Virus record (IMG/VR): IMGVR_UViG_3300020360_000085
Location: 128,001-192,000 of that record
Direction: 5' to 3' (one strand)
Length of the DNA: 64,000 nt
From: a virus
Lineage: Duplodnaviria; Caudoviricetes
The notes below the pieces were generated by a model that saw only the letters and a list, made by a program, of their open reading frames with translations, did not search any database and was not told the DNA's origin. A program made the position numbers and the translations under genes. Shown one piece after another: positions 1-64,000 of the stretch. How positions within the stretch are numbered: position 1 is the first letter of the stretch; the number at the start of each line of letters is the position of its first letter.

Positions 1-52
1 TACGTCTTAATTCTTCTTCTAAGGTATCATTTAATGTTGATATATCTGCCAT
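1..52 (-). CDS. N-terminal fragment of a gene running off the window (MADISTLNDTLEEELRR...)
   Basis: Minus-strand ATG at 52..50 overlaps the TAA of the hydrolase gene (TAATG coupling) and is open to the window edge. Confidence 0.6.
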   Translation of the reverse strand, partial: MADISTLNDTLEEELRR

Positions 53-678
53 TATTTTTTTCCAAAAATTGTTTTATGTAATAAGTCTGTTACATTGTTA
101 TTTAACAAAACAGCACTATGACCTGCTTCTATAAAGGTAGTTTCACTAGATTTAAATTTAGGTGGTGTAGCACTTTGGCTGTCACAATCTATCATACCAT
201 CATTTGCTTTACCTCCTAAACCTGCAACAGGATTAGCACCTTTTGTACATACAATATTTGTGTGTAGTCCAGAAAATCTTTTTTCCTGTAATAGTGCTAA
301 TACTTCTGCACCTGGTTTGGTATTTTTAAACATTAAACTGTTTCTCCAAAAATACCCGAAAATTCTTGCTACAGGTGTGCCCTGCCAAGGAGTTGCTATC
401 GTAACTAAATGTTTTATTCTGTTTGGATACACACTAGCATACCAGGCCGCAAGTAGTCCGCCAAAACTATGACCAACTAGATATATAGGCTCTTTTCCAA
501 ATTCTTTTTCTATTTGACGTCTAATTGTATCAACTACGTCGAATGGATCATCTTCCATGCTGTATTCAGGCGAAATAAACCTATGTTCTGGTAATTTTAG
601 TGTATAATAGTTAAAATTATCAGGACATGCATTTGCACCATGTATGTAAACCACATTTTTCATATCTGTATTATACAT
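52..678 (-). CDS. Alpha/beta-fold hydrolase (esterase/lipase-like)
   Basis: YIHG oxyanion strand, GHSFGG nucleophile elbow, NDG (Asp) and AGH (His) give a complete Ser-Asp-His triad. In-frame alternative ATG at 663. Confidence 0.85.
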   Translation of the reverse strand: MYNTDMKNVVYIHGANACPDNFNYYTLKLPEHRFISPEYSMEDDPFDVVDTIRRQIEKEFGKEPIYLVGHSFGGLLAAWYASVYPNRIKHLVTIATPWQGTPVARIFGYFWRNSLMFKNTKPGAEVLALLQEKRFSGLHTNIVCTKGANPVAGLGGKANDGMIDCDSQSATPPKFKSSETTFIEAGHSAVLLNNNVTDLLHKTIFGKK

Positions 679-697
679 GCTAATATTTATTTGTCAA
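670..697 (-). promoter_or_regulatory. Sigma70-type promoter TTGACA-N16-TATAAT with a nested late-type ATAAATA
   Basis: Minus strand reads TTGACA aataaatattagcatg TATAAT acagat ATG(663). ATAAATA at 690..684 lies 5 nt before ATG 678. Confidence 0.65.
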
Positions 698-725
698 GCA
701 ATTATAACTAGTTTTAACGAATATG

Positions 726-732
726 ATAAATA
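726..732 (+). promoter_or_regulatory. T4-like late promoter motif ATAAATA
   Basis: ATAAATA-acagt-ATG(738) at the head of the baseplate genes; T4 late consensus is TATAAATA. Confidence 0.65.
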
Positions 733-737
733 ACAGT

Positions 738-1109
738 ATGGCAACAATATTCAAGGGATTTAGTACAGTAGACAAAATAAGAGCACCTTATAGTCTTTTC
801 GATCAGGAACTTATAAAAAGAGATCTTTTAAATGAATTCCACACTAGAAAAGGAGAACGACTAATGAAGCCTAATTTTGGATCTATTATTCATGATTTGC
901 TAATGGAACCAGAAGATACTATTACAGATGATGAAATTAGAGATGATATAACAAGAATTTGTGATAAAGATCCAAGAGTTGAAGTAAAAGATATTTTAAT
1001 TTTTACTGCAGATCATACTGTGAGAGCAGAAGTAATTTTAAAATATGTTCAAACTAATAATGAGGATATATTGTTTCTAGAATTTATAAGTGACACCGAG
1101 TACAACTAA
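738..1109 (+). CDS. Baseplate wedge subunit, gp25/GPW-like
   Basis: DLLNEFHTRKGERLMKPNFGS-like signature, ~125 aa, DPRV motif, directly upstream of a gp6-like gene. Start moved from 723 to ATG 738 from promoter spacing. Confidence 0.85.
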   Translation: MATIFKGFSTVDKIRAPYSLFDQELIKRDLLNEFHTRKGERLMKPNFGSIIHDLLMEPEDTITDDEIRDDITRICDKDPRVEVKDILIFTADHTVRAEVILKYVQTNNEDILFLEFISDTEYN

Positions 1110-4100
1110 TGGCATATTCAGAAAGACAAAATAACTTATTTGCCGCAGAAGATTGGAAAATAGCCTACAAGGCTTTCTCTAATGTAGACTTCACGTCTTA
1201 TGATTTTAACACATTAAGACTGGCAATGGTAAATTATATAAGAAATAATTTTCCTGAAAATTTTAACGATTACATAGAAAGTTCAGAATTTATTGCAATA
1301 ATAGAACTTATTGCTTTTGTATCGCAATCGTTAGCATTTAGAATGGATATGAACAGCAGGGAAAATTTTTTAGAAACTGCTGAAAGAAGAGATAGTGTAT
1401 TTAAACTTGCAAGAATGCTAGGATACACACCAAGAAGAAATGTACCAGCATCAGGTTTAGCAAAAATTGTATCTATAGAAACAAACGAAAACATTACAGA
1501 CAGTTTGGGAAATACTATAAGCAATAGGCCAGTATTTTGGGACGATGCAAACAATCCAGATGCTTATGAACAATTTATAACTATTTTAAATTCTGCATTA
1601 AGCAATACAAATAGATTTACGTCACCATCTAAAAAAGGAAAAGTAAACAATATTACTACAGAAATATATAGAATTGTTAGACAAATTAGTGCAAGTCAGG
1701 CCTTTCCATTTACATCATCGGTCCAAGGTGGTAAAAGAAATTTTGAAATTGTAGATGCAGACTTTATAGATGGCTCATACTTTTACGAAAGGCATCCTGA
1801 TCCTTTAAACAGTTTTGGTATAATTTATAGAAACGACGGATTGGGGATTAGTAGTAACAATTCTGGATTTTTTGTAATGTTTAAACAAGGAACCCTAACG
1901 TCAAAAACATTTAATTTTACAACACCTATACCTAGTAGAACACAAGATTTAGAAGTAGACGGTATTAACCAAACAGATTTATGGCTACAGGAAATTAGGC
2001 CTACAGGTTCAGTTATAAGCAAGTGGACACAAATTCCTAATACTGTAGGACAAACTGTAAACTTTAATGCCCAACAAGCCAATACAAGAGACTTATATGC
2101 TGTAGAAAGTTTATTTGGCGATCAAGTAAGATTTAAATTTACAGACGGTAATTTTGGAAGAATTCCAACAGGAGTTTATAGAACATGGTATAGAACCAGT
2201 GATGGTGAAAACTATATGATACAGCCAGAGGAAATGAGAAATAAAACAGTTACTATTCCTTATACTAATCAACAAGGTGTAAATTACAATCTTAAAATTA
2301 CATTTGCATTACAAACAGCAGTTAATAATGGATTACCTACAGAAAGCATTTCAAATATTAAAAAGAATGCATCGCAGGTTTATTATACACAAAACAGAAT
2401 GGTTAGTGCTCAAGACTATAATGTATTTCCATATAGTAAAAGTAGTAACATACAGAAACTTAAAGCAGTAAACAAAACTCATGCAGGACATAGTAGATAT
2501 ATAGATATAAATGATCCTACAGGAACTGTACAAAATGTAGAATTATTTGGCGACGATGGATATCTATACAAAGAATACAAAGAGTACAGCACAACTACTA
2601 CAATAAGTCCAAATAATACAGCAAATAATTTTGTAGAAAATACTTTACCATTAATTTTAAGAAATCAGGGCCTTAATAATTACTTGTACGAAACAGCAAG
2701 AAAAAAATGGGTAACATATAAAAATAATTCTTTTGATCTAGAAAGTTTAGATATAACATGGAGACCATTACCAGTAGCAAGTATAGGAAATACTGGTTAC
2801 ATGACAGAAACATCAAGTGTAAATTCTGCAGGGTCAGAATCTGTGCTTACAAATACATATGAAACATTTAAGCAAATACAAGAAAATAATTTTATAAAAT
2901 TTGTGAATCCTGATAATGTTGCAGAATATAAATGGGTCAGAATTACAAAAGAAACAAATGCAGGTCTTTTAACAAGTGGATTAAGTACTGCCACAGGACC
3001 ATGGACATTAAGTGCAGAAGTTCCAAGTGGTTGGAAAGCACATGAGGTTATTGTTACCTTAAGAAAAAAATTACAAGGATCTGAAATAGCATCAGTACAA
3101 AGTCAGATAGAAAATAAGAAAACATTTGGCTTAGGATATAATCCAACATTTGTAAGTTCAAATTTATTAGCAGATACTTTTTATGTTATAGAAAATGAAA
3201 ATCTAGATAAAACAAACCCATTTGATGTTATAGATGTAGGTAAAACTTTGGGTACTCCTATAGACAGTAGTTGGTTTTTACTATTCACTTATGTGCCTAT
3301 AGATGAAAACTCATACAAATATGACATTACTGTTAGAGGCGAAAATTATATTATTCAGAGTAACAGTGAAATAAAATTTTATAATATTAATAATGTAAAA
3401 GTTGTAGATACTAATAATAAATCAAATATGGATAAAATTAGTATTACAACACTTAATAATAAACCTGGAAGTTCTGAAAGATTTAGATGGTATAATAGTA
3501 ATCCAGGAGTTGATAACCTTGGAGATTCATGGTATAGTGAAGAAACAGGAGCATACACAACACCTACAGCAAGTTCATATAGCATAGGATTACCATTAAG
3601 ATCTAGAGATACTAAATGGTTTGATGTAGGATTTAATTGGGAAAGTAATTTTGGTATTTTAAGAGTACCTAATTCAGGATTAAAAGCAGACGTTATAAGT
3701 TTAAATACTTTTGTAAACGATGCTTCTGTTTCTGTAAACACTTATTTTGATGACGGCACAGCGGCCGCACTTACAAGTAATGTAACAGTTGCAAATAATT
3801 TAGGAAGAATTAGTAAAATACCTGGTAATATTACAATACCATTTACAAATACAACATTTGGCTATAATATTTTAAACAGCGAAGGCAATGTAATGTATAA
3901 GCAGTATAATACAGGAACTGCAACCGTAGAAATTTTTCATGCAAACAGTTCAGGAGTTACTCATAGTTTTGGTGTTGGGGGTGCTACACATAATGCTAGT
4001 TCTTTAGGAAGATTAATTTTAGCAAATGTTGATGTAGCAACGGAAACAGGTAATTTAATTTATACAGATTTAGAAAATCAAAATTATTTATATGCAGAAG

Positions 4101-5638
4101 ACTCTAGTGGACAAAGATTTACAGATAAGATTGTAGTTGAGTATGAAACATTTAAAGAAAGACTTACACAAAATATTAATTGGCACATCACTGGAACTGT
4201 TAGACAGCCTGATGGATATACTGATCCTGCAAAAGTTATAGTTGCACCTTTTGATACAGACAACGATTTAGTACCAGATAGACCGTTGCAGTTTGCAGAA
4301 TTTGTTGACAATAATGATTTAGTATATTTTGAACAATACACAGATTTTGATGGTTATACTTATGAAAAACCGTCTAAAGGACAAATTTTAGATTTTCGTG
4401 GAGAAACAGCACTAGTAAGAGATGATGCAAGTGATACTATAAGTCATAGTTCATATAATAATCCAGTATCCTTTTTATTAACTTCATGGATTATAGTAGA
4501 CACATATAATATGGTTACTACATATTTACAAAATGACACAGGCAAGTTAAAAGGTGTAAAAGTTTATGTTGTAGGTGATGAAAAAGTTTATTTAATGACA
4601 CCCAATAGTACAAACACAAGCCAAATTAGACCTGTAGAAACAACAAAATTTAGTGTAAAACAAGGAAGAGGCGAAACACAAAATACCCTTTTACCTGAAC
4701 AATTACCTATGGTGTTCAAATGGGAACACATAGCAGACAAAGATGTTAGAGTAGATCCTAGTATTAGTAATGTAGTGGAAATGACTGTTTTAACAAAAAC
4801 GTATTACAATGATGTATTAAAGTATATAAATGTGCCAGGCACAAGTTACCCTTTACCTCCCACAAATACAGGATTAGCAACACAATTTGAAGGCTTAAAT
4901 GAATTTAAGAGTGCAAGTGATTCTATAATATTCAAAAGTGGAGAGTTTAGAAGGCTTTTTGGTACAGATGCTGAATCAGATTTACAAGCAAAATTTAGAG
5001 TTGTAAAACTTTCTGATTCAATAAGTGATAATGAAATTAAAAACAGAGTTGTAGGTGCTATAAATCAATATTTTAATGCATCTAATTGGGACTTTGGAGA
5101 AACATTTTACTTTACAGAGTTAAGTTCGTATATTCATCAGAGATTAGAAGGATTAATAGGAAGTATTGTACTGTTACCAAAAAATAGTAAAGGCCAATTT
5201 GGGGACCTATTTAGTATTAAGCCTGAAGCAAATGAATTATTCATTCCAACTACAAAGGTTACTGATATAGAAATTATTAGTAAACTTTCTAGAACAACAT
5301 TAGAAATAGAAGATACAGCAAATGTAAATGTGGCAAACGATGCCGTTAATACTTCAGGGCCATATGCTATTAATGGATACTATCCTTTATATGCAGATCA
5401 ATCTTTAGCAAATGCGGCCGGAAATGGTTCTAGTCATATACATAAATTTTATGGACAAGTATTTTACATGCCAGATGGTTTAGTTATGAACAAGACAATG
5501 TTCCATGGAAACTATACAGGAGACAGTACAATAACTGATTCTTCTAGTAGTTCATCCTCAAGTTCATCAAGTTCATCAAGCAGTAGCAGTAGCAGTAGTG
5601 GAAGTGGCGGTAGTGGTTCAAGTGGAAGTGGTTACTAA
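1109..5638 (+). CDS. Baseplate wedge protein, T4 gp6 / baseplate-J-like (1509 aa, extended)
   Basis: N-terminal FTSYDFNTLR...FNDYIESSEF...FLETAERRDSVFKLARMLGYTP and mid-protein QNRMVSAQDY, typical of gp6-like wedge proteins; follows the gp25-like gene by TAATG coupling. Confidence 0.8.
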   Translation: MAYSERQNNLFAAEDWKIAYKAFSNVDFTSYDFNTLRLAMVNYIRNNFPENFNDYIESSEFIAIIELIAFVSQSLAFRMDMNSRENFLETAERRDSVFKLARMLGYTPRRNVPASGLAKIVSIETNENITDSLGNTISNRPVFWDDANNPDAYEQFITILNSALSNTNRFTSPSKKGKVNNITTEIYRIVRQISASQAFPFTSSVQGGKRNFEIVDADFIDGSYFYERHPDPLNSFGIIYRNDGLGISSNNSGFFVMFKQGTLTSKTFNFTTPIPSRTQDLEVDGINQTDLWLQEIRPTGSVISKWTQIPNTVGQTVNFNAQQANTRDLYAVESLFGDQVRFKFTDGNFGRIPTGVYRTWYRTSDGENYMIQPEEMRNKTVTIPYTNQQGVNYNLKITFALQTAVNNGLPTESISNIKKNASQVYYTQNRMVSAQDYNVFPYSKSSNIQKLKAVNKTHAGHSRYIDINDPTGTVQNVELFGDDGYLYKEYKEYSTTTTISPNNTANNFVENTLPLILRNQGLNNYLYETARKKWVTYKNNSFDLESLDITWRPLPVASIGNTGYMTETSSVNSAGSESVLTNTYETFKQIQENNFIKFVNPDNVAEYKWVRITKETNAGLLTSGLSTATGPWTLSAEVPSGWKAHEVIVTLRKKLQGSEIASVQSQIENKKTFGLGYNPTFVSSNLLADTFYVIENENLDKTNPFDVIDVGKTLGTPIDSSWFLLFTYVPIDENSYKYDITVRGENYIIQSNSEIKFYNINNVKVVDTNNKSNMDKISITTLNNKPGSSERFRWYNSNPGVDNLGDSWYSEETGAYTTPTASSYSIGLPLRSRDTKWFDVGFNWESNFGILRVPNSGLKADVISLNTFVNDASVSVNTYFDDGTAAALTSNVTVANNLGRISKIPGNITIPFTNTTFGYNILNSEGNVMYKQYNTGTATVEIFHANSSGVTHSFGVGGATHNASSLGRLILANVDVATETGNLIYTDLENQNYLYAEDSSGQRFTDKIVVEYETFKERLTQNINWHITGTVRQPDGYTDPAKVIVAPFDTDNDLVPDRPLQFAEFVDNNDLVYFEQYTDFDGYTYEKPSKGQILDFRGETALVRDDASDTISHSSYNNPVSFLLTSWIIVDTYNMVTTYLQNDTGKLKGVKVYVVGDEKVYLMTPNSTNTSQIRPVETTKFSVKQGRGETQNTLLPEQLPMVFKWEHIADKDVRVDPSISNVVEMTVLTKTYYNDVLKYINVPGTSYPLPPTNTGLATQFEGLNEFKSASDSIIFKSGEFRRLFGTDAESDLQAKFRVVKLSDSISDNEIKNRVVGAINQYFNASNWDFGETFYFTELSSYIHQRLEGLIGSIVLLPKNSKGQFGDLFSIKPEANELFIPTTKVTDIEIISKLSRTTLEIEDTANVNVANDAVNTSGPYAINGYYPLYADQSLANAAGNGSSHIHKFYGQVFYMPDGLVMNKTMFHGNYTGDSTITDSSSSSSSSSSSSSSSSSSSSGSGGSGSSGSGY
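5540..5635 (+). repeat. Ser/Gly low-complexity C-terminal tail ending GSGY
   Basis: Long Ser run followed by GSGGSGSSGSGY, encoded with mixed TCN/AGY codons. Confidence 0.9.
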
Positions 5639-8600
5639 TGGCTGAAAAATTATTTAAAAAATTACCTGATATTTTACAGACAAGTGCTGTAAAGAATTTC
5701 TTTGATAGTACTGTAGAGCAACTTTTTAGTCCTGCAAATGTCGAGGTAATTAATGGATACGTAGGTAAGCAAAAATCAGAAGATTATAATGTACAAGGTG
5801 CATTTATAAGAGAAAGTACTGCAAACAGGCTACATTATGCATTAACACCTGCAATTAATACACTAAATTCTAATACAGGTGTAAGTGAAAATTTTATTTT
5901 TTATGACGAACTAGTTGACACTATAAAGGTAAGTGGTGTTAATACTATAAATCATAATAAAATTTTTAGTACTGATTACCAAACATTTTTACCACCAATA
6001 GATATAGACAAATTTGTAAACTTTCAGGAATACTACTGGAGTAATAATGATTTAGATGCTTTAGTTGTATCTGGAACACTATCTAATCCTATAGACATTG
6101 ATTTAGATATTATAGGCAAAAAAAGTTTTACTTCTCCAAATAACATAACATTAAAAAATGGCATGTGTGTCAACTTTTCAGGAGAGTTTGTCATACCGCA
6201 AAATAAAACAGGAATAGATTACTATGTAGAAGGTGTTGGAGAGTCGATACAACTAATACCTAAAATACAAAATGTTGCTACAGGATATTCTACAGCAACA
6301 TTAACAACCTGGGACAATACAATTTTTACTGAACTAGATAGTAATGTTAAACATACTGCAGGTAATATTATTAGTGTTAATATAGACAATGCAGGAAAAG
6401 GATATCTAAATCCTACAGTACAATTTACAGGCTCTAATACAACTTTAGCAACAGCAACAGCAAATAATGATATTTCAGGCTCTGTTTCAGATGTTACAGT
6501 AACAGCAAACGGATTAGGATATAGTGCGCCAATAGGTATTGTGGTCACAGGTACTGCCGTAAGTACTGGCATAAATGCAGGTAACACTTTTGTTTCAGAA
6601 CTTAATGAAGATCAATCCACACGTTTAACTCCATATAACAAAATTGCAATAAATGATAGCAGTAATATTTTTTTAAATCAGGAAGTAATTGTAAATAATG
6701 AAAGAACAACTGTTACAAGTTTATCAAATAGTTCTATAATATCTATAAACAATATTACAAATGGATACGATACAAATAGAACAGCAGGAATATATACAGT
6801 TTCCGGTTCTAGTGGGGGATCAGGTACTGGACAAAACTTTAGTATTACAGTATATAGTGAAACTAAAATACAAAATTTTGTAAACGTAAACGATCAAAAA
6901 TCTACCTGGAGTAGCAATACAACAATAGTAAATGCAAGAACTAGTATTACAAAAACTGGTCTTGCCACAACAGGAGGTACTGGTTCAGGAGCAACAGTAG
7001 ATGTAGTTTATAATGCAGATGCAAACATAACAGTAAGTATAAACAACCCTGGACTAGGATATCGTAGAGGAGATACTCTTACAGTAGCAGGAAACCTTAT
7101 AGATGGTGTAAGTGGACCGAACTTAACATTCGATGTCTTAGAAGTAGAAAAACCATTAGGAATAAGAACACTAGGAAACATTACATCTGGAGGTTCGCCT
7201 GTAGATGGAAATTACTTAATAGACATGGCTAATACTGTTGTATCAGGAAATGTTTCAACATCAGGCTCTGGTAAAGATGCAATTTTTAATGTAACAGTAA
7301 GTTCAGGAAATGCAACTATAGTAATAGAAGATGGTGGTATAGATTTTGTAGAAGGTGATACTTTAGAAATAAATGGAAATGTAATTAATTCTAGTGCTAC
7401 AAGTAATATCAGTTTCACAGTAGACAATGTTATTGCACCAGGTGATACAACAATAGACATTTTAAATGGTGGTACAGGACATGCTGTAGCCGATACTATA
7501 ACCATTACAGATGCTGATTTAGGCAGTGGTGGAGGAACAAATTTAAGTTTTGGCGTAGCAAGATCAGGTAATGTTTTAGGATTAGCAGATACTGTAAATC
7601 TAGATCAAGGTTCTAATCTAAGTGTACAATTTATTGCTAGTGGCTTCGAAGCAACTGTTAGAACTGACATGTATAACTTTACATCTAATTCCAGTGGTAC
7701 TTTTACAACTGGTGTGTCCTCAATGGCACTTGCAGGTGTAGATCCAAACACAGGAGATTTTTATCTTGGCGGAAATCCTGACAATGCTTTAAATTATGGT
7801 TGGGACTTAGATGAAGATGGTGATGGCACAGGTGATGCTGTATGGGGAGGCAGAACTTCCCAAGCAAATCCAGACTATAATGTAATAAAACGTGGAGCCA
7901 AAAATAGGAATATTTGGAGTAGGGTAAACTTTTGGCATCATAAACAAAACTTTTTAGATGCAAATGTCAGTGTACCAGAACAACAATACAGAGCCGTAAG
8001 ACCTATTATAGAATTTAATAATAATCTTGAACTTTATAATCATGGAAGTAATTTTATTGGAGAAATATTAGTTGTTGAAAAAACTAGAACAATAAATGAT
8101 TTAAATGGTGCACCAGTAAGTATTTTAGTAGATGGTTCACCACTAGCCGTAGGCGCCACAATAGTATTTCCAAATGAATCTACAGTAAATTCTAAATTTG
8201 TTTATAAAGTAAGTCATAGTAATGCAACAATACAACTTAATAAAGTAGGAGATCCTAATTTAAATCCTGCAGGAGCAGAAGAAGGGGACGGAAATTTTGT
8301 TCCTCTTGAATTTGCTGAAGGTGACGTTGTAAATGTTAAGGCTGGAGAAACTGTTATAGGAACAGAATGGTATTATACAAATGGTAAACTCTTACAGGCT
8401 CAAGAAAAAACAAAATTACATCAAGCACCTTTGTTTACTCTTTACAACGATTCAGGAAATTATTTAGGAAATACTAGTGTTTATGACAAAACAGATTTTA
8501 TAGGAAATAAAATATTTAATTATAAAATTGGTAGTGGTACAAACGATAGTATTTTAGGCTTCCCTTTATCTTACAAGCAATTTTATAGCAGTAGTGAGAT

Positions 8601-11600
8601 AGAATTTGAAAATTATTTAGAAACGAACAGAACAATTTTTACAGAAAATAATGCAAAAACTGAAGTACCAGGTTACTATTATTTTAAAACAACTGATAGT
8701 AATTATCATACTAATTGGTTAAGCAGTAATGAAAAATCTAGGCAACCTATAAAAACTTTTTATTATATTGACAGATTTGACGTAAATGATGAAAATTTAA
8801 TTTACTTTGTTGGTTGTTTGCCTGATGTAAAATTAAACACTCCTAGTGGCTACGATATAATTGTAGAACAAAATGGGAACATAATATCAGATTATACTTA
8901 CACTGAAAAGGGTTTAATTAAATTTAACAGTTTTACATTTAATGAAAATGATGTTATAGAAATAACTGCATATAGTAAAACTGGCTTAATCAGTGAACGT
9001 AGCATCAGCAAGTATAACATACCTATATCATGGGATAGGAATACACAAAAATTAGACATTAAAAATATTTCAGAGCCCGAATATTTGACACATTTTTCTA
9101 ATTATATGAAATACACTAATAATTTTAGTGGAGAAAGTTTAGGCTCAAATAATTTTAAAGATTTAGAAAAAACTACAAGTAGTGCTACTGATATAATAAA
9201 AACAGACGAAAATTTAATTTTAGGTGCATTTTTATTAGATGATAAACCTCATAATTTGTTAAATGCAATAGAGTTTAATCATAAAGAATACATTAGATAT
9301 AAAAATAGATTAGCATCTGAAGTTACAAAATATTTAGACACAGTAAATCCAGATGAATATTCAAATGAATTTATTTTAGAAAAAGTTTTACGAAATGTAA
9401 TTAGTTATAGTGTAGGTAACGATGTTTTCCAACAAAGTTATACAATACCTTTTGGTGACAACTATGTACAAGAAGAAAAAATTATTAACTCATTAAATGA
9501 CACTTCATATACTTTGTCTAATTACTATGACTTCAGTTTAATAGAAAATACTGTTCAAGTTTACAAAAAAAGAGGTACTGAAGTAGAATTACTAGATATA
9601 GATATAGACTACACACTAACTTCTAATGCAACTGCATCTACAAATGTTATTGCACCAACATCTACATTAGATTTACAACTTGCAGACACATTAATTTACA
9701 AAATTTACAACAAAGAAAGAGATAGTGCAGAATGTCCTCCAACACCTAGTGTTTTGGGACTATATCCATTACATGAACCCCAAATTTACACAGATAATTC
9801 GTTCGATAGTCCAATAGAAGTTCTTGTAGGACATGATGGTAGTAAAACTGCAACAAAAGGCAATAGAGAAGATCAAATTTTACTAGAATTTGAAAAGAGA
9901 ATATTTAATAGTGCTAAAAAAGAGTTTAGACAAGCAAATAGTTTACCAGAATTAAGTGTTTTTGATGTTAGAGCAGGTAAATTTAGAGAAGATTACCTAA
10001 CACATAGTGAATGGTATGATTTAATGAGATCAAACTTTACATCGTGGGCAAGAGAAAACAAAGTTGATTTTGTTAAAAATGAATTTTACGATAATAATAA
10101 AGAATTTACTTGGAACTATAGAGGTAATTTAACAATACCAGGATATTGGAGAGGTTGGTACGAATATTATTATGATACTGTAAACCCGCACACAAATCCT
10201 TGGGAAATGTTAGGGTTTTTTGAGAAGCCAAGTTGGTGGGACACTCAATATATTACAACTACATACACAAATTATGGTAGTAATAATACACCTATGTGGG
10301 AAGACATAGAAAGTGGTTTAATTAGACAGGGTCCTAGAGAAAATCTAACAGATAATTCTTACAAAACAGATAACAAGTTTGCAAGATCTGGATTAAAAAA
10401 TTTATTGCCTGTTGATAGTAATGCAACTTTAAAAAGTCCTTACAATATTGACACAACAGGCTCAACTACTAGGGCAGAAGTATATACAAACACTATAGGC
10501 AATACTAGTATAGGGTATAATACTACAAGTTTCTTAAATGTTGATGGAGTAAATGTAAGATTTGACAGTTCTAATGTTTATATTAGTAATAAAAATTTAC
10601 CAAACTATGATTTAAGTAAAATTGACACATCGGATGGCTCATTACCCTGGAAGGCACTTGAATTTAGTTATGCAATACCTAGAGTAAATTTAAATAGCAT
10701 AACAGAAAGCAATACATCACTTAATTCAGATAGAATAGGTGTGTTAGTAAACGGTCTTACATTACATAATCCTAATAGTGGTACCACATACGATAATGGT
10801 GGTAATTGGACATACAATACTGGATTTAGACAAAAAACTAATAGAAGTAATGGAATAATTTCTACAACAGATAATCAAGGTGTTGTAACCACAACAGTAC
10901 CAACATCTGATATGAGTAATTCCACAGTATGGGGTAATAGTACATCACACTCAGGCATAATTGGTTGGGCATTTGATGGATTACCAATTTACGGCCCATA
11001 TGGATATACATCTTACCATGCAAACGGATCAGTAAATGATAATAGTATTACAAACATTAAAAGCAGTTTTGAAATTAAGCCTGGTGCAAGAACTTCACAT
11101 CCTAATGGCGCTCACACAGGATTATTTTTAGAAGATTATCAATATAGTGCTAGTTTGGCTAGTCAACCTGGAAGAACTGGTAAATTTAATACAAGATATG
11201 GGGTAACACCAGATTCTCCTAGTACACCTGTAAGATTTTATGTAGCAACAATAGATGATAATAGTGAACCAATGTTCCCTTATGCTGTAGGTGGTGGTAC
11301 AACTAGTGATAATACCTATAATGGAAGTTATTTCGCAACACCATTAGATACTACTAACAACAACAAAGGTACTGTAATAGAACCTTCAAGTGTAACAGGT
11401 GCAGTATCTAGTAGTTTTGCAATCACATTAGAAAATACAGCAGTAGATTTAGATAATGAATGGGTATTTGGTGATGGTGCACCAGTAGAAAATGCTTGGA
11501 AATATAGTTCATCATATCCATTTGCTATTACAACAGCATTATTACTTTCCAAACCAGGAAAATTTGCAACTGTTTTTGCAGATCCTATAAGACAAGTAAA

Positions 11601-14600
11601 TTCTAAATTAGGCGGGATAGCAACTATAGATGTTACTTCAAGAAGAACATGGCAGTATAACAATAGCGATAATTTTGTTATACATGGAACATTTGATAAT
11701 GATAATAATTTTTTAACAAATATAGGTTATACACAATTTATTAAAAGTTGGCTAAATTACCAAAATTTTAATATTTCAAGCGAATTTAGAGACCCATTAC
11801 TAACAGTTAATACAAAATTAAGCCACAGAATGGCAGGATTTGTTGATAGTGATACAGCAACAATTAAATCAGACCAGTATAGTACAACTGGTAATGCAAC
11901 AAGTTTAATAATACCAATAGAAAATAGAAATATTTCTATACATGATAGTGGATATAAAACAAGAAATAATTATTCAGGCATAATTATTGAAAAAATTGAA
12001 GATGGCTACAAAGTAAAAGGCTTTGATACATCACTGTCATATTTTAATATTTTAGAAAGTAATAAATTAGGTGCTTCTCAAACTGTAGAAAGAGGCGGAG
12101 TACCAGCAGATTATGTGAATTGGTCTTCTAATAAAGCATATCCTTATAATACTATCGTGCAATATTTGGGTGTTTACTATCAAGCAAAAGATGATATACT
12201 AGCAAGTGATAGTTTTATTACAACACAATGGACACGATTACCTGCTTTACCGCAAGTAAATGGTATAAGAGGAGTTTTTTATGCAGAGTCCACAGGAATT
12301 GTTAAAAGGGTAGATTATAATTCAGAATTTACTACAGCACAAGATGTATTTGACTTACTTGTAAGCATAGGCAGATATCAAGAATCTATAGGTTATGACT
12401 TTGGTGACTTTGATAGCACTATAAATGCTGTTAAAAATTGGAATTATTCTGCAGAGCAATTCCTATTTTGGGTATCAGGTGGTTGGGAAATAGGAAATAC
12501 ATTAGAATTATCCCCAGGATCATCTAAAATTAGTTTTAATAAAGACATAGAGTTTGTTTCAGAAGTAAAACGTGTAGATAAAAATCAATTTAGTATTTTA
12601 GATCAAGATGGTATTGCAATAAATCCAAAAGAATGTGAAATTATTAGAGATGGTAACAAATTTGAATTAACTCCACCTATAGGAAAACAAATTTATAACA
12701 TAACTTTATATACAAAACAGATAGAGCATGTATTAAGTTTAGATAATATAACTGAATTTAATGACACCTTATACAATGATTTGTATAATCAAAAACTTGA
12801 ACGTCTATTTATAAAAGGTAAACGTACATTAGGGTGGGAAGGAAGGTTAAGTTCAGAAGGCTTTGTGATAGATGGAGGAGAACTACAACCTAATATAGAT
12901 AATATTACCTCTACAATGGGAGATTATCATAGATTAGGATTTATTCCTGTAGATAAACAAATTTATAATGTATCGAGAGGATTAATAGGCTTCGAAAACA
13001 AACCTTACTTAACAGAATTGGGGATTGTTGATGATGACCAAGTAGAATTTTACAAAGGTATGATACAAAGTAAAGGTACTTTGGACTCAATTAGTAAAAT
13101 TTTAAATAGTAATGCTATTGTTCAAGGTAATGTTAGCATATATGATGAATGGGCTCTTAGTGCTGGGTCATTTGGAGACTTAGATAATAATCAAAGTATA
13201 GAACTAAGGTTAGAAAAACAGGAAATTGCACAAGATCCTCAATTAGTAAAATTAGAATTTCCTGAAGATATTACAGGCATTGTAAATGAAATTGTAATTA
13301 CAGAAAGAAATACAAGTTATTTTGAAGTTCCTGAAATAGAAATATCAGCACCTACAAAAGATCCTAAGAAACAAGCAAATGCAGTTGCAAGTATAAAATC
13401 CGATGGCACAATAGATACTATTACAATAACAGAACAGGGTTCAGGTTATGAAGAAGGAAATACATCATTAACCGTTTTAACATCTAATTTAAATGTTTCT
13501 AAAAATACAACTACATTTAATTATGTAAGTGCATTAAGTAGTGCAAACTTTCCTGTTGCAAATGTTACAGGCATCGCAAATATAACAATTATAGATCATT
13601 TTGCAAGTAATACGTCTGCACAAACAATAGATTTATCAGCAGTAACAGACGTTGCAAATGTTGTTACAGCAATTAACAATAACGGTGTAACTAATGCAAA
13701 TATATCAGCCACAGCAATACAAGATGGCTCTAATACTGTACAACATGTTTTACAAATAAATGGTAGTGACTTTACTTTGGGCGGGTCAGGACTAGCAAAT
13801 TTAAATATTACTGGTGCAAGATATCAGCCAAGACAACGATATGGAATAATTACAGCAAACAATACAGTAGTTTCAGACGTTGTTGTTGCTGTAGAAGATG
13901 TCAATGTACCAAGAACAGAAGGAAATGTAACTTATTGGGAGTACGATGCAGGAGACAGATTCCAATTTACAACATCAACATTAACTATTAGTGGAAGTTA
14001 CGATGTAGATATTTCATCACTAACAGGTTTATTAAATAGCAGTAGTGTACTAGCAGACGAAAACATAAATTTAGTTGAAGGACAATATTTATACATAGAT
14101 GTTTATGTAAATGGAAACAAATTAGAAAATACTCCTAGCCAATCTCAATATAGTGTACCCAATAATACTACTGTAAGAATTTCAGATGTTACAAATCTTA
14201 CTGAAGGGAATATATCCCCTAATGCAAATATTTATATTGTAGAAAAAGCAACAGTTGATTTCACAGACAGTTATCAGGGAGATGTACCAGCAAGTAATTT
14301 AACAATAAAAGTACAAAATAATGAAGGATTTAGTGTACAATTAGGCAGTAAACGTATTTTTGAAATTACCCCAGATATAAAAAATGATGAAATTATCACA
14401 ATAGATATAGACGATAATAAAAGATTTCTTAAAAAGCCTAGTGGTATAAGAACTAATCAAATATGGCCTGCTACATCTAATATTGACTATACAGGTGTTA
14501 AAGACCCTGAGTATAATAAAATACCTAACGCAGGATATGTAGATAGAAAGCAAGTAACATACCAATCCTTTGGTGTAATAGACTTACCTCAACTGTTTAG

Positions 14601-17600
14601 TAATGATAGAATATTTAAACCTAGTGCAAACAATTTAATACATGTTGCAAAAAGTGAAAATAAAGATTGGAATGTTTACAAGTTAAGAGAACCAAATGAC
14701 GAAGGAATATCGTTTATAGAACAAGAAGGAATAGACGATACAGCATACTTATATACAACTGTTGATTTATTTAATTATGTAGACAGTAATCAATTACAAC
14801 AAGCAGACTTGTCAAGATTTTTAGACTACACATTAATGGTTAAAAATGTTGAAATATCTGACAATGTTGTATTTTGGACTAACCAAGAAGTAGTAGATAA
14901 AAAATCTGCACTTATTAAAAACTTTGGTGCAATAAGTATAATACAATCAAATGTTAATACTGTTGGTGTTAGTAACACATCTCCATTCTACAATGAGTTT
15001 ACAGCATTAGCACCAGCACCAAGAAGTAAATTTGTAGGCGACATAGTAAAAGCAGACGCAAACAATGTTGTTACAATGTCAACAGAAATTAATACAATTA
15101 AAAATGGCGACCAAATCGAATTACTTGATATGGGTAATACAAATACTACTCATAATGCAACAAGTTTACAACATTTAGATACTGCTAATGCAACAAGTGG
15201 TTCAGCAGGTGCAATTTACGATAGTAAAATTACAATTACAGCAAGTAACTCTGCAAACGTATCTAAAATAGTTTCAAATTTAACAGAAGTAGAAATAGCA
15301 TTTACAGGAGCCAATGTTGGAGATTATGCGTCATCAGAAGTTACTAATTTAAGATATGTGCCTTCAAATGTTGACTATGCAAATGGTACTTTTGATATAC
15401 ATACAGATGATATAAATTTCCAAAGTTACTTTGGTAATGTTGCTAATAGTACAATTACAGGAGTTACAAATGCGATTTCAAGTGTAGCATTTACTGTGTT
15501 TGAAAAGAGTAATGTACATTTACAAACAGTAACAGCAAGTAATGTAAACTTAGGTGCAGGTACATTTACATTCTTACAAAGTAATGTTACTGCAAACGCA
15601 AGTAATATTTTAGGAAGACTTTTATCTAAAACTAAATTTACAGTAGAGCAACATAATTTCTCAACAGGAGAAATTATTAAAGTATTATCAAACAATATAA
15701 GAGGATACTATCAAGTAGAAAGTGCAGGACTAGATACATTTGTACTAAATGTTCCTTACCATGCAAATTTAAGCAGTACAGGTTATATTTTAACACCAGG
15801 CTTACACATTAAAACTTCAGAGGATCATAATATTCCAGTTGACTATAATGGTAAACGTGTAATGATACATCAGGCAGAAAATCCATATTACAACCAGGTA
15901 TATAAAGTCAGTTATGTTAAAAGTAATACAGAAATAGTTTGTGAAGATGTTTACGCCTGGAATGCCATGGAAACAGATGTAAGTCCTAGTTATACTGCAA
16001 CAGTAGACGGTGCTGTAACAAAATCCAATAAAATAAAATTAGATTTAGCAAGTGTACCAAGACAAATTGGTAGAATGATGATAGTTACTGGAACTGGCAT
16101 AACAACTAGGGTTATTGTAACAAATATAGATAATGTATTTAAAAATGGTGAATTTACAGTAGATCAAGAATTAACACTTGCTGATGGAATAACATTAACA
16201 TTTGAGAAAGAATGTGTAATGACTACATTAGATCATAATGTAGTAAAATTAAATAATACAAGTATTAGAATAGATGATATAACTTCTCCACAAGGTATAT
16301 TAGAATCTATAAACAAAACACAAACAATAAAAAGTGGAATAATTAATCAAAGAGGTAACCAGTTTGGTTTAGGTATCCCAATGTTAAGGAAACCTAACCT
16401 ACCTGATGGTACTCCTTATAGTAGTTTTGCAGGTAAATCTCCTTATGTAAGAAATGAAGACTTATCAGAAAGTTTAACAGAAGGACTTGTTAAAACAGGC
16501 CATATTAAAATTAATACAGATACTAGCAGTTATAAACCTTTCCAAAAGAATGCTGTTGTTGATAATATATCTACAAGATATGGCAATAATTTTATACCTA
16601 ACAATAATTACGGAGGAACTGGCAGTACAATAAACAACTATATAGGACAACCAAATTACTATGGGGGTTCTGGAGATGTAACACAAACAGGCAATAGAGG
16701 ACAACAATATGCAAAAAGTCCTGGTGCTGTAGTTGACATACCAGTTTTTTCTCCTGATATAGATAACACTAATCTTAACGCAGGTAAAGATACACAATCG
16801 CCTATTTTTACAGGGCAGGCTTTAGAAGACGCACCAGATAAAAGATGTGGTCCTGACGCATGTGCTACTAGAAACTTCAGAGGCAAACCATTAAATGAAG
16901 TAAAAGGTTCTGGACCAATACAATGGGGAGTTACAAACTTTGCAATAGCAAGTGCAGGAACAATTACAGTTTCTGGTTCTATTACAGGTAGTGGACATGG
17001 TAAAAGACTTTGGACTAGTGATTATTCAGGATACTATAGTCCTGCTGGACAAGTTGGTGGTACTGCAAACGGCGGTATAACAAAACGTGCAATAGCAGGT
17101 GCTAAAACTTGGTCAGATAATGGTAGCACTAAATCATTTAACTTACCTGTTAAAGTAACTGAAAGCGGCATAATTTATTTACATGCTTATCAGAGTGGTA
17201 GAGGCGGTTACAACACCTCAACAGTTAGTGTAGCAACAACAAGTGGTAATGTTACAATAGATACCACATCAGTAATAGCAAAATATATAGGTAAAGAAGG
17301 ACAAATAGATGGACCGTCTAATGGTGTAATTAGAGTGGCCATGGAAGCAGGTTCCGAAATTATGATTACAGGTACTTCCAAAGGAGGAGGTAACCATTGG
17401 CATAGTTGTGAGGTACATGTTTCAGGTGCAAGAAATGGACTTAGCAGGTTAAGTGAAAGAATAGAAAATGCAAACAATAACTCAGGAACAGGAACTCCAG
17501 CAGGTGTTGGCAGTGGTGATTTTACATTACATCATTACAGCGATGAAAAAGGTGTTAGAGAAATAGAGGAGTTTTATTTTGAAACACCAGGCTCTGGTAC

Positions 17601-20600
17601 AGCAGTAATATTATTTGAACATTATAGTGGCTATGATGCTATACAGGTATTCCAAGGTCATGATAAAGGATCTACATCAACTGTAATTGCAGAAAGTGAA
17701 GCAGGCCAATTGCGTAGATTAACTAATGATGAAAGACAAGAATTAAAAAATCAATTTGCTGTTAATAAAGGCGGCACAATGACTGGTTCTGGAAATTATG
17801 CAAATATAGATTATGATAACCATAACTTAGGGGCACCAACAAAATCAAGTCCTCATTTAGGTAACAGAAATGTTGCAGTTGCTTATGCAGGTGCATTAGA
17901 GTTTAGTATAGATTCAACACAAGGCACTCACATAATGGTAAGAGTACCTAAAAACAGTTATGTATTTGACCATATAATTAAATTACCAAATGGTACACCT
18001 CCACCAGACGATCCAGGACAAGATCCTAATCCAGTAGTTCCTTGCGGACAAAATGCATCTATACCATCAGGTCCAGGCGATACTACAACACAACCACCTG
18101 GAGGTAATACATCAGGTACAGGAGGAAGTACAGGAAATCCAAATACAGGCGGAGGTAACAACTCAGGTTCTACTACTCCAGTAAATAATCCTGGAGGTGC
18201 CAGTGGAGGTAGTGTTGCTCAAAACCATACTAACTCAAGTGCTATAATAGGAAGTAATGCAAATGGTCCATATGTGTCTCCTGCTACTCAAACTTTAGTA
18301 GCCAATAATGTTTTAAATATTACTAAAAAACAGGGTGCCTATAGTTCCTTCTCAGGAATATTTGGCCATGGCAGATCAAGTTTACAAAAAAATAATTATA
18401 ATATACAATACTTTGCACAAACTTCAGGATTTTACAGACCTCCAATGACAGGACTAGCATTTGTTCCAAGCATATTTAGAAAAACAGTTAAAACAGTAAC
18501 TCAAACAAATTATGGCGTACCTATTTCATTAGCATCGGGAAGATATGTAAATAATCAAGTACAAAAAATTAGTGGAGGTTTTGTTGTACCACTTGCTCAA
18601 AGATTAACTAGCAATATTCCATTACAAAGTAGGCCTTTAAGAAATCTAGATGCAAGAGAACTTCCTTACTATAATGCTCTAGATGCCAACAAGGCGGCTT
18701 TTGAACAAGGGGGCATGTTCCATAAATTTACTCCTAAGAAGATTAGTGGAGATTATAATTTAGGAAACGGTACATTTTTAGACATTACAGGTATGGAACT
18801 TACAGGTGCTGACATGGGATTTGGCCTAGGCGAACTGTTATACTACTCACAACCTTATAATGGTATTGGAATAGATGACGATGCTCCTGTAGACACTATG
18901 CCAGTTACACCACCAGATGATGCTTACCCAGTACAAGGTGGTACAGTAATAATGGACGATCCAGATATTAGGTATAATCCTAATATGCAAATAATACTTC
19001 AACCTAAAATCGGTAATCAAAATGGTGGACCTCCAATTACAATACCTTTGTATAAACCTAAACCAGGACATACTTTAGATTTAAGTAATTTATCAGGACT
19101 TGATCCAGAAGATACAATTACAATAAATGGAAGAACAGTAGGACCATTTAAAGGCACATCTCAAAGTGCTATCATGCATGCCATAAATTGTGTCGACTCT
19201 GTAGGATTTGAAGCATTTCCTATTGGTAGCGACCATGTTAGAATCAGCAGTTGTAATAATGTACCATTAACAATTAAGGAAGGTTGTTCAGGCGGTATAT
19301 ATAAGGAAGTATTAGATTTCCATATTAACAGGTCATTTACAGATCAAGAAGTTAGTAACACAGCAGTTATAGGTGCAACAACAAATATTTTAGATGCAAA
19401 TGGTTCTGTAGTTAATACTGCGGTATCATATCCATACTTAGATGTTGACGGTGGAATAATAGGCTATGCAAACTCAACTGCAAGTTCAGGTACAGTATTA
19501 TCTAGCAGAGTAGTTAGTACAGGTGGTAGCGGATACTCAGTAGGCGATAGATTAAGATTACTAGGCGGTACACCAATAAAAGATCCATTTACAGGTGTAG
19601 CAGAAATATGCATCAAAAATCCTGGAGCAGGATATAGTTTACCAGAAAATATTGTTGTAACAATAGGAGACGGATCAACTCCAGGTAGAAATGCAACTGT
19701 AAGTAAAGTAATATTTGACTCAAATAATGGTATAGAAAAAGTTGTATTAGCAAGTGGTGGTGAGGAATACGATGTAAATAGACCTCCAAAAGTCACAATA
19801 CAAGATTTAGGACAAATAGGACTTCCTACTACATACTCAAATGCATTAAGCAGAGGTGATGTAATAAGATGGGAAGATCATGGTATTACAGCATTAGGAA
19901 GTATTGGCTCAATTGAGGCAAATATAGTTGCAGGAGAATACTTTATAAATGATGTAGCAACAAATGAAAATGTAAGTTACTCAGCAAATTCAGATAAACT
20001 TGAAAGTAAAAAGGCATCTTTTAAAATTACAATTACAGAAACAGATGGTGTAAAATCTGCAAATGTAGATATAGTAAGTGCAGGAAATTATTGGGAAGTT
20101 GGACAAACATTTGCTATTAAGGCCAAAGAATTTAACAATGTTGAAGGAGCAGACTTTACATTTAATATTGCCGCTACATTCCCTAACATGTTGTTTTACG
20201 GACAACTTACGCAAGACTCTACAGATATAGATAAATTAGGAGATGCTCTACAATTAGGTATTATTAGTATTAAGAATGGAATATTACAACCACAACAAGC
20301 AAAACTAGAAGCAGTTTTACAAAATAGTCCATCAGCACAGATACCTAGAGTTGCAAAATTTGAAGTAACAAGTGTAGACCCTATAGGGGGCATTACAAGT
20401 GTTAAAATTTTAGACAGAGGAATATATAAAGTTTTCCCAAGTGATCTAACAAATGGTTTACCATTAGAATATGACCATGTATTACTAGGAGATGAGGCAG
20501 GATTTAATGCTGACGGTACTGTATATTCTGGAGGTTCAGGATTAGGACAATATAATCCATTAGATTTATCCTCACTATCATCTCCAGGAAATTATGATCC

Positions 20601-23600
20601 TATTAATAATAAATTATTAGGCGGTAGTGGTGCTAGAATATTTTTAACATCAAGTGAAATACCAGATTGTAGCGAACCAGGAGGCGCCAAAAAGGCATTA
20701 GGATTGCCAGATGTAATTTCAGATATAGATGCAGTAGCAGACTTGGCCTCACAAATACAAGCAGGTATTGGTGATGCTGGATATGGTCCAGATGACTTTA
20801 TAGTTGGTGTAACACCTATAAACAAAGATTTATCACAATTAGATATTACAAGTCCAAAATTCGATGGTATAGGAATAGATGAATTAACTCCAGGTACTTT
20901 AGATAAGATAGGATTACCGCCAGGCGACTATAACGTAGCATCGCTATGTATTCAAGCAATTATAGAAACGAGATTAAAAGATGATAATCCTGTAGTACTT
21001 AATAAATTAAACCAACTTGCTGATAATTTAGGTTTAGGATTAAGCACAGACGGCCCTGTAGATGTAATTAAATTACTATGTATTGACACCGTTGGAGATA
21101 ATGATGGCGATAATGGACAAGATGCTATAAGTATTTTTGGAGATGGAGATATTACATTTATTAAAGATTTATTCCAATATGAATTAAGATCATTAACTGG
21201 AGAACCAGTAAATTTATTAAATCAAACAATATCTCAAGAGGCAGATGTATTGTATATGGAAAGTGTACGTTATGGTAAAAATACAGATGTTACTACTGCA
21301 AACACAAATTATGCTACTATAGATTCAAATATAAGCACTTATGCAAATATCTGGATAGACAATTATAATGATACAGGAAAATGGGCATATCTAGAAAATG
21401 GTACAGTTATTAGAGAACAAGAAGATCTTGTAGATCCTAGATTTGTAGATAAGATAATCACATACGATAATGATAGTGGTATCAAGCAACATGATATTCA
21501 CATGTACGATCCATTTAAAGGTGTTATACCAGGATTTATTGAAAACGAAATACATTACATTGGAGAAGAAGATCCTGTAGTTTATAATTTAAGTAGGACT
21601 AACTTCTGTGAACCAGAAATGATAGGTAAAGTTTGGTGGGATACAAGTACAATTAGATATAATTGGTATGAACAAGGTAGTACTAGAGATAGATGGCTTA
21701 ATTGGGGTAGTAGTTTCCCTGGCAGTACTATTAGTTTATATGAATGGACAAAATCTAATGTACCACCACAAGAATGGACACTATCAGGTACACCAAGAAA
21801 CACATTTATTGTTAAATCTGAAATAGATCCTACATCAGGATTAGTTGTAGATTACTATTACTACTGGGTAAGAAATAAAAAAGTTTTATTAGATTTTGTT
21901 AAAGACATTCAAAACAGGAAATATTCTACATTTACTTTAGCAACTTATCTTGCTGAACCTTTAAATTATGGTATTAACATGATTAGTTTTGTAGATAATA
22001 AATCGTTTGTTTTACATAATATTGCACAAATTTTAAATGACAACAACGATAACTTGCAAATTAATTTTAGTAGGAATAAAAATCCAAATGGTAAAAAACA
22101 TGACTCTTGGCTACTTGCCAGAAAAGGAGATAATAACAGTTTAATACCTCAAGATTTATCAGATAAGATTATAGACAGTTTATGTGGATATGATGCCTTA
22201 GGCGAGTCAGTACCTGATTCAAAATTAAGCGAAGTACAAAAGTATGGATCATCTTTTAGACCTAGACAAACAATGTTTAAAAATGTTAAAGGTGCAAGAC
22301 GTGAAGCAATAGATTATATAAATGGTTTATTTAAAACAATTAAAATGAATACTGAATTTAATAATTGGAATGAAACATTGTCAACAAGTTCAAACTATTA
22401 CGAATATAAAAATTGGTATGCTGTTAAACGTATTAATCCAACAACAAAACTTTACGAATATTATGATGAAACTTACAAGCCTGTGTACAGAATAAACAGT
22501 ACCACAGACTTTAAATCTTTAAAAGATTTAAGAGATGGCTCAGTAGTCCAAGTAAAAGGTAGTGATTCAGAAACTAGTAAAATTTACATATATGATGGTA
22601 ATACTGATACTTTTAAACTTATTAGTATAGAAAATGAAATAATACAGATAAAAGATTCAGCATTTACAGATAATACAAATACAATGCTTGATACTGAATT
22701 AAGAAGTATTTTAAATATTATTAAAAATGATTCATTTAATGATTATTCGCATTGGAATAAATTATTCTTCCGATTACTAGAATATGCATATGGAGAACAA
22801 AGCGGATTAGATTGGGCATTCAAAACAAGTTATGTTTATGTAGAAAAAGAAGAAACAGATCTAATAAAATTTAAAGGATTTAAACCAGATAATTTTGATA
22901 AAGTTTTAGAATACATGAACGAGGCAAAACCTTTTACAAGTAAAATTAGAGAATATAAAGATGGTAAGCAAACGCCTATTGAGTACATAAAAGATCAAAT
23001 GATTAGTGATTTTGATAAACCGCCTTATGCAGATTTAGTAACAGGTACAGTAAGAATTTTAGACGATAATACTGCCTCAGACCAGCAAATAATGTCTAAT
23101 AGCAATATGCATAAGCAGTATTATAGTATTTCTAATAAAAGTGAATCACCTATAAGACAAGGTAAAACAACATTAGCATTTGATAGAACAAACTGGCAAC
23201 CTACACAATTTGAATGGAATCCTAATAATGAATCTGCAAATTCTAGTATAGCAACTAATATTGCATGGTTAAAATCAGGCAGTAATATAGATGTTGCAAG
23301 TGCAGGAAATGTTAGGGCAATAGATAAAATTATTAAATTTAATCCTACAAATATAACAACATTTACAAACGAAATGGAAACATACTTGTCAGGACAAGGT
23401 TACACATCTGGGTCTGGATCTAATGTAACATTAATTAGTAATGCAACTATATTATTAAGTGCCATAGAAGCAGGTGGCTTAGACAAAACCTTAAACGATG
23501 CCAGAAATAAAGTAGGTGGTAATTTTATTGGTGACGTATTAGACGCAAATGTGTTTACTAAAGTAGTTGAGGGATATGATCCATCACTAGATTACCAGTC

Positions 23601-24348
23601 ATTCTTCGGATATGATTCAGAAGCATTTGATAGTTTAGCAAGTGATATAAGTGCTGAAGTTATAAACTATTCAGGTACATTTGATAGTTCTTTAATTAAC
23701 TTTAGGAGAAATGATCAAACATATGAAGGATTCGACGGTGCAACATTTAGCAGAATGCTATATGGAGAAGACAGGCCGGAAGAACTTATACAAATAGATC
23801 CTAAAGAAAACTTTGTTATTACTGTTACTACAAGTCCGTATGCTAATGCTGATTCAAGCAGTAACATTGTTGTTGCAAACGCACAACAGGTTGTTTATAG
23901 AGTGCATAGAGATATGGAAGGATCTTCACAGTTCTTAAGAATTAGAACAAGTACTACACTAACTGCTAATTTAACAACAGAAGACAGAACCATTAGTGTA
24001 GCAAATGCAAGTGTTTTACCAAGACCTACATTAGGAAAACCTGGTGTGCTTTGGGTAGAATCAGAAAGGATAACATATAAGGAAAGAGATACTTCAAGTA
24101 ATATAATTAGTGGAATTACAAGAGGAACAAGGGGAACAACAGCAGAAGATCATATTGTAACAGACGAATCAGGTGCAACAGTAACTATTAATGTTTATGA
24201 TGGTTCAACTGATCAGGAGTTTACAGATTTAGTTGGACAACCAGAAAGTAATAGTTTCTTTGATGCTGGTGCTGTAAGTTTAACAGACTTTGATAGTGCA
24301 AACGCAAGTAGTGTTAGCAGTATTATGAAGTTCCTACATGACAAATAA
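5638..24348 (+). CDS. Giant virion structural protein (6236 aa; baseplate/tail-associated, multidomain)
   Basis: Uninterrupted 18.7-kb ORF coupled to the gp6-like gene; Thr/Ser/Asn/Gly-rich beta-type segments, recurring GxGY motifs, YHYH-like and CBM-like segments. Exact structural role not assignable by eye. Confidence 0.75.
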   Translation: MAEKLFKKLPDILQTSAVKNFFDSTVEQLFSPANVEVINGYVGKQKSEDYNVQGAFIRESTANRLHYALTPAINTLNSNTGVSENFIFYDELVDTIKVSGVNTINHNKIFSTDYQTFLPPIDIDKFVNFQEYYWSNNDLDALVVSGTLSNPIDIDLDIIGKKSFTSPNNITLKNGMCVNFSGEFVIPQNKTGIDYYVEGVGESIQLIPKIQNVATGYSTATLTTWDNTIFTELDSNVKHTAGNIISVNIDNAGKGYLNPTVQFTGSNTTLATATANNDISGSVSDVTVTANGLGYSAPIGIVVTGTAVSTGINAGNTFVSELNEDQSTRLTPYNKIAINDSSNIFLNQEVIVNNERTTVTSLSNSSIISINNITNGYDTNRTAGIYTVSGSSGGSGTGQNFSITVYSETKIQNFVNVNDQKSTWSSNTTIVNARTSITKTGLATTGGTGSGATVDVVYNADANITVSINNPGLGYRRGDTLTVAGNLIDGVSGPNLTFDVLEVEKPLGIRTLGNITSGGSPVDGNYLIDMANTVVSGNVSTSGSGKDAIFNVTVSSGNATIVIEDGGIDFVEGDTLEINGNVINSSATSNISFTVDNVIAPGDTTIDILNGGTGHAVADTITITDADLGSGGGTNLSFGVARSGNVLGLADTVNLDQGSNLSVQFIASGFEATVRTDMYNFTSNSSGTFTTGVSSMALAGVDPNTGDFYLGGNPDNALNYGWDLDEDGDGTGDAVWGGRTSQANPDYNVIKRGAKNRNIWSRVNFWHHKQNFLDANVSVPEQQYRAVRPIIEFNNNLELYNHGSNFIGEILVVEKTRTINDLNGAPVSILVDGSPLAVGATIVFPNESTVNSKFVYKVSHSNATIQLNKVGDPNLNPAGAEEGDGNFVPLEFAEGDVVNVKAGETVIGTEWYYTNGKLLQAQEKTKLHQAPLFTLYNDSGNYLGNTSVYDKTDFIGNKIFNYKIGSGTNDSILGFPLSYKQFYSSSEIEFENYLETNRTIFTENNAKTEVPGYYYFKTTDSNYHTNWLSSNEKSRQPIKTFYYIDRFDVNDENLIYFVGCLPDVKLNTPSGYDIIVEQNGNIISDYTYTEKGLIKFNSFTFNENDVIEITAYSKTGLISERSISKYNIPISWDRNTQKLDIKNISEPEYLTHFSNYMKYTNNFSGESLGSNNFKDLEKTTSSATDIIKTDENLILGAFLLDDKPHNLLNAIEFNHKEYIRYKNRLASEVTKYLDTVNPDEYSNEFILEKVLRNVISYSVGNDVFQQSYTIPFGDNYVQEEKIINSLNDTSYTLSNYYDFSLIENTVQVYKKRGTEVELLDIDIDYTLTSNATASTNVIAPTSTLDLQLADTLIYKIYNKERDSAECPPTPSVLGLYPLHEPQIYTDNSFDSPIEVLVGHDGSKTATKGNREDQILLEFEKRIFNSAKKEFRQANSLPELSVFDVRAGKFREDYLTHSEWYDLMRSNFTSWARENKVDFVKNEFYDNNKEFTWNYRGNLTIPGYWRGWYEYYYDTVNPHTNPWEMLGFFEKPSWWDTQYITTTYTNYGSNNTPMWEDIESGLIRQGPRENLTDNSYKTDNKFARSGLKNLLPVDSNATLKSPYNIDTTGSTTRAEVYTNTIGNTSIGYNTTSFLNVDGVNVRFDSSNVYISNKNLPNYDLSKIDTSDGSLPWKALEFSYAIPRVNLNSITESNTSLNSDRIGVLVNGLTLHNPNSGTTYDNGGNWTYNTGFRQKTNRSNGIISTTDNQGVVTTTVPTSDMSNSTVWGNSTSHSGIIGWAFDGLPIYGPYGYTSYHANGSVNDNSITNIKSSFEIKPGARTSHPNGAHTGLFLEDYQYSASLASQPGRTGKFNTRYGVTPDSPSTPVRFYVATIDDNSEPMFPYAVGGGTTSDNTYNGSYFATPLDTTNNNKGTVIEPSSVTGAVSSSFAITLENTAVDLDNEWVFGDGAPVENAWKYSSSYPFAITTALLLSKPGKFATVFADPIRQVNSKLGGIATIDVTSRRTWQYNNSDNFVIHGTFDNDNNFLTNIGYTQFIKSWLNYQNFNISSEFRDPLLTVNTKLSHRMAGFVDSDTATIKSDQYSTTGNATSLIIPIENRNISIHDSGYKTRNNYSGIIIEKIEDGYKVKGFDTSLSYFNILESNKLGASQTVERGGVPADYVNWSSNKAYPYNTIVQYLGVYYQAKDDILASDSFITTQWTRLPALPQVNGIRGVFYAESTGIVKRVDYNSEFTTAQDVFDLLVSIGRYQESIGYDFGDFDSTINAVKNWNYSAEQFLFWVSGGWEIGNTLELSPGSSKISFNKDIEFVSEVKRVDKNQFSILDQDGIAINPKECEIIRDGNKFELTPPIGKQIYNITLYTKQIEHVLSLDNITEFNDTLYNDLYNQKLERLFIKGKRTLGWEGRLSSEGFVIDGGELQPNIDNITSTMGDYHRLGFIPVDKQIYNVSRGLIGFENKPYLTELGIVDDDQVEFYKGMIQSKGTLDSISKILNSNAIVQGNVSIYDEWALSAGSFGDLDNNQSIELRLEKQEIAQDPQLVKLEFPEDITGIVNEIVITERNTSYFEVPEIEISAPTKDPKKQANAVASIKSDGTIDTITITEQGSGYEEGNTSLTVLTSNLNVSKNTTTFNYVSALSSANFPVANVTGIANITIIDHFASNTSAQTIDLSAVTDVANVVTAINNNGVTNANISATAIQDGSNTVQHVLQINGSDFTLGGSGLANLNITGARYQPRQRYGIITANNTVVSDVVVAVEDVNVPRTEGNVTYWEYDAGDRFQFTTSTLTISGSYDVDISSLTGLLNSSSVLADENINLVEGQYLYIDVYVNGNKLENTPSQSQYSVPNNTTVRISDVTNLTEGNISPNANIYIVEKATVDFTDSYQGDVPASNLTIKVQNNEGFSVQLGSKRIFEITPDIKNDEIITIDIDDNKRFLKKPSGIRTNQIWPATSNIDYTGVKDPEYNKIPNAGYVDRKQVTYQSFGVIDLPQLFSNDRIFKPSANNLIHVAKSENKDWNVYKLREPNDEGISFIEQEGIDDTAYLYTTVDLFNYVDSNQLQQADLSRFLDYTLMVKNVEISDNVVFWTNQEVVDKKSALIKNFGAISIIQSNVNTVGVSNTSPFYNEFTALAPAPRSKFVGDIVKADANNVVTMSTEINTIKNGDQIELLDMGNTNTTHNATSLQHLDTANATSGSAGAIYDSKITITASNSANVSKIVSNLTEVEIAFTGANVGDYASSEVTNLRYVPSNVDYANGTFDIHTDDINFQSYFGNVANSTITGVTNAISSVAFTVFEKSNVHLQTVTASNVNLGAGTFTFLQSNVTANASNILGRLLSKTKFTVEQHNFSTGEIIKVLSNNIRGYYQVESAGLDTFVLNVPYHANLSSTGYILTPGLHIKTSEDHNIPVDYNGKRVMIHQAENPYYNQVYKVSYVKSNTEIVCEDVYAWNAMETDVSPSYTATVDGAVTKSNKIKLDLASVPRQIGRMMIVTGTGITTRVIVTNIDNVFKNGEFTVDQELTLADGITLTFEKECVMTTLDHNVVKLNNTSIRIDDITSPQGILESINKTQTIKSGIINQRGNQFGLGIPMLRKPNLPDGTPYSSFAGKSPYVRNEDLSESLTEGLVKTGHIKINTDTSSYKPFQKNAVVDNISTRYGNNFIPNNNYGGTGSTINNYIGQPNYYGGSGDVTQTGNRGQQYAKSPGAVVDIPVFSPDIDNTNLNAGKDTQSPIFTGQALEDAPDKRCGPDACATRNFRGKPLNEVKGSGPIQWGVTNFAIASAGTITVSGSITGSGHGKRLWTSDYSGYYSPAGQVGGTANGGITKRAIAGAKTWSDNGSTKSFNLPVKVTESGIIYLHAYQSGRGGYNTSTVSVATTSGNVTIDTTSVIAKYIGKEGQIDGPSNGVIRVAMEAGSEIMITGTSKGGGNHWHSCEVHVSGARNGLSRLSERIENANNNSGTGTPAGVGSGDFTLHHYSDEKGVREIEEFYFETPGSGTAVILFEHYSGYDAIQVFQGHDKGSTSTVIAESEAGQLRRLTNDERQELKNQFAVNKGGTMTGSGNYANIDYDNHNLGAPTKSSPHLGNRNVAVAYAGALEFSIDSTQGTHIMVRVPKNSYVFDHIIKLPNGTPPPDDPGQDPNPVVPCGQNASIPSGPGDTTTQPPGGNTSGTGGSTGNPNTGGGNNSGSTTPVNNPGGASGGSVAQNHTNSSAIIGSNANGPYVSPATQTLVANNVLNITKKQGAYSSFSGIFGHGRSSLQKNNYNIQYFAQTSGFYRPPMTGLAFVPSIFRKTVKTVTQTNYGVPISLASGRYVNNQVQKISGGFVVPLAQRLTSNIPLQSRPLRNLDARELPYYNALDANKAAFEQGGMFHKFTPKKISGDYNLGNGTFLDITGMELTGADMGFGLGELLYYSQPYNGIGIDDDAPVDTMPVTPPDDAYPVQGGTVIMDDPDIRYNPNMQIILQPKIGNQNGGPPITIPLYKPKPGHTLDLSNLSGLDPEDTITINGRTVGPFKGTSQSAIMHAINCVDSVGFEAFPIGSDHVRISSCNNVPLTIKEGCSGGIYKEVLDFHINRSFTDQEVSNTAVIGATTNILDANGSVVNTAVSYPYLDVDGGIIGYANSTASSGTVLSSRVVSTGGSGYSVGDRLRLLGGTPIKDPFTGVAEICIKNPGAGYSLPENIVVTIGDGSTPGRNATVSKVIFDSNNGIEKVVLASGGEEYDVNRPPKVTIQDLGQIGLPTTYSNALSRGDVIRWEDHGITALGSIGSIEANIVAGEYFINDVATNENVSYSANSDKLESKKASFKITITETDGVKSANVDIVSAGNYWEVGQTFAIKAKEFNNVEGADFTFNIAATFPNMLFYGQLTQDSTDIDKLGDALQLGIISIKNGILQPQQAKLEAVLQNSPSAQIPRVAKFEVTSVDPIGGITSVKILDRGIYKVFPSDLTNGLPLEYDHVLLGDEAGFNADGTVYSGGSGLGQYNPLDLSSLSSPGNYDPINNKLLGGSGARIFLTSSEIPDCSEPGGAKKALGLPDVISDIDAVADLASQIQAGIGDAGYGPDDFIVGVTPINKDLSQLDITSPKFDGIGIDELTPGTLDKIGLPPGDYNVASLCIQAIIETRLKDDNPVVLNKLNQLADNLGLGLSTDGPVDVIKLLCIDTVGDNDGDNGQDAISIFGDGDITFIKDLFQYELRSLTGEPVNLLNQTISQEADVLYMESVRYGKNTDVTTANTNYATIDSNISTYANIWIDNYNDTGKWAYLENGTVIREQEDLVDPRFVDKIITYDNDSGIKQHDIHMYDPFKGVIPGFIENEIHYIGEEDPVVYNLSRTNFCEPEMIGKVWWDTSTIRYNWYEQGSTRDRWLNWGSSFPGSTISLYEWTKSNVPPQEWTLSGTPRNTFIVKSEIDPTSGLVVDYYYYWVRNKKVLLDFVKDIQNRKYSTFTLATYLAEPLNYGINMISFVDNKSFVLHNIAQILNDNNDNLQINFSRNKNPNGKKHDSWLLARKGDNNSLIPQDLSDKIIDSLCGYDALGESVPDSKLSEVQKYGSSFRPRQTMFKNVKGARREAIDYINGLFKTIKMNTEFNNWNETLSTSSNYYEYKNWYAVKRINPTTKLYEYYDETYKPVYRINSTTDFKSLKDLRDGSVVQVKGSDSETSKIYIYDGNTDTFKLISIENEIIQIKDSAFTDNTNTMLDTELRSILNIIKNDSFNDYSHWNKLFFRLLEYAYGEQSGLDWAFKTSYVYVEKEETDLIKFKGFKPDNFDKVLEYMNEAKPFTSKIREYKDGKQTPIEYIKDQMISDFDKPPYADLVTGTVRILDDNTASDQQIMSNSNMHKQYYSISNKSESPIRQGKTTLAFDRTNWQPTQFEWNPNNESANSSIATNIAWLKSGSNIDVASAGNVRAIDKIIKFNPTNITTFTNEMETYLSGQGYTSGSGSNVTLISNATILLSAIEAGGLDKTLNDARNKVGGNFIGDVLDANVFTKVVEGYDPSLDYQSFFGYDSEAFDSLASDISAEVINYSGTFDSSLINFRRNDQTYEGFDGATFSRMLYGEDRPEELIQIDPKENFVITVTTSPYANADSSSNIVVANAQQVVYRVHRDMEGSSQFLRIRTSTTLTANLTTEDRTISVANASVLPRPTLGKPGVLWVESERITYKERDTSSNIISGITRGTRGTTAEDHIVTDESGATVTINVYDGSTDQEFTDLVGQPESNSFFDAGAVSLTDFDSANASSVSSIMKFLHDK

Positions 24349-24372
24349 TAAAACTAGTTATTAATGAAAGTG

Positions 24373-24379
24373 ATAAATA
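24373..24379 (+). promoter_or_regulatory. Late promoter motif ATAAATA
   Basis: ATAAATA-gttac-ATG(24385). Confidence 0.6.
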
Positions 24380-24384
24380 GTTAC

Positions 24385-25029
24385 ATGAGCAAAGATATGA
24401 ACCAAGAAGTAGATAATAAAGATACAACATTAGAGAGCCAAGCATTAGATAATGTAGGCTTGAACGTTAGTGGGCATATTTTAATTAAAGATAAAGACAC
24501 AGGCGAAGTTCTTGTTGATAAACGTAATGCTATACACTACGGTAATATGGCATATATAGTAGCACAGGCACTAAACGGATTTAATACAGAAAATGCATTT
24601 ATAGACAGAATAGCATTTGGAAATGGTGCAACTAGTGTTGATACTGCTGGTAAAATTTTATATAAAACACCTAAAGTGAATGAGGCATATGAAAATTCAG
24701 CAGGATTATATAGTAGAACTTTTGAAAAAAGATTAAATCCTTCAACTACTGATACATCTATATCAACAGTTGTAGGCTCCTCACACACAGACATAAAAGT
24801 AACATGTACATTAGGTTATAATGAGCCTAGTGATGCTGACTTGTTTGATACAGCAACAAATAATGAGGGAAATTATGTATTTGATGAACTAGGTTTATTT
24901 ACATATCCAACAGATGGAAGTGATATAGACACTAGTACTATGCTTACACATGTAATTTTCCACCCTGTACAAAAAAGTCAAAATAGAAAAATTGAAATAG
25001 TTTATACTGTAAGGGTTCAGTTAAGTTAG
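24385..25029 (+). CDS. Putative baseplate / tail-fibre attachment structural protein
   Basis: IAFGNG...FDELGL...THVIFHPVQKS..R.IEIVY pattern resembling tail-collar/fibre anchor proteins; sits between the giant structural gene and the tail fibre. Start moved from 24364. Confidence 0.55.
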   Translation: MSKDMNQEVDNKDTTLESQALDNVGLNVSGHILIKDKDTGEVLVDKRNAIHYGNMAYIVAQALNGFNTENAFIDRIAFGNGATSVDTAGKILYKTPKVNEAYENSAGLYSRTFEKRLNPSTTDTSISTVVGSSHTDIKVTCTLGYNEPSDADLFDTATNNEGNYVFDELGLFTYPTDGSDIDTSTMLTHVIFHPVQKSQNRKIEIVYTVRVQLS

Positions 25030-25039
25030 AGGATAAAAG

Positions 25040-26890
25040 ATGGCATATACAATTACAAATTCAGATAATAGTAGGACAATAACTGTCCAAGATACTACTG
25101 TCGATACCACCTATGCCTTAAAGTTAATCGGAAGAAATGTATCAGGATATGGCCAGTATTTTGTAGAAAATACTGTAAGACATCTTGAAAACTTCGCTAG
25201 TACCACGTCACCATCTGGTGAAAAATTAACTGGGCAACTTTGGTACGATAAAACAGAAAATATAATGAAGTACTGGAATGGTACTGTTTGGAAAAGAGCA
25301 ACTAATATAATTGTTGATTCAAGTTCACCTAGCAGTTCAAATGCAGGTGATATGTACTTTAATACAGGTAATAGTAAATTATTTGTTTATAATGGTACAG
25401 CATTTAAACCATCATCTTATGCAGGTGAGGTTACTAATTTATATAATGCAACATCAGGTGTTGGGTCTCCAAGCAATTATGGAACAAAATTAAGAAATAT
25501 TTATTTAACAGATTCTGGAGGAAATCCTAAACCTGTTTTAGCATTATGTTACGTCAGTGATGGTACAGTTAATGGTGGTGCAACTACTACTGCTGATGGT
25601 AAAGAAACACTTATGGCTATCTTCAGTGACCATTCAGAGTTCGTTGTAGGTAGTGCAGATAGTTCTTCAGATTCTGAAAATATAAATTACTTTACAGAAT
25701 TAGGAGCAACTGGTGGTATAGGAACAACTATTAAACCAGGTATGAACTTAAGAACAGAATATGCCGCAACAGCCGTAGCATTGGCAGAAAGAGCATATAA
25801 GTCCGATACAACATACAAAATAAATTTAGGTAATATAGGATCTCCAGGTGCAAACGTAGACGCAGGTTCTATTATTACAACATTAGGAAGTTATATTCCA
25901 ACTACAGACGATGCCTTTACATTAGGACAGGCAGACAAGAAATTTGCAGATACATTTACAGGAGCAATTACAATTGGTGATGGCTCATCAGGTTTAGTTA
26001 AAGCAAATGGTAGTGTTGATATTGGTGAATCTGGAACAAGATTTGCTAATGGTTACTTTACAAATATAGATGTTAGTGGTAATGTTACATTTGGAGCAGG
26101 AACACAAAACTTAGGAACAAGTGGAGCACCAGTAGAAAACTTCTTTACTGCAAATGCAACTGTAACAACAAGTTTAACAATGGGTTCAGGTGGAACAGCA
26201 TACACGTTCCCTGTAACTGATGGCTCAGCAAATCAGGCTCTTGTTACTAATGGTTCTGGAACAGTAAGTTTTGGAGATGTTGCTTTATCTTCAACAGACT
26301 TTACAGCAGGTGCTGGTCTAACTGGAGGAGGTACTTTAGCATCTAATAGAACATTTGATGTAGGTGCAGGTAGTTATATTGTAGTTGCCGCAGATTCAGT
26401 TAGTGCAGATGCAACAACGGCCGCAACAGCAAACAAATTAGTTGCTAGAGATGGTGCAGGAAATGTTGCCGCAAATTATTTTGTTGGTACAGCAACAGCG
26501 GCTCAATATGCTGACTTGGCTGAGAAATACATGGCAGATGCTCCTTACGAGCCTGGAACTGTAGTAGTTATAGGTGGAAGTGCTGAAGTTACAGTATCCA
26601 GTAAAGAAAACGATCCAAGTATTGCAGGTATTGTTAGTACAGCACCAGCACACTTAATGAATGAAGGTTTAGAAGGCGATAATGCAGTAGCAGTAGCATT
26701 ACGTGGACGTGTTCCATGTAAAGTTATAGGTGTTGTAAGAAAAGGAGATGTACTAATACAAAGTTCCACAGAGGGACACGCCAAGGCGGCACCTTTTAGA
26801 GGGTATCAGGCACCGGCGGCTTGTATAATAGGTAAGTCTTTAGAAACAAAGTCAACACCAGACGCAGGTGTAGTAGAAGTATTAGTTTAA
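25040..26890 (+). CDS. Tail fibre protein with C-terminal intramolecular-chaperone / autocleavage-like domain
   Basis: N-terminal LIGRN..GYG..EN..RHLENFAS...GQLWYD; G/T/A-rich shaft; C-terminal AQYADLAEKY...GTVVVIGG...GIVST.PA.LMN...VALRGRVPCKV (peptidase S74/G2-type chaperone pattern). SD GAGG upstream. Confidence 0.75.
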   Translation: MAYTITNSDNSRTITVQDTTVDTTYALKLIGRNVSGYGQYFVENTVRHLENFASTTSPSGEKLTGQLWYDKTENIMKYWNGTVWKRATNIIVDSSSPSSSNAGDMYFNTGNSKLFVYNGTAFKPSSYAGEVTNLYNATSGVGSPSNYGTKLRNIYLTDSGGNPKPVLALCYVSDGTVNGGATTTADGKETLMAIFSDHSEFVVGSADSSSDSENINYFTELGATGGIGTTIKPGMNLRTEYAATAVALAERAYKSDTTYKINLGNIGSPGANVDAGSIITTLGSYIPTTDDAFTLGQADKKFADTFTGAITIGDGSSGLVKANGSVDIGESGTRFANGYFTNIDVSGNVTFGAGTQNLGTSGAPVENFFTANATVTTSLTMGSGGTAYTFPVTDGSANQALVTNGSGTVSFGDVALSSTDFTAGAGLTGGGTLASNRTFDVGAGSYIVVAADSVSADATTAATANKLVARDGAGNVAANYFVGTATAAQYADLAEKYMADAPYEPGTVVVIGGSAEVTVSSKENDPSIAGIVSTAPAHLMNEGLEGDNAVAVALRGRVPCKVIGVVRKGDVLIQSSTEGHAKAAPFRGYQAPAACIIGKSLETKSTPDAGVVEVLV

Positions 26891-26906
26891 TAAAATTAAA
26901 TTTAAG

Positions 26907-26913
26907 ATAAATA
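26907..26913 (+). promoter_or_regulatory. Late promoter motif ATAAATA (leadered)
   Basis: Intergenic ATAAATA followed by SD AGGAG and ATG 26945. Confidence 0.55.
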
Positions 26914-26944
26914 CAGTTATAGAATACTTATTTAGGAGAACATA

Positions 26945-27991
26945 ATGGCATCAGGAAGTTCAGTTACAATAGACGGCGGAACCAATATGACACAGGTTGT
27001 CGCTGGAGACATTATTGATGATGCAGATTTCAATAATTCTAGAACTAATGTAAACACATTACTTACTACAGCCGCAGATATAACACTTGGTGCAGGAAGT
27101 ATGCCTGCAACAAATACTATATTTGGTTATGGCCAAGGTGGTGCAGGTGTAAATGCCGCAAGTGCAGGTGGTTTAGTATATGCCGATAATGCCACAGGCG
27201 GATTTAAAAAATTACAAGATGATGTACAGGCTCTTTGTGCATTTTTAGGTCAAACAGTAAGAACAGATGTTGGTAGTGATGTTACTAGTTCAACAGTAAT
27301 AGACGATGTAGTTTGGTCAAACACCATGCTTAACATTAAAGACTGTTGGGACAACAGATTTTCTCCTGCAAGTAGAACAAGTGCTACAGGAGATAGTGCT
27401 CAAAGAACATCTGCTTGGACAACCAGTTTAGAAGTTGAAAAAACTTATACATGGGCAAACGAAGGATTATGTAGAGCATATTTTAACGGTGGTGGAAGAA
27501 TTGGAATGAGTGCTAGTAGATCAGGCGGCACAAGTTCAACACAAAATACAGACTGGACTAACTTGTTTAGTGCTATGGGAGATGTTTTCATAGATTATCA
27601 AACAGCAGGTGGTAGTTCAGGAACAAATGCTAATTTAGGATTTTACGAACTATCAACAAGTTATCAATTACTTTGGACAAAATTAGGTTCAGGTGCTTAT
27701 GCTTCTAACTATTTTAAATTATTTGGTAAAGTAAACAGTACAACAAACCCAACAGTGGTTACACTTAAAGCAGAATTAAGTGATCCATATACAGCGGCCG
27801 CGGCCGCGGCCAACGATGGCGCAATAGGACCAGATGGTGTACCAAGTACAGCCGACGATGCAGACGGATATACAGATAGTATTGATGGTACATTAACAAT
27901 TAATGGAAGAACACATACTGCAGATGCAAGTGGTTCAGGATTTAGTTTTACTGCTCCAACAGTATCCAGTGGTAGTATAAGCGGTTCATAA
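26945..27991 (+). CDS. Putative virion structural / fibre-associated protein (348 aa)
   Basis: Gly/Thr/Ser/Ala-rich, strong SD, last gene of the tail cluster before a terminator. Confidence 0.55.
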   Translation: MASGSSVTIDGGTNMTQVVAGDIIDDADFNNSRTNVNTLLTTAADITLGAGSMPATNTIFGYGQGGAGVNAASAGGLVYADNATGGFKKLQDDVQALCAFLGQTVRTDVGSDVTSSTVIDDVVWSNTMLNIKDCWDNRFSPASRTSATGDSAQRTSAWTTSLEVEKTYTWANEGLCRAYFNGGGRIGMSASRSGGTSSTQNTDWTNLFSAMGDVFIDYQTAGGSSGTNANLGFYELSTSYQLLWTKLGSGAYASNYFKLFGKVNSTTNPTVVTLKAELSDPYTAAAAAANDGAIGPDGVPSTADDADGYTDSIDGTLTINGRTHTADASGSGFSFTAPTVSSGSISGS

Positions 27992-28020
27992 GAATAATAG
28001 ACTTTAGTCTCGAGATTAAA

Positions 28021-28047
28021 AGCCAGTTCAAGTAACTGGCTTTTTTT
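28021..28047 (+). terminator. Rho-independent terminator
   Basis: AGCCAGTT-caagt-AACTGGCT followed by a T run. Confidence 0.85.
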
Positions 28048-28052
28048 ATGTC

Positions 28053-28060
28053 TATAAATA
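28053..28060 (+). promoter_or_regulatory. Late promoter, exact T4 consensus TATAAATA
   Basis: Immediately after the terminator, upstream of SD AAGGA and ATG 28093. Confidence 0.65.
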
Positions 28061-28092
28061 AACGTATATTAATCATACACATAAGGAAATAT

Positions 28093-28500
28093 ATGAATTT
28101 AAAGACAGCAATGAAAACAGTTTTATGGGATAAAGCATTAGATTTTAAAGGCAGAGCAAGTAGAGGCGAGTTTTGGTGGTTTACCCTTGGAATATTCAGT
28201 ATCGCATTTGTTGTAGCAATAATTGAAATGGCTATATGGGGTATAGACGCATATCCTTTTGGCGGGCCATTAATTATAGGATTACAACTTCTTACAGTAA
28301 TGCAAAGTTTAGCAGTAACTTCTAGAAGAATACAAGATAGAGGACATAGTGGTTGGTGGCAATTACTATATCTAACTATACTAGGAACGTTTGTGGTAAT
28401 GTATTGGACATTAAGATCTCCTAAAACTAAAAACAATCAGTGGGGAATTAATCCACGTATTGCAGAACTTAAAGAAGAACAAAAGAACTTACCTAAGTAG
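28093..28500 (+). CDS. DUF805 family inner-membrane protein (YhaH/YhaI-like)
   Basis: FKGRASRGEFWWF, two to three hydrophobic helices, RRIQDRGHSGWWQLL, N.WG tail. Start moved to ATG 28093 (SD upstream). Confidence 0.85.
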   Translation: MNLKTAMKTVLWDKALDFKGRASRGEFWWFTLGIFSIAFVVAIIEMAIWGIDAYPFGGPLIIGLQLLTVMQSLAVTSRRIQDRGHSGWWQLLYLTILGTFVVMYWTLRSPKTKNNQWGINPRIAELKEEQKNLPK

Positions 28501-28506
28501 TTTAAC

Positions 28507-28534
28507 AAGCCAGTTCATATTAACTGGCTTTTTT
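28507..28534 (+). terminator. Rho-independent terminator, near-copy of 28021..28047
   Basis: AAGCCAGTT-catatt-AACTGGCTT followed by TTTT. Confidence 0.85.
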
Positions 28535-28541
28535 CTGACCA

Positions 28542-28548
28542 ATAAATA
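28542..28548 (+). promoter_or_regulatory. Late promoter motif heading the modification island
   Basis: ATAAATA-tatac-ATG(28554). Confidence 0.65.
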
Positions 28549-28553
28549 TATAC

Positions 28554-28913
28554 ATGAGTACACGTTTGACTAAAGCATTAGAGTTTGCGAATTATCGCAC
28601 GACTTTAAATAACCAGCAATCACAACTAAAAGCAAAAATACAAAACCAATTAAGTTACAGTATTAATGGTGGGTCTTTTACAATCAATAGGGAACTAATA
28701 ACATTCGTTAAATTACTTATTGATGACGGAGAAAAAGAAGCAGTATTGCTTGATATCTATAACAATCCTATTAACATATTACTAGAAAGTTTTTACGAGG
28801 AAATTAAAAGCAGATATTATGAAGCAACAAACGATTACTATGCAGAATATGAAAAACTTCGTAAAGCAAGAAAAGTACATAAAATATTGGACTTAAACGA
28901 TGAAGGAAATTAA
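28554..28913 (+). CDS. Hypothetical protein (119 aa)
   Basis: Clean ORF after the promoter motif, overlapping the next gene; no recognisable catalytic motif. Confidence 0.7.
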   Translation: MSTRLTKALEFANYRTTLNNQQSQLKAKIQNQLSYSINGGSFTINRELITFVKLLIDDGEKEAVLLDIYNNPINILLESFYEEIKSRYYEATNDYYAEYEKLRKARKVHKILDLNDEGN

Positions 28914-29595
28914 TTATCTATTCGATGTAGATGGAACACTTACACCTAGTAGAGGAGTAATCGATAGTGAGTTTAAAAAATGGTTTATAAATTTTGCCTC
29001 TGTTAAAAGTGTAATACTTGTTACGGGCAGTGATAGAGATAAAACACTAGAGCAATTAGGAGAATCCATATATAAAAAATGTAAGAGAGTTTATAATTGC
29101 AGTGGTAATGATGTTTATGAACAAGACAAACAAATAAAATTTAACGAATGGAAACTACCTATAGATGCTCAGCAATGGTTACAATTTAAATTAGATCATA
29201 GTCCATTTGATTTGAGAACAGGGTTACATTTTGAACACAGAACTGGAATGTGTAATTTTAGTGTGGTAGGACGTAATGCAAACGTACAAGAACGCAAACA
29301 ATATTACAATTATGATTGTGATACAAACGAAAGAATAAAAATATCAGAAGCATTTAATAAAAAATATCCTGACTTACAGGCAAAAGTAGGAGGAGAAACA
29401 GGCTTAGATATTTTCCCCATAGGTTGTGATAAAGGCCAAGTATTACAAGACTTTGATATAGATACAATTAAATTTTTTGGTGACAGATGCGACCCTCAGG
29501 GTAATGATTATCCTATTTCAAAATTATTAAAACCACATCAAGTTTATGCTGTAAAGAATTGGAAACAATGTTGGGAGTTTTTACAAAATGTCTAA
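28900..29595 (+). CDS. HAD-IIB phosphomannomutase-like enzyme
   Basis: FDVDGTLTPSR (HAD motif I), LVTGSD, EHRTGMCNFSVVGRNA, GGETGLDIFP.GCDK, FFGD...GNDY; matches the PMM/Sec53-type HAD family. Confidence 0.85.
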   Translation: MKEINYLFDVDGTLTPSRGVIDSEFKKWFINFASVKSVILVTGSDRDKTLEQLGESIYKKCKRVYNCSGNDVYEQDKQIKFNEWKLPIDAQQWLQFKLDHSPFDLRTGLHFEHRTGMCNFSVVGRNANVQERKQYYNYDCDTNERIKISEAFNKKYPDLQAKVGGETGLDIFPIGCDKGQVLQDFDIDTIKFFGDRCDPQGNDYPISKLLKPHQVYAVKNWKQCWEFLQNV

Positions 29596-30472
29596 AGGAT
29601 TTATGATGTTTGCTCATAACAATAGTGAGATAGATTATCTTAAACTTGCAGTTGTAAATGCTTTGCTAATACAAAAAAATTTAGGCGTAAAAAATATAAC
29701 AGTAGTAACAGACCCATTTAGTTTAGAACATGCAGAAAAAACACTAGGAAAAAAATTAATAAAAAAAGCAATTAACAATTTAATTGTTGTAGACAAAGAC
29801 AAAAAATTTAAAAATACTAATATTAGACTTTATAAAGATACAAGTCATACAGTAAAAAATTTATCCTTTTATAATGTAAACAGATGTGATGCATATGATT
29901 TAAGTCCTTACGATGAGACTATATTATTAGATGCAGATTATTTAATTTTAAGTAACACACTAAATCAATGTTGGGGACATAATAATGAACTTATGATGAA
30001 CTGGAAATATCAGGACATAATGTTTGAGAGAAAAGATCCATCATTAAACAGATTATATGATATGGGTATAACAATGTATTGGGCAACTGTGGTTTACTTT
30101 CGTAAAACAGATTATGTGGAAAGTTTTTTTAATTTAGTCAAACATGTTAAAAATAATCCACAATACTACAGAGACTTATATAAGTGGCAAGGTACTCTAT
30201 ACAGAAACGATTACAGTTTTTCTATTGCCGCACATATGATGAGTGGTTTTGTTGATAAAGGAATACCACAGTTGCCTACTACTCTTTATAAAAGTTTTGA
30301 TACAGATGATATACATAGTGCTATTGATAATAATAGTATTATAATGTATTTAGAAAAGCCTAAAGAGCCAGGTAATTTTATTTTAAGTAAATGGTCAGAT
30401 ATGGATCTACATGTTATGAATAAATGGGCAATAAATAGAATTAGTGATAATTTATTGGAGTATGCAAATTAA
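29588..30472 (+). CDS. Glycosyltransferase-like protein (GT-A, DxD)
   Basis: LSPYDETILLDADY motif; N-terminal KGFMMFAHNN..DY.KLA; paralog of 31396..32262. Confidence 0.65.
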   Translation: MSKGFMMFAHNNSEIDYLKLAVVNALLIQKNLGVKNITVVTDPFSLEHAEKTLGKKLIKKAINNLIVVDKDKKFKNTNIRLYKDTSHTVKNLSFYNVNRCDAYDLSPYDETILLDADYLILSNTLNQCWGHNNELMMNWKYQDIMFERKDPSLNRLYDMGITMYWATVVYFRKTDYVESFFNLVKHVKNNPQYYRDLYKWQGTLYRNDYSFSIAAHMMSGFVDKGIPQLPTTLYKSFDTDDIHSAIDNNSIIMYLEKPKEPGNFILSKWSDMDLHVMNKWAINRISDNLLEYAN

Positions 30473-30701
30473 ATTTTTAAAAAAATTAAAAGACTGGATA
30501 GATCCAAACTATTGGGCAAATGAAATAGGCGAAAAAAGTGGCGCCTATGACAAAGCAAGAAACAGCAAATTGAGACAATGGGTAGACAGTTTAGAAGGTT
30601 GGCAATGGTGGGCATGGCAATTAGGTCCTGCACTAATATTTTTTATATTATTAGAGTTAGCCATTAACCAAATAGGAATGACTATGCTACCATGGAGATA
30701 A
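30462..30701 (+). CDS. Small Trp-rich membrane protein
   Basis: GGAG SD before ATG 30462; WQWWAWQLGPALIFFILLELAI hydrophobic segment. Confidence 0.6.
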   Translation: MQIKFLKKLKDWIDPNYWANEIGEKSGAYDKARNSKLRQWVDSLEGWQWWAWQLGPALIFFILLELAINQIGMTMLPWR

Positions 30702-30702
30702 A

Positions 30703-30930
30703 ATGGCAAAAAAATTTATACATGTAAATATGCATAAAATTCGTGCTAACAAAAAACACGGTACTAATGAACCAGTAATTACAGTAAAAGAAGGACGTAG
30801 TAACACTTATGGTCATAGTGTTGAAATACATGGGCCAAGTAAAGTAATGTATGGAGGCAATGACAAGCCTCTACTACCTTGTGGTGCAAGAGTAGTTATA
30901 GAAACAGAAGCAGAGGTAACTATAGAATGA
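30703..30930 (+). CDS. Hypothetical protein (75 aa)
   Basis: Coupled ORF with SD GGAG; no function recognised. Confidence 0.65.
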   Translation: MAKKFIHVNMHKIRANKKHGTNEPVITVKEGRSNTYGHSVEIHGPSKVMYGGNDKPLLPCGARVVIETEAEVTIE

Positions 30931-31403
30931 AAGATCCATTTTTAATTATAGGCTACATGCTATTAGGACTTATGTTAAGTTTTGAAATAAATGCACAACC
31001 TAGTATATATGAAATTAAAAAACATATACAAGATGAACCTTTTGACTTTGTACAAATGAAACAAGATGCAGAAGCATATAAAATTTTGTTGTTTAGAGAA
31101 AGGGAAAGAAGATTACAATTTGTTGAGATAGACAAATATCCAACACCACAAGAACGTAGAAGATACTATATTTTACATGCTATAGATGTTAGTATGACTA
31201 TATGGGCATTAAACAATCGCGACAACATTAGGGAAGGTAATATATTTTTAAGTGACAATCCAAGCAATCAAACATTAATAACAAATAAATTATTAGCAAT
31301 ACCAATTTATCAAAATAGTAATCAGCCACAAGTAGTAGTAATGAATTACATTACAAGTACAGTAATTTTACATAACTTATATGTAATAAACAAATATGAC
31401 TAG
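30927..31403 (+). CDS. Hypothetical protein with N-terminal signal/TM segment
   Basis: ATGA overlap gives start 30927; MKDPFLIIGYMLLGLMLSFEINAQ resembles a signal peptide. Confidence 0.55.
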   Translation: MKDPFLIIGYMLLGLMLSFEINAQPSIYEIKKHIQDEPFDFVQMKQDAEAYKILLFRERERRLQFVEIDKYPTPQERRRYYILHAIDVSMTIWALNNRDNIREGNIFLSDNPSNQTLITNKLLAIPIYQNSNQPQVVVMNYITSTVILHNLYVINKYD

Positions 31404-32262
31404 AGGTTACATAGTAATAGCACAAAACAACGATACTGTTGATTATTTACAACAGGCATATGCCCTTGCACTTAATTTAAAACTTACACAGAGCAAGGTC
31501 AACAGTCTGACAGTATGTGTAGATGCTAAGACTAAAAAACTTATAAAAGCAAAACATAAAGAAGCATTTGATAATATTGTTGATATTCCTTGGCAAGATG
31601 ATGCAAAAGAACAAGATTGGAAGATAAACAACAAATGGAAATATTATTATATGACTCCATATGATGAAACTGTTATATTAGATACTGATATGATATTTCC
31701 TACAGATGTAAGTCATTGGTGGGATATTATGTCTCAACGAGATGTGTGGGCAACTACAAAGGTGAGGACATATAGAGGAGAAATTGTTACAAGTAATTTT
31801 TATAGAAAATATTTTGCGGCAAATAATTTGCCAAATGTATATACAGCATTTTTTTACTTTAAAAAATCAGATTTAGCAAGTGAATTATTTGCAATGATAG
31901 AAATAATTTTTCAACACTGGCAAAGAATGTTTTTTAAATATATGCCTGAGGGTAAGCCAGATTGGCTAAGTGGAGACGTTGCTTATGCTCTTGCTATGCA
32001 ATTACTAGGTATAGAAGCAGATTGTATATTAGAAAATATAGACGAGGTTCCTACATTTATACACATGAAAAGTCATATACAAAATATACCAGACACTAGA
32101 ATTAGTAAAGATTGGACTCAAACATTACCAACTTATTATAATTCTTATAAAGACTTTAAGATAGGAAATTTTCAACAACTGTTTCCATTTCATTATGTCG
32201 AAAAAGACTGGCTAGATAAAAATAAAATACAGCAAATTGAGAAAGATTATGGTATCAAGTGA
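31396..32262 (+). CDS. Glycosyltransferase-like protein (GT-A, DxD)
   Basis: MTPYDETVILDTDM motif; RGYIVIAQNN..DY N-terminus shared with 29588..30472. Confidence 0.65.
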   Translation: MTRGYIVIAQNNDTVDYLQQAYALALNLKLTQSKVNSLTVCVDAKTKKLIKAKHKEAFDNIVDIPWQDDAKEQDWKINNKWKYYYMTPYDETVILDTDMIFPTDVSHWWDIMSQRDVWATTKVRTYRGEIVTSNFYRKYFAANNLPNVYTAFFYFKKSDLASELFAMIEIIFQHWQRMFFKYMPEGKPDWLSGDVAYALAMQLLGIEADCILENIDEVPTFIHMKSHIQNIPDTRISKDWTQTLPTYYNSYKDFKIGNFQQLFPFHYVEKDWLDKNKIQQIEKDYGIK

Positions 32263-32902
32263 AGCAGAAAAAAGACTTAAAAGATTCTTAAATGAAAAAA
32301 ATAAATTTAATAGTTTTACTGATCTCGTTAAACATCAAAAACAAAAAGATAAAACAGTTTGGTTCGACAATGAAGGAAATATTTTACAAATAAGTTCAGA
32401 TTATAAACGTAAAAAAACTGTAAAAGAAAAAAGTGCAGTATTTACACAAGAGCAATTAAGTATATTGGAGGGCAAAGACGTAAATCTATACAGAGTTGTC
32501 CAAGACGCAGAAATTGAAACAGTATTTACAATTGATTTAAAATTAGTAGAAAGTCCTTTTGTAGAAAATGATAAAGAGTTTTTACAACTTATTCCTGAAT
32601 CCAATAGTAAAGTTTTTGATGTAGCAGTTACAAATAAAAATAATAAATTTACAGTACAATTACATAGTAAAATAATAAAAAAATATAAAGACATAGAACC
32701 TAATATTGCAGTAGCAAATGGTAAAAAAGTTTTTAAATTTTATTTTACAAGTAAAAACAACCCTCATTTTATGATTAGCAGTTTAAACATACCTCTATCA
32801 GAACTATTAAAAAAAGAAAAAATTACAAAAAATATATCTAAAAACTTAGATCAATGTAGCATATATACTATAAAACTATTCGATAAATATGTGTGTAGAT
32901 AA
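32237..32902 (+). CDS. Hypothetical Lys-rich protein (221 aa)
   Basis: Long ORF in the operon; very AT-rich; no motif recognised. Confidence 0.6.
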   Translation: MRKIMVSSEAEKRLKRFLNEKNKFNSFTDLVKHQKQKDKTVWFDNEGNILQISSDYKRKKTVKEKSAVFTQEQLSILEGKDVNLYRVVQDAEIETVFTIDLKLVESPFVENDKEFLQLIPESNSKVFDVAVTNKNNKFTVQLHSKIIKKYKDIEPNIAVANGKKVFKFYFTSKNNPHFMISSLNIPLSELLKKEKITKNISKNLDQCSIYTIKLFDKYVCR

Positions 32903-32925
32903 AAATACAAACACAGGACGACAGA

Positions 32926-33924
32926 ATGGCAAAGATCGATGTTACAGAATTAGACATATTCTATATTTCTTATGATGAACCCAACTGCGAAGAGCATTGG
33001 GCAGACTTACTAAACAAAGTACCTTGGGCAAAAAGGGTACACGGCGTAAAAGGATTTGACGCCGCACATAAAGAAGCCGCACAACAATCTGAAACTGACC
33101 GATTTATCACAGTAGATGGTGATAATATTGTTATGGATGATTTCTTTGAACAAGTACTAGATGTTCCAGACCAAGATCATGATGGAAACAATATTTCAGA
33201 AAGTATTTTTAGTTGGAATGCCAAAAATATTCTAAATGGTCTAGTATATGGTAATGGAGGCCTAAAATGCTGGCCTACCCAATATGTATTAGATATGAAA
33301 ACACACGAAGCGGCAGACGACGGTGAAGGTATGGAGTTTTGTTGGAAACTTAACTACATACAACTGAACGATACGTTTTCAGAAGTACATCAAACGGCAA
33401 GTCCTTTCCAAGCCTTTAGAGCAGGATTTAGAGAAGGTGTTAAAATGAGTTTGGATCAAGGAACCAGAATTCGTGCTGATGAATTTAAAGATAAAATATG
33501 GTGGCAAAATTACAACAGACTGCAAACATGGTGTAACATAGGTACAGATGTTGAAAATGGTTTGTGGGCAATTTATGGTGCAAGACTTGGATGTCAAATG
33601 ACTGTACTAAGTGATTGGGATACAAACAGTATAAGTGATTATGACTGGTTTAAAAAGTTTTTTAATAATGATATTTTGCCAAGATTTCCAGGAGATGAAG
33701 TTTGTAAATATTCAAAAGTAACATGGAATCCAGAAATGCTTTATATTGCTATACAAGATTTAGGAGTAACACTAAATGAAGGCATTAATGAAATGATGTT
33801 ATTTGATCCTAACAGAAAAATGTGTAAGTTTTTTAAAACAACTTATGTAAATCCAAGACGTTGGGGAGTAATGATAAGAGAAAAGCAAATTCAAGAATTA
33901 CTGGAAAAAGGATTAATACAGTAA
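32926..33924 (+). CDS. Glycosyltransferase-like protein (GT2-like GT-A)
   Basis: DIFYISYDEP...VHGVKGFDAAH...FITVDGDN (DxD)...YGNGGLKCW...AFRAGFREGVKM. Confidence 0.7.
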   Translation: MAKIDVTELDIFYISYDEPNCEEHWADLLNKVPWAKRVHGVKGFDAAHKEAAQQSETDRFITVDGDNIVMDDFFEQVLDVPDQDHDGNNISESIFSWNAKNILNGLVYGNGGLKCWPTQYVLDMKTHEAADDGEGMEFCWKLNYIQLNDTFSEVHQTASPFQAFRAGFREGVKMSLDQGTRIRADEFKDKIWWQNYNRLQTWCNIGTDVENGLWAIYGARLGCQMTVLSDWDTNSISDYDWFKKFFNNDILPRFPGDEVCKYSKVTWNPEMLYIAIQDLGVTLNEGINEMMLFDPNRKMCKFFKTTYVNPRRWGVMIREKQIQELLEKGLIQ

Positions 33925-34634
33925 TGAGTAAAATTTGGTTTTTTGGTGATAGTTTTGCCCATCCACCTTACATAAAAGATTTGTCTGAGGACAAAAATAA
34001 TTATTGGTGGGGTACAAAATTGTGTCAAAAGCATAATTTAACACCTAGAGTTATGTCAGAGCCTGGTAGTAGTTTAACATATACACACGAACAATTATTA
34101 AGATTTAAAAATCTTATAAATGAAGGAGATTTAGTTTTTATTTTTTACACTACTCCTTACAGAATGGATTTTGGTAAAAAATCTGTAAGTATAATTTCAA
34201 ATGGTATGACTCCTGCAGGAAAATTAATACCTAGTATAGACCCTGAACATGTAGTATCAGATGAAAGATTAAATAAAATTTTAAATATGTATATTGCATT
34301 AGGCTTAGATTTAGAAAGACATCTTAATCAACAATATGCTACAGTAAATTATATACAACATGTTTTAGTACCAGACATTTTACAAAAAAGAAAGCCTAAA
34401 AAAATATTAGAATTTTACTCTTTTAGGAGAACACAATTATGTCATAGTAATGTTGTTAATCCAGAAGAAAGTTTGCTTAAATTTTTACCCGAAGCGATGG
34501 AATGGATAAAAGATATTTGTGCAAAAGATAATGTTAATGTACAAGAAATTTTTTCTGATCCTTCACATTTTGGTAATGCTAAAGTAGGAGATTATAACGA
34601 AAAATATTTAGAATATATTGAAAGTTTATTATGA
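33924..34634 (+). CDS. SGNH/GDSL-type hydrolase
   Basis: Block I FFGDSF at the N-terminus and DPSH (DxxH) near the C-terminus. Start moved to ATG 33924 (TAATG coupling). Confidence 0.65.
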   Translation: MSKIWFFGDSFAHPPYIKDLSEDKNNYWWGTKLCQKHNLTPRVMSEPGSSLTYTHEQLLRFKNLINEGDLVFIFYTTPYRMDFGKKSVSIISNGMTPAGKLIPSIDPEHVVSDERLNKILNMYIALGLDLERHLNQQYATVNYIQHVLVPDILQKRKPKKILEFYSFRRTQLCHSNVVNPEESLLKFLPEAMEWIKDICAKDNVNVQEIFSDPSHFGNAKVGDYNEKYLEYIESLL

Positions 34635-36166
34635 GTAATTATGACCAGGCCGCAGATAAGGCCAAAAAACAGTTAGACAAAATAAGTCCAACTATGTGCT
34701 ATGCAAAATGGTCACAAGTTTCTATGCATTTACATAACGGCATGACTCATAGTTGTTATCATCCGCCTACACATAAAGTTGATTTAGAAGAATTAAAAGA
34801 AAATCCTACAGCACTTCATAATACAAAAGAGAAAAAAGAACAACGTAGACAAATGTTAGCAGGTGAAAGGCCAGAAGGGTGTAGTTACTGTTGGCGTATA
34901 GAAGATGTTGGTGGAAGAAGTGATCGTGTGTATCGTAGTGGCGAATATTGGGCTCAAAATGCTAGAGAAGAAATAGCAGAAGCAGGTGCAGATGGAAATA
35001 TAAATCCACGTTACGTTGAAGTAAACTTTAATCAAGCATGTAATTTAAAATGTAGTTATTGTAGTCCACATTTAAGTAACACTTGGGAGAAAGAAATAAA
35101 ACAATTTGGACCATACAATATAGTCCAAGGAGAACATAATAATTTAAATAGTTTAGGTAAAACTGGACTTATGCCATTAAAAATTTCACAAGCAGATAAT
35201 CCATATGTTACAGCCTTTTGGAAGTGGTGGCCTGATCTTTACAAAAATATAGAAGTTTTTCGTATGACAGGAGGAGAGCCACTAATGGATAGCAACACAT
35301 TTAAAGTATTAGACTATGTGTATAAAAATCCAAATGCCTGGCTTGAAATATCTGTTACATCAAACATGTGTCCACCTAAGCCAAAACTAATGGACATGTT
35401 TATAGAATCGCTACAAAGATTAGAAGAGATACAAATTTGGGAAGACCCAGAAAAGTTTAATCCAAACTCGGGGAACAACTGGTATGTAGCACCAGCATGT
35501 AAGAACTTTGCAACATTTGTATCATGTGATGGATATGGACCTCAAGCAGAGTATATGCGTAATGGTATGGACTTTAAAATGTTAGATAAAAATGTAAACA
35601 GAATCTTAGAGGATACAACTCATAGCACAATTACATTTATTAATACATTTAATGTACTAAGTTTAACAAGTTTGAAAGAATACTTACAATGGATTTTAGA
35701 ACTTAGAGATAGATATGCTAAGGATAGACAAGGAATAAAATATATTCCTATACCAGACAATGGCGGACATAAGCACCCAGATTATGAAGTAAGACCTAAA
35801 CAAAGAATATGGTTTGATATTCCATTGCTTAGAGCACCACTTTGGCAATGTATTCAAATAATGCCTGATTATTATCAGAGTTATTTGGAAGAAGCAATAG
35901 CATTTATGGAATTAAATAGAGCAGATGAAGTAAATATAGACTATAGAGGATTTAAAGATTTTGAAATAGATAAAGTAAGACGAAATTTAGAGTGGATGAA
36001 GGCCGGCTCTATTATGGATAAAGATGAATTACTTAAAGCAAGAGCAAATTTTTTTAAATTTTTTAGTCAGCATGATGAAAGAAGAAAAACAAACTTCTTA
36101 CAAGTTTTTCCAGAAATGGAAGATTGGTGGAATATTTGTAAAGAAGCAGAAGCATTAATAATATGA
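34631..36166 (+). CDS. Radical SAM enzyme with N-terminal SPASM/twitch-like Cys cluster (rSAM1)
   Basis: CNLKCSYC, TGGEPL; N-terminal CYAKW...SCYHPP...CSYCW. Confidence 0.9.
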   Translation: MSNYDQAADKAKKQLDKISPTMCYAKWSQVSMHLHNGMTHSCYHPPTHKVDLEELKENPTALHNTKEKKEQRRQMLAGERPEGCSYCWRIEDVGGRSDRVYRSGEYWAQNAREEIAEAGADGNINPRYVEVNFNQACNLKCSYCSPHLSNTWEKEIKQFGPYNIVQGEHNNLNSLGKTGLMPLKISQADNPYVTAFWKWWPDLYKNIEVFRMTGGEPLMDSNTFKVLDYVYKNPNAWLEISVTSNMCPPKPKLMDMFIESLQRLEEIQIWEDPEKFNPNSGNNWYVAPACKNFATFVSCDGYGPQAEYMRNGMDFKMLDKNVNRILEDTTHSTITFINTFNVLSLTSLKEYLQWILELRDRYAKDRQGIKYIPIPDNGGHKHPDYEVRPKQRIWFDIPLLRAPLWQCIQIMPDYYQSYLEEAIAFMELNRADEVNIDYRGFKDFEIDKVRRNLEWMKAGSIMDKDELLKARANFFKFFSQHDERRKTNFLQVFPEMEDWWNICKEAEALII

Positions 36167-36426
36167 AAGACAGAAATAAATTTTTAGAATTAGCAAAAAA
36201 AGGTATAGTTACAGTAGAATTTAGAAAAATAGATACACAAGAATTAAGAATTATGCCCTGTACGTTAAATAATAAATTAAGCAATGGAAAAGTTCCAGAC
36301 GGAATGAAACAAAATGCAAACAATGATGATTTTGCAGTATGGTCTCTAGATAAAAATGCATGGAGAAGTTTTAGAACTAATACTGTAGAAGATTGGTATG
36401 AAGGATATCCTAAAGAGGAAAATTAA
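36163..36426 (+). CDS. Small SH3/WYL-like fold protein (DUF2693-like)
   Basis: VTVEFRKID...R.MPCTLN...VWSLDKNAWRSFR pattern typical of T4-like phage DUF2693 proteins. Confidence 0.65.
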   Translation: MKDRNKFLELAKKGIVTVEFRKIDTQELRIMPCTLNNKLSNGKVPDGMKQNANNDDFAVWSLDKNAWRSFRTNTVEDWYEGYPKEEN

Positions 36427-38087
36427 TGGGAAGAAAGCAAGGAGAGTCACATAGAGAATATAAGAAAAGGATGATAGATCCTGTTTCTGAAAGTTTCTGT
36501 GGAGCAAAGTGGTACAATGCTACTATATGGTTAGGGCATGGCGGTACTACGAGTTGTCATCACCCTCCTGCTCACCAAATAGATTTAGAAGAAATTAAAA
36601 CAAATCCAAGTGCTATCCATAACAGTAGGCATAAAAAGAAAATGCGTCAGATGATGCAAGAGGGTACTAGACCCAAAGAGTGTGAGTACTGTTGGAAGAT
36701 TGAGGACATGGGTAAAGATGCAGACGGTAATGAGCCAGTAAGTGATAGAGTTTACAAAACGGTAATATACGAAGACGAGGATTTACATACTGCGGCAACT
36801 TTAGACCCGCAGTTTGACGTAAACTTAAAAACATTAGAGATTGCATTTAACAGAACATGCCAGTTAGCATGTAGTTACTGCAACCCTGCATTCTCCTCTA
36901 CATGGGTAAAAGACATTAGAGTAAATGGCGGATATCAAGGCATAAAAAGTGATGCTAGAGGACACTTTATTGATGATGCCCCCTACGCCGAACCATTTGA
37001 TCAAGATCAATTTAATCCATATGTTGATGCTTTTTGGAGATGGTGGCCTGAACTAAGTACAGAACTAGAAGAGATTAGAGTTACAGGTGGAGAACCACTT
37101 ATGACTCCAGACATTTATCAATTATTTGATTGGTTCGAAACAACAGACGAGCCTAATAAAGACAATATGAGATTTGCAATCAATAGTAACCTTATGGCAA
37201 AAGACAGCCTATTAGACAAAATGATTGCAGGCACACAAAATATTAATAGATTCCATTTATATACAAGTTGTGAAGCATTTGGTCCACAAGCAGAATACAT
37301 TAGAGATGGCTTGGATTGGGATAAGTGGACAACAGCATTTGAAAAGGTTTGCAGTGAAGCAAACATAGAAGGTTTACACATGATGATGACTATCAATGCA
37401 TTATGCCTTGATACCATTGTTGAATTTTTCGACTGGATGCTAGAGATGAAACGTAAATACGGTCATAATCGTCCTGGATTTACCTGTAACATTTTACGTT
37501 TCCCTAGTTTCCAGTCACCCTTAACATTACCAGACCATCTACGTGCAAAATATCATGATGAGGTTTACACATGGTTACAAAAAGTTAGAAGAAAGCAGGA
37601 AAAAGATTCTACTGGACAACTTTTAGTGCAACCTTGGGAGCAAGATCAAGTAAGCAGACTAATAGAATATTTAGACGTTGTAAAAACACCACATAGAAAT
37701 ACTGCTGATAGAGAACTACTTGAACATGATTTTAAATTGTTTTATGAGCAGTATGATGCAAGACGTGGGTTAAATTTTAGAGAAACTTTTCCAAGATTAA
37801 TAGAATTTTATGACAGTATTAAATTACAAGAATTCGATACTAATGAGCAGGATATACAAGCACCTAAAACAGCAGGAGTTACAGGCGGACTTTATGCAAA
37901 ACGTGTTGTAACAGAGGACGGCGAAGTAAAAGTTGTAGAAATGAAAATGCGTAATCGTAAAACAGGCGAAAGTGAAGACGACTATGATGATGAAAAATAT
38001 GCAGAAGATGAAAAAATTAATAAAGCAGGTAGCAGTATAGGTTGGGATACAGAAACAGATGGATTAGGCGGAGCAATTGATGATTAA
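36426..38087 (+). CDS. Radical SAM enzyme with N-terminal SPASM/twitch-like cluster (rSAM2)
   Basis: CQLACSYC, TGGEPL; CGAKW...SCHHPP...CEYCW; acidic C-terminal extension. Confidence 0.9.
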   Translation: MGRKQGESHREYKKRMIDPVSESFCGAKWYNATIWLGHGGTTSCHHPPAHQIDLEEIKTNPSAIHNSRHKKKMRQMMQEGTRPKECEYCWKIEDMGKDADGNEPVSDRVYKTVIYEDEDLHTAATLDPQFDVNLKTLEIAFNRTCQLACSYCNPAFSSTWVKDIRVNGGYQGIKSDARGHFIDDAPYAEPFDQDQFNPYVDAFWRWWPELSTELEEIRVTGGEPLMTPDIYQLFDWFETTDEPNKDNMRFAINSNLMAKDSLLDKMIAGTQNINRFHLYTSCEAFGPQAEYIRDGLDWDKWTTAFEKVCSEANIEGLHMMMTINALCLDTIVEFFDWMLEMKRKYGHNRPGFTCNILRFPSFQSPLTLPDHLRAKYHDEVYTWLQKVRRKQEKDSTGQLLVQPWEQDQVSRLIEYLDVVKTPHRNTADRELLEHDFKLFYEQYDARRGLNFRETFPRLIEFYDSIKLQEFDTNEQDIQAPKTAGVTGGLYAKRVVTEDGEVKVVEMKMRNRKTGESEDDYDDEKYAEDEKINKAGSSIGWDTETDGLGGAIDD

Positions 38088-38841
38088 ATTATTTGCTAAC
38101 ATTGGAGTAGGACACGAAAACGATTGGCAAACAATTAAAGGCAGAGTTGTTGCGGCCGCTCAGTGTAATGCTGATGCAATAGTAATTACAAAGTCAACGC
38201 CAGATATTATTATACCAAAGCATAAAAGATATGTAGCAATGGAAAGTAAATGGGGAGAACTGCCATATATAGAAGTAGCAAATAAAAGTGAATTAGACGA
38301 TTTAACTGTTAAAAAATTAAATGACTTAGTAGAGCAAATAGGCATACCAGTAATATGGTGCATTACAGATATACAGGCAGGAGATTGGGTATTAGAACAT
38401 ACAAATTGCAAAGATATTAAAATACATTTTGACTCTCAAAATGATTTAGATTTATTAGAGTTTTGTTATAATAATTTTGAAAAGGTTAGATATTGTGGTA
38501 ATGAAGAAAATATTAAAATATTATATAATATGTATCCTAGTAAATCAGTAAGGAGAGAACATTTATTTTTATATCATACTACAATTAAATTTCCTCCACA
38601 AGTAGAAGAATTAAAATTAAGTAGAATAGACAATTTAAAAAAATTATTTCCTGATGCAAATATAGGATTTGAAGGACGATGTGAATCAATATATCCTGAT
38701 TGTGCTGTTGCACTTAAAGATGTAAATTATATTGAAAAATATTTGGGGGACGAAGAAGAATTTAATCCTGCTGTTTTAAGTCATCAAAAATTTTATGACT
38801 TTTTTGTAAATATGAACCAACTAGAGATAGCAAATGGCTAA
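38080..38841 (+). CDS. Degenerate NeuB/SpsE-like (N-acetylneuraminate synthase family) protein
   Basis: LFANIGVGHEND...AAAQCNADAI, LYHTTIKFPP..EELKL..I..LKKLF...IGFEGR, AVAL...IEKY follow the NeuB TIM-barrel pattern with altered catalytic residues. ATG at 38080. Confidence 0.65.
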   Translation: MIKLFANIGVGHENDWQTIKGRVVAAAQCNADAIVITKSTPDIIIPKHKRYVAMESKWGELPYIEVANKSELDDLTVKKLNDLVEQIGIPVIWCITDIQAGDWVLEHTNCKDIKIHFDSQNDLDLLEFCYNNFEKVRYCGNEENIKILYNMYPSKSVRREHLFLYHTTIKFPPQVEELKLSRIDNLKKLFPDANIGFEGRCESIYPDCAVALKDVNYIEKYLGDEEEFNPAVLSHQKFYDFFVNMNQLEIANG

Positions 38842-40237
38842 AGTTAAGCCTAAATGGGAACACGGACAAATGAGTCCAGATTCAGAAAACAAGGTGTTTT
38901 GTACAGCACCTTGGACCCATACCTATATTAGTCCACAAAGTGAAAGACGCATGTGCTGTGCTAGTAGAGAAGATCATATGATGCAAAGGCAGTATATAGA
39001 TGCAAGTAATGATAAAAGCACAGGCAAGTATAAAGAAGTAGGAACTATTGCAGATTATAAACCAGTAAGTTTGAAAGAACACTGGAATAGTCCTTACATG
39101 ATGGACATAAGAAAAAAACTTATGGCTGGCGAAGAGATTCCACAATGTGCAGTATGTAATGATAGTATTTTAAGTCAAAGTACATACAGACAATGGTTTA
39201 CTGGATTTTTATTTGAAAAATATATAGACAGGTGTTTTGAGGAGACAGATGAAAATGGATATACTAATATGGAACCAATTTCTTTTGATTACAGGGTCAG
39301 TAACCTGTGTAATTTTAAGTGTCGTATGTGTGGCGAACCTCTCTCGTCTGCTTGGGAAGGAGAGAAAAGAAAACATAATCTTTGGAGTCCGGAAAACCAA
39401 CCTTTTATGGTTCCCGAGAATAAAAAGATTATCCAGAAATTTCAGAAGGAAGTAGTTGAAGAAGAATTTTGGGACGCCATTTGTAGAGGCATTGTAGAAG
39501 AAATTTATTGGGTAGGTGGAGAACCACTAATGTATGACATTCATTGGCGTAGCATGGACAGATTAGCAAAAGATAATAATCTTAATAAAGTACATTTAAG
39601 ATATAATAGTAATTTAAGTCGTGTACGTTTTGGAGATCATTATTTGTACGACTGGCTACCACAAGCAAAAGATTGGACTATGTGTGCCAGTATAGATGGC
39701 ACGGGAGATATAGGCGAGTATATAAGAACTGGACTTAATTGGGAACAATGGGATAAAAACTTCAGAGAAGGTGTAGCATTACCAGGAGGTAATGATAAAA
39801 TGTTAATGGATTTAACATTAACAGGCCCAGGCATGTTTGATCTTAAAAACTTTTTTGATTATGCATTAGAACTAGATGTTAAGATAGAAACAAAACGCAT
39901 GTTCGCTTTCCATCCTGATATAGTAATGAGTGCTATGGCATGGCCTAGACATATACTTGACAGAATAATAGATGATGTGCTAGAATATATAAGGCCTAGG
40001 GCCACAGAAAAGCAACAAACATTAATAAGAGAATTAGAAGGCATGAAACAATCGCCTACTTTTCAAGAACAATGGCCAGAGGAGGCAGAAGATGCCTTTT
40101 TTAAAGGTAGAAATTGGCAAGATCAAATTGCAAATATTCGACCAGACGAAAAATTGCGTATAGAGGATATCTATAAGGAAGATAATGAATTATATGATTG
40201 GTGGATGAGAGTAGACCGCAAACACAATCAGCGATAA
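38834..40237 (+). CDS. Radical SAM enzyme with N-terminal SPASM/twitch-like cluster (rSAM3)
   Basis: CNFKCRMC, VGGEPL, SIDG; CTAPW...MCC...CAVC. Confidence 0.9.
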   Translation: MAKVKPKWEHGQMSPDSENKVFCTAPWTHTYISPQSERRMCCASREDHMMQRQYIDASNDKSTGKYKEVGTIADYKPVSLKEHWNSPYMMDIRKKLMAGEEIPQCAVCNDSILSQSTYRQWFTGFLFEKYIDRCFEETDENGYTNMEPISFDYRVSNLCNFKCRMCGEPLSSAWEGEKRKHNLWSPENQPFMVPENKKIIQKFQKEVVEEEFWDAICRGIVEEIYWVGGEPLMYDIHWRSMDRLAKDNNLNKVHLRYNSNLSRVRFGDHYLYDWLPQAKDWTMCASIDGTGDIGEYIRTGLNWEQWDKNFREGVALPGGNDKMLMDLTLTGPGMFDLKNFFDYALELDVKIETKRMFAFHPDIVMSAMAWPRHILDRIIDDVLEYIRPRATEKQQTLIRELEGMKQSPTFQEQWPEEAEDAFFKGRNWQDQIANIRPDEKLRIEDIYKEDNELYDWWMRVDRKHNQR

Positions 40238-40273
40238 TATACCACAAGCAACAAAACCCCCCAAAAAGACTCG

Positions 40274-40280
40274 ATAAATA
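40274..40280 (+). promoter_or_regulatory. Late promoter motif ATAAATA (leadered)
   Basis: In the only ~100-bp gap of the island, upstream of SD CAGGAG and ATG 40337. Confidence 0.6.
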
Positions 40281-40336
40281 GTGTAGTAATATGACTTTGT
40301 TATATTACACACATATTAACACAACAGGAGATAAAG

Positions 40337-41671
40337 ATGGCCTCAGTCGGATTTATCGGTGTAGGTAAGTTAGGACAAGCCTGTGCCGAGATGGTCGCTG
40401 AAGTACATGATGTTGTTGGGTATGATGTTAATCCTGTAGAGCCTGAAAACTTTACAATGAGCGACACATTGGAAGGAGCAGTACTAGGACAAGATATTGT
40501 TTTTATTGCTGTACCTACACCACATGACCCACAGTATGATGGAAAAGCACCAACCAGCCATTTACCAAATAAGGACTTTGACTACGGTTTAGTTAAGCAA
40601 GTACTTTCAGAGGTAAATGCGGTTGCAACAAAAGACCAATTAGTAGTCCTTATATCAACAGTCTTGCCTGGTACAACCAGACGAGAATTCATTGATTTAA
40701 TTCCAAATGCCAGATTCGTTTACAACCCATACTTAATTGCTATGGGCACAGTTAAATGGGATATGGTAAATCCAGAAATGGTAATGATTGGAACAGAAGA
40801 TGGAAGTGAAACAGGTGATGCAAAACAACTTGTAGACTTTTACAAAACAATAATGCAAAACGATCCTAGATATATTATAGGTACTTGGGACGAAACAGAG
40901 TGTATAAAAGTTTTTTATAACACGTTTATTTCTGCCAAAGTATCTTTAGTAAATATGATACAGGACGTTGCAGAAAAGCAAGGCAACATAAACGCAGAAG
41001 TTGTTTGTGACGCTCTTGCAACATCAGACAGACGTATTATGGGTCCAGGTTACATGAAGCCGGGCATGGGCGATGGAGGTGCTTGCCACCCCCGAGATAA
41101 TATCGCACTTCGCTGGATGGCAGAAGAACTAGATTTAGGATACGACTTATTTGATGCTGTAATGTTAAGTAGAGAAGTACAAGCAGAAAATATGGCTAAA
41201 AAATTAAGCGAATATGCAGGTGGAGATTACCACCCTACAACAAAAACTATGGTAAATTCGTTACCTATTATAATTGTAGGTAAAGCATATAAGCCTTTAG
41301 TTGAATATGAAGCAGGTTCAAGTAGTATGTTAGTGGGACATTACATAGATAGTATGGGTCACGAACTGTATTACTACGATGAAAAAACAGGAGATATACC
41401 TCCACAACAAGTTTTAGATAAACCAGCAGTATATTTATTAGCACATAATCCTAGTATTACATACGGTGATCAGTTGGATACAGTACCTGGTTGGTATAAT
41501 GGCGAACACAATGTAACAGATTGTGATACAGCACTTATTTCAACAGGTAATGGTACAGAATTATATTTTGCACCAGACAGTATTGTTATTGATCCTTGGA
41601 GGAAAACACCACATATAATGGGCGTAAAAGTAGTACATTATGGAAACACTCGTAAAGAGTCTATGAGATAA
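40337..41671 (+). CDS. ugd: UDP-glucose/GDP-mannose dehydrogenase family protein
   Basis: GFIGVGKLG Rossmann motif, FIAVPTP, STVLPGTT, YNP, KVFYNTF, catalytic GGACHPRD. Nucleotide-sugar specificity not determinable by eye. Confidence 0.9.
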   Translation: MASVGFIGVGKLGQACAEMVAEVHDVVGYDVNPVEPENFTMSDTLEGAVLGQDIVFIAVPTPHDPQYDGKAPTSHLPNKDFDYGLVKQVLSEVNAVATKDQLVVLISTVLPGTTRREFIDLIPNARFVYNPYLIAMGTVKWDMVNPEMVMIGTEDGSETGDAKQLVDFYKTIMQNDPRYIIGTWDETECIKVFYNTFISAKVSLVNMIQDVAEKQGNINAEVVCDALATSDRRIMGPGYMKPGMGDGGACHPRDNIALRWMAEELDLGYDLFDAVMLSREVQAENMAKKLSEYAGGDYHPTTKTMVNSLPIIIVGKAYKPLVEYEAGSSSMLVGHYIDSMGHELYYYDEKTGDIPPQQVLDKPAVYLLAHNPSITYGDQLDTVPGWYNGEHNVTDCDTALISTGNGTELYFAPDSIVIDPWRKTPHIMGVKVVHYGNTRKESMR

Positions 41672-41672
41672 A

Positions 41673-43004
41673 ATGGCAGAACCTAGATATTGTAGTTTAT
41701 TATGGTCACATCTGAGCAATGAACCATTAGGGCATGTAAGAACATGTTGTATTGCTAAAGAGCGAGTAAAAGACGACAATGGTGAAGATTTTACACTAGG
41801 TTCTACGTCAGTTAGAGATATTTTTCATAGCAACTACTACAAAAAGATAAGGCAAGAAATTAGAGAAGGTAAATTACCAGATAATTGTGAGCCTTGTTGG
41901 CGAGAAGAAGATAACGGAAAAAGATCCAAAAGACAAATTTACAATGAATATTCCTCTTGGAGACTTGATCCTATAGATTATTCTATAGAGCCAGACATGC
42001 CTCAAGATATGCAACTTATTTTAAGTACAACGTGTAATTTAAAATGCAGAAGTTGTAATCCAAATTACAGTAGTAAATGGGTAAAAGAAGCAGATGCAAG
42101 AGGACTTCCATATTTTAAGGAAATGGTACAAGTACCTATGGGAGATCAGGAACGGTCTAAATTTTGGACTCAAATGGACGATTGGATTCCGCACATAAAA
42201 AATTTAGAGATTATGGGCGGAGAACCATTGTACATGAAAGAGTTTAAGGATTTTGCAGGTAAACTGATCGATAGAAATTTAGCAAAAGATATTGAAATTA
42301 ATTTTAGTACAAATGGAACACAGGCAGGAGGAGAATTTTTAGATAGTATTGTTGAAAATTTTAAAAATGTTTCTTTTAATGTTAGTATAGATGGTATAGG
42401 AAAAAGATTTGAATATTTGAGATTTCCAGGTAAATGGGACAAAGTAGAACAAAATTTAGATAAGATACACAAATGGAGAGAAGAAGGAAAAATTCATGTG
42501 GGTGTAACCAATACAGTAACAATATTAAACTTAATGTATTTGTTAGAATTTCATGTAGAGTTCGCGAAGCGATGGCCTTTATTTGATATCTTTCATAATA
42601 TAGCAAATTTACCAAGTTGGTTTAATCCTAATGTTTTGCCTGATCACATGAAAGAAAAATCTGTTGAAAGTTTACAACGTGGATTAAGAGAAAATAAATT
42701 TCCTACTGAATTACTAGGAGATATAAAAGGTATAATAAAACATGCAACTGCTTTACAAAAAGATGTAATAAGACCTTATGGCTCTTTAGAAGAAGGGCAT
42801 ACTATAGAAGGAGAGATTGCAGTACGTTGGAATATGTTTAGAAAACAAGTTGTTGCAGGAGACGAATACAGAAAAGAAGATTTTAGACAAGTTTTTCCTG
42901 AATTATGGGAAATTGTAAAAGAAGATTTTAATTATGATTTACTATACTCTAGGGCACAAAAAGACCCTATGTATAGTTCAATAGAAAAAGGAACATTTAT
43001 ATAA
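41673..43004 (+). CDS. Radical SAM enzyme with N-terminal SPASM/twitch-like cluster (rSAM4)
   Basis: CNLKCRSC, MGGEPL, SIDG; CSLLW...TCC...CEPCW. Confidence 0.9.
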   Translation: MAEPRYCSLLWSHLSNEPLGHVRTCCIAKERVKDDNGEDFTLGSTSVRDIFHSNYYKKIRQEIREGKLPDNCEPCWREEDNGKRSKRQIYNEYSSWRLDPIDYSIEPDMPQDMQLILSTTCNLKCRSCNPNYSSKWVKEADARGLPYFKEMVQVPMGDQERSKFWTQMDDWIPHIKNLEIMGGEPLYMKEFKDFAGKLIDRNLAKDIEINFSTNGTQAGGEFLDSIVENFKNVSFNVSIDGIGKRFEYLRFPGKWDKVEQNLDKIHKWREEGKIHVGVTNTVTILNLMYLLEFHVEFAKRWPLFDIFHNIANLPSWFNPNVLPDHMKEKSVESLQRGLRENKFPTELLGDIKGIIKHATALQKDVIRPYGSLEEGHTIEGEIAVRWNMFRKQVVAGDEYRKEDFRQVFPELWEIVKEDFNYDLLYSRAQKDPMYSSIEKGTFI

Positions 43005-44251
43005 TGGGTGCTTATGACGACAAATTTTGTCCATTACCTTGGATACATCTAGGTACGCACCCTCACGGCGGTGTTACCCCTTGTTGCATATCAGATATGA
43101 CAGCAGGAAAAAATAGAGCAAGAAATTATGGTAAAGAACAGGATCAGTTCTTTAATTTAAATGATAACACTATAGCCGAACATATGAATAGTGATTATTT
43201 TAAACAAATTAGATTGGAGATGTTAAATGATGTGGAGCCTAAAGCATGTAGCAGATGCTACGAGGAAGAAAGAAAAGGAATTGAGAGCAAACGTATCCAC
43301 GAGTCCAAGGTTTATAAGAACATTGACCCCGATTACGCATCCAGACTTACAAGTAAGGATGGTAGCATACCTTTGGACCTTCGTTTTGTTGAGTTGCGTC
43401 TTGGCAATGTATGTAATGTCCGTTGTCGTACTTGTAATCCAGCAAGTAGTTCAAGGTGGGTTAAGGATTATAAAGAAATTGTGGATTCCCTGGACTTCGT
43501 AAATGATGGATACAGTTGGTTAGATCATAAACACGATTTTCAATGGCCTGAAGACGATGAATTTTATAGAGATTTATTTAATTGTGCACCTAATTTAGAG
43601 GTACTTTATATAAATGGTGGAGAGCCTACACTTATTAAAGCACATTGGAAGTTTTTAGAAAGGCTAGTTGAAAGTGGACGTAGTAAAAATATAATATTAT
43701 GGTATAATATTAATATGACACAAGTTCCAGACAAAGCGATTCCTTTATGGAAAGAATTTAAAGAAGCCAGAGTATGTCCTAGTATTGACGACTTGGATTA
43801 CAGAAATAAATTTATCAGATACCCTACAGAATGGTCAGATGTAGAGCAAAATTTAGAAAAAATTATGCAGGTACCTGAACTTACTGTAAGAATTACTCAA
43901 ACAGTAAGTGCATACAGTTATATCTATTTAGACGAATTTTTAAACTGGGCACCAGTGCCTGTAGATATGAACTTTGTATATGACCCTGATTACCTATCGC
44001 CTGGAATATTACCTCCTGTCGTGAGACACGAGGCCCATGCCAAGTTTAGAAAAACGATGGGTAACAGACATGAACTTGGAACATTGTTAAGCATGTATAA
44101 TGACGATAATTGGGACGAAGTTAAATGGGAACACTTTTGTCGGTACAATGACGAGTTAGACAGAATACGCCAACACGAACAAGGTTGGAGGGAAGTTTTC
44201 CCAGAATTAATAGAAATATTGGATAAACATGGAATACAGCACAAATATTAG
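43004..44251 (+). CDS. Radical SAM enzyme with N-terminal SPASM/twitch-like cluster (rSAM5)
   Basis: CNVRCRTC, NGGEPT; CPLPW...PCC...CSRCY. Confidence 0.9.
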   Translation: MGAYDDKFCPLPWIHLGTHPHGGVTPCCISDMTAGKNRARNYGKEQDQFFNLNDNTIAEHMNSDYFKQIRLEMLNDVEPKACSRCYEEERKGIESKRIHESKVYKNIDPDYASRLTSKDGSIPLDLRFVELRLGNVCNVRCRTCNPASSSRWVKDYKEIVDSLDFVNDGYSWLDHKHDFQWPEDDEFYRDLFNCAPNLEVLYINGGEPTLIKAHWKFLERLVESGRSKNIILWYNINMTQVPDKAIPLWKEFKEARVCPSIDDLDYRNKFIRYPTEWSDVEQNLEKIMQVPELTVRITQTVSAYSYIYLDEFLNWAPVPVDMNFVYDPDYLSPGILPPVVRHEAHAKFRKTMGNRHELGTLLSMYNDDNWDEVKWEHFCRYNDELDRIRQHEQGWREVFPELIEILDKHGIQHKY

Positions 44252-45365
44252 TAAAACTAAAAATAATTTAGACGTTGTACATGCAAATCCTGATGGGTAT
44301 AGTGATATTTTAGATAGTGTAAAAAATGATAGTTTTACAAATATAATTGATTACACAGAAATAAGTAGTGCAAATATAACTAACTTTACTAAAAGTGCAT
44401 TAGAAAAAATGCCTAAAAAAGAATGCATTATATTAATACATTTGACAGAAGCATTTAGTAGTGTTTATTGGAATATAGTATTTGAAATTGTAAAAAGTTA
44501 TGGTGTTAAAAAAATTATTTGGATAGACGGAGGACTTACTCCAGGATATTTGTATAGGCATTTAAATGATATAACAATTTCACATAAACCTTCATATTAT
44601 TTTTTTACTAGATTGCTAGAAGAAAAAAATAATTTATATAATAAAAATTTAGTTTATAAGGATAAAAAATATTACTATGTAAGTTTAGGAAGATTAACAA
44701 GACAAGAAAGAGTTTATTTAACAAATAAAATTATAGAGGATACAGACTTAAAAAATAAAGGAATTATAAGTTGTGGATGGGGCAACAATGAGGAAAATAC
44801 TATATGGAAAAATAGTTATCATTTACAATGTGCAGAGGATTTAATAGGCAATACTGTAGGGAAATTTCCTATTAGTTTAGGAGATATAGATTCAGAGCAA
44901 TACGATATTTTACATGATTTTGATTTAGCAGTATTTAACATTGTACAAGAATCATCAGTAGGATTTAACAGTATAAGTCATAATACAACTTATTCTGAAA
45001 ATCCTTATTGGAGTTCTATAGATAGTGATAGACATTTTTTTACAGAAAAATCTGCAAAGGCATTTTTAATGGGACAGATACCATTATTTTTAGCAACTCC
45101 TGGATATGTGCAACAATTAAGAAAACTAGGATTTGATGTATTTGATGACATTGTAGATCATGATTATGATAAAGAAGATTATGTAATTAAAAGGTGTAAT
45201 GAAGTTTATAAAGAATTAAAACGTATTAGTTTACAAGATCTAAAACACTTAGATTACAAAGTTAAAACTTATTGCTACCAGAGATTACAAAATAATATAG
45301 ACAATTTAATAAAATTAGGTAATAAAGAAAATTTAATAGAATGGATAAACAACCAGATAGCATAG
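44229..45365 (+). CDS. Putative glycosyltransferase-related protein (GT10/GT-B-like C-terminus)
   Basis: FNIVQES...FFTEKSAKAFLMGQIPLFLATPGYVQQLRKLGFDVF resembles the fucosyltransferase-like ITEK..K...PI region. Tentative. Confidence 0.45.
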   Translation: MEYSTNISKTKNNLDVVHANPDGYSDILDSVKNDSFTNIIDYTEISSANITNFTKSALEKMPKKECIILIHLTEAFSSVYWNIVFEIVKSYGVKKIIWIDGGLTPGYLYRHLNDITISHKPSYYFFTRLLEEKNNLYNKNLVYKDKKYYYVSLGRLTRQERVYLTNKIIEDTDLKNKGIISCGWGNNEENTIWKNSYHLQCAEDLIGNTVGKFPISLGDIDSEQYDILHDFDLAVFNIVQESSVGFNSISHNTTYSENPYWSSIDSDRHFFTEKSAKAFLMGQIPLFLATPGYVQQLRKLGFDVFDDIVDHDYDKEDYVIKRCNEVYKELKRISLQDLKHLDYKVKTYCYQRLQNNIDNLIKLGNKENLIEWINNQIA

Positions 45366-46576
45366 ACTTTAACGAAGTTAAAGACAACGATGTAATGTGT
45401 ATCCTACCATGGATTCATATGCACCCTTGGCCTAACGGAAAAACAATGTTATGTTGTGACTCTCCTTGGGAGTCGCATATTGGTGATTTAAGAGAAAATA
45501 GTTTACAAGAAGTATGGAATAGCGAAGACATGAAACAGGTACGTCTTAAAATGCTACAAGGTAAAAAATGTAAACAATGTGTACGTTGTTACGAAAAAGA
45601 AAAATATGGACATGACAGTTTAAGAGTAAGAAGTAATAAAGACTGGTTAGAAAAGCATTGGGACAAAGTAACAAAAACTAATCCAGATGGCAGTCTAGAT
45701 GATTTACATATTGTGTATTTAGATTTTCGCTTTAGTAATGTTTGTAATTTACGTTGTAGATACTGTGGTCCAGAATTAAGTAGTAATTGGTTTAAAGATG
45801 CTGTAAAAAGTTCTTGGAATATTACACCTACAGAGCAAGTAATACAGATTAGAAATGATGTTGATGGATTTATGGGAGAGTTTGAGCCTATGTTAGAACA
45901 CATAGAGCAAATTTATTGGGCAGGTGGAGAACCAATTATAATGGACGAACATTGGGCCATAATGAATAAACTTGTAGAAATGGGTAAAACCGATATACGA
46001 ATATTTTACAATACAAACTTTACAAAATTAAAATATAAAAAATTTAATGTTCTCGACTTATGGAAAAACTTTGATCATATTAGTATAGGTGCTAGTTTAG
46101 ATGCCGAGGGAGCCAGAGGAGAGTATCAACGTAAAGGAACTAAATGGGCAGATGTAATTAGTAACATTGAACAATTAAGAGAACAAGCACCTGAAATAGA
46201 TTTTTATATTAGTGCAACAGTAAGTGCCTATAATGCCTGGCATATTACAGACTTCCATAGAAATTGGGTTAAGAAAGGTTATATAAAACCAGGAGACTGG
46301 TATATGAATGTACTTTTAAATAATCCACGTTTTAGAATGAGTGTTTTACCTAAAGAATTTAAACAAGAGATTAAATACAAGTGGGAAAAACATTTAAAAT
46401 GGTTAGAGCCACAGGATCATATAGGCAGAGCAACTGAAGGTTACAAGAGTGCTATAAAATTTTTAGATGATGATCATACAGAACTGTGGCAAGAGTTTAA
46501 AGATTTCAATATAGAATTTGATAAACTAAGGGAGGAAAACTTTGAGGAAGTATATCCAGAGTTAGCAAAATTATGA
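45341..46576 (+). CDS. Radical SAM enzyme with N-terminal SPASM/twitch-like cluster (rSAM6)
   Basis: CNLRCRYC, AGGEPI; CILPW...LCC...CVRCY. Confidence 0.9.
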   Translation: MDKQPDSIDFNEVKDNDVMCILPWIHMHPWPNGKTMLCCDSPWESHIGDLRENSLQEVWNSEDMKQVRLKMLQGKKCKQCVRCYEKEKYGHDSLRVRSNKDWLEKHWDKVTKTNPDGSLDDLHIVYLDFRFSNVCNLRCRYCGPELSSNWFKDAVKSSWNITPTEQVIQIRNDVDGFMGEFEPMLEHIEQIYWAGGEPIIMDEHWAIMNKLVEMGKTDIRIFYNTNFTKLKYKKFNVLDLWKNFDHISIGASLDAEGARGEYQRKGTKWADVISNIEQLREQAPEIDFYISATVSAYNAWHITDFHRNWVKKGYIKPGDWYMNVLLNNPRFRMSVLPKEFKQEIKYKWEKHLKWLEPQDHIGRATEGYKSAIKFLDDDHTELWQEFKDFNIEFDKLREENFEEVYPELAKL

Positions 46577-47766
46577 GTAAACATTTTTGTCCAATGCCGT
46601 TTGTAAACTTAGAAGCCAGAACTGATGGCTCTATGTCTATATGCTGTCAAATGGACGAACTAATTAATGATAATGGTAAAAATTTATCACTTACAGAAGA
46701 TGTTTTAACAGACGGCTGGAATAGTAATTGGTTAGCAAACTTAAGAAAAGATTTTTTAGATGGTAAAAAACCTAAGTCTTGTTACAGTTGCTGGACGGCC
46801 GAAGATGCAGGAATAGATAGTAAAAGACAAAGAGCATTAAGGGATTTTCCTAATGCTTTAGAAGAAGCATTAAATAAAAAAGAAAATATAAAGCCTAAAT
46901 CCATGGATTTAAAGTTAGGTAATGTATGCAATAACAAATGTAGAATTTGTAATAGTTTTGCTAGTAGTTTATGGGTACCAGAAGAAAAGAAACGAGATGG
47001 TACAAACAATTTGTTTTGGGATAGGATGAGAGTTGTAGGAAGATGGCCTGAAACAAATGAAGAATTTTGGCACGATTTTGAAGATCTTAGTGATGATTTA
47101 GAAGTTTTAGAATTTTATGGTGGCGAACCTTTATTAATAAAAAGACATTATGACATATTACAAGACTTAGTAGATTCTGGAAAAAGTAAAGATATAAAAT
47201 TACTTTATAACACAAACGGATCAATATATCCTGAAAGAGGCTTAGAACTTTGGCCGCATTTTAAAAAGGTAATGTTAAGTTGGAGTTTCGATGGTGTAGG
47301 CTCTCAATTCGAATATATTAGGCATCCTGCAAAATGGGATCAAGTACAACAAAATTTACAAAAAGTAATAGATAAAAATATTCCCAATATATATTTAGAT
47401 ATTTGTTATACTGTAGGTATATTTAATATATACTATATGGAAGAAATATTGAATTGGAGAGACAGTTTCAAAAGTGATTTGCCAATTTATTTTAATCATG
47501 TTTACACACCAGAACATTTTAGTTGTAAAGTATTACCAGAAGCAGTTAAACAAAAAGTTGTAGAAAAATATAAAGATAGTACACATCCAGATATTATTAG
47601 TTCTGTAAAATATTGTACAGATGTAAATTATGATATAGAAAAGATGAATATGTTTTACAGTCAAGTTAAATATAGTGATGATTTTAGAGGTGAAAGTTTT
47701 GCAAAAACATTTCCTGAATTTTACGAATTATTAAAAAATTATGCAAATGCACCAGAGGATTTTTAA
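46573..47766 (+). CDS. Radical SAM enzyme with N-terminal SPASM/twitch-like cluster (rSAM7)
   Basis: CNNKCRIC, YGGEPL, SFDG; CPMPF...ICC...CYSCW. Confidence 0.9.
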   Translation: MSKHFCPMPFVNLEARTDGSMSICCQMDELINDNGKNLSLTEDVLTDGWNSNWLANLRKDFLDGKKPKSCYSCWTAEDAGIDSKRQRALRDFPNALEEALNKKENIKPKSMDLKLGNVCNNKCRICNSFASSLWVPEEKKRDGTNNLFWDRMRVVGRWPETNEEFWHDFEDLSDDLEVLEFYGGEPLLIKRHYDILQDLVDSGKSKDIKLLYNTNGSIYPERGLELWPHFKKVMLSWSFDGVGSQFEYIRHPAKWDQVQQNLQKVIDKNIPNIYLDICYTVGIFNIYYMEEILNWRDSFKSDLPIYFNHVYTPEHFSCKVLPEAVKQKVVEKYKDSTHPDIISSVKYCTDVNYDIEKMNMFYSQVKYSDDFRGESFAKTFPEFYELLKNYANAPEDF

Positions 47767-49076
47767 TGTCTAAGGAATACAGTAAAACATTTTGTCCGTA
47801 TCCTTGGATACATGTAATGACACAACCAACTGGTACTATTAGTTGGTGTTGTGTTGCACGAGATAATTTTAAAGACGACCATGGTAAAATGGTAGATCTA
47901 AATCAAGGACATAAAATAGAGGATGTCTGGAATAGCAATCATATGCGTAAAATCCGCCAAGAAATGATCGAGGGAACAGTGGTAAAAGGTTGTGAGCATT
48001 GTTATGATTTAGAAGATATGGGTTTCCCTAGTTATAGAACAAACTATATTAGGGATTGGTTTGAATACAGTGGAAAAGGAGAAGAAATCCATGAACGTAT
48101 AGAACGAAGTATAAGCAATAACTTTAGAGTAGAAGAACCCCCAATGTACTTGGATTTTAGGTTAGGCAATATGTGTAACCTGAAGTGTAGAATGTGCCAA
48201 CCCCAAAATTCAAGTCAAATACAGAAGGAATATAAAAAAATAGAAACGGCTGACCCAAGTGCAGGAAAGTTCATTAAGGACAACTTCACTTGGGGACAGT
48301 TTGCAGATCATATAACACCATGGCAAGATGATCCTGAGTTTCTAAGACAAGTGGAAGAATGGTTACCAGGTGTAAACAAACTTTATTTTACTGGCGGAGA
48401 GCCAACTATTATAGAACGTGTTTATTGGATTATGGAAAAATGCGTAGAAATGGGCATAGCAAAAGATATAGAGTTAGTGTTTAACAGCAACATGACCAAC
48501 ATTCAGAAACGTTTTCTGGACTTGGTAGAGCAGTTTAAAAATGTATTAATGTGCATAAGTGTAGATGCTTATGGACATGAAAACGAATATATTAGAGGTG
48601 CAAGTCATTGGAGTAGAGTTGAGAAAAATTTAAGAACATATTGTGCTAGTGATGTTGTTGGAACTGTACTGTTTAGTCCTGTAATACAAATTTATAATGT
48701 ATTAACAATTACAAAACTACTGGACTTTTGTGAGGAATTAGAATTAGAATATGGAAGAGAAGTATTTGTAACATTTTTAATTTGTGACTACCCTACAAGT
48801 TTAGATTTTAGAAATTGTCCAGAGCAAGTACGTGAAGTTGCCGCAGGTAGACTAGAAATGTGGCTCAAGCAAAGTAAAATTTTAGCAAATAGACCTGAAA
48901 ATGTGCAATCCATAAATGCAACAATAAAGGCACTTAAAGAAAACCGTAAAGAAAATTGGCGACAGGAACTAATCACATTCCAAAAATATACAGAAATGTT
49001 AGATAAGCAAAGAAGTGAAAGTATGCAAGAAGCACTTCCAGAATTATATAATCTAATGTATAACAGTAACAGATAA
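47766..49076 (+). CDS. Radical SAM enzyme with N-terminal SPASM/twitch-like cluster (rSAM8)
   Basis: CNLKCRMC, TGGEPT; CPYPW...WCC...CEHCY. Confidence 0.9.
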   Translation: MSKEYSKTFCPYPWIHVMTQPTGTISWCCVARDNFKDDHGKMVDLNQGHKIEDVWNSNHMRKIRQEMIEGTVVKGCEHCYDLEDMGFPSYRTNYIRDWFEYSGKGEEIHERIERSISNNFRVEEPPMYLDFRLGNMCNLKCRMCQPQNSSQIQKEYKKIETADPSAGKFIKDNFTWGQFADHITPWQDDPEFLRQVEEWLPGVNKLYFTGGEPTIIERVYWIMEKCVEMGIAKDIELVFNSNMTNIQKRFLDLVEQFKNVLMCISVDAYGHENEYIRGASHWSRVEKNLRTYCASDVVGTVLFSPVIQIYNVLTITKLLDFCEELELEYGREVFVTFLICDYPTSLDFRNCPEQVREVAAGRLEMWLKQSKILANRPENVQSINATIKALKENRKENWRQELITFQKYTEMLDKQRSESMQEALPELYNLMYNSNR

Positions 49077-49111
49077 TTACCAAATAAGTGCTGTAAAATA
49101 AAGCATCTTAA

Positions 49112-49118
49112 GTAAATA
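49112..49118 (+). promoter_or_regulatory. Late promoter variant GTAAATA
   Basis: GTAAATA-ttgtt-ATG(49124); no SD in the gap. Confidence 0.5.
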
Positions 49119-49123
49119 TTGTT

Positions 49124-49717
49124 ATGTCAGAGCCTATTGTAATAGACAATTTTTTACCTAAAAATGTTTTAGAAAAGATTGATCATTTTTACAAAACTGC
49201 ATCATTAAAATTATCTATGGGAGAAATAGATGATACACCTACTTTTTTACAATGTTCTATAGGTGTTGAGGAACTTCTAGGTGTATTTGAGTTAGATACT
49301 TATATAGAAAAACATTTAAATAATACATATAAAAATTGTACATTTAAAAATTTAGAAAGATTTTATATCAATATACTTACTAATGCAGAAAAAAATAAAA
49401 TGGTAGGGCATAGGGACATAAATGAGAGCGATTTAACAGAAGATGATTTTTATTTAATTAGTATAATTTTTTTAAATCCAGAAGGAAATAAAGATACAGG
49501 TATTTACATTAACGAAAATTATTATGAGGACGTTTATAACAGAATGATTTTATTTGATGGTACAAATTGGCATAAAGCGGTTGCTCCACAGGACGACTAT
49601 GTAAGAATTACATTTTATGCAAATTTTTCAAATCGTATATCTAAAAATAATGTATTTAGACAATTAAAAAATGCAGATGCATGTTCAAAATATTTTAAAA
49701 ATGTTTATAGGAAATAA
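49124..49717 (+). CDS. 2OG-Fe(II) oxygenase superfamily protein
   Basis: VIDNFL start, HRD (HxD), NRMILFDG..WH (distal His), downstream R in RITF. Confidence 0.8.
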   Translation: MSEPIVIDNFLPKNVLEKIDHFYKTASLKLSMGEIDDTPTFLQCSIGVEELLGVFELDTYIEKHLNNTYKNCTFKNLERFYINILTNAEKNKMVGHRDINESDLTEDDFYLISIIFLNPEGNKDTGIYINENYYEDVYNRMILFDGTNWHKAVAPQDDYVRITFYANFSNRISKNNVFRQLKNADACSKYFKNVYRK

Positions 49718-49718
49718 G

Positions 49719-49904
49719 ATGGAAGAGAGAAATCAGAAACATAAACAACAAGATTTAACAGAACTTAATAGTGATGGTAATCGAGAAAGAGGTAGAGAAG
49801 GTGAAGACTTATCTAATGAAATACAACTTACAAAAGAAGAAGAAGAGCAGTTGAAAAAGAAATTAGAAAAATTAAGACAGCAAGATCCTTTTATATATAG
49901 ATGA
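49719..49904 (+). CDS. Small charged hypothetical protein (61 aa)
   Basis: ATG 49719 right after the oxygenase stop; ATGA overlap with the next gene; E/K/R-rich, ends DPFIYR. Confidence 0.55.
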   Translation: MEERNQKHKQQDLTELNSDGNRERGREGEDLSNEIQLTKEEEEQLKKKLEKLRQQDPFIYR

Positions 49905-51415
49905 GAATTTTAGGATTAAGTTTTGGTTTTCATGATGCAGGTGCTTGTATGCTTGACTTTAAAAACATAGAGTTTGCAAGTCATTCAGAAAGATATACCA
50001 AAGTAAAAAACGATCCATGGATAAATCATGACCTAATAGATGCGGCAATAGAAAATGGAAAGCCTGATATAATAGTTTTACACGAAAAAGCATGGGCAAA
50101 AAGAATTCGTAATTTACTAAATGCAAATTTTAGAGCCCTAAGAGAACCAACTCAAAGACAATGGATTAAAAAATTTTATCCCCAACTGAAAGATATACCT
50201 ATAAAAGATTATTGGCATCATGAAACACATGCGGCCGCAGGTGTATTAAGTAGTAATTTTGATGAGTGTGCTGTAATGGTAATAGATGCTATTGGAGAAT
50301 TTAATACAGCAACAATTTGGCAATGGAAAGATGGTAATTTAAAAAAATTACATAGTGTAAATTTTCCAAGCAGTTTAGGTTTATTTTATAGTGCTGTAAC
50401 AAGTCATGTAGGTCTTAAACCTATGGAAGACGAATATATTTTAATGGGAATGGCCGCATATGGTAAAACAGAAAACTGGAAACCATTATCAAGAAAAATG
50501 GGTAAGAAATTTTTTAAATTTAAACATCCATGGATAAGTCATAGGCAAACAATAGACGGAATTTATAATTTACAAAGAGGACTACCTAAAAACAGTTTTG
50601 TAGGTGTTGATGAATTTGATATGGCCGCGGCCGCACAAAATCAAGTTGAACAAAGGGTAAAAGCATTTGCTCAACATGCCAAAGAAATTACGGGTAGTAA
50701 TAATTTAGTTTACATGGGAGGAGTAGCACTTAATTGTGTAGCCAATAGTAAACTATTTGATATTTTTAAAAATATTTTTATAATGCCTAACCCAGGAGAT
50801 TGTGGGAGCAGTTTAGGTGCGGCCGCACTTGAACTTTACAATCAAACTGGAGAAAAAATAAATTGGAAAACGCCTTACACAGGATACAATATACCTGGAA
50901 AATATCCAATTAAAAAGGCATTAGCAAGTTTAAAGGCGGGGGAACTATTTGGTATAGCAAATGGCAAAGCGGAATTTGGGCCACGTGCATTAGGCAATAG
51001 AAGTTTATGTGCAGATCCTAGAGGACCAGACGTTAAGGATAAAATGAATGTAATTAAAAAACGTCAAAAGTTTAGACCATTCGCACCAATGATATTGGAA
51101 GAACATGTGCATGATTATTTTGAAATGCCAGGTGGCATTACTCATGCACCGTATATGCAATTTGTTGCAAAGTGCAAAAATCCAGAAGAGTTTCCTGCTA
51201 TAATACATGAAGACGGTACAAGCCGTGTTCAAACAGTTCGCAAGGAAGAACATCCTGATTTACACGATCTGCTATCAAAATTTTACAAACAGACAGGTTG
51301 CCCTATGTTACTTAATACAAGTTTAAACATTAAAGGACAGCCAATTGTAAATGATGAAAAAGACGCAGAAGCCTTTGCTCAACATTATGGAGTAAAGGTA
51401 CATGTCAGAGATTGA
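49901..51415 (+). CDS. Carbamoyltransferase (NodU/CmcH/TobZ family)
   Basis: GFHDAG, HHETHAAA, DAIGE, SLGLFY, MGMAAYG, GGVALNC, PGDCG, EFGPRALGNRS, KFRPFAP, LLNTSLN. Confidence 0.92.
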   Translation: MRILGLSFGFHDAGACMLDFKNIEFASHSERYTKVKNDPWINHDLIDAAIENGKPDIIVLHEKAWAKRIRNLLNANFRALREPTQRQWIKKFYPQLKDIPIKDYWHHETHAAAGVLSSNFDECAVMVIDAIGEFNTATIWQWKDGNLKKLHSVNFPSSLGLFYSAVTSHVGLKPMEDEYILMGMAAYGKTENWKPLSRKMGKKFFKFKHPWISHRQTIDGIYNLQRGLPKNSFVGVDEFDMAAAAQNQVEQRVKAFAQHAKEITGSNNLVYMGGVALNCVANSKLFDIFKNIFIMPNPGDCGSSLGAAALELYNQTGEKINWKTPYTGYNIPGKYPIKKALASLKAGELFGIANGKAEFGPRALGNRSLCADPRGPDVKDKMNVIKKRQKFRPFAPMILEEHVHDYFEMPGGITHAPYMQFVAKCKNPEEFPAIIHEDGTSRVQTVRKEEHPDLHDLLSKFYKQTGCPMLLNTSLNIKGQPIVNDEKDAEAFAQHYGVKVHVRD

Positions 51416-51629
51416 TTGGCATAAAATACACAGCAAATTGCAAGGCACATGTACAACATGTGGAGGAGAGTTGCCTAACCATAAGGGTGTATGCCCTGTT
51501 GAAGGCCAGCAACTACTAGCAAGATTAGAACAGATTGACAATAGTGTAAAACATGTAGGCGATATTGCTGAAGACTTGATTAAAAGTTATAAAAAAATGA
51601 AAAGGTCATTTAAAAATAAAAATGTTTGA
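51402..51629 (+). CDS. Small Cys/His protein, possible zinc-binding
   Basis: CTTC..ELPNHKGVC; overlaps both neighbours. Confidence 0.55.
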   Translation: MSEIDWHKIHSKLQGTCTTCGGELPNHKGVCPVEGQQLLARLEQIDNSVKHVGDIAEDLIKSYKKMKRSFKNKNV

Positions 51630-54600
51630 TATATTTTACATAGGAGATAATCCCAAATTAAAAGAACTGTTGCCGTTTGCAAAACAGATAAATGATGTTG
51701 GCGAAATACAATCAAAAACAAGAATGTGTTGGTTAATAGAACCAAATATAGAAATAGTAGATATAGATATTTTTAATTTTAGGCCTGATATGTATGACAT
51801 GAAATATGAACATGTTTGGAAATGGGATTCAAATAATTATGGTGGTATAAGATTACTGCCTAAAACACAAAATGATGGTGTAAAAGAAATCAATAAAATT
51901 GTTTGTAAAAAAAGTTTTGAAATTTTAAATACTAAAACTCCTGCAAAGTATTTTGATAATAATCCTTATGCTACACATGTATGGTGCATAGATAAAGATT
52001 ATAAATTACCTGAAGATATAAATTGGGCACCTGATAATTTTGAACCAGATTTTATACATAGTTTTCATTTAAGAGGTCAATTAGAACATAAGTACCCTGC
52101 AGAAGAAGGCGGCATCAAATTATATCCTAAAGATTGGAAGACAGCAGATACAAAATATCATGGATTTTTAGATGCACAAATAATTTTTCCAGTATTTTAT
52201 GTAAAAGATGTAGAAGATTATTCACAACGCAATATCTTTTTAGATGATTATGTTTGGCTTGTAGATTCTAAATATAAAATAAATGCTAATTCGTTAGATT
52301 GGGTTCCTAATCCTTTTGAGGATAAAATGATACACAGTTTTAGAATGCCTTACCAACTTACAGAAAAATATCCAGACGAAATGGGCGGTATTAGATTAGT
52401 ACCTAAAGATTGGAAGACAGCAGAAACTAAAATACACAAAGATTGTCCTATTGAAGATGAAAATTATGATGTATTTTACACAAACAAAAAGTTTAATGCA
52501 GAAACATTTGAGTATTATGCTAAACGATCTGAAACAGATTGGTTTTGGGTAGTAGATAGAGACTATGATTTTAATGGAAAACTATTATATGTTCCTGCAA
52601 GGCATGAACGTGATTATATACATGTTTTTAAATGGGGACTAGAACATAGATATAGGCCTGAAATAACAGAACTTTGGGACGACAGAGTTTCAGGTATATT
52701 TCTAGTTCATAAAGAGTTTGACTTCACAAAAAGAAAACTGCATACAGATATAGTGCCTGTAAAATACGATATTTTCTTTACTAATGACATAAATGATTAT
52801 GTTACCTATAGTAGAAAAAGCAGAACAGATGCTTTTTGGTTAGTTGATGAAGAACATGTATTAACTGAAAATATAGATTATGTTCCAGAATATAGTGAGC
52901 AAAAGTATATTAATATTTTTAAAATACCTAAGCAATTAGAACACAAATACCCACGAAGTGTTACAAATGTAAGTGATAATCGTTGTGGTGGAATAAAACT
53001 TGTACCTAAAGATTTTAATACAGAAGATGTAAAATATCAAGGTTTACTAACAGATATAGAAATTATAGAATATGAAAAATTTGATAATGAAAAAGAAGGT
53101 AGGTCAAAGAGTAAAAACGATTGGTTTTGGGTTATAGACCCTGATGTAGAAGTTCTTGAGGACTTTAACTTTGACTTTATACCAGATACATGGGACGAAG
53201 GCAAAACTCATGTATGGCAAAAACTAAATCCAGTAACTGGCAGACAGTATGATTATGGTGGTGTTAGTTTATTTCCTAAGGTTGCACAAACAAAAGGAAG
53301 ACCCAAATACATAAGAGAACCAGCATGTACACAAAAAGAATATCCTGTATATAATCTTACTGCTTCTGACTATAAAAACGGCTTACAGAGCATTTACGAG
53401 CGTCTGACAGGGCAAACAAATACAGAAATGTATTGGGTAGTAGATGCTTTTACACGGCTGTCTGAGGACTTTGACTTTAGTTACTATCCTACACAATGGG
53501 ATAAAAATAATGTACATGTATTTGCAAATGAAGATGGAGAATACAGAAATGTACGTTTAGTGCCTAAAAAAACATTTTTAGAAAAACAATTTACAGACAA
53601 GGAAATAGCAAACAATAGTTTTGATAATTTAAAAGAAATGAATACAATAGCAAGTTTAAAACCTAAATGGCCTGTAGTTAAGTTAGATAATTTATCTGCT
53701 AAAGATTTTTACGATAAATTAAAAGATATTAAAGAGCCATTTGTTTGGACCATAGATCCAGATGTAAGAGAAAATTTTAAAGTTTTAAATGAAGGGTATA
53801 TGCCTGAAATTACAAATGTAGATAAAATACATTCTTGGCAAAAACAAAATTCATTAAACAATAAAGTGCATGGATATGGCGGCCTACGACTATGGCCCAC
53901 TAATATAGATTTTAAATCTATAAAATCAGAGCAACTGAAACTCAATAGATTTAAAAATTTACAATATGTAAAAGAAATAGGTTCTATAAGTAAACCATTT
54001 GACGTGGTTTACATAAGTTATCATGAACCATTTGCAGACAAAAATTTTACTAAATTACAGGATCATATTAGAAGCACAGATTCAACACTAAAACTTATAT
54101 GGATAAGAGATGTAAAAGGTATTTTTGAAGCACATAAACAAGGTGCTAATAGAGTACAAAGTAAAATGTTTTGGGTAGTAGATGCAGATGCAGTAATAGA
54201 CCAAGATTTTAAATTTGATTATATACCAGATGTATATGATGAAGAAGTTGTCCATGTTTGGGCGAGTAAAAATCCAATAAATGAACTTGAATATGGATAT
54301 GGAGGCGTAAAACTATTTCCAACAGAAATGGTTCAAAACGCAAACACTTGGGGGATTGATTTCACAACTGGTCTTAGTAATAGATTTAAGTCTATGCCAC
54401 AGGTTAGTTGTGTTACCAAATTTAATACAGATGCATTTAGCACTTGGAGGAGTGCATTTCGTGAATGTGTAAAATTAACACTTAACGAAGATGAGGAAAG
54501 TAAACAGCGATTACAAGCCTGGTTAAACACTAGGGGGAAAGGAAATTATACTAGGTCAGCAGTAAAAGGAGCATTAGAGGGGAACCAATTTGCAGAAGCA

Positions 54601-54675
54601 AATAAAAATAATGTAACTGAATTAAATAAAATAAATGATTATGAGTGGTTAAATGGACAATATAATAAGTCTTAA
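51622..54675 (+). CDS. Repeat protein of nine GT-like modules, the last a full GT-A domain (1017 aa)
   Basis: Nine copies of W-x-(I/V)-(D/E)...P...H...GG(I/V/L)xLxP(K), some degenerate; C-terminal FDVVYISYHEP...VKGIFEAH...FWVVDADA...AFRECVKL is homologous to 32926..33924. Confidence 0.75.
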   Translation: MFDIFYIGDNPKLKELLPFAKQINDVGEIQSKTRMCWLIEPNIEIVDIDIFNFRPDMYDMKYEHVWKWDSNNYGGIRLLPKTQNDGVKEINKIVCKKSFEILNTKTPAKYFDNNPYATHVWCIDKDYKLPEDINWAPDNFEPDFIHSFHLRGQLEHKYPAEEGGIKLYPKDWKTADTKYHGFLDAQIIFPVFYVKDVEDYSQRNIFLDDYVWLVDSKYKINANSLDWVPNPFEDKMIHSFRMPYQLTEKYPDEMGGIRLVPKDWKTAETKIHKDCPIEDENYDVFYTNKKFNAETFEYYAKRSETDWFWVVDRDYDFNGKLLYVPARHERDYIHVFKWGLEHRYRPEITELWDDRVSGIFLVHKEFDFTKRKLHTDIVPVKYDIFFTNDINDYVTYSRKSRTDAFWLVDEEHVLTENIDYVPEYSEQKYINIFKIPKQLEHKYPRSVTNVSDNRCGGIKLVPKDFNTEDVKYQGLLTDIEIIEYEKFDNEKEGRSKSKNDWFWVIDPDVEVLEDFNFDFIPDTWDEGKTHVWQKLNPVTGRQYDYGGVSLFPKVAQTKGRPKYIREPACTQKEYPVYNLTASDYKNGLQSIYERLTGQTNTEMYWVVDAFTRLSEDFDFSYYPTQWDKNNVHVFANEDGEYRNVRLVPKKTFLEKQFTDKEIANNSFDNLKEMNTIASLKPKWPVVKLDNLSAKDFYDKLKDIKEPFVWTIDPDVRENFKVLNEGYMPEITNVDKIHSWQKQNSLNNKVHGYGGLRLWPTNIDFKSIKSEQLKLNRFKNLQYVKEIGSISKPFDVVYISYHEPFADKNFTKLQDHIRSTDSTLKLIWIRDVKGIFEAHKQGANRVQSKMFWVVDADAVIDQDFKFDYIPDVYDEEVVHVWASKNPINELEYGYGGVKLFPTEMVQNANTWGIDFTTGLSNRFKSMPQVSCVTKFNTDAFSTWRSAFRECVKLTLNEDEESKQRLQAWLNTRGKGNYTRSAVKGALEGNQFAEANKNNVTELNKINDYEWLNGQYNKS

Positions 54676-55339
54676 AAGTTGGAAGGAAGTTACAGAATAT
54701 ATAGATAATGGATTCTGGAAACCTACACCTAGTTACTTTGAACACATTGTACAACATAATAGTTATTATCCAAATCATGCTTTTAGCAAAGGACAATTAG
54801 CAAGTAAGAGTTGGCTACTAGAAAAATTACACAAAATTAATTGGAGACATCAACCTAATAGCGATGTAGTGGTAATTTTAGGCAGTTGGATAGGTGCAAT
54901 AGTAGAACCTTTGCATAAAACTTTTGATATTGAAAGAATTTACGGTATAGATTTAGATGCTACAGCAATAGAAAAATCAGAAAAGTTAAATCAAAAGTTT
55001 GTTCAAGACAATTGGAAATATAAAGGTGTTGTACATGACGTTGACTTAATAGAGTGTGATAATATGCAATTTCAAACAGGTGGAGAACTTATAAATTGTA
55101 AACCAAACTGGATTATTAATACAAGTTGTGAACACATGAGCACACTTTGGTATGATACAGTTGATAGCAATCAACTAATTGTAATGCAAACAAATAATTC
55201 TAAAGAATTTGACGGTCATATTAATCCATGTTATACTCTCGATGAAATGCAGGAAAAATATCCTTTAAAAGAAACACTATTTATTGGTGCTTTAGAAACT
55301 CCTGCTTACACAAGATTTATGCAAATAGGCTACAAATAA
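54653..55339 (+). CDS. Class I SAM-dependent methyltransferase-like protein
   Basis: VVILGSWIG (motif I variant), IYGIDLD, INTSCEHM. Confidence 0.7.
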   Translation: MDNIISLKSWKEVTEYIDNGFWKPTPSYFEHIVQHNSYYPNHAFSKGQLASKSWLLEKLHKINWRHQPNSDVVVILGSWIGAIVEPLHKTFDIERIYGIDLDATAIEKSEKLNQKFVQDNWKYKGVVHDVDLIECDNMQFQTGGELINCKPNWIINTSCEHMSTLWYDTVDSNQLIVMQTNNSKEFDGHINPCYTLDEMQEKYPLKETLFIGALETPAYTRFMQIGYK

Positions 55340-55908
55340 TGAAAACAAAAGTTATAAATTTTTATGGCGGTCCTGGATCAGGAAAAAGTACTAAAGCCGC
55401 AGGACTATATTACAAAATGAATATGGCTGGATTTAGTGTAGAATTAAATAATGAGTTTGCAAAAGAATGCGTATGGGAAGACAATGTTCCTATGTTAAAG
55501 GACCAATTGTTTATGTTAGCACATCAGCACAGAAAAATTTTAAGATTAGTTGATAAAGTAGAATATGTAATTACAGATTCTCCTGTAATGTTAAGTGGAA
55601 TATATAGAGAGTTGTATAATGGTCCTTTATATAGTGATCTAATAGATAAGTTAGCAAGAGAATGCTATGACAAATATGAAAACATAAATTTTATGTTAGA
55701 CAGACCTAAAAAAATATTTAATCAAAAGGGGAGAGCACAAAACGAACAGGGTAGTATTAATATAGATAATGCAATAATAGAAATGTTTAAAACCGAAAAA
55801 CTTCCGTTTTTTTGGTTAAAAGGTCTAGAAGAAGAGGCTGTAGATATTGCTTTTAAATATATTGCTAAAAAAGGTTCTAAAGAACAATGGGAAAAATATT
55901 TATTTTAA
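55339..55908 (+). CDS. P-loop NTPase/kinase (NadR/AAA_28-like)
   Basis: VINFYGGPGSGKST Walker A; ITDSP; GRAQ lid-like motif. Confidence 0.75.
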   Translation: MKTKVINFYGGPGSGKSTKAAGLYYKMNMAGFSVELNNEFAKECVWEDNVPMLKDQLFMLAHQHRKILRLVDKVEYVITDSPVMLSGIYRELYNGPLYSDLIDKLARECYDKYENINFMLDRPKKIFNQKGRAQNEQGSINIDNAIIEMFKTEKLPFFWLKGLEEEAVDIAFKYIAKKGSKEQWEKYLF

Positions 55909-58335
55909 ATTAAATCTAAATCCTAACTGATAAATTTCTCTATTTTCAGTATCTAATTCAGCAGTTAAGTAAAATATTCCAAATGTATGTGTAAATCCAA
56001 ATTTGCCTACATATAAATCTTCTTTATGAGAATAATTTAAATTATTGTAACTTAGATAAGGATTATTTGAAAAAATAATATCTATTTTTCTAGTTTCGTA
56101 ATATTCTGCACCTAATGAAATATATGTATTACCTAATTTAGATTTAAAAACTTTTCCTATATCTGCAAATAAACTTCCTACAGTCATATCAAACTCATCT
56201 ACATGAACATTAAAGGTACTTTCTTCCTCTGTAAACTCTTTTACTTTACTTTGATGTACTGTAAAACCAATTTTACCAAATAATGTATCTGTGAATCCAT
56301 GTGTATATTCCATAAACATATTAATAGACTCTAATTCTAAATCTGCATTACCTATGCCGTACCATTTAGTTTTATTTGTTCCTACAAAATTATTTGTACT
56401 TAAACTTATTCCTGCATGAATGTTATCTTTACTTTCAAAATCAATACCTATAACTGATCCATTATATCTACCTGAAAAATCACCTACATATAATCCATAT
56501 CCATTATCATTACTGTAACTGTAGCCTATCATATTTGTATTATCTACAATTTTACCAAATAAATTATTGCCTTTAGTTTGATTTCTTAAATCATTTAAAA
56601 TCATTGTGCTTCTAAAAACACTATTTGCATAGCCTAATGGCTTTGTTACAATATCGTGTTGCATTTCAGCAAAAGGAGGATCTAAAACTTGGAAAAATGT
56701 TGCAGTTCTATAACTGTCATTATTATTTTCTCTCCAACCAATAAAATCGTACCAGTATTCCCCGTCTATTTCAACAGGATGATATTGATTTCCATTGTTA
56801 AATCTAGGAAAATCATTATATAATCTAAATGTATTACCGTCATTTAGTAAAACATAAGTTTCACTATTACTATCTACAATGTCTAAATCTCCATCATTAT
56901 CAAAATCTACAATAGTAAGATAGCCTTCTCCGTTCCATAAATTAGGATTGTTTAAACCACCATTTGCATAAGTTGTATCTCCATATTGATTTGTAACATC
57001 TGTAAAACTATTGCCTCCATTGTTTTTAAAGAATTGTATCATTCTTCCTGTGTAATATGGATTATGCTTTGTACTGGCAACTACAATATCTAGAAAGCCA
57101 TCATTATCAAAATCAATAACAGCCATACTATTTGCATTACCGTTTTCGCCATAAAAGTTATCTGGTAGTTCTAACCAAGGTCTATTTCTCCAATCATTAT
57201 TTCCGTCATTAAAAAATACTGCACCTGCACTATTTTCAAATGTTTCTCCAAAGCCATATTCTTTTGCCCATCCTGGATTAAACCAACCCACAGAAACATC
57301 TCCATGGCCATCATTATCAAAGTCTCCTATTGCGGCCGTTGTCGCCCACAATCTTTTACCATGATCTAATCCAACTGTATAAGGTTCAGGTATTGAAGGA
57401 AAATTTTGATTTGTTATAAAGTTTCCTGTGCCGTCATTTATTAGCATTGTAAAAGGCACTTGTTTATGATCCCAAGTATATCTATTTACAGGGAGAAAAA
57501 TATCAACATCTCCGTCGCCCTCACTATCTCCTATAGCAATATCGTGTGACCACATAGGACCAATGTCTGTATTAAAAAAGAAGTCATGTGGTAAGTTTGT
57601 GTGGCTCACATCAACTAATTTACCATTATTACTTAAAATAAGTTTACTTACAGAAAAGAAATCGTCTATTCCATCTCCATTAAAATCTGCAACTGCAGGA
57701 TTTCTAAAAGTACCACTCCAACCACAATCTCTAAAAGGATCACCTTGTGCTTCTTGTGTTGTAAATTGCAAATTAGGTCCTCTTCCGTATAAACAAGGAG
57801 CACCGCCCTCAAAAATATCTTGTCTTAGTTCAAAATGACCTGTACCATCATTTATCCACGCCATGAGTGTAGATTCTGGCACATAGTCTTCGTCTCCTCC
57901 ATACCACATCCACAAATAAAAGTCCCAATGCCCATCTCCGTTAAGATCTGCTTGTCTAACCATGCCATCAGATACAAATGCAGTTGGAGTATTACCAGCA
58001 GTACCACAATCATCAATTGTACAACCATTATGTTGACCATATATTGTAGTTTGCAAAAAACCATAATCTGCTATCTTATATTTTTCTGTAGGTGCAGGTA
58101 GTCCTGATGTAGTAAATGGTGTCATAGTATGTACAACTTTTATTTCATCACTATAACCATCAATGTCAACACTTGTAACAATTTCCCAATCATCAAATGG
58201 AATACGTTTATCAGTGTTTGTCGTTGTGCCTCCGCTTGTTGGAGGTGTAGGTGTTTCTGTAGAAGAACCTCCTCCGCTACTAGCACAGGCGGTCATTAAA
58301 AGTATAATTAAAACACTAGCAATATTCTTTAACAT
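55900..58335 (-). CDS. Lipoprotein with FG-GAP/VCBS repeats and C-terminal beta-barrel-like domain (autotransporter-like)
   Basis: Signal peptide with lipobox MTA|C17, Ser/Gly/Thr/Pro linker, six D(F/L/S)xxDGxxD repeats, C-terminal amphipathic strands ending YQLGFRFNLK. Confidence 0.7.
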   Translation of the reverse strand: MLKNIASVLIILLMTACASSGGGSSTETPTPPTSGGTTTNTDKRIPFDDWEIVTSVDIDGYSDEIKVVHTMTPFTTSGLPAPTEKYKIADYGFLQTTIYGQHNGCTIDDCGTAGNTPTAFVSDGMVRQADLNGDGHWDFYLWMWYGGDEDYVPESTLMAWINDGTGHFELRQDIFEGGAPCLYGRGPNLQFTTQEAQGDPFRDCGWSGTFRNPAVADFNGDGIDDFFSVSKLILSNNGKLVDVSHTNLPHDFFFNTDIGPMWSHDIAIGDSEGDGDVDIFLPVNRYTWDHKQVPFTMLINDGTGNFITNQNFPSIPEPYTVGLDHGKRLWATTAAIGDFDNDGHGDVSVGWFNPGWAKEYGFGETFENSAGAVFFNDGNNDWRNRPWLELPDNFYGENGNANSMAVIDFDNDGFLDIVVASTKHNPYYTGRMIQFFKNNGGNSFTDVTNQYGDTTYANGGLNNPNLWNGEGYLTIVDFDNDGDLDIVDSNSETYVLLNDGNTFRLYNDFPRFNNGNQYHPVEIDGEYWYDFIGWRENNNDSYRTATFFQVLDPPFAEMQHDIVTKPLGYANSVFRSTMILNDLRNQTKGNNLFGKIVDNTNMIGYSYSNDNGYGLYVGDFSGRYNGSVIGIDFESKDNIHAGISLSTNNFVGTNKTKWYGIGNADLELESINMFMEYTHGFTDTLFGKIGFTVHQSKVKEFTEEESTFNVHVDEFDMTVGSLFADIGKVFKSKLGNTYISLGAEYYETRKIDIIFSNNPYLSYNNLNYSHKEDLYVGKFGFTHTFGIFYLTAELDTENREIYQLGFRFNLK

Positions 58336-58645
58336 GTTTACAAGTCCCCCTAAAAGTGAATCCAGGACAAGTGCAAGTGCCCTTTTCTGTATCTATATGA
58401 TAAATGTTTCCTTTAGAACCTGTAACCTGTATAATATGACTTTGTAATTCCTCAGGTCTCTCTCCAATTTTTTTAAACTTACGTCTTGATTTACTAAATT
58501 GTGTGCTAGGCACATTTAATACTTGTACTTCAGAATCTATGTTTGGTTGATATGCTATTAGTTTACCTGCAGAGTTTATATGGTAAATGCCATTGTTTAC
58601 TTTGTACTTACCCCAATCAGTAACTTCTTGTAATATCTCGATCAT
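58316..58645 (-). CDS. SWIM zinc-finger protein
   Basis: C-terminal CTCPGFTFRGTCKH (CxC...CKH); strong SD AAGGAG. Confidence 0.8.
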   Translation of the reverse strand: MIEILQEVTDWGKYKVNNGIYHINSAGKLIAYQPNIDSEVQVLNVPSTQFSKSRRKFKKIGERPEELQSHIIQVTGSKGNIYHIDTEKGTCTCPGFTFRGTCKHVKEYC

Positions 58646-58703
58646 AATTTACTCCTTACCTTAAATTATTAGTATATTATAGCAAATTATATGTAAAAGT
58701 CAA
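58643..58703 (-). promoter_or_regulatory. Early sigma70-type promoter (TTGACT-N16-TATAAT, extended -10 TGc) plus conserved leader/RBS
   Basis: -35 at 58703..58698, -10 at 58681..58676; 27 bp of leader/RBS/ATG identical to 60590..60616. Confidence 0.75.
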
Positions 58704-58713
58704 GCAGATTTAC

Positions 58714-58720
58714 ATAAATA
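58714..58720 (+). promoter_or_regulatory. Late promoter motif ATAAATA (leadered)
   Basis: Intergenic, back-to-back with the early promoter, upstream of SD CAGGAG and ATG 58797. Confidence 0.55.
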
Positions 58721-58796
58721 CGGGTACATCACAAACAACCCCACACAGAAATTTGCAAATTTTTATGTATATACACATAAACAACAGGAGAAATTT

Positions 58797-59384
58797 ATGT
58801 ATTATTCAGAATCAATGATTCAGATGGTCGAGGATTTACATGCTCAAGCATCTGCAATGGAGAAAGAAGTAAAGCATATGATGGAACTTGAAGGTCGTGC
58901 ATTAGGTATAGAATTAGACAAAAGAAAAAGTCCAAGAGATTTATACAACGAACTTATGGAACATCAAAATGCTAAGGCAGAAGAAGAAGCAATGACATGG
59001 GCATACGTTCCATGCCAAATGGCAGAAGAAGATCCTAATTGCTATCCAGCAGATAGTTTTGATCATTCTTATGATGACCATGCTGAAGTTCATGTTGAAG
59101 AGGAAGCCTGTGTGCATGTTGAAGAACATGTAATTGAAAGCGAAGCACCCGCAGATATGCCGGTAGAAGAACATGTAGAACCTGCACCAGCAGAAGAGCA
59201 TGTTGAGCCTGCACCTGTAGAGGAACATATGGAACCTGCTCCAGTAATGGAAGAGGCACCAATGGAAGAACATGTAGAACCTGCACCAGCAGAAGAGCAT
59301 GTTGAAGCACCAGCAGTTCAAGAACCAGGTTTTGACGCAAGTGCAGAAGCACCTGCAGAAGACCCTAATCAACCAGCAGGTTAA
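58797..59384 (+). CDS. Acidic, His/Pro-rich repeat protein (EEHVEPAP repeats)
   Basis: Strong SD; helical-looking N-terminus; C-terminal half has P(A/V/M)EEH(V/M)EPA repeats and no Lys or Arg. Confidence 0.75.
   Translation: MYYSESMIQMVEDLHAQASAMEKEVKHMMELEGRALGIELDKRKSPRDLYNELMEHQNAKAEEEAMTWAYVPCQMAEEDPNCYPADSFDHSYDDHAEVHVEEEACVHVEEHVIESEAPADMPVEEHVEPAPAEEHVEPAPVEEHMEPAPVMEEAPMEEHVEPAPAEEHVEAPAVQEPGFDASAEAPAEDPNQPAG
59166..59305 (+). repeat. Coding tandem repeat containing an exact 41-bp direct repeat
   Basis: gaagaacatgtagaacctgcaccagcagaagagcatgttga at 59166..59206 and 59265..59305. Confidence 0.9.
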
Positions 59385-59390
59385 TTAGTC

Positions 59391-59417
59391 AAAAAAAAGG
59401 CCCCGTTGAGGGGCCTT
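59391..59417 (-). terminator. Rho-independent terminator between convergent genes
   Basis: AAGGCCCC-gttga-GGGGCCTT hairpin preceded by an A run on +, which is a U tract on the minus strand. Confidence 0.75.
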
Positions 59418-59479
59418 CTAAAATCCGTGTGCCTTAGGTAGGGAGTAACATAGGTAGGCGCACAAGGATTTTAAACCGT

Positions 59480-60592
59480 TTACACGATATATTTAATGTA
59501 TCTTTTACTGAAAGTCTCCCTTAACTCTTCAGTAAGATCAGTTCTTACATTAAACTTGATTTGATAGTCCTTCATAATTGTTCTAAATAAGAACACAACC
59601 ATTTCAGGTTCAAAGTTATCAAAACTAAACTTTACAATATTGTTAAGTCCTTTTTTCAACTCATCTGAGAAGACACCTTCATTTTTTTCGTATCTTTCAT
59701 TAAGTTCGTATGCAAGTCCTACTACTAGTGAGTATTTTGCACTGATTTCTGAACTAACTTTATTATCCAGTTTTTTAACTTTACCATCTAATACCTGATC
59801 AGGATTTGGCAAATGTTGTGCAACTTTTCTGTGCTCAACAAATTTAATTGCCATACCTTCTCCTATAGCACCTGCAATCTCGGCTTTTTGCTCGAAATTA
59901 CTAGCATTATCAAAACCATCTGCTCCTAGCATTTCACTAACAAAAGTCCAACTTCTTGGTGTAGCGAATGCTTGGGAACTAGATTTTGCATCAAAGTCAA
60001 ACAAGTCACCTTTACTGTAAGTTAAATAACCTACAACATCAGGGTGTACATTGTTATTAACCGCCCATTGTTGCCAATCATCAAAATTGACGTCCATGTT
60101 GATGTGACGGAATCTGTTTGCCAACGGTGCCGGCATACGGAAAGTTACACCTCTGTCTGTTTCACGGTTACCTGCCGCAACAATTCTTACATTATCAGGT
60201 AAAACATATTGTCCTACTTTTCTGTTAAGAACTAATTGGTAAGCCGCCGCCTGTACACTAGGAGGTGCTGAATTCAACTCATCTAGGAAAAGTACCACAG
60301 TATCAAATTCACTTGCGAATTCCATACTAGGTAGGTCACTTGGAGGGGACCATTCCATTAAGTTGCTTTCTGGATTTCTAAAAGGATATCCTCTTAGATC
60401 AGTTGGTTCAAGAAGTGCTAAACGCATATCTATCATAGTAGCATTACCTATTTCGCCACTATTAACAATTTGTTCAACAAGTTCTGATTTGCCTATTCCT
60501 GGTGCTCCCCAGATAAAAATAGGCCTGTTTACTTGAAGTGCCCTCTTAATGATAGGCTTTACTTCAGTTGCTCTAGTTTTTAAAGTTTCCAT
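59480..60592 (-). CDS. MoxR/dynein-related AAA+ ATPase (AAA_5-like)
   Basis: WGAPGIGKS Walker A, LFLDELN Walker B, AAGNR sensor 1, LANRF Arg finger, TPRSW sensor 2. Confidence 0.88.
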   Translation of the reverse strand: METLKTRATEVKPIIKRALQVNRPIFIWGAPGIGKSELVEQIVNSGEIGNATMIDMRLALLEPTDLRGYPFRNPESNLMEWSPPSDLPSMEFASEFDTVVLFLDELNSAPPSVQAAAYQLVLNRKVGQYVLPDNVRIVAAGNRETDRGVTFRMPAPLANRFRHINMDVNFDDWQQWAVNNNVHPDVVGYLTYSKGDLFDFDAKSSSQAFATPRSWTFVSEMLGADGFDNASNFEQKAEIAGAIGEGMAIKFVEHRKVAQHLPNPDQVLDGKVKKLDNKVSSEISAKYSLVVGLAYELNERYEKNEGVFSDELKKGLNNIVKFSFDNFEPEMVVFLFRTIMKDYQIKFNVRTDLTEELRETFSKRYIKYIV

Positions 60593-60681
60593 AATTTACT
60601 CCTTACCTTAAATTATGTATATATAATAGCACAAAAATAGGTCTTGTCAACACTTTTTTTAACTTTTTTTTAACTTTTTTT
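60590..60681 (-). promoter_or_regulatory. Early sigma70-type promoter (TTGACA-N16-TATTAT, extended -10 TGc) with phased A-tracts and conserved leader
   Basis: -35 at 60650..60645, -10 at 60628..60623; A-tracts at 60654-60660, 60664-60671 and 60675-60681; 27-bp leader identical to 58643..58669. Confidence 0.75.
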
Positions 60682-61117
60682 ACTGAATTATGTCGATAAA
60701 CGATTCTATATCGTTTCCATTGAGTTTATACCAACTAGCATCTTCGCGATTATAGAGAACCATTTTTTTCTTAGTAAAATAGTAAGGCCATTGCATTTGA
60801 TTATCTAAAACAAGATACATTCTGGGTGTAGGCATAATAGAATGATTAAATTCAAAATATTCAAAATTACGTTTTAGTAATTCATTACCTAAATGTGTAA
60901 GTCTTAAACCTTGTGGCTGTCCTCTACGAACTCTGAAATTTTGAAATATTTTATATCCTAACTTGTCTTTGGGTATAGATTTAAATACTTCATAATGTTT
61001 ACTATTTTTAGGAATGCCTGGTATTCTAGATGAATTTTTAAGTAACCCTTCTTTGATAATTTTGTAAATTGTGTCTATTACTTTATATTGTAACGGTTGT
61101 TCACTTTTTGAGTTCAT
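60680..61117 (-). CDS. Hypothetical protein
   Basis: Start moved to MNSKSEQ (ATG 61117), overlapping the end of the upstream gene. Confidence 0.6.
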   Translation of the reverse strand: MNSKSEQPLQYKVIDTIYKIIKEGLLKNSSRIPGIPKNSKHYEVFKSIPKDKLGYKIFQNFRVRRGQPQGLRLTHLGNELLKRNFEYFEFNHSIMPTPRMYLVLDNQMQWPYYFTKKKMVLYNREDASWYKLNGNDIESFIDIIQ

Positions 61118-61403
61118 CTTCAGAGACTTCAGGTCCTTTGACCATTTGACAAACTTTAAAATCATCACAAGAAAAAATATTATTAAGTCTTTCTGCTAGA
61201 TTAAAGGCATGTCCAGGATTACTAAATGAAACTTTTTTGTATTTAGGGCCAGGATAACTTACTAACGTATGTAATGTTCTTAAATTGATAGGTGTGTCTT
61301 TATAGAATACACTAAAAATCGCACTTGCTTCTAGCACTTGTTCTGCCTTGTAAGTTTGTTTATTAATTGCTTCTAGCAATACTGTTGGTTTAGGTCTGCT
61401 CAT
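61101..61403 (-). CDS. Hypothetical phage protein (100 aa)
   Basis: SD AGGAG; ATAAATA motif at 61431..61425 upstream; function unknown. Confidence 0.7.
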   Translation of the reverse strand: MSRPKPTVLLEAINKQTYKAEQVLEASAIFSVFYKDTPINLRTLHTLVSYPGPKYKKVSFSNPGHAFNLAERLNNIFSCDDFKVCQMVKGPEVSEDELKK

Positions 61404-61424
61404 GTGTATAGTCTCCTATACACT

Positions 61425-61431
61425 TATTTAT
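61425..61431 (-). promoter_or_regulatory. Late promoter motif ATAAATA (leadered)
   Basis: Intergenic, upstream of SD AGGAG and ATG 61403. Confidence 0.5.
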
Positions 61432-61461
61432 CTTATTTTGCTATTAAAACTGTTGTTAATA

Positions 61462-61695
61462 TTAGGAATCTTGCTTATCAACAAGTGCTTTAAACTCAGT
61501 AAAACCGCCTATTGATTGCCCTTCAACAACGATTTGAGGGAATGTTCTTGCAGTAGGAAATTTTTCCATTAATTCTTCTCTTGTAAAATCATCAAAAAGC
61601 ATTTTATAAGTGTAATCGAATCCTTTTTGTTCACATACAGCCTTGGCCATATCACAATAAGGACATTCAGGTTTGCTCCAAATTTCTACTTTCAT
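61462..61695 (-). CDS. Glutaredoxin
   Basis: CPYC active site, TFPQI, IGGFTE. Confidence 0.92.
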   Translation of the reverse strand: MKVEIWSKPECPYCDMAKAVCEQKGFDYTYKMLFDDFTREELMEKFPTARTFPQIVVEGQSIGGFTEFKALVDKQDS

Positions 61696-61699
61696 ATTA

Positions 61700-61972
61700 T
61701 TATTTATTATATTCTATTAATAGTTTTACATTAATTAGATCTGTTTCTAATTCAAATGAGAGATAACAATTTTGATTTTCATACCAGTCATCTCTGGTGT
61801 AATCCATATCTTTATGAGGTCTAAAATGCCAACCCCATTTACCTTCGCATAATTTATGAATTTGTGGTATTAAACTTCCAGATAATCCGTATGTTCTAGT
61901 TTTTATTTGATGTTTAAATATGTGATTATAACCGTAACCGTCTGGTAGTTCTAATTCGCTATACTTAGTCAC
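61700..61972 (-). CDS. Hypothetical protein (90 aa)
   Basis: Coupled ORF in the minus-strand operon. Confidence 0.6.
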   Translation of the reverse strand: MTKYSELELPDGYGYNHIFKHQIKTRTYGLSGSLIPQIHKLCEGKWGWHFRPHKDMDYTRDDWYENQNCYLSFELETDLINVKLLIEYNK

Positions 61973-62486
61973 TATGCTTTCTTAATTCTTTATTTAGAAG
62001 TTTAAGTGCTTGTCTGCATTCTATTTCTGTTTTATAAGGTCCTTCAAAACCATAATTTACAATAGTAGAATACTTAGGCCCATTTGCATGTTTCCAGCCT
62101 TTATCAAACTTAATACAATACCAACCTGCCGCATAATAGATATCGCTATCTGATGTTTTACTAAACAAAGGTACGTCTGGATTGTAATCTGGGTGCCCAA
62201 AGTCTATAGGATACGGATTGGGATAATCAACTTTATGTCCTTTAATATAAAATTCTTCTATAAAGTTTTCAGGCATTTCAATTTGTTCACTAAACAAGTT
62301 TACATTACCAAAATAATCAGTAACTTCTTGTTCATCGTTTAGAGCAACAAATTCTTTACCTGTTATATAGAAATAATGTTCCTGTATATCCTTATTTAAA
62401 ATACCTAATTTTCTTGGTCCTTGTCTTACAAGCCAAGCAACGTCAGATATTTGTTGTAATTGTGCTTTATTTTTTAATTTAGTCAT
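61965..62486 (-). CDS. Hypothetical protein (173 aa)
   Basis: Coupled ORF with YYAAGWY...GP(Y)KTE segment; no function recognised. Confidence 0.65.
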   Translation of the reverse strand: MTKLKNKAQLQQISDVAWLVRQGPRKLGILNKDIQEHYFYITGKEFVALNDEQEVTDYFGNVNLFSEQIEMPENFIEEFYIKGHKVDYPNPYPIDFGHPDYNPDVPLFSKTSDSDIYYAAGWYCIKFDKGWKHANGPKYSTIVNYGFEGPYKTEIECRQALKLLNKELRKHSD

Positions 62487-62715
62487 GTGTTATCTCCTGT
62501 GTTCCGTAGTCCCTATCAACGGCAACTACTGTTCCGTCTATAGAATATAATTGTTTAATAGGCTGTCCTTTTATATCTTTAAAATGTTCAGGACAGACAT
62601 CTGTTCTCATCGCTCTATAAACACGATTGCCACCATCTGGACTAGTATAAATCCAAAATGGATTCGAAGGCCAATCGTCTGTTAATCTTTTAACTGCTCT
62701 ATCTAACTTGTCCAT
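62479..62715 (-). CDS. Hypothetical protein (78 aa)
   Basis: Coupled ORF; WIYTSPDGG motif; function unknown. Confidence 0.6.
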   Translation of the reverse strand: MDKLDRAVKRLTDDWPSNPFWIYTSPDGGNRVYRAMRTDVCPEHFKDIKGQPIKQLYSIDGTVVAVDRDYGTQEITHD

Positions 62716-63691
62716 TTAAAAACTCAGCATAGGCAGTTGCGTCATCGCTCATTCTTTGTAAGTTCCATTTAGAACAGAACTTCATAAAATGTATTCCGAC
62801 TTGTGTAGCAGGTTCCTTGTTTACTGCATTAGCAACTATTTGTCTTGCTTCTGCTTTTATTTCATCAGGTTGTGCTGTTAAGTCTATTAATATTTTATTT
62901 CTTTCGAAATCGTCTTTTACTCTATGTTCAACTTCTTCATGATCTACCCATCTTTGTAACATAAAGTTATTGTAATTAAACCCGCCAGTATTTCTATCAT
63001 TATATGCTTCTAGTATTCCTGTTTTGTTTTTTGTGCCTTTACTTCTTGCACCTGGATAGGCACTAAATACGTTATCTGAACTATCTCCCCTAACACATTT
63101 TTCAAATAAAACAAATTCAGGATCTATTGCTTTTTTAGGTTCATTTGTTTTTTTATCTATAACAGTCTCTCCTGTTTTAGCATTTTTAAATCCATCTAAA
63201 CTAACTATTTGATCAGTAGTACCATTATATTGTATTACATTATCATCTAATAATTGATAAAAATCACTATCTGTACTTATAATTACATGTTTGTCTTCTG
63301 GGTGTTGTTGTATCCATGTAGCAATTAAGTCATCTGCTTCTGCATTAGACTGTTGTATGACACTACAATTTGTTTTAGCATTAAAAAACTGTATCATATC
63401 ATCATATGCTTCAAAAAATAGTTCATCGTCTTCCATTTGCTTGGGTGTACGTTGGTCCATTGTAACTTTTCTGTTTGCTTTATAAGGCTTGTAAAAGTCT
63501 TTTCTCCAACTTCTGCCTTCTAAACACATTACAACATGATCTCCTTCAAACTCACGCCATACTTTTTTAATACTATTAAACATAATATGCATAGCCATAC
63601 CCACTCGCATATCTATATCTTTACCACCCCCAACATGTTTTGCTCTCATAAACATATTAAGGCTATCTACTAAAATATAAGTCTTACTCAT
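62699..63691 (-). CDS. rnh: T4-type RNase H / 5'-3' exonuclease (FEN-like)
   Basis: ILVDSLN, SWRKDFY..YKANR, EADDLIA, ISTDSDFYQL, GDSSDNV: full acidic active-site set of the T4 RNase H / Pol I 5'-nuclease family. Confidence 0.88.
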   Translation of the reverse strand: MSKTYILVDSLNMFMRAKHVGGGKDIDMRVGMAMHIMFNSIKKVWREFEGDHVVMCLEGRSWRKDFYKPYKANRKVTMDQRTPKQMEDDELFFEAYDDMIQFFNAKTNCSVIQQSNAEADDLIATWIQQHPEDKHVIISTDSDFYQLLDDNVIQYNGTTDQIVSLDGFKNAKTGETVIDKKTNEPKKAIDPEFVLFEKCVRGDSSDNVFSAYPGARSKGTKNKTGILEAYNDRNTGGFNYNNFMLQRWVDHEEVEHRVKDDFERNKILIDLTAQPDEIKAEARQIVANAVNKEPATQVGIHFMKFCSKWNLQRMSDDATAYAEFLNGQVR

Positions 63692-63697
63692 AGTCTA

Positions 63698-63955
63698 TTA
63701 TAATTCCTTCGTATTAATGCCCAAGTCTTCATTTATTATAGCATCAAAAGGAGATTCTTTCAAGTTTTTTTCACGTTTTTCTTCAAAGTTTCTTTTTAAA
63801 TCGTATGTTAAATACTTTGAATAGTTTTCTAATACATATCCAATCTCTTGTGAACTCATATCTTCTATAACTTCTTTTATAACAAAGTCTAACTTTGCAG
63901 ATAATTCTGCAAGTTTAATCTTCGCTGTTGTTTCCAGATTGTTTGATGACGACAT
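63698..63955 (-). CDS. Hypothetical protein (85 aa)
   Basis: ORF ending 7 nt before the rnh start; helical, charged. Confidence 0.5.
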   Translation of the reverse strand: MSSSNNLETTAKIKLAELSAKLDFVIKEVIEDMSSQEIGYVLENYSKYLTYDLKRNFEEKREKNLKESPFDAIINEDLGINTKEL

Positions 63956-63998
63956 CTTGTCCTTCCATTTGCATATCTTCTTGTAGACCGTAATCTTG
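63915..63998 (-). CDS. Possible C-terminal fragment of an upstream gene (...QDYGLQEDMQMEGQDVVIKQSGNNSED*)
   Basis: Open frame from the window edge to TAA at 63917..63915; only 28 codons visible. Confidence 0.35.
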   Translation of the reverse strand, partial: QDYGLQEDMQMEGQDVVIKQSGNNSED

Positions 63999-64000
63999 GT

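Follow-up and report, generated by a model that had tools for sequence, protein, structure and literature searches.

A large T4-like marine phage is the carrier of a 27-kb late-type gene block, located at positions 28554–55908 of the 64,000-nucleotide stretch of DNA analysed here (the window). The analysis shows the gene content, conservation and protein folds of this island. Our leading explanation, held tentatively, is that it encodes a late, cytoplasmic system for building and editing a glycan, probably for virion proteins, with a branch that uses a carbamoyl-tyrosine shuttle.

The island contains 26 open reading frames (ORFs) of at least 85 amino acids on the + strand, and no credible minus-strand gene was found across it. 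The ORFs overlap at 18 of 25 junctions, and one further junction has a 1-nt gap. Three of the six larger gaps contain small ORFs (30703–30930, 49719–49904 and 51402–51629), so the 'about 30' co-directional, mostly overlapping genes counted in an earlier note on this DNA are a fair estimate. That note also placed the start of the block directly after the tail genes, in agreement with the baseplate wedge gene, the gene for a 6236-aa virion protein and the fibre-like gene found immediately 5′ of it.

26945..27991, + strand, fibre-like 348-aa protein, Ser/Thr/Gly-rich (S+T 24%, Gly 12%)
28507..28548, + strand, terminator-like hairpin (28507–28530), then ATAAATA (28542–28548)
28554..28913, + strand, conserved 119-aa helical protein without Cys (23/35 loci)

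The genes are clustered in relatives as well. More than 30 marine viral contigs carry the island, and the 35 loci in which it is conserved share a fixed core to which a changing set of tailoring genes is added. Homologues of the 26945 protein are encoded directly 5′ of a 28554 homologue in 22 loci. In RsoM2USA, a culturable, distant Ralstonia phage, the island core is syntenic and adjoins baseplate genes, in the same order of baseplate wedge, giant virion protein, fibre-like protein and island core; its gp355 is the homologue of the 26945 protein and likewise directly precedes the 28554-type gene (gp354, 34% identical). The flanking ORF356, ORF359 and ORF361 have been detected in RsoM2USA virions by mass spectrometry (PMC8504454). 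The presence of the same core in a culturable phage makes the hypothesis testable. Moreover, one clade of relatives carries, inserted precisely at the island spot, a protein-glycosylating enzyme of the collagen type (GT25 + PLOD-GT + 2OG). The glycan-modification reading of the earlier note therefore stands as far as a conserved block of glycosyltransferase and tailoring genes beside tail genes is concerned; a glycan on virion proteins is the probable product as judged solely from this conserved neighbourhood. The 26945 protein would be a candidate acceptor, and the 28554 protein, for which family searches gave no significant match, could be a fibre chaperone instead of a pathway enzyme. The adjacency to tail genes may be no more than gene order retained from an ancestor. 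The genes of Vibrio phage K566 lie away from structural genes, and the RsoM2USA carbamoyltransferase locus adjoins a DNA ligase gene, not structural genes.

Late timing of the island is suggested by its promoter motifs. Late-type motifs had been proposed at 28542, 40274 and 49112; the first two are exact ATAAATA copies, the first lying 12 nt 5′ of the first island gene, whereas the third is only a GTAAATA variant. Two more exact copies, at 30431 and 32883, each lie 5′ of a gene, and another at 26907 lies 5′ of the fibre-like gene, so that the motif stands ahead of four genes of the island as well as the fibre gene. Genome-wide, ATAAATA is scarcer than expected (101 observed versus ~225 expected), and 59% of its copies fall within the 80 nt that precede an ORF start, compared with 4% of random positions. 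The motif thus behaves as a promoter signal across the genome. Sigma-70-like matches show no excess over shuffled sequences (76 versus 67 ± 9), consistent with the earlier observation of no clear sigma70 promoter.

The glycosyltransferases and precursor-supply genes are as follows, together with three other conserved or accessory genes.

28900..29595, + strand, HAD-type phosphomannomutase (PMM), accessory (Pfam PMM 2.3e-26; 6/35 loci)
29588..30472, + strand, GT8-fold (GT-A, retaining type) glycosyltransferase, copy 1 (27/35 loci)
31396..32262, + strand, GT8-fold glycosyltransferase, copy 2 (28/35 loci)
32237..32902, + strand, Lys-rich conserved 221-aa protein (24/35 loci)
32926..33924, + strand, GT2-like GT-A glycosyltransferase (29/35 loci)
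36163..36426, + strand, WYL_2 small beta-barrel protein, accessory (Pfam 3.7e-7; 10/35 loci)
38077..38841, + strand, short NeuB-like PEP-condensing domain, accessory (Pfam NeuB 1.7e-13; 11/35 loci)
40274..41671, + strand, ATAAATA (40274) and UDP-glucose/GDP-mannose dehydrogenase (40337–41671; 23/35 loci)
44229..45365, + strand, 378-aa protein, possibly GT10-like (homologues in 18/35 loci)
51622..54675, + strand, 1017-aa protein with about nine GT-A-like modules (alignment consensus)
55339..55908, + strand, AAA_28 P-loop NTPase/kinase, accessory, final gene of the block (Pfam 5.2e-9)

Four GT-A enzymes, two GT8-fold and two GT2-like, were borne out. The AF2 model of the 29588 protein (pLDDT 76, pTM 0.79) has glycogenin, LgtC and UGGT among its Foldseek matches, and D115-x-D117 is conserved; its paralogue 31396 (hhalign 98.2%) is 39% identical to RsoM2USA gp352. 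The 32926 gene is the best conserved of the island outside the radical SAM genes (65–89% identity in 29/35 loci; RsoM2USA gp350, 52%), its Atlas clusters carry the name GT2-like, and its product aligns with the C-terminal domain of the 51622 protein (hhalign 98.6%). In the latter, a full GT2-like domain with DADA is found only in the last module (about 793–1017); the AF2 model (pLDDT 83) matches K4CP, LH3, Mimivirus R699 and PBCV-1 A64R in Foldseek, and homologues span 1000–1950 aa. The fifth glycosyltransferase called earlier, at 44229, lacks CxxxCxxC and is therefore not a radical SAM enzyme; its GT10-like assignment is only a weak lead, a language-model Atlas score of 0.80 to GT10 clusters. 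Pfam supports the earlier calls of PMM, nucleotide-sugar dehydrogenase and NeuB-like protein, the last of which has just 254 aa and scores far under the NCBIfam NeuB and PseI cut-offs. The PMM and NeuB-like genes are variable accessories outside the core. Family searches with the 32237 protein gave no match, and the AAA_28 P-loop gene likewise closes a related locus (L013).

All eight radical SAM enzymes that had been counted in the island contain CxxxCxxC, and all match the same N-terminal twitch family, NCBIfam NF033640, at 300–400 bits each (cut-off, 170 bits).

34631..36166, + strand, radical SAM A, N-terminal twitch, core (328 bits; 30/35 loci)
36426..38087, + strand, radical SAM B, N-terminal twitch, core (304 bits; 31/35 loci)
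38834..40237, + strand, radical SAM C, N-terminal twitch, core (300 bits; 32/35 loci)
41673–43004, + strand, radical SAM D, N-terminal twitch, variable set (310 bits)
43004–44251, + strand, radical SAM E, N-terminal twitch, variable set (358 bits)
45341–46576, + strand, radical SAM F, N-terminal twitch (400 bits)
46573–47766, + strand, radical SAM G, N-terminal twitch (362 bits)
47766–49076, + strand, radical SAM H, N-terminal twitch (355 bits)

Radical SAM A has its CxxxCxxC at residue 137 and is 35% identical to RsoM2USA gp349; radical SAM B bears an acidic C-terminal extension and is 51% identical to gp202. NF033640 is a named yet uncharacterized family, whose nearest solved relatives include both peptide-modifying (SkfB) and sugar-modifying enzymes. 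The twitch enzymes BtrN, NeoN and AprD4 and the radical SAM enzyme BlsE perform C–H chemistry on carbohydrates. The N-terminal twitch of the island enzymes aligns with that of BtrN, a sugar dehydrogenase (1.7e-4), and their radical SAM core aligns with BlsE, a sugar decarboxylase. In unrelated Vibrio phages, N-twitch radical SAM genes likewise lie amid GT8 and GT4-like genes.

Among the remaining tailoring candidates, the carbamoyltransferase and the P-loop protein called earlier were confirmed, whereas the methyltransferase, SGNH and 2OG-oxygenase assignments, like that of GT10, are weak, at the level of motifs or leads.

33861..34634, + strand, SGNH-like protein, lineage-specific (GDS at residue 29, DPSH at residue 233)
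49124..49717, + strand, 197-aa lineage-specific protein (phrog_274 1.8e-11)
49719..49904, + strand, 61-aa micro-protein, C-terminal DPFIYR
49901..51415, + strand, NodU/CmcH/TobZ-type O-carbamoyltransferase (Pfam 1e-53 and 4e-35)
54653..55339, + strand, Rossmann-type methyltransferase-like protein (GxWxG and acidic-loop motifs)

Pfam and PDB searches gave no match for the 33861 protein, which is SGNH-like at the motif level (GDS and DxxH), or for the 49124 protein, in which an HxD...H...R pattern seen by eye suggests a 2OG oxygenase and which has no homologue in related loci. Methyltransferase matches of the 54653 protein (30% identical to RsoM2USA gp347) are sub-threshold (E 0.03–0.5).

The closest solved relatives of the carbamoyltransferase in the PDB are NovN (2e-57), GdmN and TobZ, and residues H11, D12, H106, H107, H110, D129 and D300 are invariant. 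Its start codon shares an ATGA overlap with the stop codon of the micro-protein, a conserved 61-aa ORF whose coupling to the carbamoyltransferase is new in the present analysis. (The modular 1017-aa glycosyltransferase, the single family of the radical SAM enzymes and the accessory nature of the PMM and NeuB-like genes also go beyond the earlier note.) The micro-protein occurs in 13/13 close loci and in 59/80 carbamoyltransferase loci of a wider set, and the opposite strand gave 0 matches; its C terminus is invariant and its N terminus variable across loci, short forms are strongly basic, and it has neither a membrane helix nor a Pfam DUF5989 match. The predicted complex with the carbamoyltransferase scored 0.80 (best control, 0.00), a value attained by 51/78 solved complexes and 2/108 mismatched pairs, with at least 66% contact agreement between runs and a partner pLDDT of 61. 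In this model, Tyr60 contacts residues 10 and 131, beside the invariant H11/D12 and D129, and the tyrosine tail is thus predicted to dock into the active cleft. We propose that the micro-protein is a carbamoyl-tyrosine shuttle or a partner of the carbamoyltransferase.

An unlikely alternative, although the likeliest of those considered, makes the micro-protein the precursor or scaffold of a product derived from a peptide (RiPP-like or mycofactocin-like). Twitch radical SAM enzymes would alter its invariant C-terminal F-I-Y, perhaps through a cyclophane or other cross-link, before glycosylation, methylation and carbamoylation. A small ORF with such termini inside a cluster rich in SPASM/twitch-type radical SAM genes fits this idea, as do weak NCBIfam matches to peptide maturases and the compact RsoM2USA locus that joins the micro-protein, radical SAM B, the carbamoyltransferase and three DUF6071 genes. 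The mycofactocin pathway brings together a peptide ending in Tyr, a SPASM radical SAM enzyme, a GT2 enzyme and a methyltransferase. In a first count, N-twitch radical SAM genes accompanied 35/41 peptide-positive loci; however, 23 loci carry them but had no peptide in that count, and in the clusters of the Vibrio phages they accompany glycosyltransferases in the absence of micro-protein and carbamoyltransferase. Moreover, the peptide core stays constant while radical SAM copies range from 1 to 12, the island family matches include no RRE/PqqD domain, protease or exporter, and the predicted partner, in the sole pair modelled, is the carbamoyltransferase rather than a radical SAM enzyme.

Slightly less likely still is cytoplasmic-side remodelling of a host envelope glycan (LPS core, O-antigen or capsule precursors), which would block superinfection or alter released cell debris. 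LPS glucosyltransferases and LgtC are among the GT8-fold relatives, and cyanophage P-SSM2 carries its carbamoyltransferase inside a heptose-nucleotide cluster. However, membrane helices are absent from all conserved island enzymes, a point against export of a host polysaccharide, and no flippase, polymerase, transporter, ligase or lipid-carrier transferase was found among island family matches. A lytic T4-like phage that uses late-type promoters would have scant time to remodel the surface, and the core is common to marine and Ralstonia phages, whose hosts differ in surface glycans.

An improbable product is a small glycoside, free and soluble and resembling an aminoglycoside or nucleoside sugar, that would serve the phage as a metabolite, signal or inhibitor. 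The combination of twitch radical SAM enzymes, nearest relatives BtrN and BlsE included, with an O-carbamoyltransferase closest to NovN, GdmN and TobZ, a methyltransferase and a dehydrogenase does resemble aminoglycoside and nucleoside-antibiotic tailoring, but searches found no scaffold enzyme (cyclitol synthase, NRPS or PKS), resistance gene or exporter, and a multi-module glycosyltransferase of 1000–1950 aa suggests a polymer or oligomer.

Decoration of a modified base in phage DNA, which the earlier note had also disfavoured, is very unlikely because no thymidylate-synthase family member or ThyX was found in the 250-kb record or a 91%-complete 340-kb relative: although a phage carbamoyltransferase acting on 5hmC in DNA is known, this sole characterized example co-occurs with a thymidylate-synthase-type hydroxymethylase gene (PMC8670742), and the P-loop gene that closes the island (outside the conserved core), the DNA ligase gene in RsoM2USA and the basic short micro-proteins are set against late-type motifs and an island in which no nucleotide-metabolism families were found.

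Under the favoured reading of glycan assembly and editing, the four GT-A enzymes (two glycogenin/LgtC-like GT8, one GT2-like and the 1017-aa multi-module GT2-like) would make an oligosaccharide out of host nucleotide sugars, a pool that the optional phage PMM, UDP-sugar dehydrogenase and NeuB-like protein would supplement. The three core and five extra N-twitch radical SAM enzymes would then perform C–H chemistry on the sugars, with epimerization, dehydration, oxidation and decarboxylation as candidate reactions, and the methyltransferase-like and oxygenase-like proteins and the carbamoyltransferase would complete the product. The acceptor would most likely be a virion protein from the upstream baseplate and fibre module, such as the 26945 protein. 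The carbamoyl group may travel via the penultimate tyrosine of the micro-protein and then be passed on by a putative SGNH-type protein, namely 33861 in this phage and DUF6071 in its relatives. A precedent exists in F-x-Y acyl shuttles (PMC12148441), whose FxYxxF motif is incomplete here, with FIY followed by one residue. The proposed relay would resemble a soluble counterpart of the DltX/PatA acyl-tyrosine shuttle.

The viral record that holds the island spans 250,519 bp (IMG/VR), with a completeness of 66% (CheckV), and the GC content of the window is ~31%. The island (28554–55908) comprises 26 ORFs of at least 85 aa on the + strand, named here by their window start coordinates, and no convincing minus-strand gene. 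Neighbouring ORFs overlap at 18 of the 25 junctions, and small ORFs occupy three of the larger gaps. Because the baseplate wedge, virion structural and fibre-like ORFs all lie upstream of 28554, the earlier note was correct in placing the island start right behind the tail genes.

1109–5638, baseplate wedge protein (phrog_10646), upstream of the island
5638–24348, 6236-aa virion structural protein in a single ORF (phrog_10938), directly after the baseplate wedge gene
25040–26890, fibre-like protein, upstream of the island
26945–27991, fibre-like protein, upstream of the island
30703–30930, 75-aa ORF below the 80-aa cut-off, filling the 177-nt gap between 30444 and 30879
51402–51629, 75-aa ORF showing a CxxC...C pattern, located in the gap that follows the carbamoyltransferase

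A small ORF of 48–89 aa is also found in the gap after the carbamoyltransferase in the relatives L011 and L013. A minus-strand gene (55900–58335) encoding an 811-aa FG-GAP/VCBS-repeat protein converges on the island end. Pfam matches bear out the precursor and tailoring functions read earlier from the sequence: PMM, a NeuB-like domain, a UDP-glucose/GDP-mannose dehydrogenase, a two-domain carbamoyltransferase and an AAA_28 P-loop protein. The methyltransferase (54653), SGNH (33861) and 2OG-oxygenase (49124) calls stand at the level of motifs and sub-threshold matches; 33861 carries GDS and DxxH motifs, and 49124 returned no Pfam or PDB match. The PHROG label 'DNA endonuclease V' for 49124 was not trusted, and membership of 33861 in DUF6071 was rejected (hhalign probability <1%).

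The radical SAM enzymes of the island belong to one family. As noted earlier, eight proteins (radical SAMs A–H) carry CxxxCxxC, located within residues 119–159 in all eight. Each matches NCBIfam NF033640 (N_Twi_rSAM, 'twitch domain-containing radical SAM protein') at 300–400 bits, above the curated cut-off of 170, and a genome scan with the same model agrees. The scan also returned a ninth, shorter copy outside the window and far from the island (G000:C1:236671–237582, minus strand, 326 aa, 212 bits). A four-cysteine twitch domain, in which C20, C39, C80 and C83 are invariant, precedes CxxxCxxC at the N terminus, where five of the eight proteins also match Pfam SPASM. BtrN has a C-terminal twitch to which this domain aligns (E 1.7e-4); the radical SAM core shows weak similarity to BlsE (1.3e-4), and SkfB and viperin score as high as these sugar-acting enzymes. 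A PDB search with a single radical SAM sequence gave no match, a search of the genome contigs for bacterial relatives with radical SAM B alone gave nothing, and a literature search found no study of the substrate or reaction of NF033640, a family in name only. ORF 44229 lies inside the radical SAM run, but it was rejected as a degenerate member, lacking the Cys motif and an NF033640 match. For its earlier GT10-like assignment, a language-model search provides a weak lead.

The family is widespread. One of the radical SAMs has >1000 homologues at E below 1e-10, mostly in ocean metagenomes. A relative that is 91% complete (G001, from the L030 record; 339,794 bp) encodes 10 NF033640 proteins that pass the cut-off (from 11 match rows, since two rows are halves of one ORF) and two weaker matches. 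These genes lie at both linear contig ends (329–338 kb and 4–14 kb), so the break in the assembly falls within the island, which fits a circularly permuted genome. In Vibrio phages of the K566 group, two GT8 genes with Pfam matches and a GT4-like gene are interspersed among four N-twitch radical SAMs, which ties the family to glycosyltransferases in an independent lineage. The K566 cluster (L010, OZ196521.1, 159–170 kb) has neither a carbamoyltransferase nor the tyrosine-ended peptide described below, and it does not adjoin structural genes.

The four GT-A-like proteins predicted earlier were recovered, 29588 and 31396 with a GT8 fold and 32926 and the C terminus of 51622 as GT2-like. ORFs 29588 and 31396 are paralogues (hhalign 98%). 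In its AlphaFold model (pLDDT 76, pTM 0.79), 29588 adopts a GT-A fold of the GT8 type; its DxD motif is conserved, with D115 invariant and D117 kept in at least 90% of sequences. The model matches glycogenin, LgtC, the catalytic domain of UGGT and XXYLT1 with a Foldseek probability of 1.0, and among reviewed proteins it matches pneumococcal GlyA/D/F, which extend protein O-glycans, and LPS glucosyltransferases. Neither 29588 nor 31396 matches PF01501 (GT8), even at E 5; the Vibrio phage neighbour genes do. The best hit of the GT8-like family profile among PDB sequences was SseK1, at E 0.07–0.1, which was not used as evidence.

The GT2-like proteins have a GT-A fold by model and carry DGD and DADA motifs, with PF00535 matches below the cut-off (E 0.0046 and 0.17). 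ORF 32926 and the last 225 residues of 51622 (1017 aa) are homologous (hhalign 98.6%). Alignment of 51622 with 31 homologues revealed about nine repeats of a ~100-residue module (W-x-x-D ... P..E..H.F ... GG..L.P), of which the last alone is a full domain with DADA. The homologues range from ~1000 to 1950 aa, so module number varies between lineages, and 51622 appears as a modular glycosyltransferase whose length tracks its module count. Its model (pLDDT 83) best matches multi-GT-A proteins by Foldseek: K4CP (chondroitin polymerase), collagen LH3, Mimivirus R699, heparosan synthase and PBCV-1 A64R.

The carbamoyltransferase (49901–51415) scores 122 bits to Carbam_trans_N and 181 bits to Carbam_trans_C (Pfam cut-offs 24 and 27), and it aligns with the solved NovN, GdmN and TobZ at E 1e-44 to 2e-57. 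H11, D12, H106, H107, H110, D129 and D300 are invariant across six diverged homologues; by analogy with TobZ, we take these His and Asp residues to have metal and catalytic roles. The 183-nt gap before this gene contains a 61-aa ORF (49719–49904) with the C terminus DPFIYR, whose stop overlaps the enzyme's start (ATGA). Such an ORF precedes the carbamoyltransferase in 13 of 13 close loci. RsoM2USA, a culturable Ralstonia phage, has a 36-aa counterpart ending DPFIYK between gp201 and gp200 (L009, ~20.9–21.0 kb) that is missing from the GenBank annotation. Across 80 further viral loci of the same carbamoyltransferase subfamily (46–85% identity), 59 have an ORF on the enzyme strand ending in DP[FY]xY plus at most one residue, and the opposite strand has such an ORF in 0 of 80. 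The micro-protein abuts the enzyme start in 35 of the 59. Towards the N terminus it ranges from long and acidic to basic and ~33 aa; its last 16 residues are nearly constant. Database searches matched it to no fewer than 149 protein clusters (E 0.001 or better), and the 120 of these that were listed lack both an informative name and a Pfam domain. No DPFIY peptide was found beside P-SSM2-type or C48C1 carbamoyltransferases, or in the Vibrio K566 cluster.

Structure prediction of the enzyme with the peptide gave a score of 0.80, and no control out of three exceeded 0.00; 51 of 78 solved complexes attain that 0.80 mark, as do 2 of 108 mismatched pairs. Contact agreement between runs was at least 66%, with a partner pLDDT of 61. 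In the predicted complex, a helix (residues 31–53) rests on the Kae1-like domain and Tyr60 touches residues 10 and 131, neighbours of the invariant H11/D12 and D129. The predicted contact surface involves peptide residues 31–61 and enzyme residues 9–10, 40–43, 67–95, 130–131 and 225–227. The model supports binding of the micro-protein to the carbamoyltransferase.

This tail resembles a known type of acyl carrier. In MBOAT–SGNH pathways, an acyl group is placed on the invariant Tyr of a C-terminal FxYxxF and passed to an SGNH transferase (PMC12148441); the motif belongs either to DltX or to PatA, whose version is FIYANF (PMC12148441), with F-I-Y in Neisseria PatA. The micro-protein likewise has F-I-Y with an invariant Tyr at its very C terminus, and its partner activates an acyl-type group. 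SGNH-like genes, recognized at the motif level, also travel with it: DUF6071 proteins (GCS, GGSxN, DHP) and 33861. By analogy, the micro-protein may work like an acyl-tyrosine shuttle, and a carbamoyl relay would run from the TobZ-type enzyme to the micro-protein tyrosine and on to an SGNH/DUF6071 transferase. However, in contrast to DltX and PatA, the micro-protein ends one residue after its Tyr, so that the hexapeptide is reduced to F-I-Y plus one residue; its sequence is charged throughout with no visible hydrophobic helix; the group carried would be carbamoyl; and the island proteins include no MBOAT. Six peptide variants also gave no Pfam match to DUF5989 (SxtK-type) at E up to 10. We therefore did not file it as a member of the shuttle family, because it is soluble and lacks the xxF part, an MBOAT partner and a DUF5989 match.

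The same peptide underlies a rival to a glycan system, a peptide-derived (RiPP-like or mycofactocin-like) product. A peptide with a conserved core adjoins the radical SAMs, as would be expected of a RiPP precursor, and this reading stays a serious rival because the micro-protein is invariantly Tyr-ended. Against it, the Pfam, NCBIfam and PHROG matches of the island proteins include no RRE/PqqD, leader protease or exporter.

Comparison of 35 related loci defined a core of 28554, 29588, 31396, 32237, 32926, radical SAMs A, B and C, a 44229-like gene, the carbamoyltransferase, the multi-module glycosyltransferase and 54653. The loci differ in whether they carry PMM, NeuB-like genes, additional radical SAMs, methyltransferases, 2OG oxygenases, an enzyme of the fatty-acid-desaturase type and DUF6071 proteins. 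One clade has three radical SAMs only and an inverted carbamoyltransferase block. A homologue of the fibre-like gene 26945 lies immediately before the island in 22 loci, and the minimal clade has an insertion between the fibre gene and its 26945-like neighbour that encodes a 653-aa protein.

L037:990–2951, PLOD-type protein, also in L038, L039, L040, L043 and L044; Glyco_transf_25 6e-23, PLOD GT domain 1.4e-59, 2OG oxygenase domain weak

As judged from these domain matches, the combination of GT25, PLOD-GT and 2OG is the architecture of collagen lysyl hydroxylase/glycosyltransferases. The contigs carrying this gene contained no collagen repeats that could be its substrate, and the genome under study lacks the gene.

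RsoM2USA (343.8 kb) has the same gene order as the island: the baseplate wedge ORF362, the structural ORF361, gp355 (26945-like) and then gp354 to gp347. The last group corresponds to 28554, two GT8 genes, a small gene, a GT2-like gene (gp350), radical SAM A (gp349), a single GT2-like domain and a 54653-like gene, at 30–52% identity. ORF356, ORF359 and ORF361 were detected in RsoM2USA virions by mass spectrometry (PMC8504454); the virion-detected ORF361 is, at 2541 aa, the counterpart of the 6236-aa ORF. Two further counterparts, gp202 for radical SAM B (51% identity) and gp199 for the carbamoyltransferase (46%), are 95 kb away, with three DUF6071 genes. The carbamoyltransferase and radical SAM genes do not always adjoin structural genes. 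In Prochlorococcus phage P-SSM2 (L047, 236–241 kb), a carbamoyltransferase of 30% identity lies between two tail-fibre-like genes, in a locus with a heptose-nucleotide set (phosphoheptose isomerase, sugar kinase, nucleotidyltransferases and epimerase).

The T4-type promoter core (N)ATAAATA is found directly upstream of island genes. The + strand of the window has 9 copies of ATAAATA where 43 would be expected; four copies lie 12–63 nt before island genes (28542, 30431, 32883 and 40274) and one lies before the fibre-like 26945. Genome-wide, the motif is depleted, and 59% of its 101 copies fall within 80 nt upstream of an ORF start, compared with 4% of random positions. The late motifs reported earlier at 28542 and 40274 are thus ATAAATA, and the one at 49112 is a GTAAATA variant. 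Sigma-70-like matches do not exceed those in shuffles, and a terminator-like hairpin (28507–28530) separates the island from the preceding gene. From T4 biology, we infer that expression is probably late. Short marine metatranscriptome contigs from two studies map across parts of the island at 90–100% identity; they indicate presence in RNA libraries, with DNA carry-over possible, and carry no transcript starts or timing.

The circumstantial evidence points to virion proteins as the probable acceptor. The position behind baseplate and fibre genes is kept across very distant phages, late-type motifs are shared, a PLOD-type gene is inserted there in relatives, and the enzymes resemble those that glycosylate giant-virus capsids and fibrils. 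Hypermodified DNA is an unlikely acceptor. Phage 5hmC carbamoyltransferases, which are of the same superfamily, co-occur with dCMP hydroxymethylase, a thymidylate-synthase homologue, and carbamoyltransferases on unmodified contigs sit beside glycosyltransferases (MetaGPA, eLife 2021, PMC8670742). That hydroxymethylase partner is absent here and in the near-complete relative: the 250-kb record and the 91%-complete, 340-kb G001 have no PF00303 (thymidylate-synthase family), and the record has no PF02511 (ThyX), which upholds the earlier preference against DNA. An exported host polymer as acceptor is disfavoured by the lack of a membrane helix in any conserved enzyme and of a flippase, polymerase or transporter.

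In the preferred reading, a glycan is assembled and edited, probably on virion proteins. Its fullest form, in which NF033640 radical SAMs edit sugars already attached to a virion protein and a soluble carbamoyl-tyrosine shuttle operates beside them, is speculative, and we think it rather unlikely to hold in its entirety. Swaps of radical SAM paralogues would then let each phage lineage write its own glycan, and the N-terminal-twitch family NF033640 would gain its first function. A glycan on fibres or baseplate would bear on host recognition, defence against proteases or grazers, and virion stability at sea. The island is common in abundant marine jumbo phages. It combines as many as a dozen enzymes from a radical SAM family without a known reaction with a carbamoyltransferase, and the unannotated micro-protein partner of the latter has a tyrosine tail reminiscent of cell-wall acylation relays. 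Since RsoM2USA is culturable and has the same core, the system is directly testable. A literature search returned nothing relevant on this island type, on phage radical SAMs with a carbamoyltransferase or glycosyltransferase, or on the DPFIY peptide. New here are the modular glycosyltransferase, the fold-level glycosyltransferase assignments, the synteny with RsoM2USA, the negative test for a DNA-type carbamoyltransferase context, and the micro-protein survey with its predicted docking into the enzyme.

Among known enzymes, twitch-type radical SAMs that act on carbohydrates include NeoN, HygY and AprD4. The island proteins share with BtrN-like enzymes a homologous auxiliary-cluster twitch, and their genes, like those of BtrN and BlsE, lie among sugar-pathway genes. 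However, the island twitch is N-terminal, in contrast to the C-terminal twitch of known enzymes, and the similarity is too low for transfer of a reaction. The carbamoyltransferase has the Pfam domains and metal and catalytic residues of NodU/CmcH/TobZ enzymes, but a translationally coupled micro-protein ending in DPFIY plus one residue has not been described for NovN, GdmN or TobZ. We know of few systems for phage-encoded virion glycosylation, and of none with radical chemistry. The viral systems compared were the capsid glycans of chlorovirus PBCV-1 (A064R), the fibril clusters of Mimivirus (R699/L230), and capsid and tail-tube glycosylation in mycobacteriophages. Methylation tailoring occurs in these systems; to our knowledge, radical SAM enzymes, a carbamoyltransferase and a tyrosine-tailed micro-protein do not. 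Likened to them from its genes, the island, whose glycan is itself a candidate, shares their soluble virus-encoded GT-A enzymes, some of them multi-domain, beside structural genes. The carbamoyl shuttle, if real, would represent a counterpart of the DltX/PatA acyl-tyrosine relay that works in the cytoplasm and needs no MBOAT.

Follow-up and report, generated by a model that had tools for sequence, protein, structure and literature searches.

Why would a phage carry eight radical SAM genes close together, what is the cysteine-rich module at the front of each product, and on what do the enzymes act? These questions are raised by positions 34631-49076 (+ strand) of the window, the whole 64,000-nucleotide stretch analysed here, where eight intact open reading frames all encode radical SAM enzymes with a CxxxCxxC core preceded by four invariant N-terminal cysteines.

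Eight members of family NF033640

All eight genes are intact and belong to the uncharacterized family NF033640 (N_Twi_rSAM, NCBIfam). The family model has 398 positions and a curated cut-off of 170 bits, and the matches cover positions of about 1-398 with 300-400 bits and E values of 1e-89 to 1e-119; because this one curated HMM matches eight of eight end to end, chance is excluded for the set. A search of the whole 250-kb phage record returned nine copies, exactly eight of them within the window, the ninth (G000:C1:236671-237582, minus strand) being shorter (321 aa; 212 bits). In total, the record holds at least 12 radical SAM matches and an A-type Fe-S carrier gene. The eight N_Twi radical SAM enzymes, with their NF033640 scores, are:

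34631..36166, +, r1, 511 aa, r1/r2 subgroup (328 bits)
36426..38087, +, r2, 553 aa, acidic C-terminal tail (304 bits)
38834..40237, +, r3, 467 aa, without the C-terminal FPE motif (300 bits)
41673..43004, +, r4, 443 aa (310 bits)
43004..44251, +, r5, 415 aa (358 bits)
45341..46576, +, r6, 411 aa, prototype-like family member (400 bits)
46573..47766, +, r7, 397 aa (362 bits), start overlapping the r6 stop by 4 nt
47766..49076, +, r8, 436 aa (355 bits), start overlapping the r7 stop

Pairwise identity among the paralogs is about 20%, and 33% between r1 and r2. Invariant columns in the alignment of the eight (r1 numbering) comprise the N-terminal set C23, C42, C84 and C87, the CxxxCxxC cysteines C137, C141 and C144, which are also invariant across 113 family members, and G214-G215-E216-P217, S298, R310, F474 and D482. 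Alignment and family matches bear out an earlier note's description of eight enzymes with an N-terminal cysteine set before CxxxCxxC, and its finer motif calls hold as well. CxAKW, SCxHPP and FWxWWP are confined to r1 and r2; the residues at the third cysteine read RMC, RSC, RTC, RIC and RMC in r3, r4, r5, r7 and r8, and SYC, SYC and RYC in r1, r2 and r6; and a C-terminal D..R...F..FPE motif occurs in all members except r3. Both r1 and r2 have inserts relative to the model, and the acidic tail of r2 is 90 residues long. After the barrel comes a family-specific helical domain of about 70 residues, in which neither the alignment of the eight nor the 113 family members show a conserved cysteine.

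The inverted architecture is not new but already catalogued: NF033640 and the window set share domain order, the four N-terminal cysteines, CxxxCxxC and GGEP, with no structural difference between them. The entry is a bioinformatic one with no assigned function, and our literature search found no paper on the family and no member with a known substrate. A radical-SAM-rich phage island is likewise already known from a 2017 gene count, in which the T4-like environmental genome TARA_ERS488813_N000010, a 183-kb marine phage, was described as having 12 radical SAM genes along with an A-type Fe-S carrier (Nishimura et al. 2017, mSphere, PMC5332604), a content that our record resembles. That study counted the radical SAM genes as Fe-S clients, and left family, architecture, orthologous set and sugar context unremarked. 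A 183,385-bp Tara contig encodes P0020, which is 82% identical to r6.

A predicted BtrN-type twitch domain

That the N-terminal cysteine module might be a twitch domain had been proposed from the letters alone, and the proposal is supported by homology. Pfam SPASM matches the N terminus (residues about 7-110) in five of the eight, and a profile of the N-terminal domain found a sole match in the whole PDB (E 1e-6), the C-terminal twitch domain of BtrN, the butirosin 2-deoxy-scyllo-inosamine dehydrogenase (PDB 4M7S/4M7T). BtrN residues C169, C187, C232 and C235 align, at nearly equal spacing, with the four conserved N-terminal cysteines, making the four-cysteine twitch motif common to BtrN and the NF033640 set; from these aligned sets, one fully cysteine-ligated auxiliary cluster is predicted in both. 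Judged by sequence homology, the module is a true BtrN-type twitch domain with four predicted cysteine ligands. Elsewhere the two differ: the twitch domain follows the barrel in BtrN and precedes it in the window enzymes, the C-terminal helical domain is an addition relative to BtrN, and the catalytic cores are not specifically alike, BtrN being missing from the best 50 structural matches to the whole r6 model.

The r6 model (AF2; pLDDT 96, pTM 0.92) contains a partial TIM-barrel core (residues about 122-379) that superposes on the solved SPASM/twitch enzymes BlsE, anSME, CteB, SkfB, MoaA and viperin (Z 11-12.6, about 12 for BlsE, anSME and CteB; rmsd 3.5-4.3 Å), but the core alone aligns and in none of them is the auxiliary domain N-terminal. 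Sequence identity with these enzymes is 13-16%, and function is therefore not transferable. Canonical SPASM domains (anSME, PqqE, CteB type) have a C-terminal seven-cysteine motif, CX9-15GX4C...CX2CX5CX3C...C, and two auxiliary clusters, whereas the window proteins lack this motif and their four conserved cysteines are all N-terminal; this set, together with the C-terminal domain free of conserved cysteines, rules out canonical SPASM membership. N-terminal auxiliary clusters do occur in solved enzymes, as shown by a radical SAM enzyme, the tetraether lipid synthase GDGT-MAS/Tes, whose auxiliary [4Fe-4S] domain is N-terminal (PMC9433317). Its cluster, however, has three cysteines and one histidine as ligands, lies at the surface of the protein and has no relation to twitch domains, and the likeness to the window enzymes is weak and limited to the generic core.

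A cassette behind a giant virion protein gene

The eight genes belong to a larger cassette in the structural module of the genome, past the virion protein genes, terminator hairpins and the TATAAATA box. Its other members, and the gene directly upstream, are:

5638..24348, +, giant virion structural protein, 6236 aa, directly upstream of the cassette (phrog_10938)
28900..29595, +, phosphomannomutase-type HAD enzyme at the cassette head (PF03332, E 2.3e-26)
29588..30472, +, conserved cassette protein, 294 aa (orthologs in G002, 63%, and in phage contigs G010, L034 and L036)
31396..32262, +, conserved cassette protein, 288 aa (phrog_1903, unknown function; orthologs in G002, G010, L034 and L036)
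32926..33924, +, GT-A-like putative glycosyltransferase, 332 aa, VDGD motif (AF2 model pLDDT 78)
36163..36426, +, WYL_2/Sm-like protein, 87 aa, between r1 and r2 (PF10902, E 3.7e-7; G002 ortholog 61% identical)
38077..38841, +, NeuB-like (nonulosonic-acid-synthase-like) TIM-barrel protein, 254 aa, highly diverged (PF03102, E 1.7e-13)
40337..41671, +, UDP-glucose/GDP-mannose dehydrogenase family protein (PF00984, PF03721)
44229..45365, +, protein of 378 aa, GT10 (fucosyltransferase)-like as a weak lead (atlas feature score 0.80 to GT10 clusters)
49124..49717, +, protein of 197 aa, possibly a small 2OG-Fe(II) oxygenase by an HxD...H pattern read from the sequence (phrog_274, E 1.8e-11)
49901..51415, +, NodU/CmcH-type carbamoyltransferase (PF02543, PF16861)
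51622..54675, +, protein of 1017 aa made of repeated GT-A-like domains (repeats align to 32926-33924 with DxD motifs; weak PF00535)

A kinase-like AAA_28 gene closes the block. The NeuB-like protein scores 40 bits against NeuB_NnaB, far under the cut-off of 399. For the 332-aa protein, nearly all of the best 50 Foldseek matches are GT-A glycosyltransferases, at weak E values of about 1e-3, and more than 7,785 close homologs are found in ocean metagenomes. The 294-aa protein has no family match; the 378-aa protein has none in Pfam, PHROG or NCBIfam, and weak homologs within the G010 cassette. The carbamoyltransferase is kept in all phage cassettes and adjoins some bacterial arrays too, and the G002 cassette contains a Pfam-annotated 2OG oxygenase.

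In G001-G005, and also in both contigs of G010, the cassette is preceded by a homologous giant gene, whose product has 4,660-6,800 residues, and 5,500-6,800 in the five close relatives checked. Going by this synteny, the cassette is conserved behind the giant virion protein gene in a widespread clade of marine T4-like phages, although the arrangement may simply reflect conserved T4-like gene order. The giant protein is a candidate acceptor of the cassette product.

A plausible role in sugar tailoring

The suggestion that the enzymes perform successive radical chemistry on sugars fared differently in phages and in bacteria. For the phage context, a role connected with sugars has the best support, and the idea is plausible: the cassette encodes a phosphomannomutase, a NeuB-like enzyme, a UDP-sugar dehydrogenase, GT-A-like proteins and a carbamoyltransferase. 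We also count in its favour that r4 starts 2 nt past the stop of the dehydrogenase gene, whose orthologs in G001 and G002 are 77-82% identical, and that another dehydrogenase-like gene, a shorter one, overlaps the ninth copy. The A-type Fe-S carrier in the same record, matching TARA_ERS488813_N000010, adds support on the Fe-S side. Elsewhere, a family member is fused to GT2 (P0211), and a Gemmatimonadaceae chromosomal copy lies between sugar nucleotidyltransferase and GT2-deacetylase genes. Against a sugar role, bacterial arrays stand alone or are TPR-fused. The Bdellovibrionota arrays of these subfamilies are surrounded by housekeeping genes, and neither glycosyltransferase nor sugar-nucleotide genes occur close by; in bacteria, the most frequent neighbours are PhyH dioxygenases and TPR proteins rather than sugar enzymes. 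TPR repeats, to which nearly all the copies of one Elusimicrobia genome are fused, usually bind proteins. The peptide-modifying cores of anSME, CteB and SkfB, moreover, lie within one Z unit of BlsE, and the GT-A assignments are built on weak structural matches.

The leading alternative, though an unlikely one, is a protein substrate, with each paralog epimerizing, cross-linking or oxidizing one site of, for example, a structural protein such as the giant virion protein. The constant position of the cassette behind the giant gene would suit this, but that protein contains 0.3% cysteine and no evident repeated target motif, and the Bdellovibrionota arrays have no homolog of it. Many bacterial members are fused to TPR or Sel1 repeats, a Bacteriovoracaceae pair is flanked by a PrmA-like protein methyltransferase and a TPR protein, and anSME, CteB, SkfB and SuiB are among the nearest solved cores; yet the twitch domain matches BtrN alone, a sugar-type enzyme, the phage cassette is full of sugar genes, and neither a RiPP recognition element (RRE-type Pfam match) in the eight enzymes nor a precursor-like gene was recognized.

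Compatible with any substrate is the view that the paralogs form a hetero-oligomeric machine instead of working as independent sequential enzymes. Natural single-chain fusions join r6-like to r7-like (P0122, P0123, P0126), r6-like to r8-like (P0128, P0129, P0270) and r5-like to r6-like members, mirroring the r5-r6-r7-r8 gene order of the window; stop and start codons overlap at r6/r7 and r7/r8; and the same subfamilies are co-inherited across phages and bacteria. Consecutive pathway steps would, however, lead one to expect fusion and co-inheritance just as much, and many genomes have a lone r6-like copy; we consider a complex unlikely. The earlier note had left open succession or a complex, and the fusions are compatible with both.

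We consider it improbable that the set makes or tailors a lipid or other small molecule rather than a glycan. An FA_desaturase-family gene does lie inside the array of a 339-kb relative, PhyH and WelO5-type oxygenases recur as bacterial neighbours, the Bdellovibrionota arrays stand alone, and the core weakly resembles Tes/GDGT-MAS; but that resemblance is generic, we saw no gene for acyl carriers, polyketides or isoprenoids in the window, and sugar enzymes dominate the phage cassette. Hypermodification of the phage DNA with a tailored sugar is very improbable: T4-like phages glycosylate DNA and the kinase-like AAA_28 gene stands at the block end, but the cassette lies in the structural module, after the virion genes, hairpins and TATAAATA box, and we found in it no domain for DNA binding or base flipping.

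Ancient subfamilies inherited as a set

Sugar tailoring remains our preferred reading of the phage cassette, and the origin of the eight can be taken separately. In each of three other phage lineages (G001, G002 and G010), all eight paralogs have 1:1 orthologs. Among the chromosomal arrays of Bdellovibrionota, one from Bacteriovoracaceae holds orthologs of r1, r2, r3, r5, r6 and r7, and a Halobacteriovoraceae array that of r8. Orthologs of r1 are found in the phages and in Bacteriovoracaceae (L118_4815, L040_12838), and those of r2 in phages, L040_6019, L040_14325 and L039; r3 forms a clade with L118_6320 and L040_7380 (support 100), r5 groups with L040_8714 (support 99) and r8 is joined by Halobacteriovoraceae L081_14555 (support 94). 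For r4, the sister of the r7 group, the sample yielded phage orthologs but no bacterial one, and G002 shows a further duplication of it. Bacterial arrays hold 8 to 53 copies, an Elusimicrobia genome having 53, nearly all TPR-fused. With E values of 1e-30 or below, r6 matches 1,555 clusters built at 50% identity.

The notion of a phage-expanded family is not supported, in view of these phage and Bdellovibrionota orthologs and of the large bacterial arrays, and monophyly of the eight is rejected (AU test, delta lnL 1140, p-AU 3e-5). Recent duplication inside the phage lineage, to which the tandem, co-oriented arrangement, the single architecture and the phage-restricted, reduplicated r4 would lend themselves, can be dismissed, except possibly for r4, on the low pairwise identity, the orthologs in phages and bacteria, and the tree test, which refuses a single clade. 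As far as the phylogeny tells, the eight are distinct ancient subfamilies inherited as a set with sugar-handling genes, not recent copies.

Proposed model and implications

Our best explanation, held with moderate confidence, is that eight old NF033640 enzymes with BtrN-type twitch domains serve a sugar-tailoring cassette behind the giant virion gene. Family membership, motifs, fold, twitch homology, orthology and synteny are demonstrated here; the chemistry is proposed. Each enzyme would cleave SAM at its CxxxCxxC cluster and remove a hydrogen atom from a sugar, putatively a nucleotide sugar or growing glycan, acting at a position or on an intermediate of its own. By analogy with BtrN, the predicted fully cysteine-ligated twitch cluster would take or return an electron, and the net chemistry may be oxidation, epimerization, dehydration or decarboxylation. 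Building and decorating the product would then be the task of the GT-A-like transferases and carbamoyltransferase, with the virion or a cell surface as the probable acceptor. A bolder and rather unlikely version is that the six to eight co-inherited N-twitch subfamilies constitute a dedicated, possibly associated radical assembly line, which would build an undescribed, heavily rearranged sugar-derived decoration common to abundant ocean T4-like phages and predatory Bdellovibrionota, and shown by the phage on its giant virion protein.

To the catalogue entry and gene count, the window adds a residue-level anchor in BtrN for the twitch assignment, a view of the paralogs as an ancient orthologous ensemble and not a phage expansion, a fixed place for the cassette behind the giant virion protein gene, and natural fusions that point to members acting together. 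Conserved multi-paralog sets occur in very abundant ocean phages. If the substrate of this very large family were found, radical SAM chemistry would gain a new branch, and it might become clear how particles or host surfaces are decorated by large marine phages.

Eight radical SAM paralogs of a catalogued family

The source record, an IMG/VR virus of 250,519 bp of which the window covers bases 128001-192000, encodes a T4-type Gp23 capsid protein. Eight + strand ORFs of 397-553 residues (r1-r8), with four other genes in between, occupy positions 34631-49076. Their alignment contains seven invariant cysteines, four of them N-terminal (C23, C42, C84 and C87, r1 numbering) and three forming the CxxxCxxC motif (C137, C141 and C144), together with GGEP, a Ser-x-Asp/Glu motif and an Arg; a C-terminal F...D..R...FPE motif occurs in all but r3. 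The alignment also bore out two details of the earlier note: r1 and r2 form a subgroup (CxAKW, SCxHPP, FWxWWP), and five of the eight paralogs lack the aromatic residue before the third Cys. Given pairwise identities of only ~20% (33% between r1 and r2), we regard r1-r8 as old paralogs.

All eight are matched end to end, at 300-400 bits, by NCBIfam NF033640 (N_Twi_rSAM, 'twitch domain-containing radical SAM protein'; curated cut-off, 170 bits), so the proposed 'inverted' layout is real in every paralog but is already catalogued rather than new. Pfam assigned Radical_SAM to all eight; in five of them its SPASM model also covered 70-90 residues at the N-terminus. Across the entire record, the family search recovered r1-r8 plus a ninth copy; Radical_SAM matches, other families included, number at least 12:

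G000:C1:236671-237582 (L030:1624-2589), minus: ninth N_Twi radical SAM, 321 aa, without the C-terminal helical domain
L030:2582-3385, minus: UDP-sugar-dehydrogenase-like gene, 267 residues, its stop overlapped by the ninth copy
G000:C1:242146-242448, minus: A-type Fe-S carrier (PF01521)
G000:C1 233475-233960, 244190-244681, 9679-9984 and 8160-8432: four further radical SAM matches of other families

Nishimura et al. (2017) (PMC5332604) described a T4-like Tara genome of 183 kb that carries 12 radical SAM genes and an A-type carrier. A 183,385-bp Tara contig encodes P0020, a homolog 82% identical to r6. The literature has thus remarked on the load of such genes in this phage group but has not analysed it. 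Our literature search, which covered N-terminal twitch/SPASM domains and the co-occurrence of radical SAM and carbamoyltransferase genes in myoviruses, found nothing on the family. A 'moraphages' paper proved unrelated to it.

A conserved cassette downstream of a giant virion protein

The paralogs belong to a block from ~28554 to 55908, entirely on the + strand:

28900-29595, +: phosphomannomutase-type enzyme
+: conserved proteins of 294 and 288 residues, no named function
32926-33924, +: 332-residue putative GT-A-like glycosyltransferase (from its model), VDGD motif
+: r1, then an 87-residue WYL_2 protein, then r2
after r2, +: NeuB-like protein, very diverged
+: r3, then a UDP-glucose/GDP-mannose dehydrogenase, its stop 2 nt from the start of r4
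+: r5, then a 378-residue protein without named function (44229-45365)
+: r6, r7 and r8, stop and start codons overlapping at both junctions
after r8, +: small HxD...H protein
+: NodU/CmcH-type carbamoyltransferase
51622-54675, +: 1017-residue protein, four or five repeats of the 32926-33924 GT-A-like domain, with a DxD motif in every repeat
last, +: AAA_28 kinase-like protein

Most accessory ORFs received no name from NCBIfam, Pfam or PHROGs. Structural matches of the 32926-33924 model were almost all GT-A glycosyltransferases, with weak scores, and Protein Atlas matches for this protein and for 44229-45365 are leads only. The co-oriented block ends at an FG-GAP repeat protein of 811 residues (55900-58335, -), where the sign of the GC skew flips. 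A 339-kb relative carries a methyltransferase-like gene, a 2OG oxygenase and an FA_desaturase-family gene as extras within the array, the last (L110:8084-8797) at about the position of the window's 378-residue gene.

Upstream of the cassette lie the following features:

5638-24348, +: giant virion structural protein, one 6236-residue ORF, phrog_10938 in segments and baseplate-wedge-like PHROGs
upstream of the cassette: 221-residue protein without named function (phrog_11259)
upstream of the cassette: tail-fibre-like 616-residue protein and a 348-residue protein
28018-28044 and 28507-28530, +: two near-identical hairpin terminators (AAGCCAGTT...AACTGGCTT, then a T run), flanking a gene for a 150-residue membrane protein
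28053-28060, +: exact T4-late TATAAATA box, the only one on the window's + strand, between the two hairpins

One-mismatch TATAAATA variants at 28541 and 40273 were not counted as evidence, and a sigma-70 promoter scan stayed at chance level.

The order giant protein, 616- and 348-residue proteins, 294-, 288- and 332-residue proteins, radical SAM set and carbamoyltransferase is conserved. One divergent contig (G010 C1) keeps this order in full at 23-47% identity, and the five close phage relatives (G001-G005) and a second divergent contig (G010 C3) have a homologous giant gene at equal distance upstream of the cassette, its size there (~5,000-6,800 residues) being mostly taken from open-frame lengths. 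Seven other phage records have a colinear giant-gene homolog (4,660-6,800 residues) ahead of the cassette.

Orthologs in phages and bacteria

The family is very large: at E 1e-30 or better, r6 has matches in 1,555 clusters (50% identity). Among related IMG/VR phage records, copy number is 8-12. Arrays also occur in cellular genomes: a Bacteriovoracaceae genome has eight copies, and the 2.9-Mb genome of Elusimicrobia MAG MJ-2014_bin-0981 (G009, loci L046-L090) has 53 family matches. Megablast of the whole region against cultured phages gave no match. The only tblastn matches to r6 were distant copies (22-27% identity) in one marine single-virus contig, Ralstonia phage RsoM2USA and Vibrio phages K566 and K567. 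At the K566 locus, a small cluster of radical SAM genes sits amid hypothetical genes and offered no functional clue.

Some contigs with bacterial labels required reassignment. The cassette in 'Haliscomenobacter' was rejected as bacterial, as both contigs (L114/L124 on G010:C1 and L115 on G010:C3) encode the T4 Gp23 capsid protein. MAG contigs labelled Legionellales, Rickettsiales and Gammaproteobacteria (L033, L034 and L036) share accessory genes with the phage cassette and probably represent mis-binned T4-like phages. The Bdellovibrionota arrays are chromosomal, judging from the housekeeping genes around them (Obg, PhoX, Ppx and polyphosphate kinase, for example).

The suggestion that the set was expanded within phages did not survive phylogenetic analysis. 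Phages G001 and G002 have 1:1 orthologs of every one of r1-r8, and the two divergent T4-like contigs have orthologs of r1, r2, r3, r6 and r7; one Bacteriovoracaceae array (L040) likewise has orthologs of r1, r2, r3, r5, r6 and r7. In addition, r8 groups with a Halobacteriovoraceae gene (support 94, branch not starred), leaving r4 with orthologs in phages only. When the eight paralogs were analysed with 21 bacterial homologs, constraining r1-r8 to a single clade cost 1,140 log-likelihood units and was rejected by the AU test (p-AU 3e-5).

A BtrN-like twitch domain

A profile of the first ~110 residues of 38 family members, run against every PDB sequence, matched only BtrN (4M7S/4M7T; E 1e-6, BtrN residues 161-239). 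The family's four conserved N-terminal cysteines align on BtrN C169, C187, C232 and C235, which we take to be its four auxiliary-cluster ligands. This alignment supports the prediction of one fully Cys-ligated auxiliary [4Fe-4S] cluster in family members which, by analogy with BtrN, would serve electron transfer and not substrate binding.

The r6 sequence itself had no meaningful match in the PDB. Its AlphaFold2 model (pLDDT 96, pTM 0.92) aligned through the core alone (residues ~122-379), with best matches tied within ~1 Z unit: BlsE (12.6), anSME (12.2), CteB (12.0), SkfB and viperin (11.7 each) and MoaA (11.3). Among reviewed UniProt proteins (Swiss-Prot structure library), none shared the whole architecture and cores alone aligned.

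Do the paralogs act together, and on what?

Natural two-domain proteins join r6-like with r7-like, r6-like with r8-like and r5-like with r6-like domains, pairings that agree with the window gene order r5-r6-r7-r8. Such a pattern is compatible with enzymes that act one after another or that form a physical complex. An uncontrolled prediction of an r6-r7 complex scored 0.00 and carries no weight either way on binding.

The genes around the paralogs in the phage favour a sugar or glycan product. Pointing the same way are a natural protein (P0211) in which an r6-like domain is fused with a GT2 glycosyltransferase, a Gemmatimonadaceae chromosomal copy flanked by a sugar nucleotidyltransferase and a GT2-deacetylase, and the aminocyclitol substrate of BtrN, the sole solved relative of the twitch domain. 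The reading we favour, at about an even chance, is that the paralogs tailor a sugar in a series of radical reactions, which could be oxidation, epimerisation, dehydration or decarboxylation, and that glycosyl transfer and carbamoylation would follow, perhaps onto the giant virion protein. In two places a family member adjoins a UDP-sugar dehydrogenase gene, a hint of uronic-acid-type substrates.

Against a sugar product, no sugar genes lie near the Bdellovibrionota arrays, and in 22 bacterial loci the neighbours seen most often are TPR proteins and PhyH dioxygenases, the latter accounting for 8 of 118 ORFs; carbamoyltransferase and GT2 appear there only twice each. The Elusimicrobia copies, too, are nearly all fusions of TPR repeats (150-800 residues) to N_Twi and form head-to-tail arrays of four to seven. 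A protein substrate therefore stays a live rival, as does a lipid or small molecule.

The architecture is already known from the catalogue, and the phage lineage had been noticed. What is new here is the BtrN ligand alignment, the orthology with its AU test, the fusion pattern and the giant-protein synteny; further value lies in the chemistry of this very large family.

Follow-up and report, generated by a model that had tools for sequence, protein, structure and literature searches.

What kind of protein does a T4-like phage encode at 55900..58335 on the minus strand of this DNA, and what would it do in the infected cell? The window is the whole stretch analysed, 64,000 nucleotides long, and all coordinates refer to it; its source is an uncultured viral contig of 250.5 kb with T4-type portal, gp23 and gp25 genes. 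An earlier note, made from the letters alone, had read the locus as a lipidated FG-GAP beta-propeller with an autotransporter-like barrel, under an early promoter and in a phage of a diderm host. The open reading frame announced there is real; it encodes 811 aa, with its stop codon at 55900-55902, and we conclude that it belongs to the phage and codes for an outer-membrane protein expected to expose a calcium-binding propeller at the surface of the infected cell. The interpretation of the note was upheld in part, namely in the structure, in the diderm host and, indirectly, in the early promoter. The gene and its parts are as follows.

55900..58335, minus strand: whole gene, lipidated FG-GAP autotransporter of 811 aa as predicted (432 homologues; dN/dS 0.11)
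58285..58335, minus strand: putative signal peptide (aa 1-16) and lipobox Cys17 (lipobox pattern; Cys17 column invariant in a 66-sequence alignment)
58201..58284, minus strand: flexible tether rich in Ser/Gly/Thr/Pro, aa 18-45 (pLDDT <50 at residues 13-37)
56680..58200, minus strand: passenger, aa 46-552, predicted seven-bladed FG-GAP (integrin-alpha-like) beta-propeller (Pfam, profile and fold matches)
56572..56679, minus strand: alpha-helical linker, aa 553-588, with a predicted position inside the pore of the barrel (helices 555-578 and 583-586)
55903..56571, minus strand: predicted type Va translocator beta-barrel, aa 589-811 (pLDDT 93.0; superpositions)

The succession of lipobox, propeller, helix and barrel is well supported, and the AlphaFold (AF2) models were confident (pLDDT 88.7 and 93.0, the latter being the model cited for the barrel). 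At the N-terminus, K3 and a hydrophobic core are followed by L-M-T-A-C17, which fits a PROSITE-type lipobox pattern, so that the Cys17 lipobox reported earlier stands as a pattern match. The pattern was found in 106 of the 122 family members, with near-variants in most of the others, and the CASGGG that starts the tether is kept across the family. Judged by its sequence, the protein would thus have the Sec-type N-terminal signal peptide of a classical autotransporter in its lipoprotein form, with the lipobox cysteine of the NalP/SphB1 type. The flexible linker proposed behind it is disordered in the model. The whole protein has only five cysteines, and those of the passenger form pairs that lie close together (105/110 and 181/204); closely spaced pairs are tolerated in autotransporter passengers (PMC8151025).

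The passenger carries the six Ca-binding-type repeats that had been quoted, letter for letter, and a degenerate seventh.

aa 130-138: Ca-type loop DLNGDGHWD
aa 217-225: Ca-type loop DFNGDGIDD
aa 270-278: Ca-type loop DSEGDGDVD
aa 338-346: Ca-type loop DFDNDGHGD
aa 408-416: Ca-type loop DFDNDGFLD
aa 477-485: Ca-type loop DFDNDGDLD
from aa 522: degenerate seventh loop EIDGEYWYD

Pfam FG-GAP_3 (PF13517) matched at 63.2 bits against a cut-off of 26.9 in seven stretches, so the repeats are not due to chance, and FG-GAP (PF01839) matched at 30.8 bits against 22.1; the repeat profile thus stood above threshold in about seven copies. The sequence profile of the propeller reached integrin alpha-V (E about 1e-6), and by fold Foldseek matched the Psathyrella velutina lectin PVL (E 8.5e-9) and CRTAC1. 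Seven-bladed propellers were superimposable over residues 83-553 at Z about 21-22. The fold is accordingly modelled with seven blades and Dx(D/N)xDGxxD loops, in which the Asp and Gly columns are invariant across phage and cellular copies in the 66-sequence alignment, and calcium binding is predicted from these residues. The propeller is acidic. With the integrin alpha-subunit head and the lectin it shares the FG-GAP repeat profile, the seven blades and the Asp-rich loops; it differs from them in sequence (identity 13-16%) and in being fused to a bacterial outer-membrane anchor. Autotransporter passengers known so far are mostly beta-helices, and in the text of a 2022 autotransporter review the word "propeller" is absent.

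Helices and C-terminal strands had also been proposed behind the propeller. In the AF2 model, connector helices occupy 555-578 and 583-586 and beta strands run from 591 to 807, and the C-terminus is predicted as a barrel with pLDDT 93.0. Helix and barrel together superposed on NalP (Z 23.5, rmsd 2.8, 232 aa), EstA (Z 22.8), Hbp (21.0), AIDA-I (20.6) and AaaA (20.5); the five best matches of the wide search were all autotransporter translocators, and the whole-chain model gave the same result. Foldseek matched the barrel with EspP (E 2e-7). The superpositions take in the pore-helix region, starting at residues 13-25 of the barrel model, whose predicted helices lie at 16-47 in the same numbering; in the whole chain those on EstA, EspP and Hbp begin at residues 553-555 and that on NalP at 564. 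A pore-spanning alpha-helical linker is therefore part of the predicted structure. KdgM, also with 12 strands, superposed at rmsd 1.6. DSSP counts 13-14 strand segments in the barrel model and not a clean 12, so that the 12-strand count rests on superposition, where the best matches are all 12-stranded autotransporter barrels (Z 20.5-23.5). The C-terminus, Q-L-G-F-R-F-N-L(-K), fits the polar-x-G-x-x-aromatic-x-hydrophobic beta-signal for BAM, and most family members end in ...LGFxLxF.

Among the 100 nearest ESM Atlas clusters, which are language-model feature neighbours, 94 carry PF03797. The Pfam model itself (PF03797, Autotransporter beta-domain) gave no match to the protein at E <= 0.1, and a barrel/family profile run against PDB sequences returned no autotransporter and nothing relevant, so the assignment rests on predicted structure. 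By structure we class the protein as a type Va autotransporter, one that the current Pfam model does not cover. A phmmer search with the barrel alone, covering 1.84 billion representatives, retrieved nothing beyond fragments and proteins of this same architecture. The structural reading of the earlier note, a lipoprotein signal and an FG-GAP propeller passenger followed by a helix and barrel of the NalP/EstA/EspP type, is thus supported.

By comparison with known systems, the nearest architecture is that of NalP of Neisseria meningitidis and SphB1 of Bordetella pertussis, lipidated classical autotransporters in which the lipid is expected to keep the passenger at the cell surface; even for known proteins of this kind it is not settled where the lipid anchor ends up, nor therefore what topology they have (PMC8151025). 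They share with the phage protein the lipobox signal peptide and the C-terminal helix with a 12-strand translocator, NalP being the best structural match. Their passenger, however, is a subtilisin protease, whereas that of the phage protein is the FG-GAP propeller and Pfam found no Peptidase_S8 match in it; identity is about 8%, and they are genes of bacterial pathogens while this one belongs to a lytic T4-like phage. The protein is therefore an architectural analogue of the NalP/SphB1-type subtilase autotransporters and not a member of them. EstA (PDB 3KVN) and AaaA of Pseudomonas aeruginosa are alike in the barrel and pore helix and in having a globular passenger that is not a beta-helix, probably uncleaved in the phage protein too; they differ in that their passengers are an esterase and an aminopeptidase, and they have neither lipobox nor propeller. 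A conserved Asn-Asn cleavage motif of the EspP type was not visible in the helix consensus, which is a weak negative. Because the protein thus shows neither a protease domain nor a conserved motif for cleavage, its passenger most likely remains joined to the barrel.

On which side of the outer membrane would the propeller stand? The Lol pathway by default delivers lipoproteins to the inner leaflet. The lipid could then sit in that leaflet with the barrel as a second anchor, the propeller facing the periplasm and acting from inside, for example in lysis or envelope remodelling, and the unsettled topology of lipidated type V proteins leaves space for such an arrangement. Nevertheless, the helices of the model coincide in superposition with the pore helices of NalP, EstA and EspP, proteins in which the passenger is outside, and calcium-dependent FG-GAP propellers (integrins, PVL) are typically extracellular. 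We regard a periplasmic propeller as quite improbable.

The gene does not stand alone. Upstream of it lies a small gene with its own signals.

58316..58645, minus strand: SWIM zinc-finger gene, 109 aa, first in the cassette (Pfam SWIM)
58652..58657, minus strand: AAGGAG ribosome-binding site of the SWIM gene (direct sequence reading)
58676..58703, minus strand: sigma70-type promoter TTGACT-16 nt-(TG)cTATAAT of the SWIM-autotransporter unit (11 of 12 positions plus the TG extension)

Pfam SWIM was matched with E 7.7e-5 (22.6 bits against a cut-off of 19.6), and the two genes share the 20 nt at 58316-58335, as had been noticed. Wherever the sequence in front of a full-length phage locus was available, it contains a SWIM ORF of 98-113 aa that overlaps or abuts the autotransporter gene, and the pair was present in all the related phage contigs examined, from 92% down to about 37% identity, while the genes that flank it vary among loci. 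Upstream of the cellular homologues the SWIM ORF is absent. We propose that the SWIM protein is small and cytoplasmic and that the cassette is translationally coupled. For the 811-aa protein 432 homologues were found, and dN/dS was 0.11 with an 84%-identical copy (L002) as reference, which corresponds to purifying selection. PHROGs and NCBIfam have no family for it. A tblastn search of about 50,700 phage records gave for the autotransporter only an FG-GAP stretch of 21% coverage in Ralstonia phage RsoM2USA and for the SWIM protein no match, so that no cultured relative is known. In BFVD the model matched an 831-aa VCBS-repeat protein of an uncultured phage, A0A6J5L9S5 (E 3.7e-22); three other BFVD entries, A0A6J5KUW0, A0A6J5L9T3 and A0A6J5R861 ("Autotransporter beta-domain containing protein"), are likewise phage-encoded with a predicted autotransporter barrel. 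These four differ from the present protein in sequence (identity 10-13%), and they are uncharacterised, with automatic names only. The stretch is present in marine metagenomes of 12 studies, and the gene is common to a whole clade of uncultured ocean jumbo phages. The conservation of the SWIM cassette, its spread through the phage clade and the single cellular sister clade described below had no place in the earlier note.

The sigma70 promoter claimed at 58676-58703 is near-consensus, with TG before the -10 (TTGACT-16 nt-TATAAT at 58703..58676), and it is the best match of the region. In the 250 kb genome there are 22 perfect promoters of this type, this one counted among them, against 2.65 expected (about 8-fold). 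The minus strand carries all but one of the 22, and the arm from 186 to 250 kb, with the DNA polymerase, has 12 of them, so that they are densest in the replication arm; on the plus strand of the baseplate/glycan block there is none. The promoter is kept in the related loci L002 and L003, and analogous promoters occur at -55/-58 in the distant loci L100 and L103, where they come after a terminator. Taking into account this over-representation, the strand bias, the density in the replication arm and the same position in distant relatives, the proposal of an early promoter gains indirect support, and we infer from the promoter statistics that the gene is apparently expressed early. T4 late-promoter motifs (TATAAATA) showed neither enrichment nor strand bias (6 on the plus strand, 11 on the minus) and hence were of no use for defining late genes. 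Three RNA libraries yielded contigs, 90-99% alike, that overlap the autotransporter and SWIM genes in part, and one of these contigs also spans the region upstream of the promoter; given possible DNA carry-over, we do not count them as evidence of expression.

The same surroundings bear on whether the protein could be a late virion or tail-fibre component, or else a cellular gene misassembled into a viral contig. The gene adjoins the plus-strand baseplate/glycan block, and FG-GAP and other propellers do occur in phage structural proteins (BFVD). However, it lies on the strand opposite to that block and has its own sigma70-type promoter, and a protein with a lipobox, a beta-signal and a barrel of the BAM type could not take part in virion assembly in the cytoplasm. 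Misassembly is excluded by the same gene and cassette on dozens of independent viral contigs, including contigs of 323-329 kb with T4 portal genes. We find this pair of explanations hardly credible.

Among cells, relatives were found only in SAR86-type bacteria. The eight homologues whose cellular origin was confirmed form one clade in small-genome marine Gammaproteobacteria; the lineage was read from the neighbouring RpoD, which in one of the genomes is 98% identical to an RpoD named SAR86 cluster. A diderm host, as had been supposed, is supported, because Lol and BAM are needed and the cellular homologues belong to these Gammaproteobacteria. In the tree, cellular and phage rows are the two sides of a single branch, which gives no direction of transfer. 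A scan of genome contigs, in which the generic FG-GAP pattern swamped the results, yielded only one full-length cellular locus.

These homologues raise the possibility that the auxiliary gene kept by the phage codes for an adhesin or a ligand-capture factor of host type. Its product would serve the infected cell as the SAR86 homologue serves the uninfected one, in binding polysaccharide, particles, other cells or a nutrient ligand, and its effect would be to keep the virocell attached or fed and not to block phages. In this direction point the full-length homologues that share lipobox, propeller and barrel and are set among housekeeping genes, the likeness of the propeller to lectin and adhesion propellers (PVL, integrin alpha-V, CRTAC1) and the invariance of the calcium-site residues in phage and cellular copies alike. 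On the other hand, the full-length gene was present in only 5 of the 61 genomes searched of that bacterial family, which means that it does not belong to the core functions of the host; the genes beside the cellular copies (among them DUF1214, a PDZ protein, a cyclase, DUF411 and CobW) point to no consistent pathway; and the phage copies are far more diverse and always coupled to the phage-only SWIM gene. This auxiliary role is possible, though on the unlikely side.

The explanation that we consider probable is a lipidated classical (type Va) autotransporter, made early by the phage in a diderm host, whose propeller is displayed for surface conversion. The precursor would be exported by Sec, Cys17 would be acylated by the host Lgt, Lsp and Lnt, and the protein would then be carried to the outer membrane, where BAM would insert the C-terminal 12-strand-type barrel with the linker helix in its pore. 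The calcium-binding propeller would come to lie at the outer face of the cell, where the barrel, and probably the N-terminal lipid with its 28-residue tether as well, would keep it in place. There it may bind a surface or environmental ligand and so convert the surface of the infected cell; for this topology, ligand and role we infer, as the most likely use, masking of a receptor or surface glycan, by which superinfection would be blocked and progeny would not be lost on debris, adhesion being the main alternative use. Among the roles suggested in the earlier note (receptor masking, superinfection exclusion, aggregation, grazer evasion) the present data make no distinction. To our knowledge, lytic marine phages have rarely been shown to re-dress the host surface. 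A precedent is Llp of phage T5, a lipoprotein made early that masks the FhuA receptor (PMC8829019). Like the present protein, Llp comes from a lytic phage and has a lipoprotein signal; early expression, as in T5, is suggested for the phage autotransporter, and the proposed logic of guarding the infected cell and the progeny would be shared as a functional analogy only. No homology links them (no PHROG match), and Llp is small and has neither barrel nor propeller.

A more specific proposal, which we advance as a speculation and hold unlikely, is that the cassette is an early surface-conversion module of marine T4-like jumbo phages (about 250-330 kb) infecting SAR86, that the propeller binds the phage's own receptor or surface glycan, excluding rivals and sparing progeny, and that the SAR86 homologue clade records one phage-host exchange. 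As of a 2017 study, no virus had been isolated from SAR86, an abundant lineage (PMC5332604).

If the predicted structure holds, type Va autotransporters would be extended to a calcium-binding seven-bladed propeller as a new type of passenger, combined with lipidation. The phage clade would have a large, conserved and apparently early outer-membrane display protein that depends on the host Lol and BAM, and the strict coupling of the SWIM partner may point to a yet undescribed step in how this autotransporter is regulated or exported. The gene also offers a marker, open to testing, by which a cosmopolitan clade of uncultured jumbo phages might be linked to its host. Should the SAR86 proposal be true, a phage group would for the first time be linked to SAR86 at the level of a gene, and type V secretion would gain a new class of passengers that are not beta-helices.

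The product of the minus-strand gene at 55900-58335 is predicted to have the structure of a classical autotransporter, of the lipidated subtype represented by NalP and SphB1, and an FG-GAP propeller as passenger. The source record (IMG/VR viral, 250.5 kb, 33.5% GC, bases 128001-192000 forming the window) carries it in the following unit:

58703-58676, minus strand: sigma70-type promoter, TTGACT-16 nt-TG-c-TATAAT
58316-58645, minus strand: SWIM zinc-finger gene, 109 aa
55900-58335, minus strand: autotransporter gene, 811 aa

All elements of the original observation were confirmed. The N terminus (MLKNIASVLIILLMTAC) matches the lipobox pattern with Cys17 that the earlier note had read there, and the flexible linker it had described corresponds to aa 18-45, rich in Ser, Gly, Thr and Pro and modelled as disordered. 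The six Dx(D/N)xDGxxD motifs it had quoted were found at aa 130, 217, 270, 338, 408, and 477, and a degenerate seventh Ca-type motif lies at aa 522. The 20 nt overlap with the upstream SWIM gene was also seen. The mature protein has an acidic pI, 4.4 as a whole and 4.1 within the propeller, and only five cysteines are present in the autotransporter, with closely spaced pairs. The gene was shown to be under purifying selection: dN/dS against an 84%-identical copy was 0.11 over the whole gene, lower in the propeller (0.08) and higher in the barrel (0.17). The Ca-loop residues of the propeller are invariant and the lipobox is conserved.

An AlphaFold2 model was built from the alignment of 66 full-length homologues (mean pLDDT 88.7, pTM 0.76), and the C-terminal 272 residues were modelled separately (pLDDT 93.0). 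In an exhaustive structural search, the top match of the C-terminal model was NalP (Z 23.5, rmsd 2.8 Å over 232 residues), followed by the translocators of EstA (Z 22.8), Hbp (Z 21.0), AIDA-I (Z 20.6), and AaaA (Z 20.5), with BrkA (Z 18.8) and EspP (Z 16.8) lower in rank. These superpositions begin at model residues 13-25, inside or just ahead of the predicted helix region 16-47, which is thus covered by them; the helical connector and C-terminal barrel that had been postulated from the sequence are supported by the predicted structure. Foldseek concurred (EspP, E 2e-7, TM 0.67), and the whole-chain model gave the same result. Other strong matches were likewise 12-stranded barrels (KdgM, LpxR, FapF, and NanC); the count of twelve strands rests on superposition, because DSSP splits the barrel strands into 13-14 segments. 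The chain ends in Q-L-G-F-R-F-N-L-K, with ...LGFxLxF in most relatives, which reads as the usual BAM beta-signal. At the sequence level the barrel is an orphan. PF03797 was absent at E <= 0.1 in the Pfam search, the barrel profile had zero matches in the PDB, and a search of 1.84 billion representatives returned same-architecture proteins only. Among language-model neighbours, 94 of 100 belonged to PF03797 clusters.

Residues ~83-553 were modelled as a seven-bladed propeller, with Z 21-22 against generic propellers of seven blades. Pfam FG-GAP_3 was found in seven stretches, scoring 63.2 bits where the cut-off is 26.9. The closest protein by sequence profile was integrin alpha-V (E about 1e-6), and by Foldseek a Psathyrella GlcNAc/sialic-acid lectin and CRTAC1.

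The source record is a T4-like myovirus: the window contains gp25, and elsewhere on the record lie gp23 (105 kb), Portal_T4 (109 kb), and a family B DNA polymerase (204 kb). The genes around the unit are the following:

723-24348, plus strand: gp25-like baseplate wedge gene, then a 1509-aa ORF, then a 6236-aa ORF, presumably a giant virion or baseplate-fibre protein
28900-51415, plus strand: large sugar-tailoring block (phosphomannomutase, NeuB-like, UDP-glucose dehydrogenase-like, and carbamoyltransferase genes)
51622-54675, plus strand: 1017-aa protein with internal sequence repeats and no more than a weak Glycos_transf_2 match, in the last module
58797-59384, plus strand: very acidic protein of 195 aa whose repeats are rich in Pro, Glu, and His; zero family matches
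59483-60592, minus strand: MoxR-type AAA ATPase, sharing 47% identity with its counterpart in the Pseudomonas jumbo phage PA5oct group, the closest cultured relative for any of the genes tested

In the sugar-tailoring block, Pfam Radical_SAM matches nine ORFs, and five of these carry a SPASM domain at the N terminus; two further ORFs match only under the cut-off. The gene of the 1017-aa protein adjoins the cassette in close relatives too (loci L003-L005). The autotransporter gene converges with a plus-strand AAA_28 gene (thymidylate-kinase-like PHROG), their 3′ ends overlapping by 9 nt (55900-55908); this overlap marks the border of the plus-strand and minus-strand blocks, and no terminator-like site was found there. 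The acidic-protein gene, between the cassette promoter and the ATPase gene, is the sole plus-strand gene within the minus-strand arm.

Marine metagenomes yielded 432 homologues, each about 800 aa long, and we inspected neighbourhoods for representatives spanning the whole tree. Phage contexts were seen for homologues from 92% down to about 37% identity, on contigs up to 323-329 kb, with neighbours such as MoxR-type ATPase, DUF2201, glutaredoxin, T4 baseplate, and T4 portal. Relatives occur on 23 IMG/VR contigs. Twenty of them are full-length members of the family, and each of these whose upstream sequence is present has a SWIM ORF immediately ahead of it; L117 and L118 (675 aa, 29% identity) are more distant relatives without it. 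Every full-length phage locus having upstream sequence carries this ORF (98-113 aa), overlapping or abutting. Since the pair is constant while its flanking genes vary between phage lineages, it moves as a cassette. Neighbours of the SWIM protein are all viral, and cultured phages gave zero matches to it. The two-gene cassette was recorded at 58316-58645 plus 55900-58335 in the window and at loci L002-L008, L096-L116, and L123-L125.

The promoter proposed for this unit agrees with the consensus at 11 of 12 positions, better than any other site in the region. Perfect TTGACN-N15-18-TATAAT sites number 22 in the genome against 2.65 in shuffles, 21 of them on the minus strand. The 120-186 kb baseplate/giant-protein/glycan block has none on its plus strand, and twelve fall within the 186-250 kb arm that contains the DNA polymerase, the 58676 site being the first. 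In the window they include 670-697 and 58676-58703, with 20 other sites genome-wide. The promoter is kept in close relatives, and two distant relatives, where SWIM is first in the unit, have TTGACA-17 nt-TGcTATAAT at the same distance, directly past a terminator. T4-type TATAAATA late motifs showed no enrichment in the genome. RNA-library contigs cover parts of the autotransporter gene and are not decisive for expression. Early-type transcription by host RNA polymerase has good indirect support from these promoter data.

Propeller and barrel similarities are discordant across lineages. Compared with the query in alignments A1 and A2 (homologues P0005, P0013, and P0016; loci L006 and L100), P0005 is 66% identical overall and 44% in the barrel, and P0013 57% overall and 70% in the barrel. 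The pattern suggests that passenger and translocator have been exchanged as modules among phages. Cellular homologues (36-40% identity) have the same lipobox, propeller, and barrel, and lie beside housekeeping genes, for example rpoD, dnaG, gshB, and tonB, on contigs up to 478 kb, in genomes of marine Gammaproteobacteria of 0.7-1.5 Mb. In one of these the neighbouring RpoD is 98% identical to a deposited 'SAR86 cluster bacterium' RpoD. The SWIM gene is absent beside the SAR86 homologues, and the full-length gene occurs in only 5 of 61 genomes searched within that bacterial family. The eight confirmed cellular copies all belong to one clade of 32 tree rows, set on a long branch (length 0.5, support 100%); the tree is unrooted, cell and phage being two sides of one branch, and a single phage-cell exchange, in either direction, is implied.

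By what is known of type V secretion and lipoprotein biogenesis (PMC8151025), the precursor would be exported via Sec, acylated at Cys17, and targeted to the outer membrane, where BAM would insert the barrel; the passenger would end up extracellular, held by the barrel and with the lipid as a tether. According to that review, the leaflet in which the lipid finally sits is not settled for known lipidated autotransporters, so topology is the main structural uncertainty here. A Ca-dependent ligand-binding propeller would be displayed early on the infected cell, which would suit masking or adhesion. We rank first a surface conversion that would mask receptors or glycans, on the model of T5 Llp, a lipoprotein made early in infection that blocks FhuA and protects progeny too (PMC8829019). 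A host-like role in adhesion or in capturing a ligand, as presumed for the cellular homologues, would come second. The protein can effectively be ruled out as a virion component, and the gene as an assembly artefact.

The protein shares with the NalP/SphB1 subtype the predicted lipidated classical architecture; it differs from subtilase or beta-helix passengers in its FG-GAP propeller, and the Pfam autotransporter model does not capture it. Neither propellers nor phages are mentioned in a 2022 review of autotransporter classes. In BFVD, several uncultured-phage proteins are automatically named autotransporter beta-domain proteins, and an 831-aa VCBS protein matches the whole model; phage-borne autotransporters are thus already catalogued, though unstudied. 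Entries from other uncultured Caudovirales with predicted autotransporter barrels or VCBS propellers are A0A6J5L9S5, A0A6J5KUW0, A0A6J5L9T3, and A0A6J5R861. Phage-borne type V proteins may be commoner than the literature suggests, and the present case is of value for its conserved, apparently early cassette, its new passenger type, and its link to SAR86.
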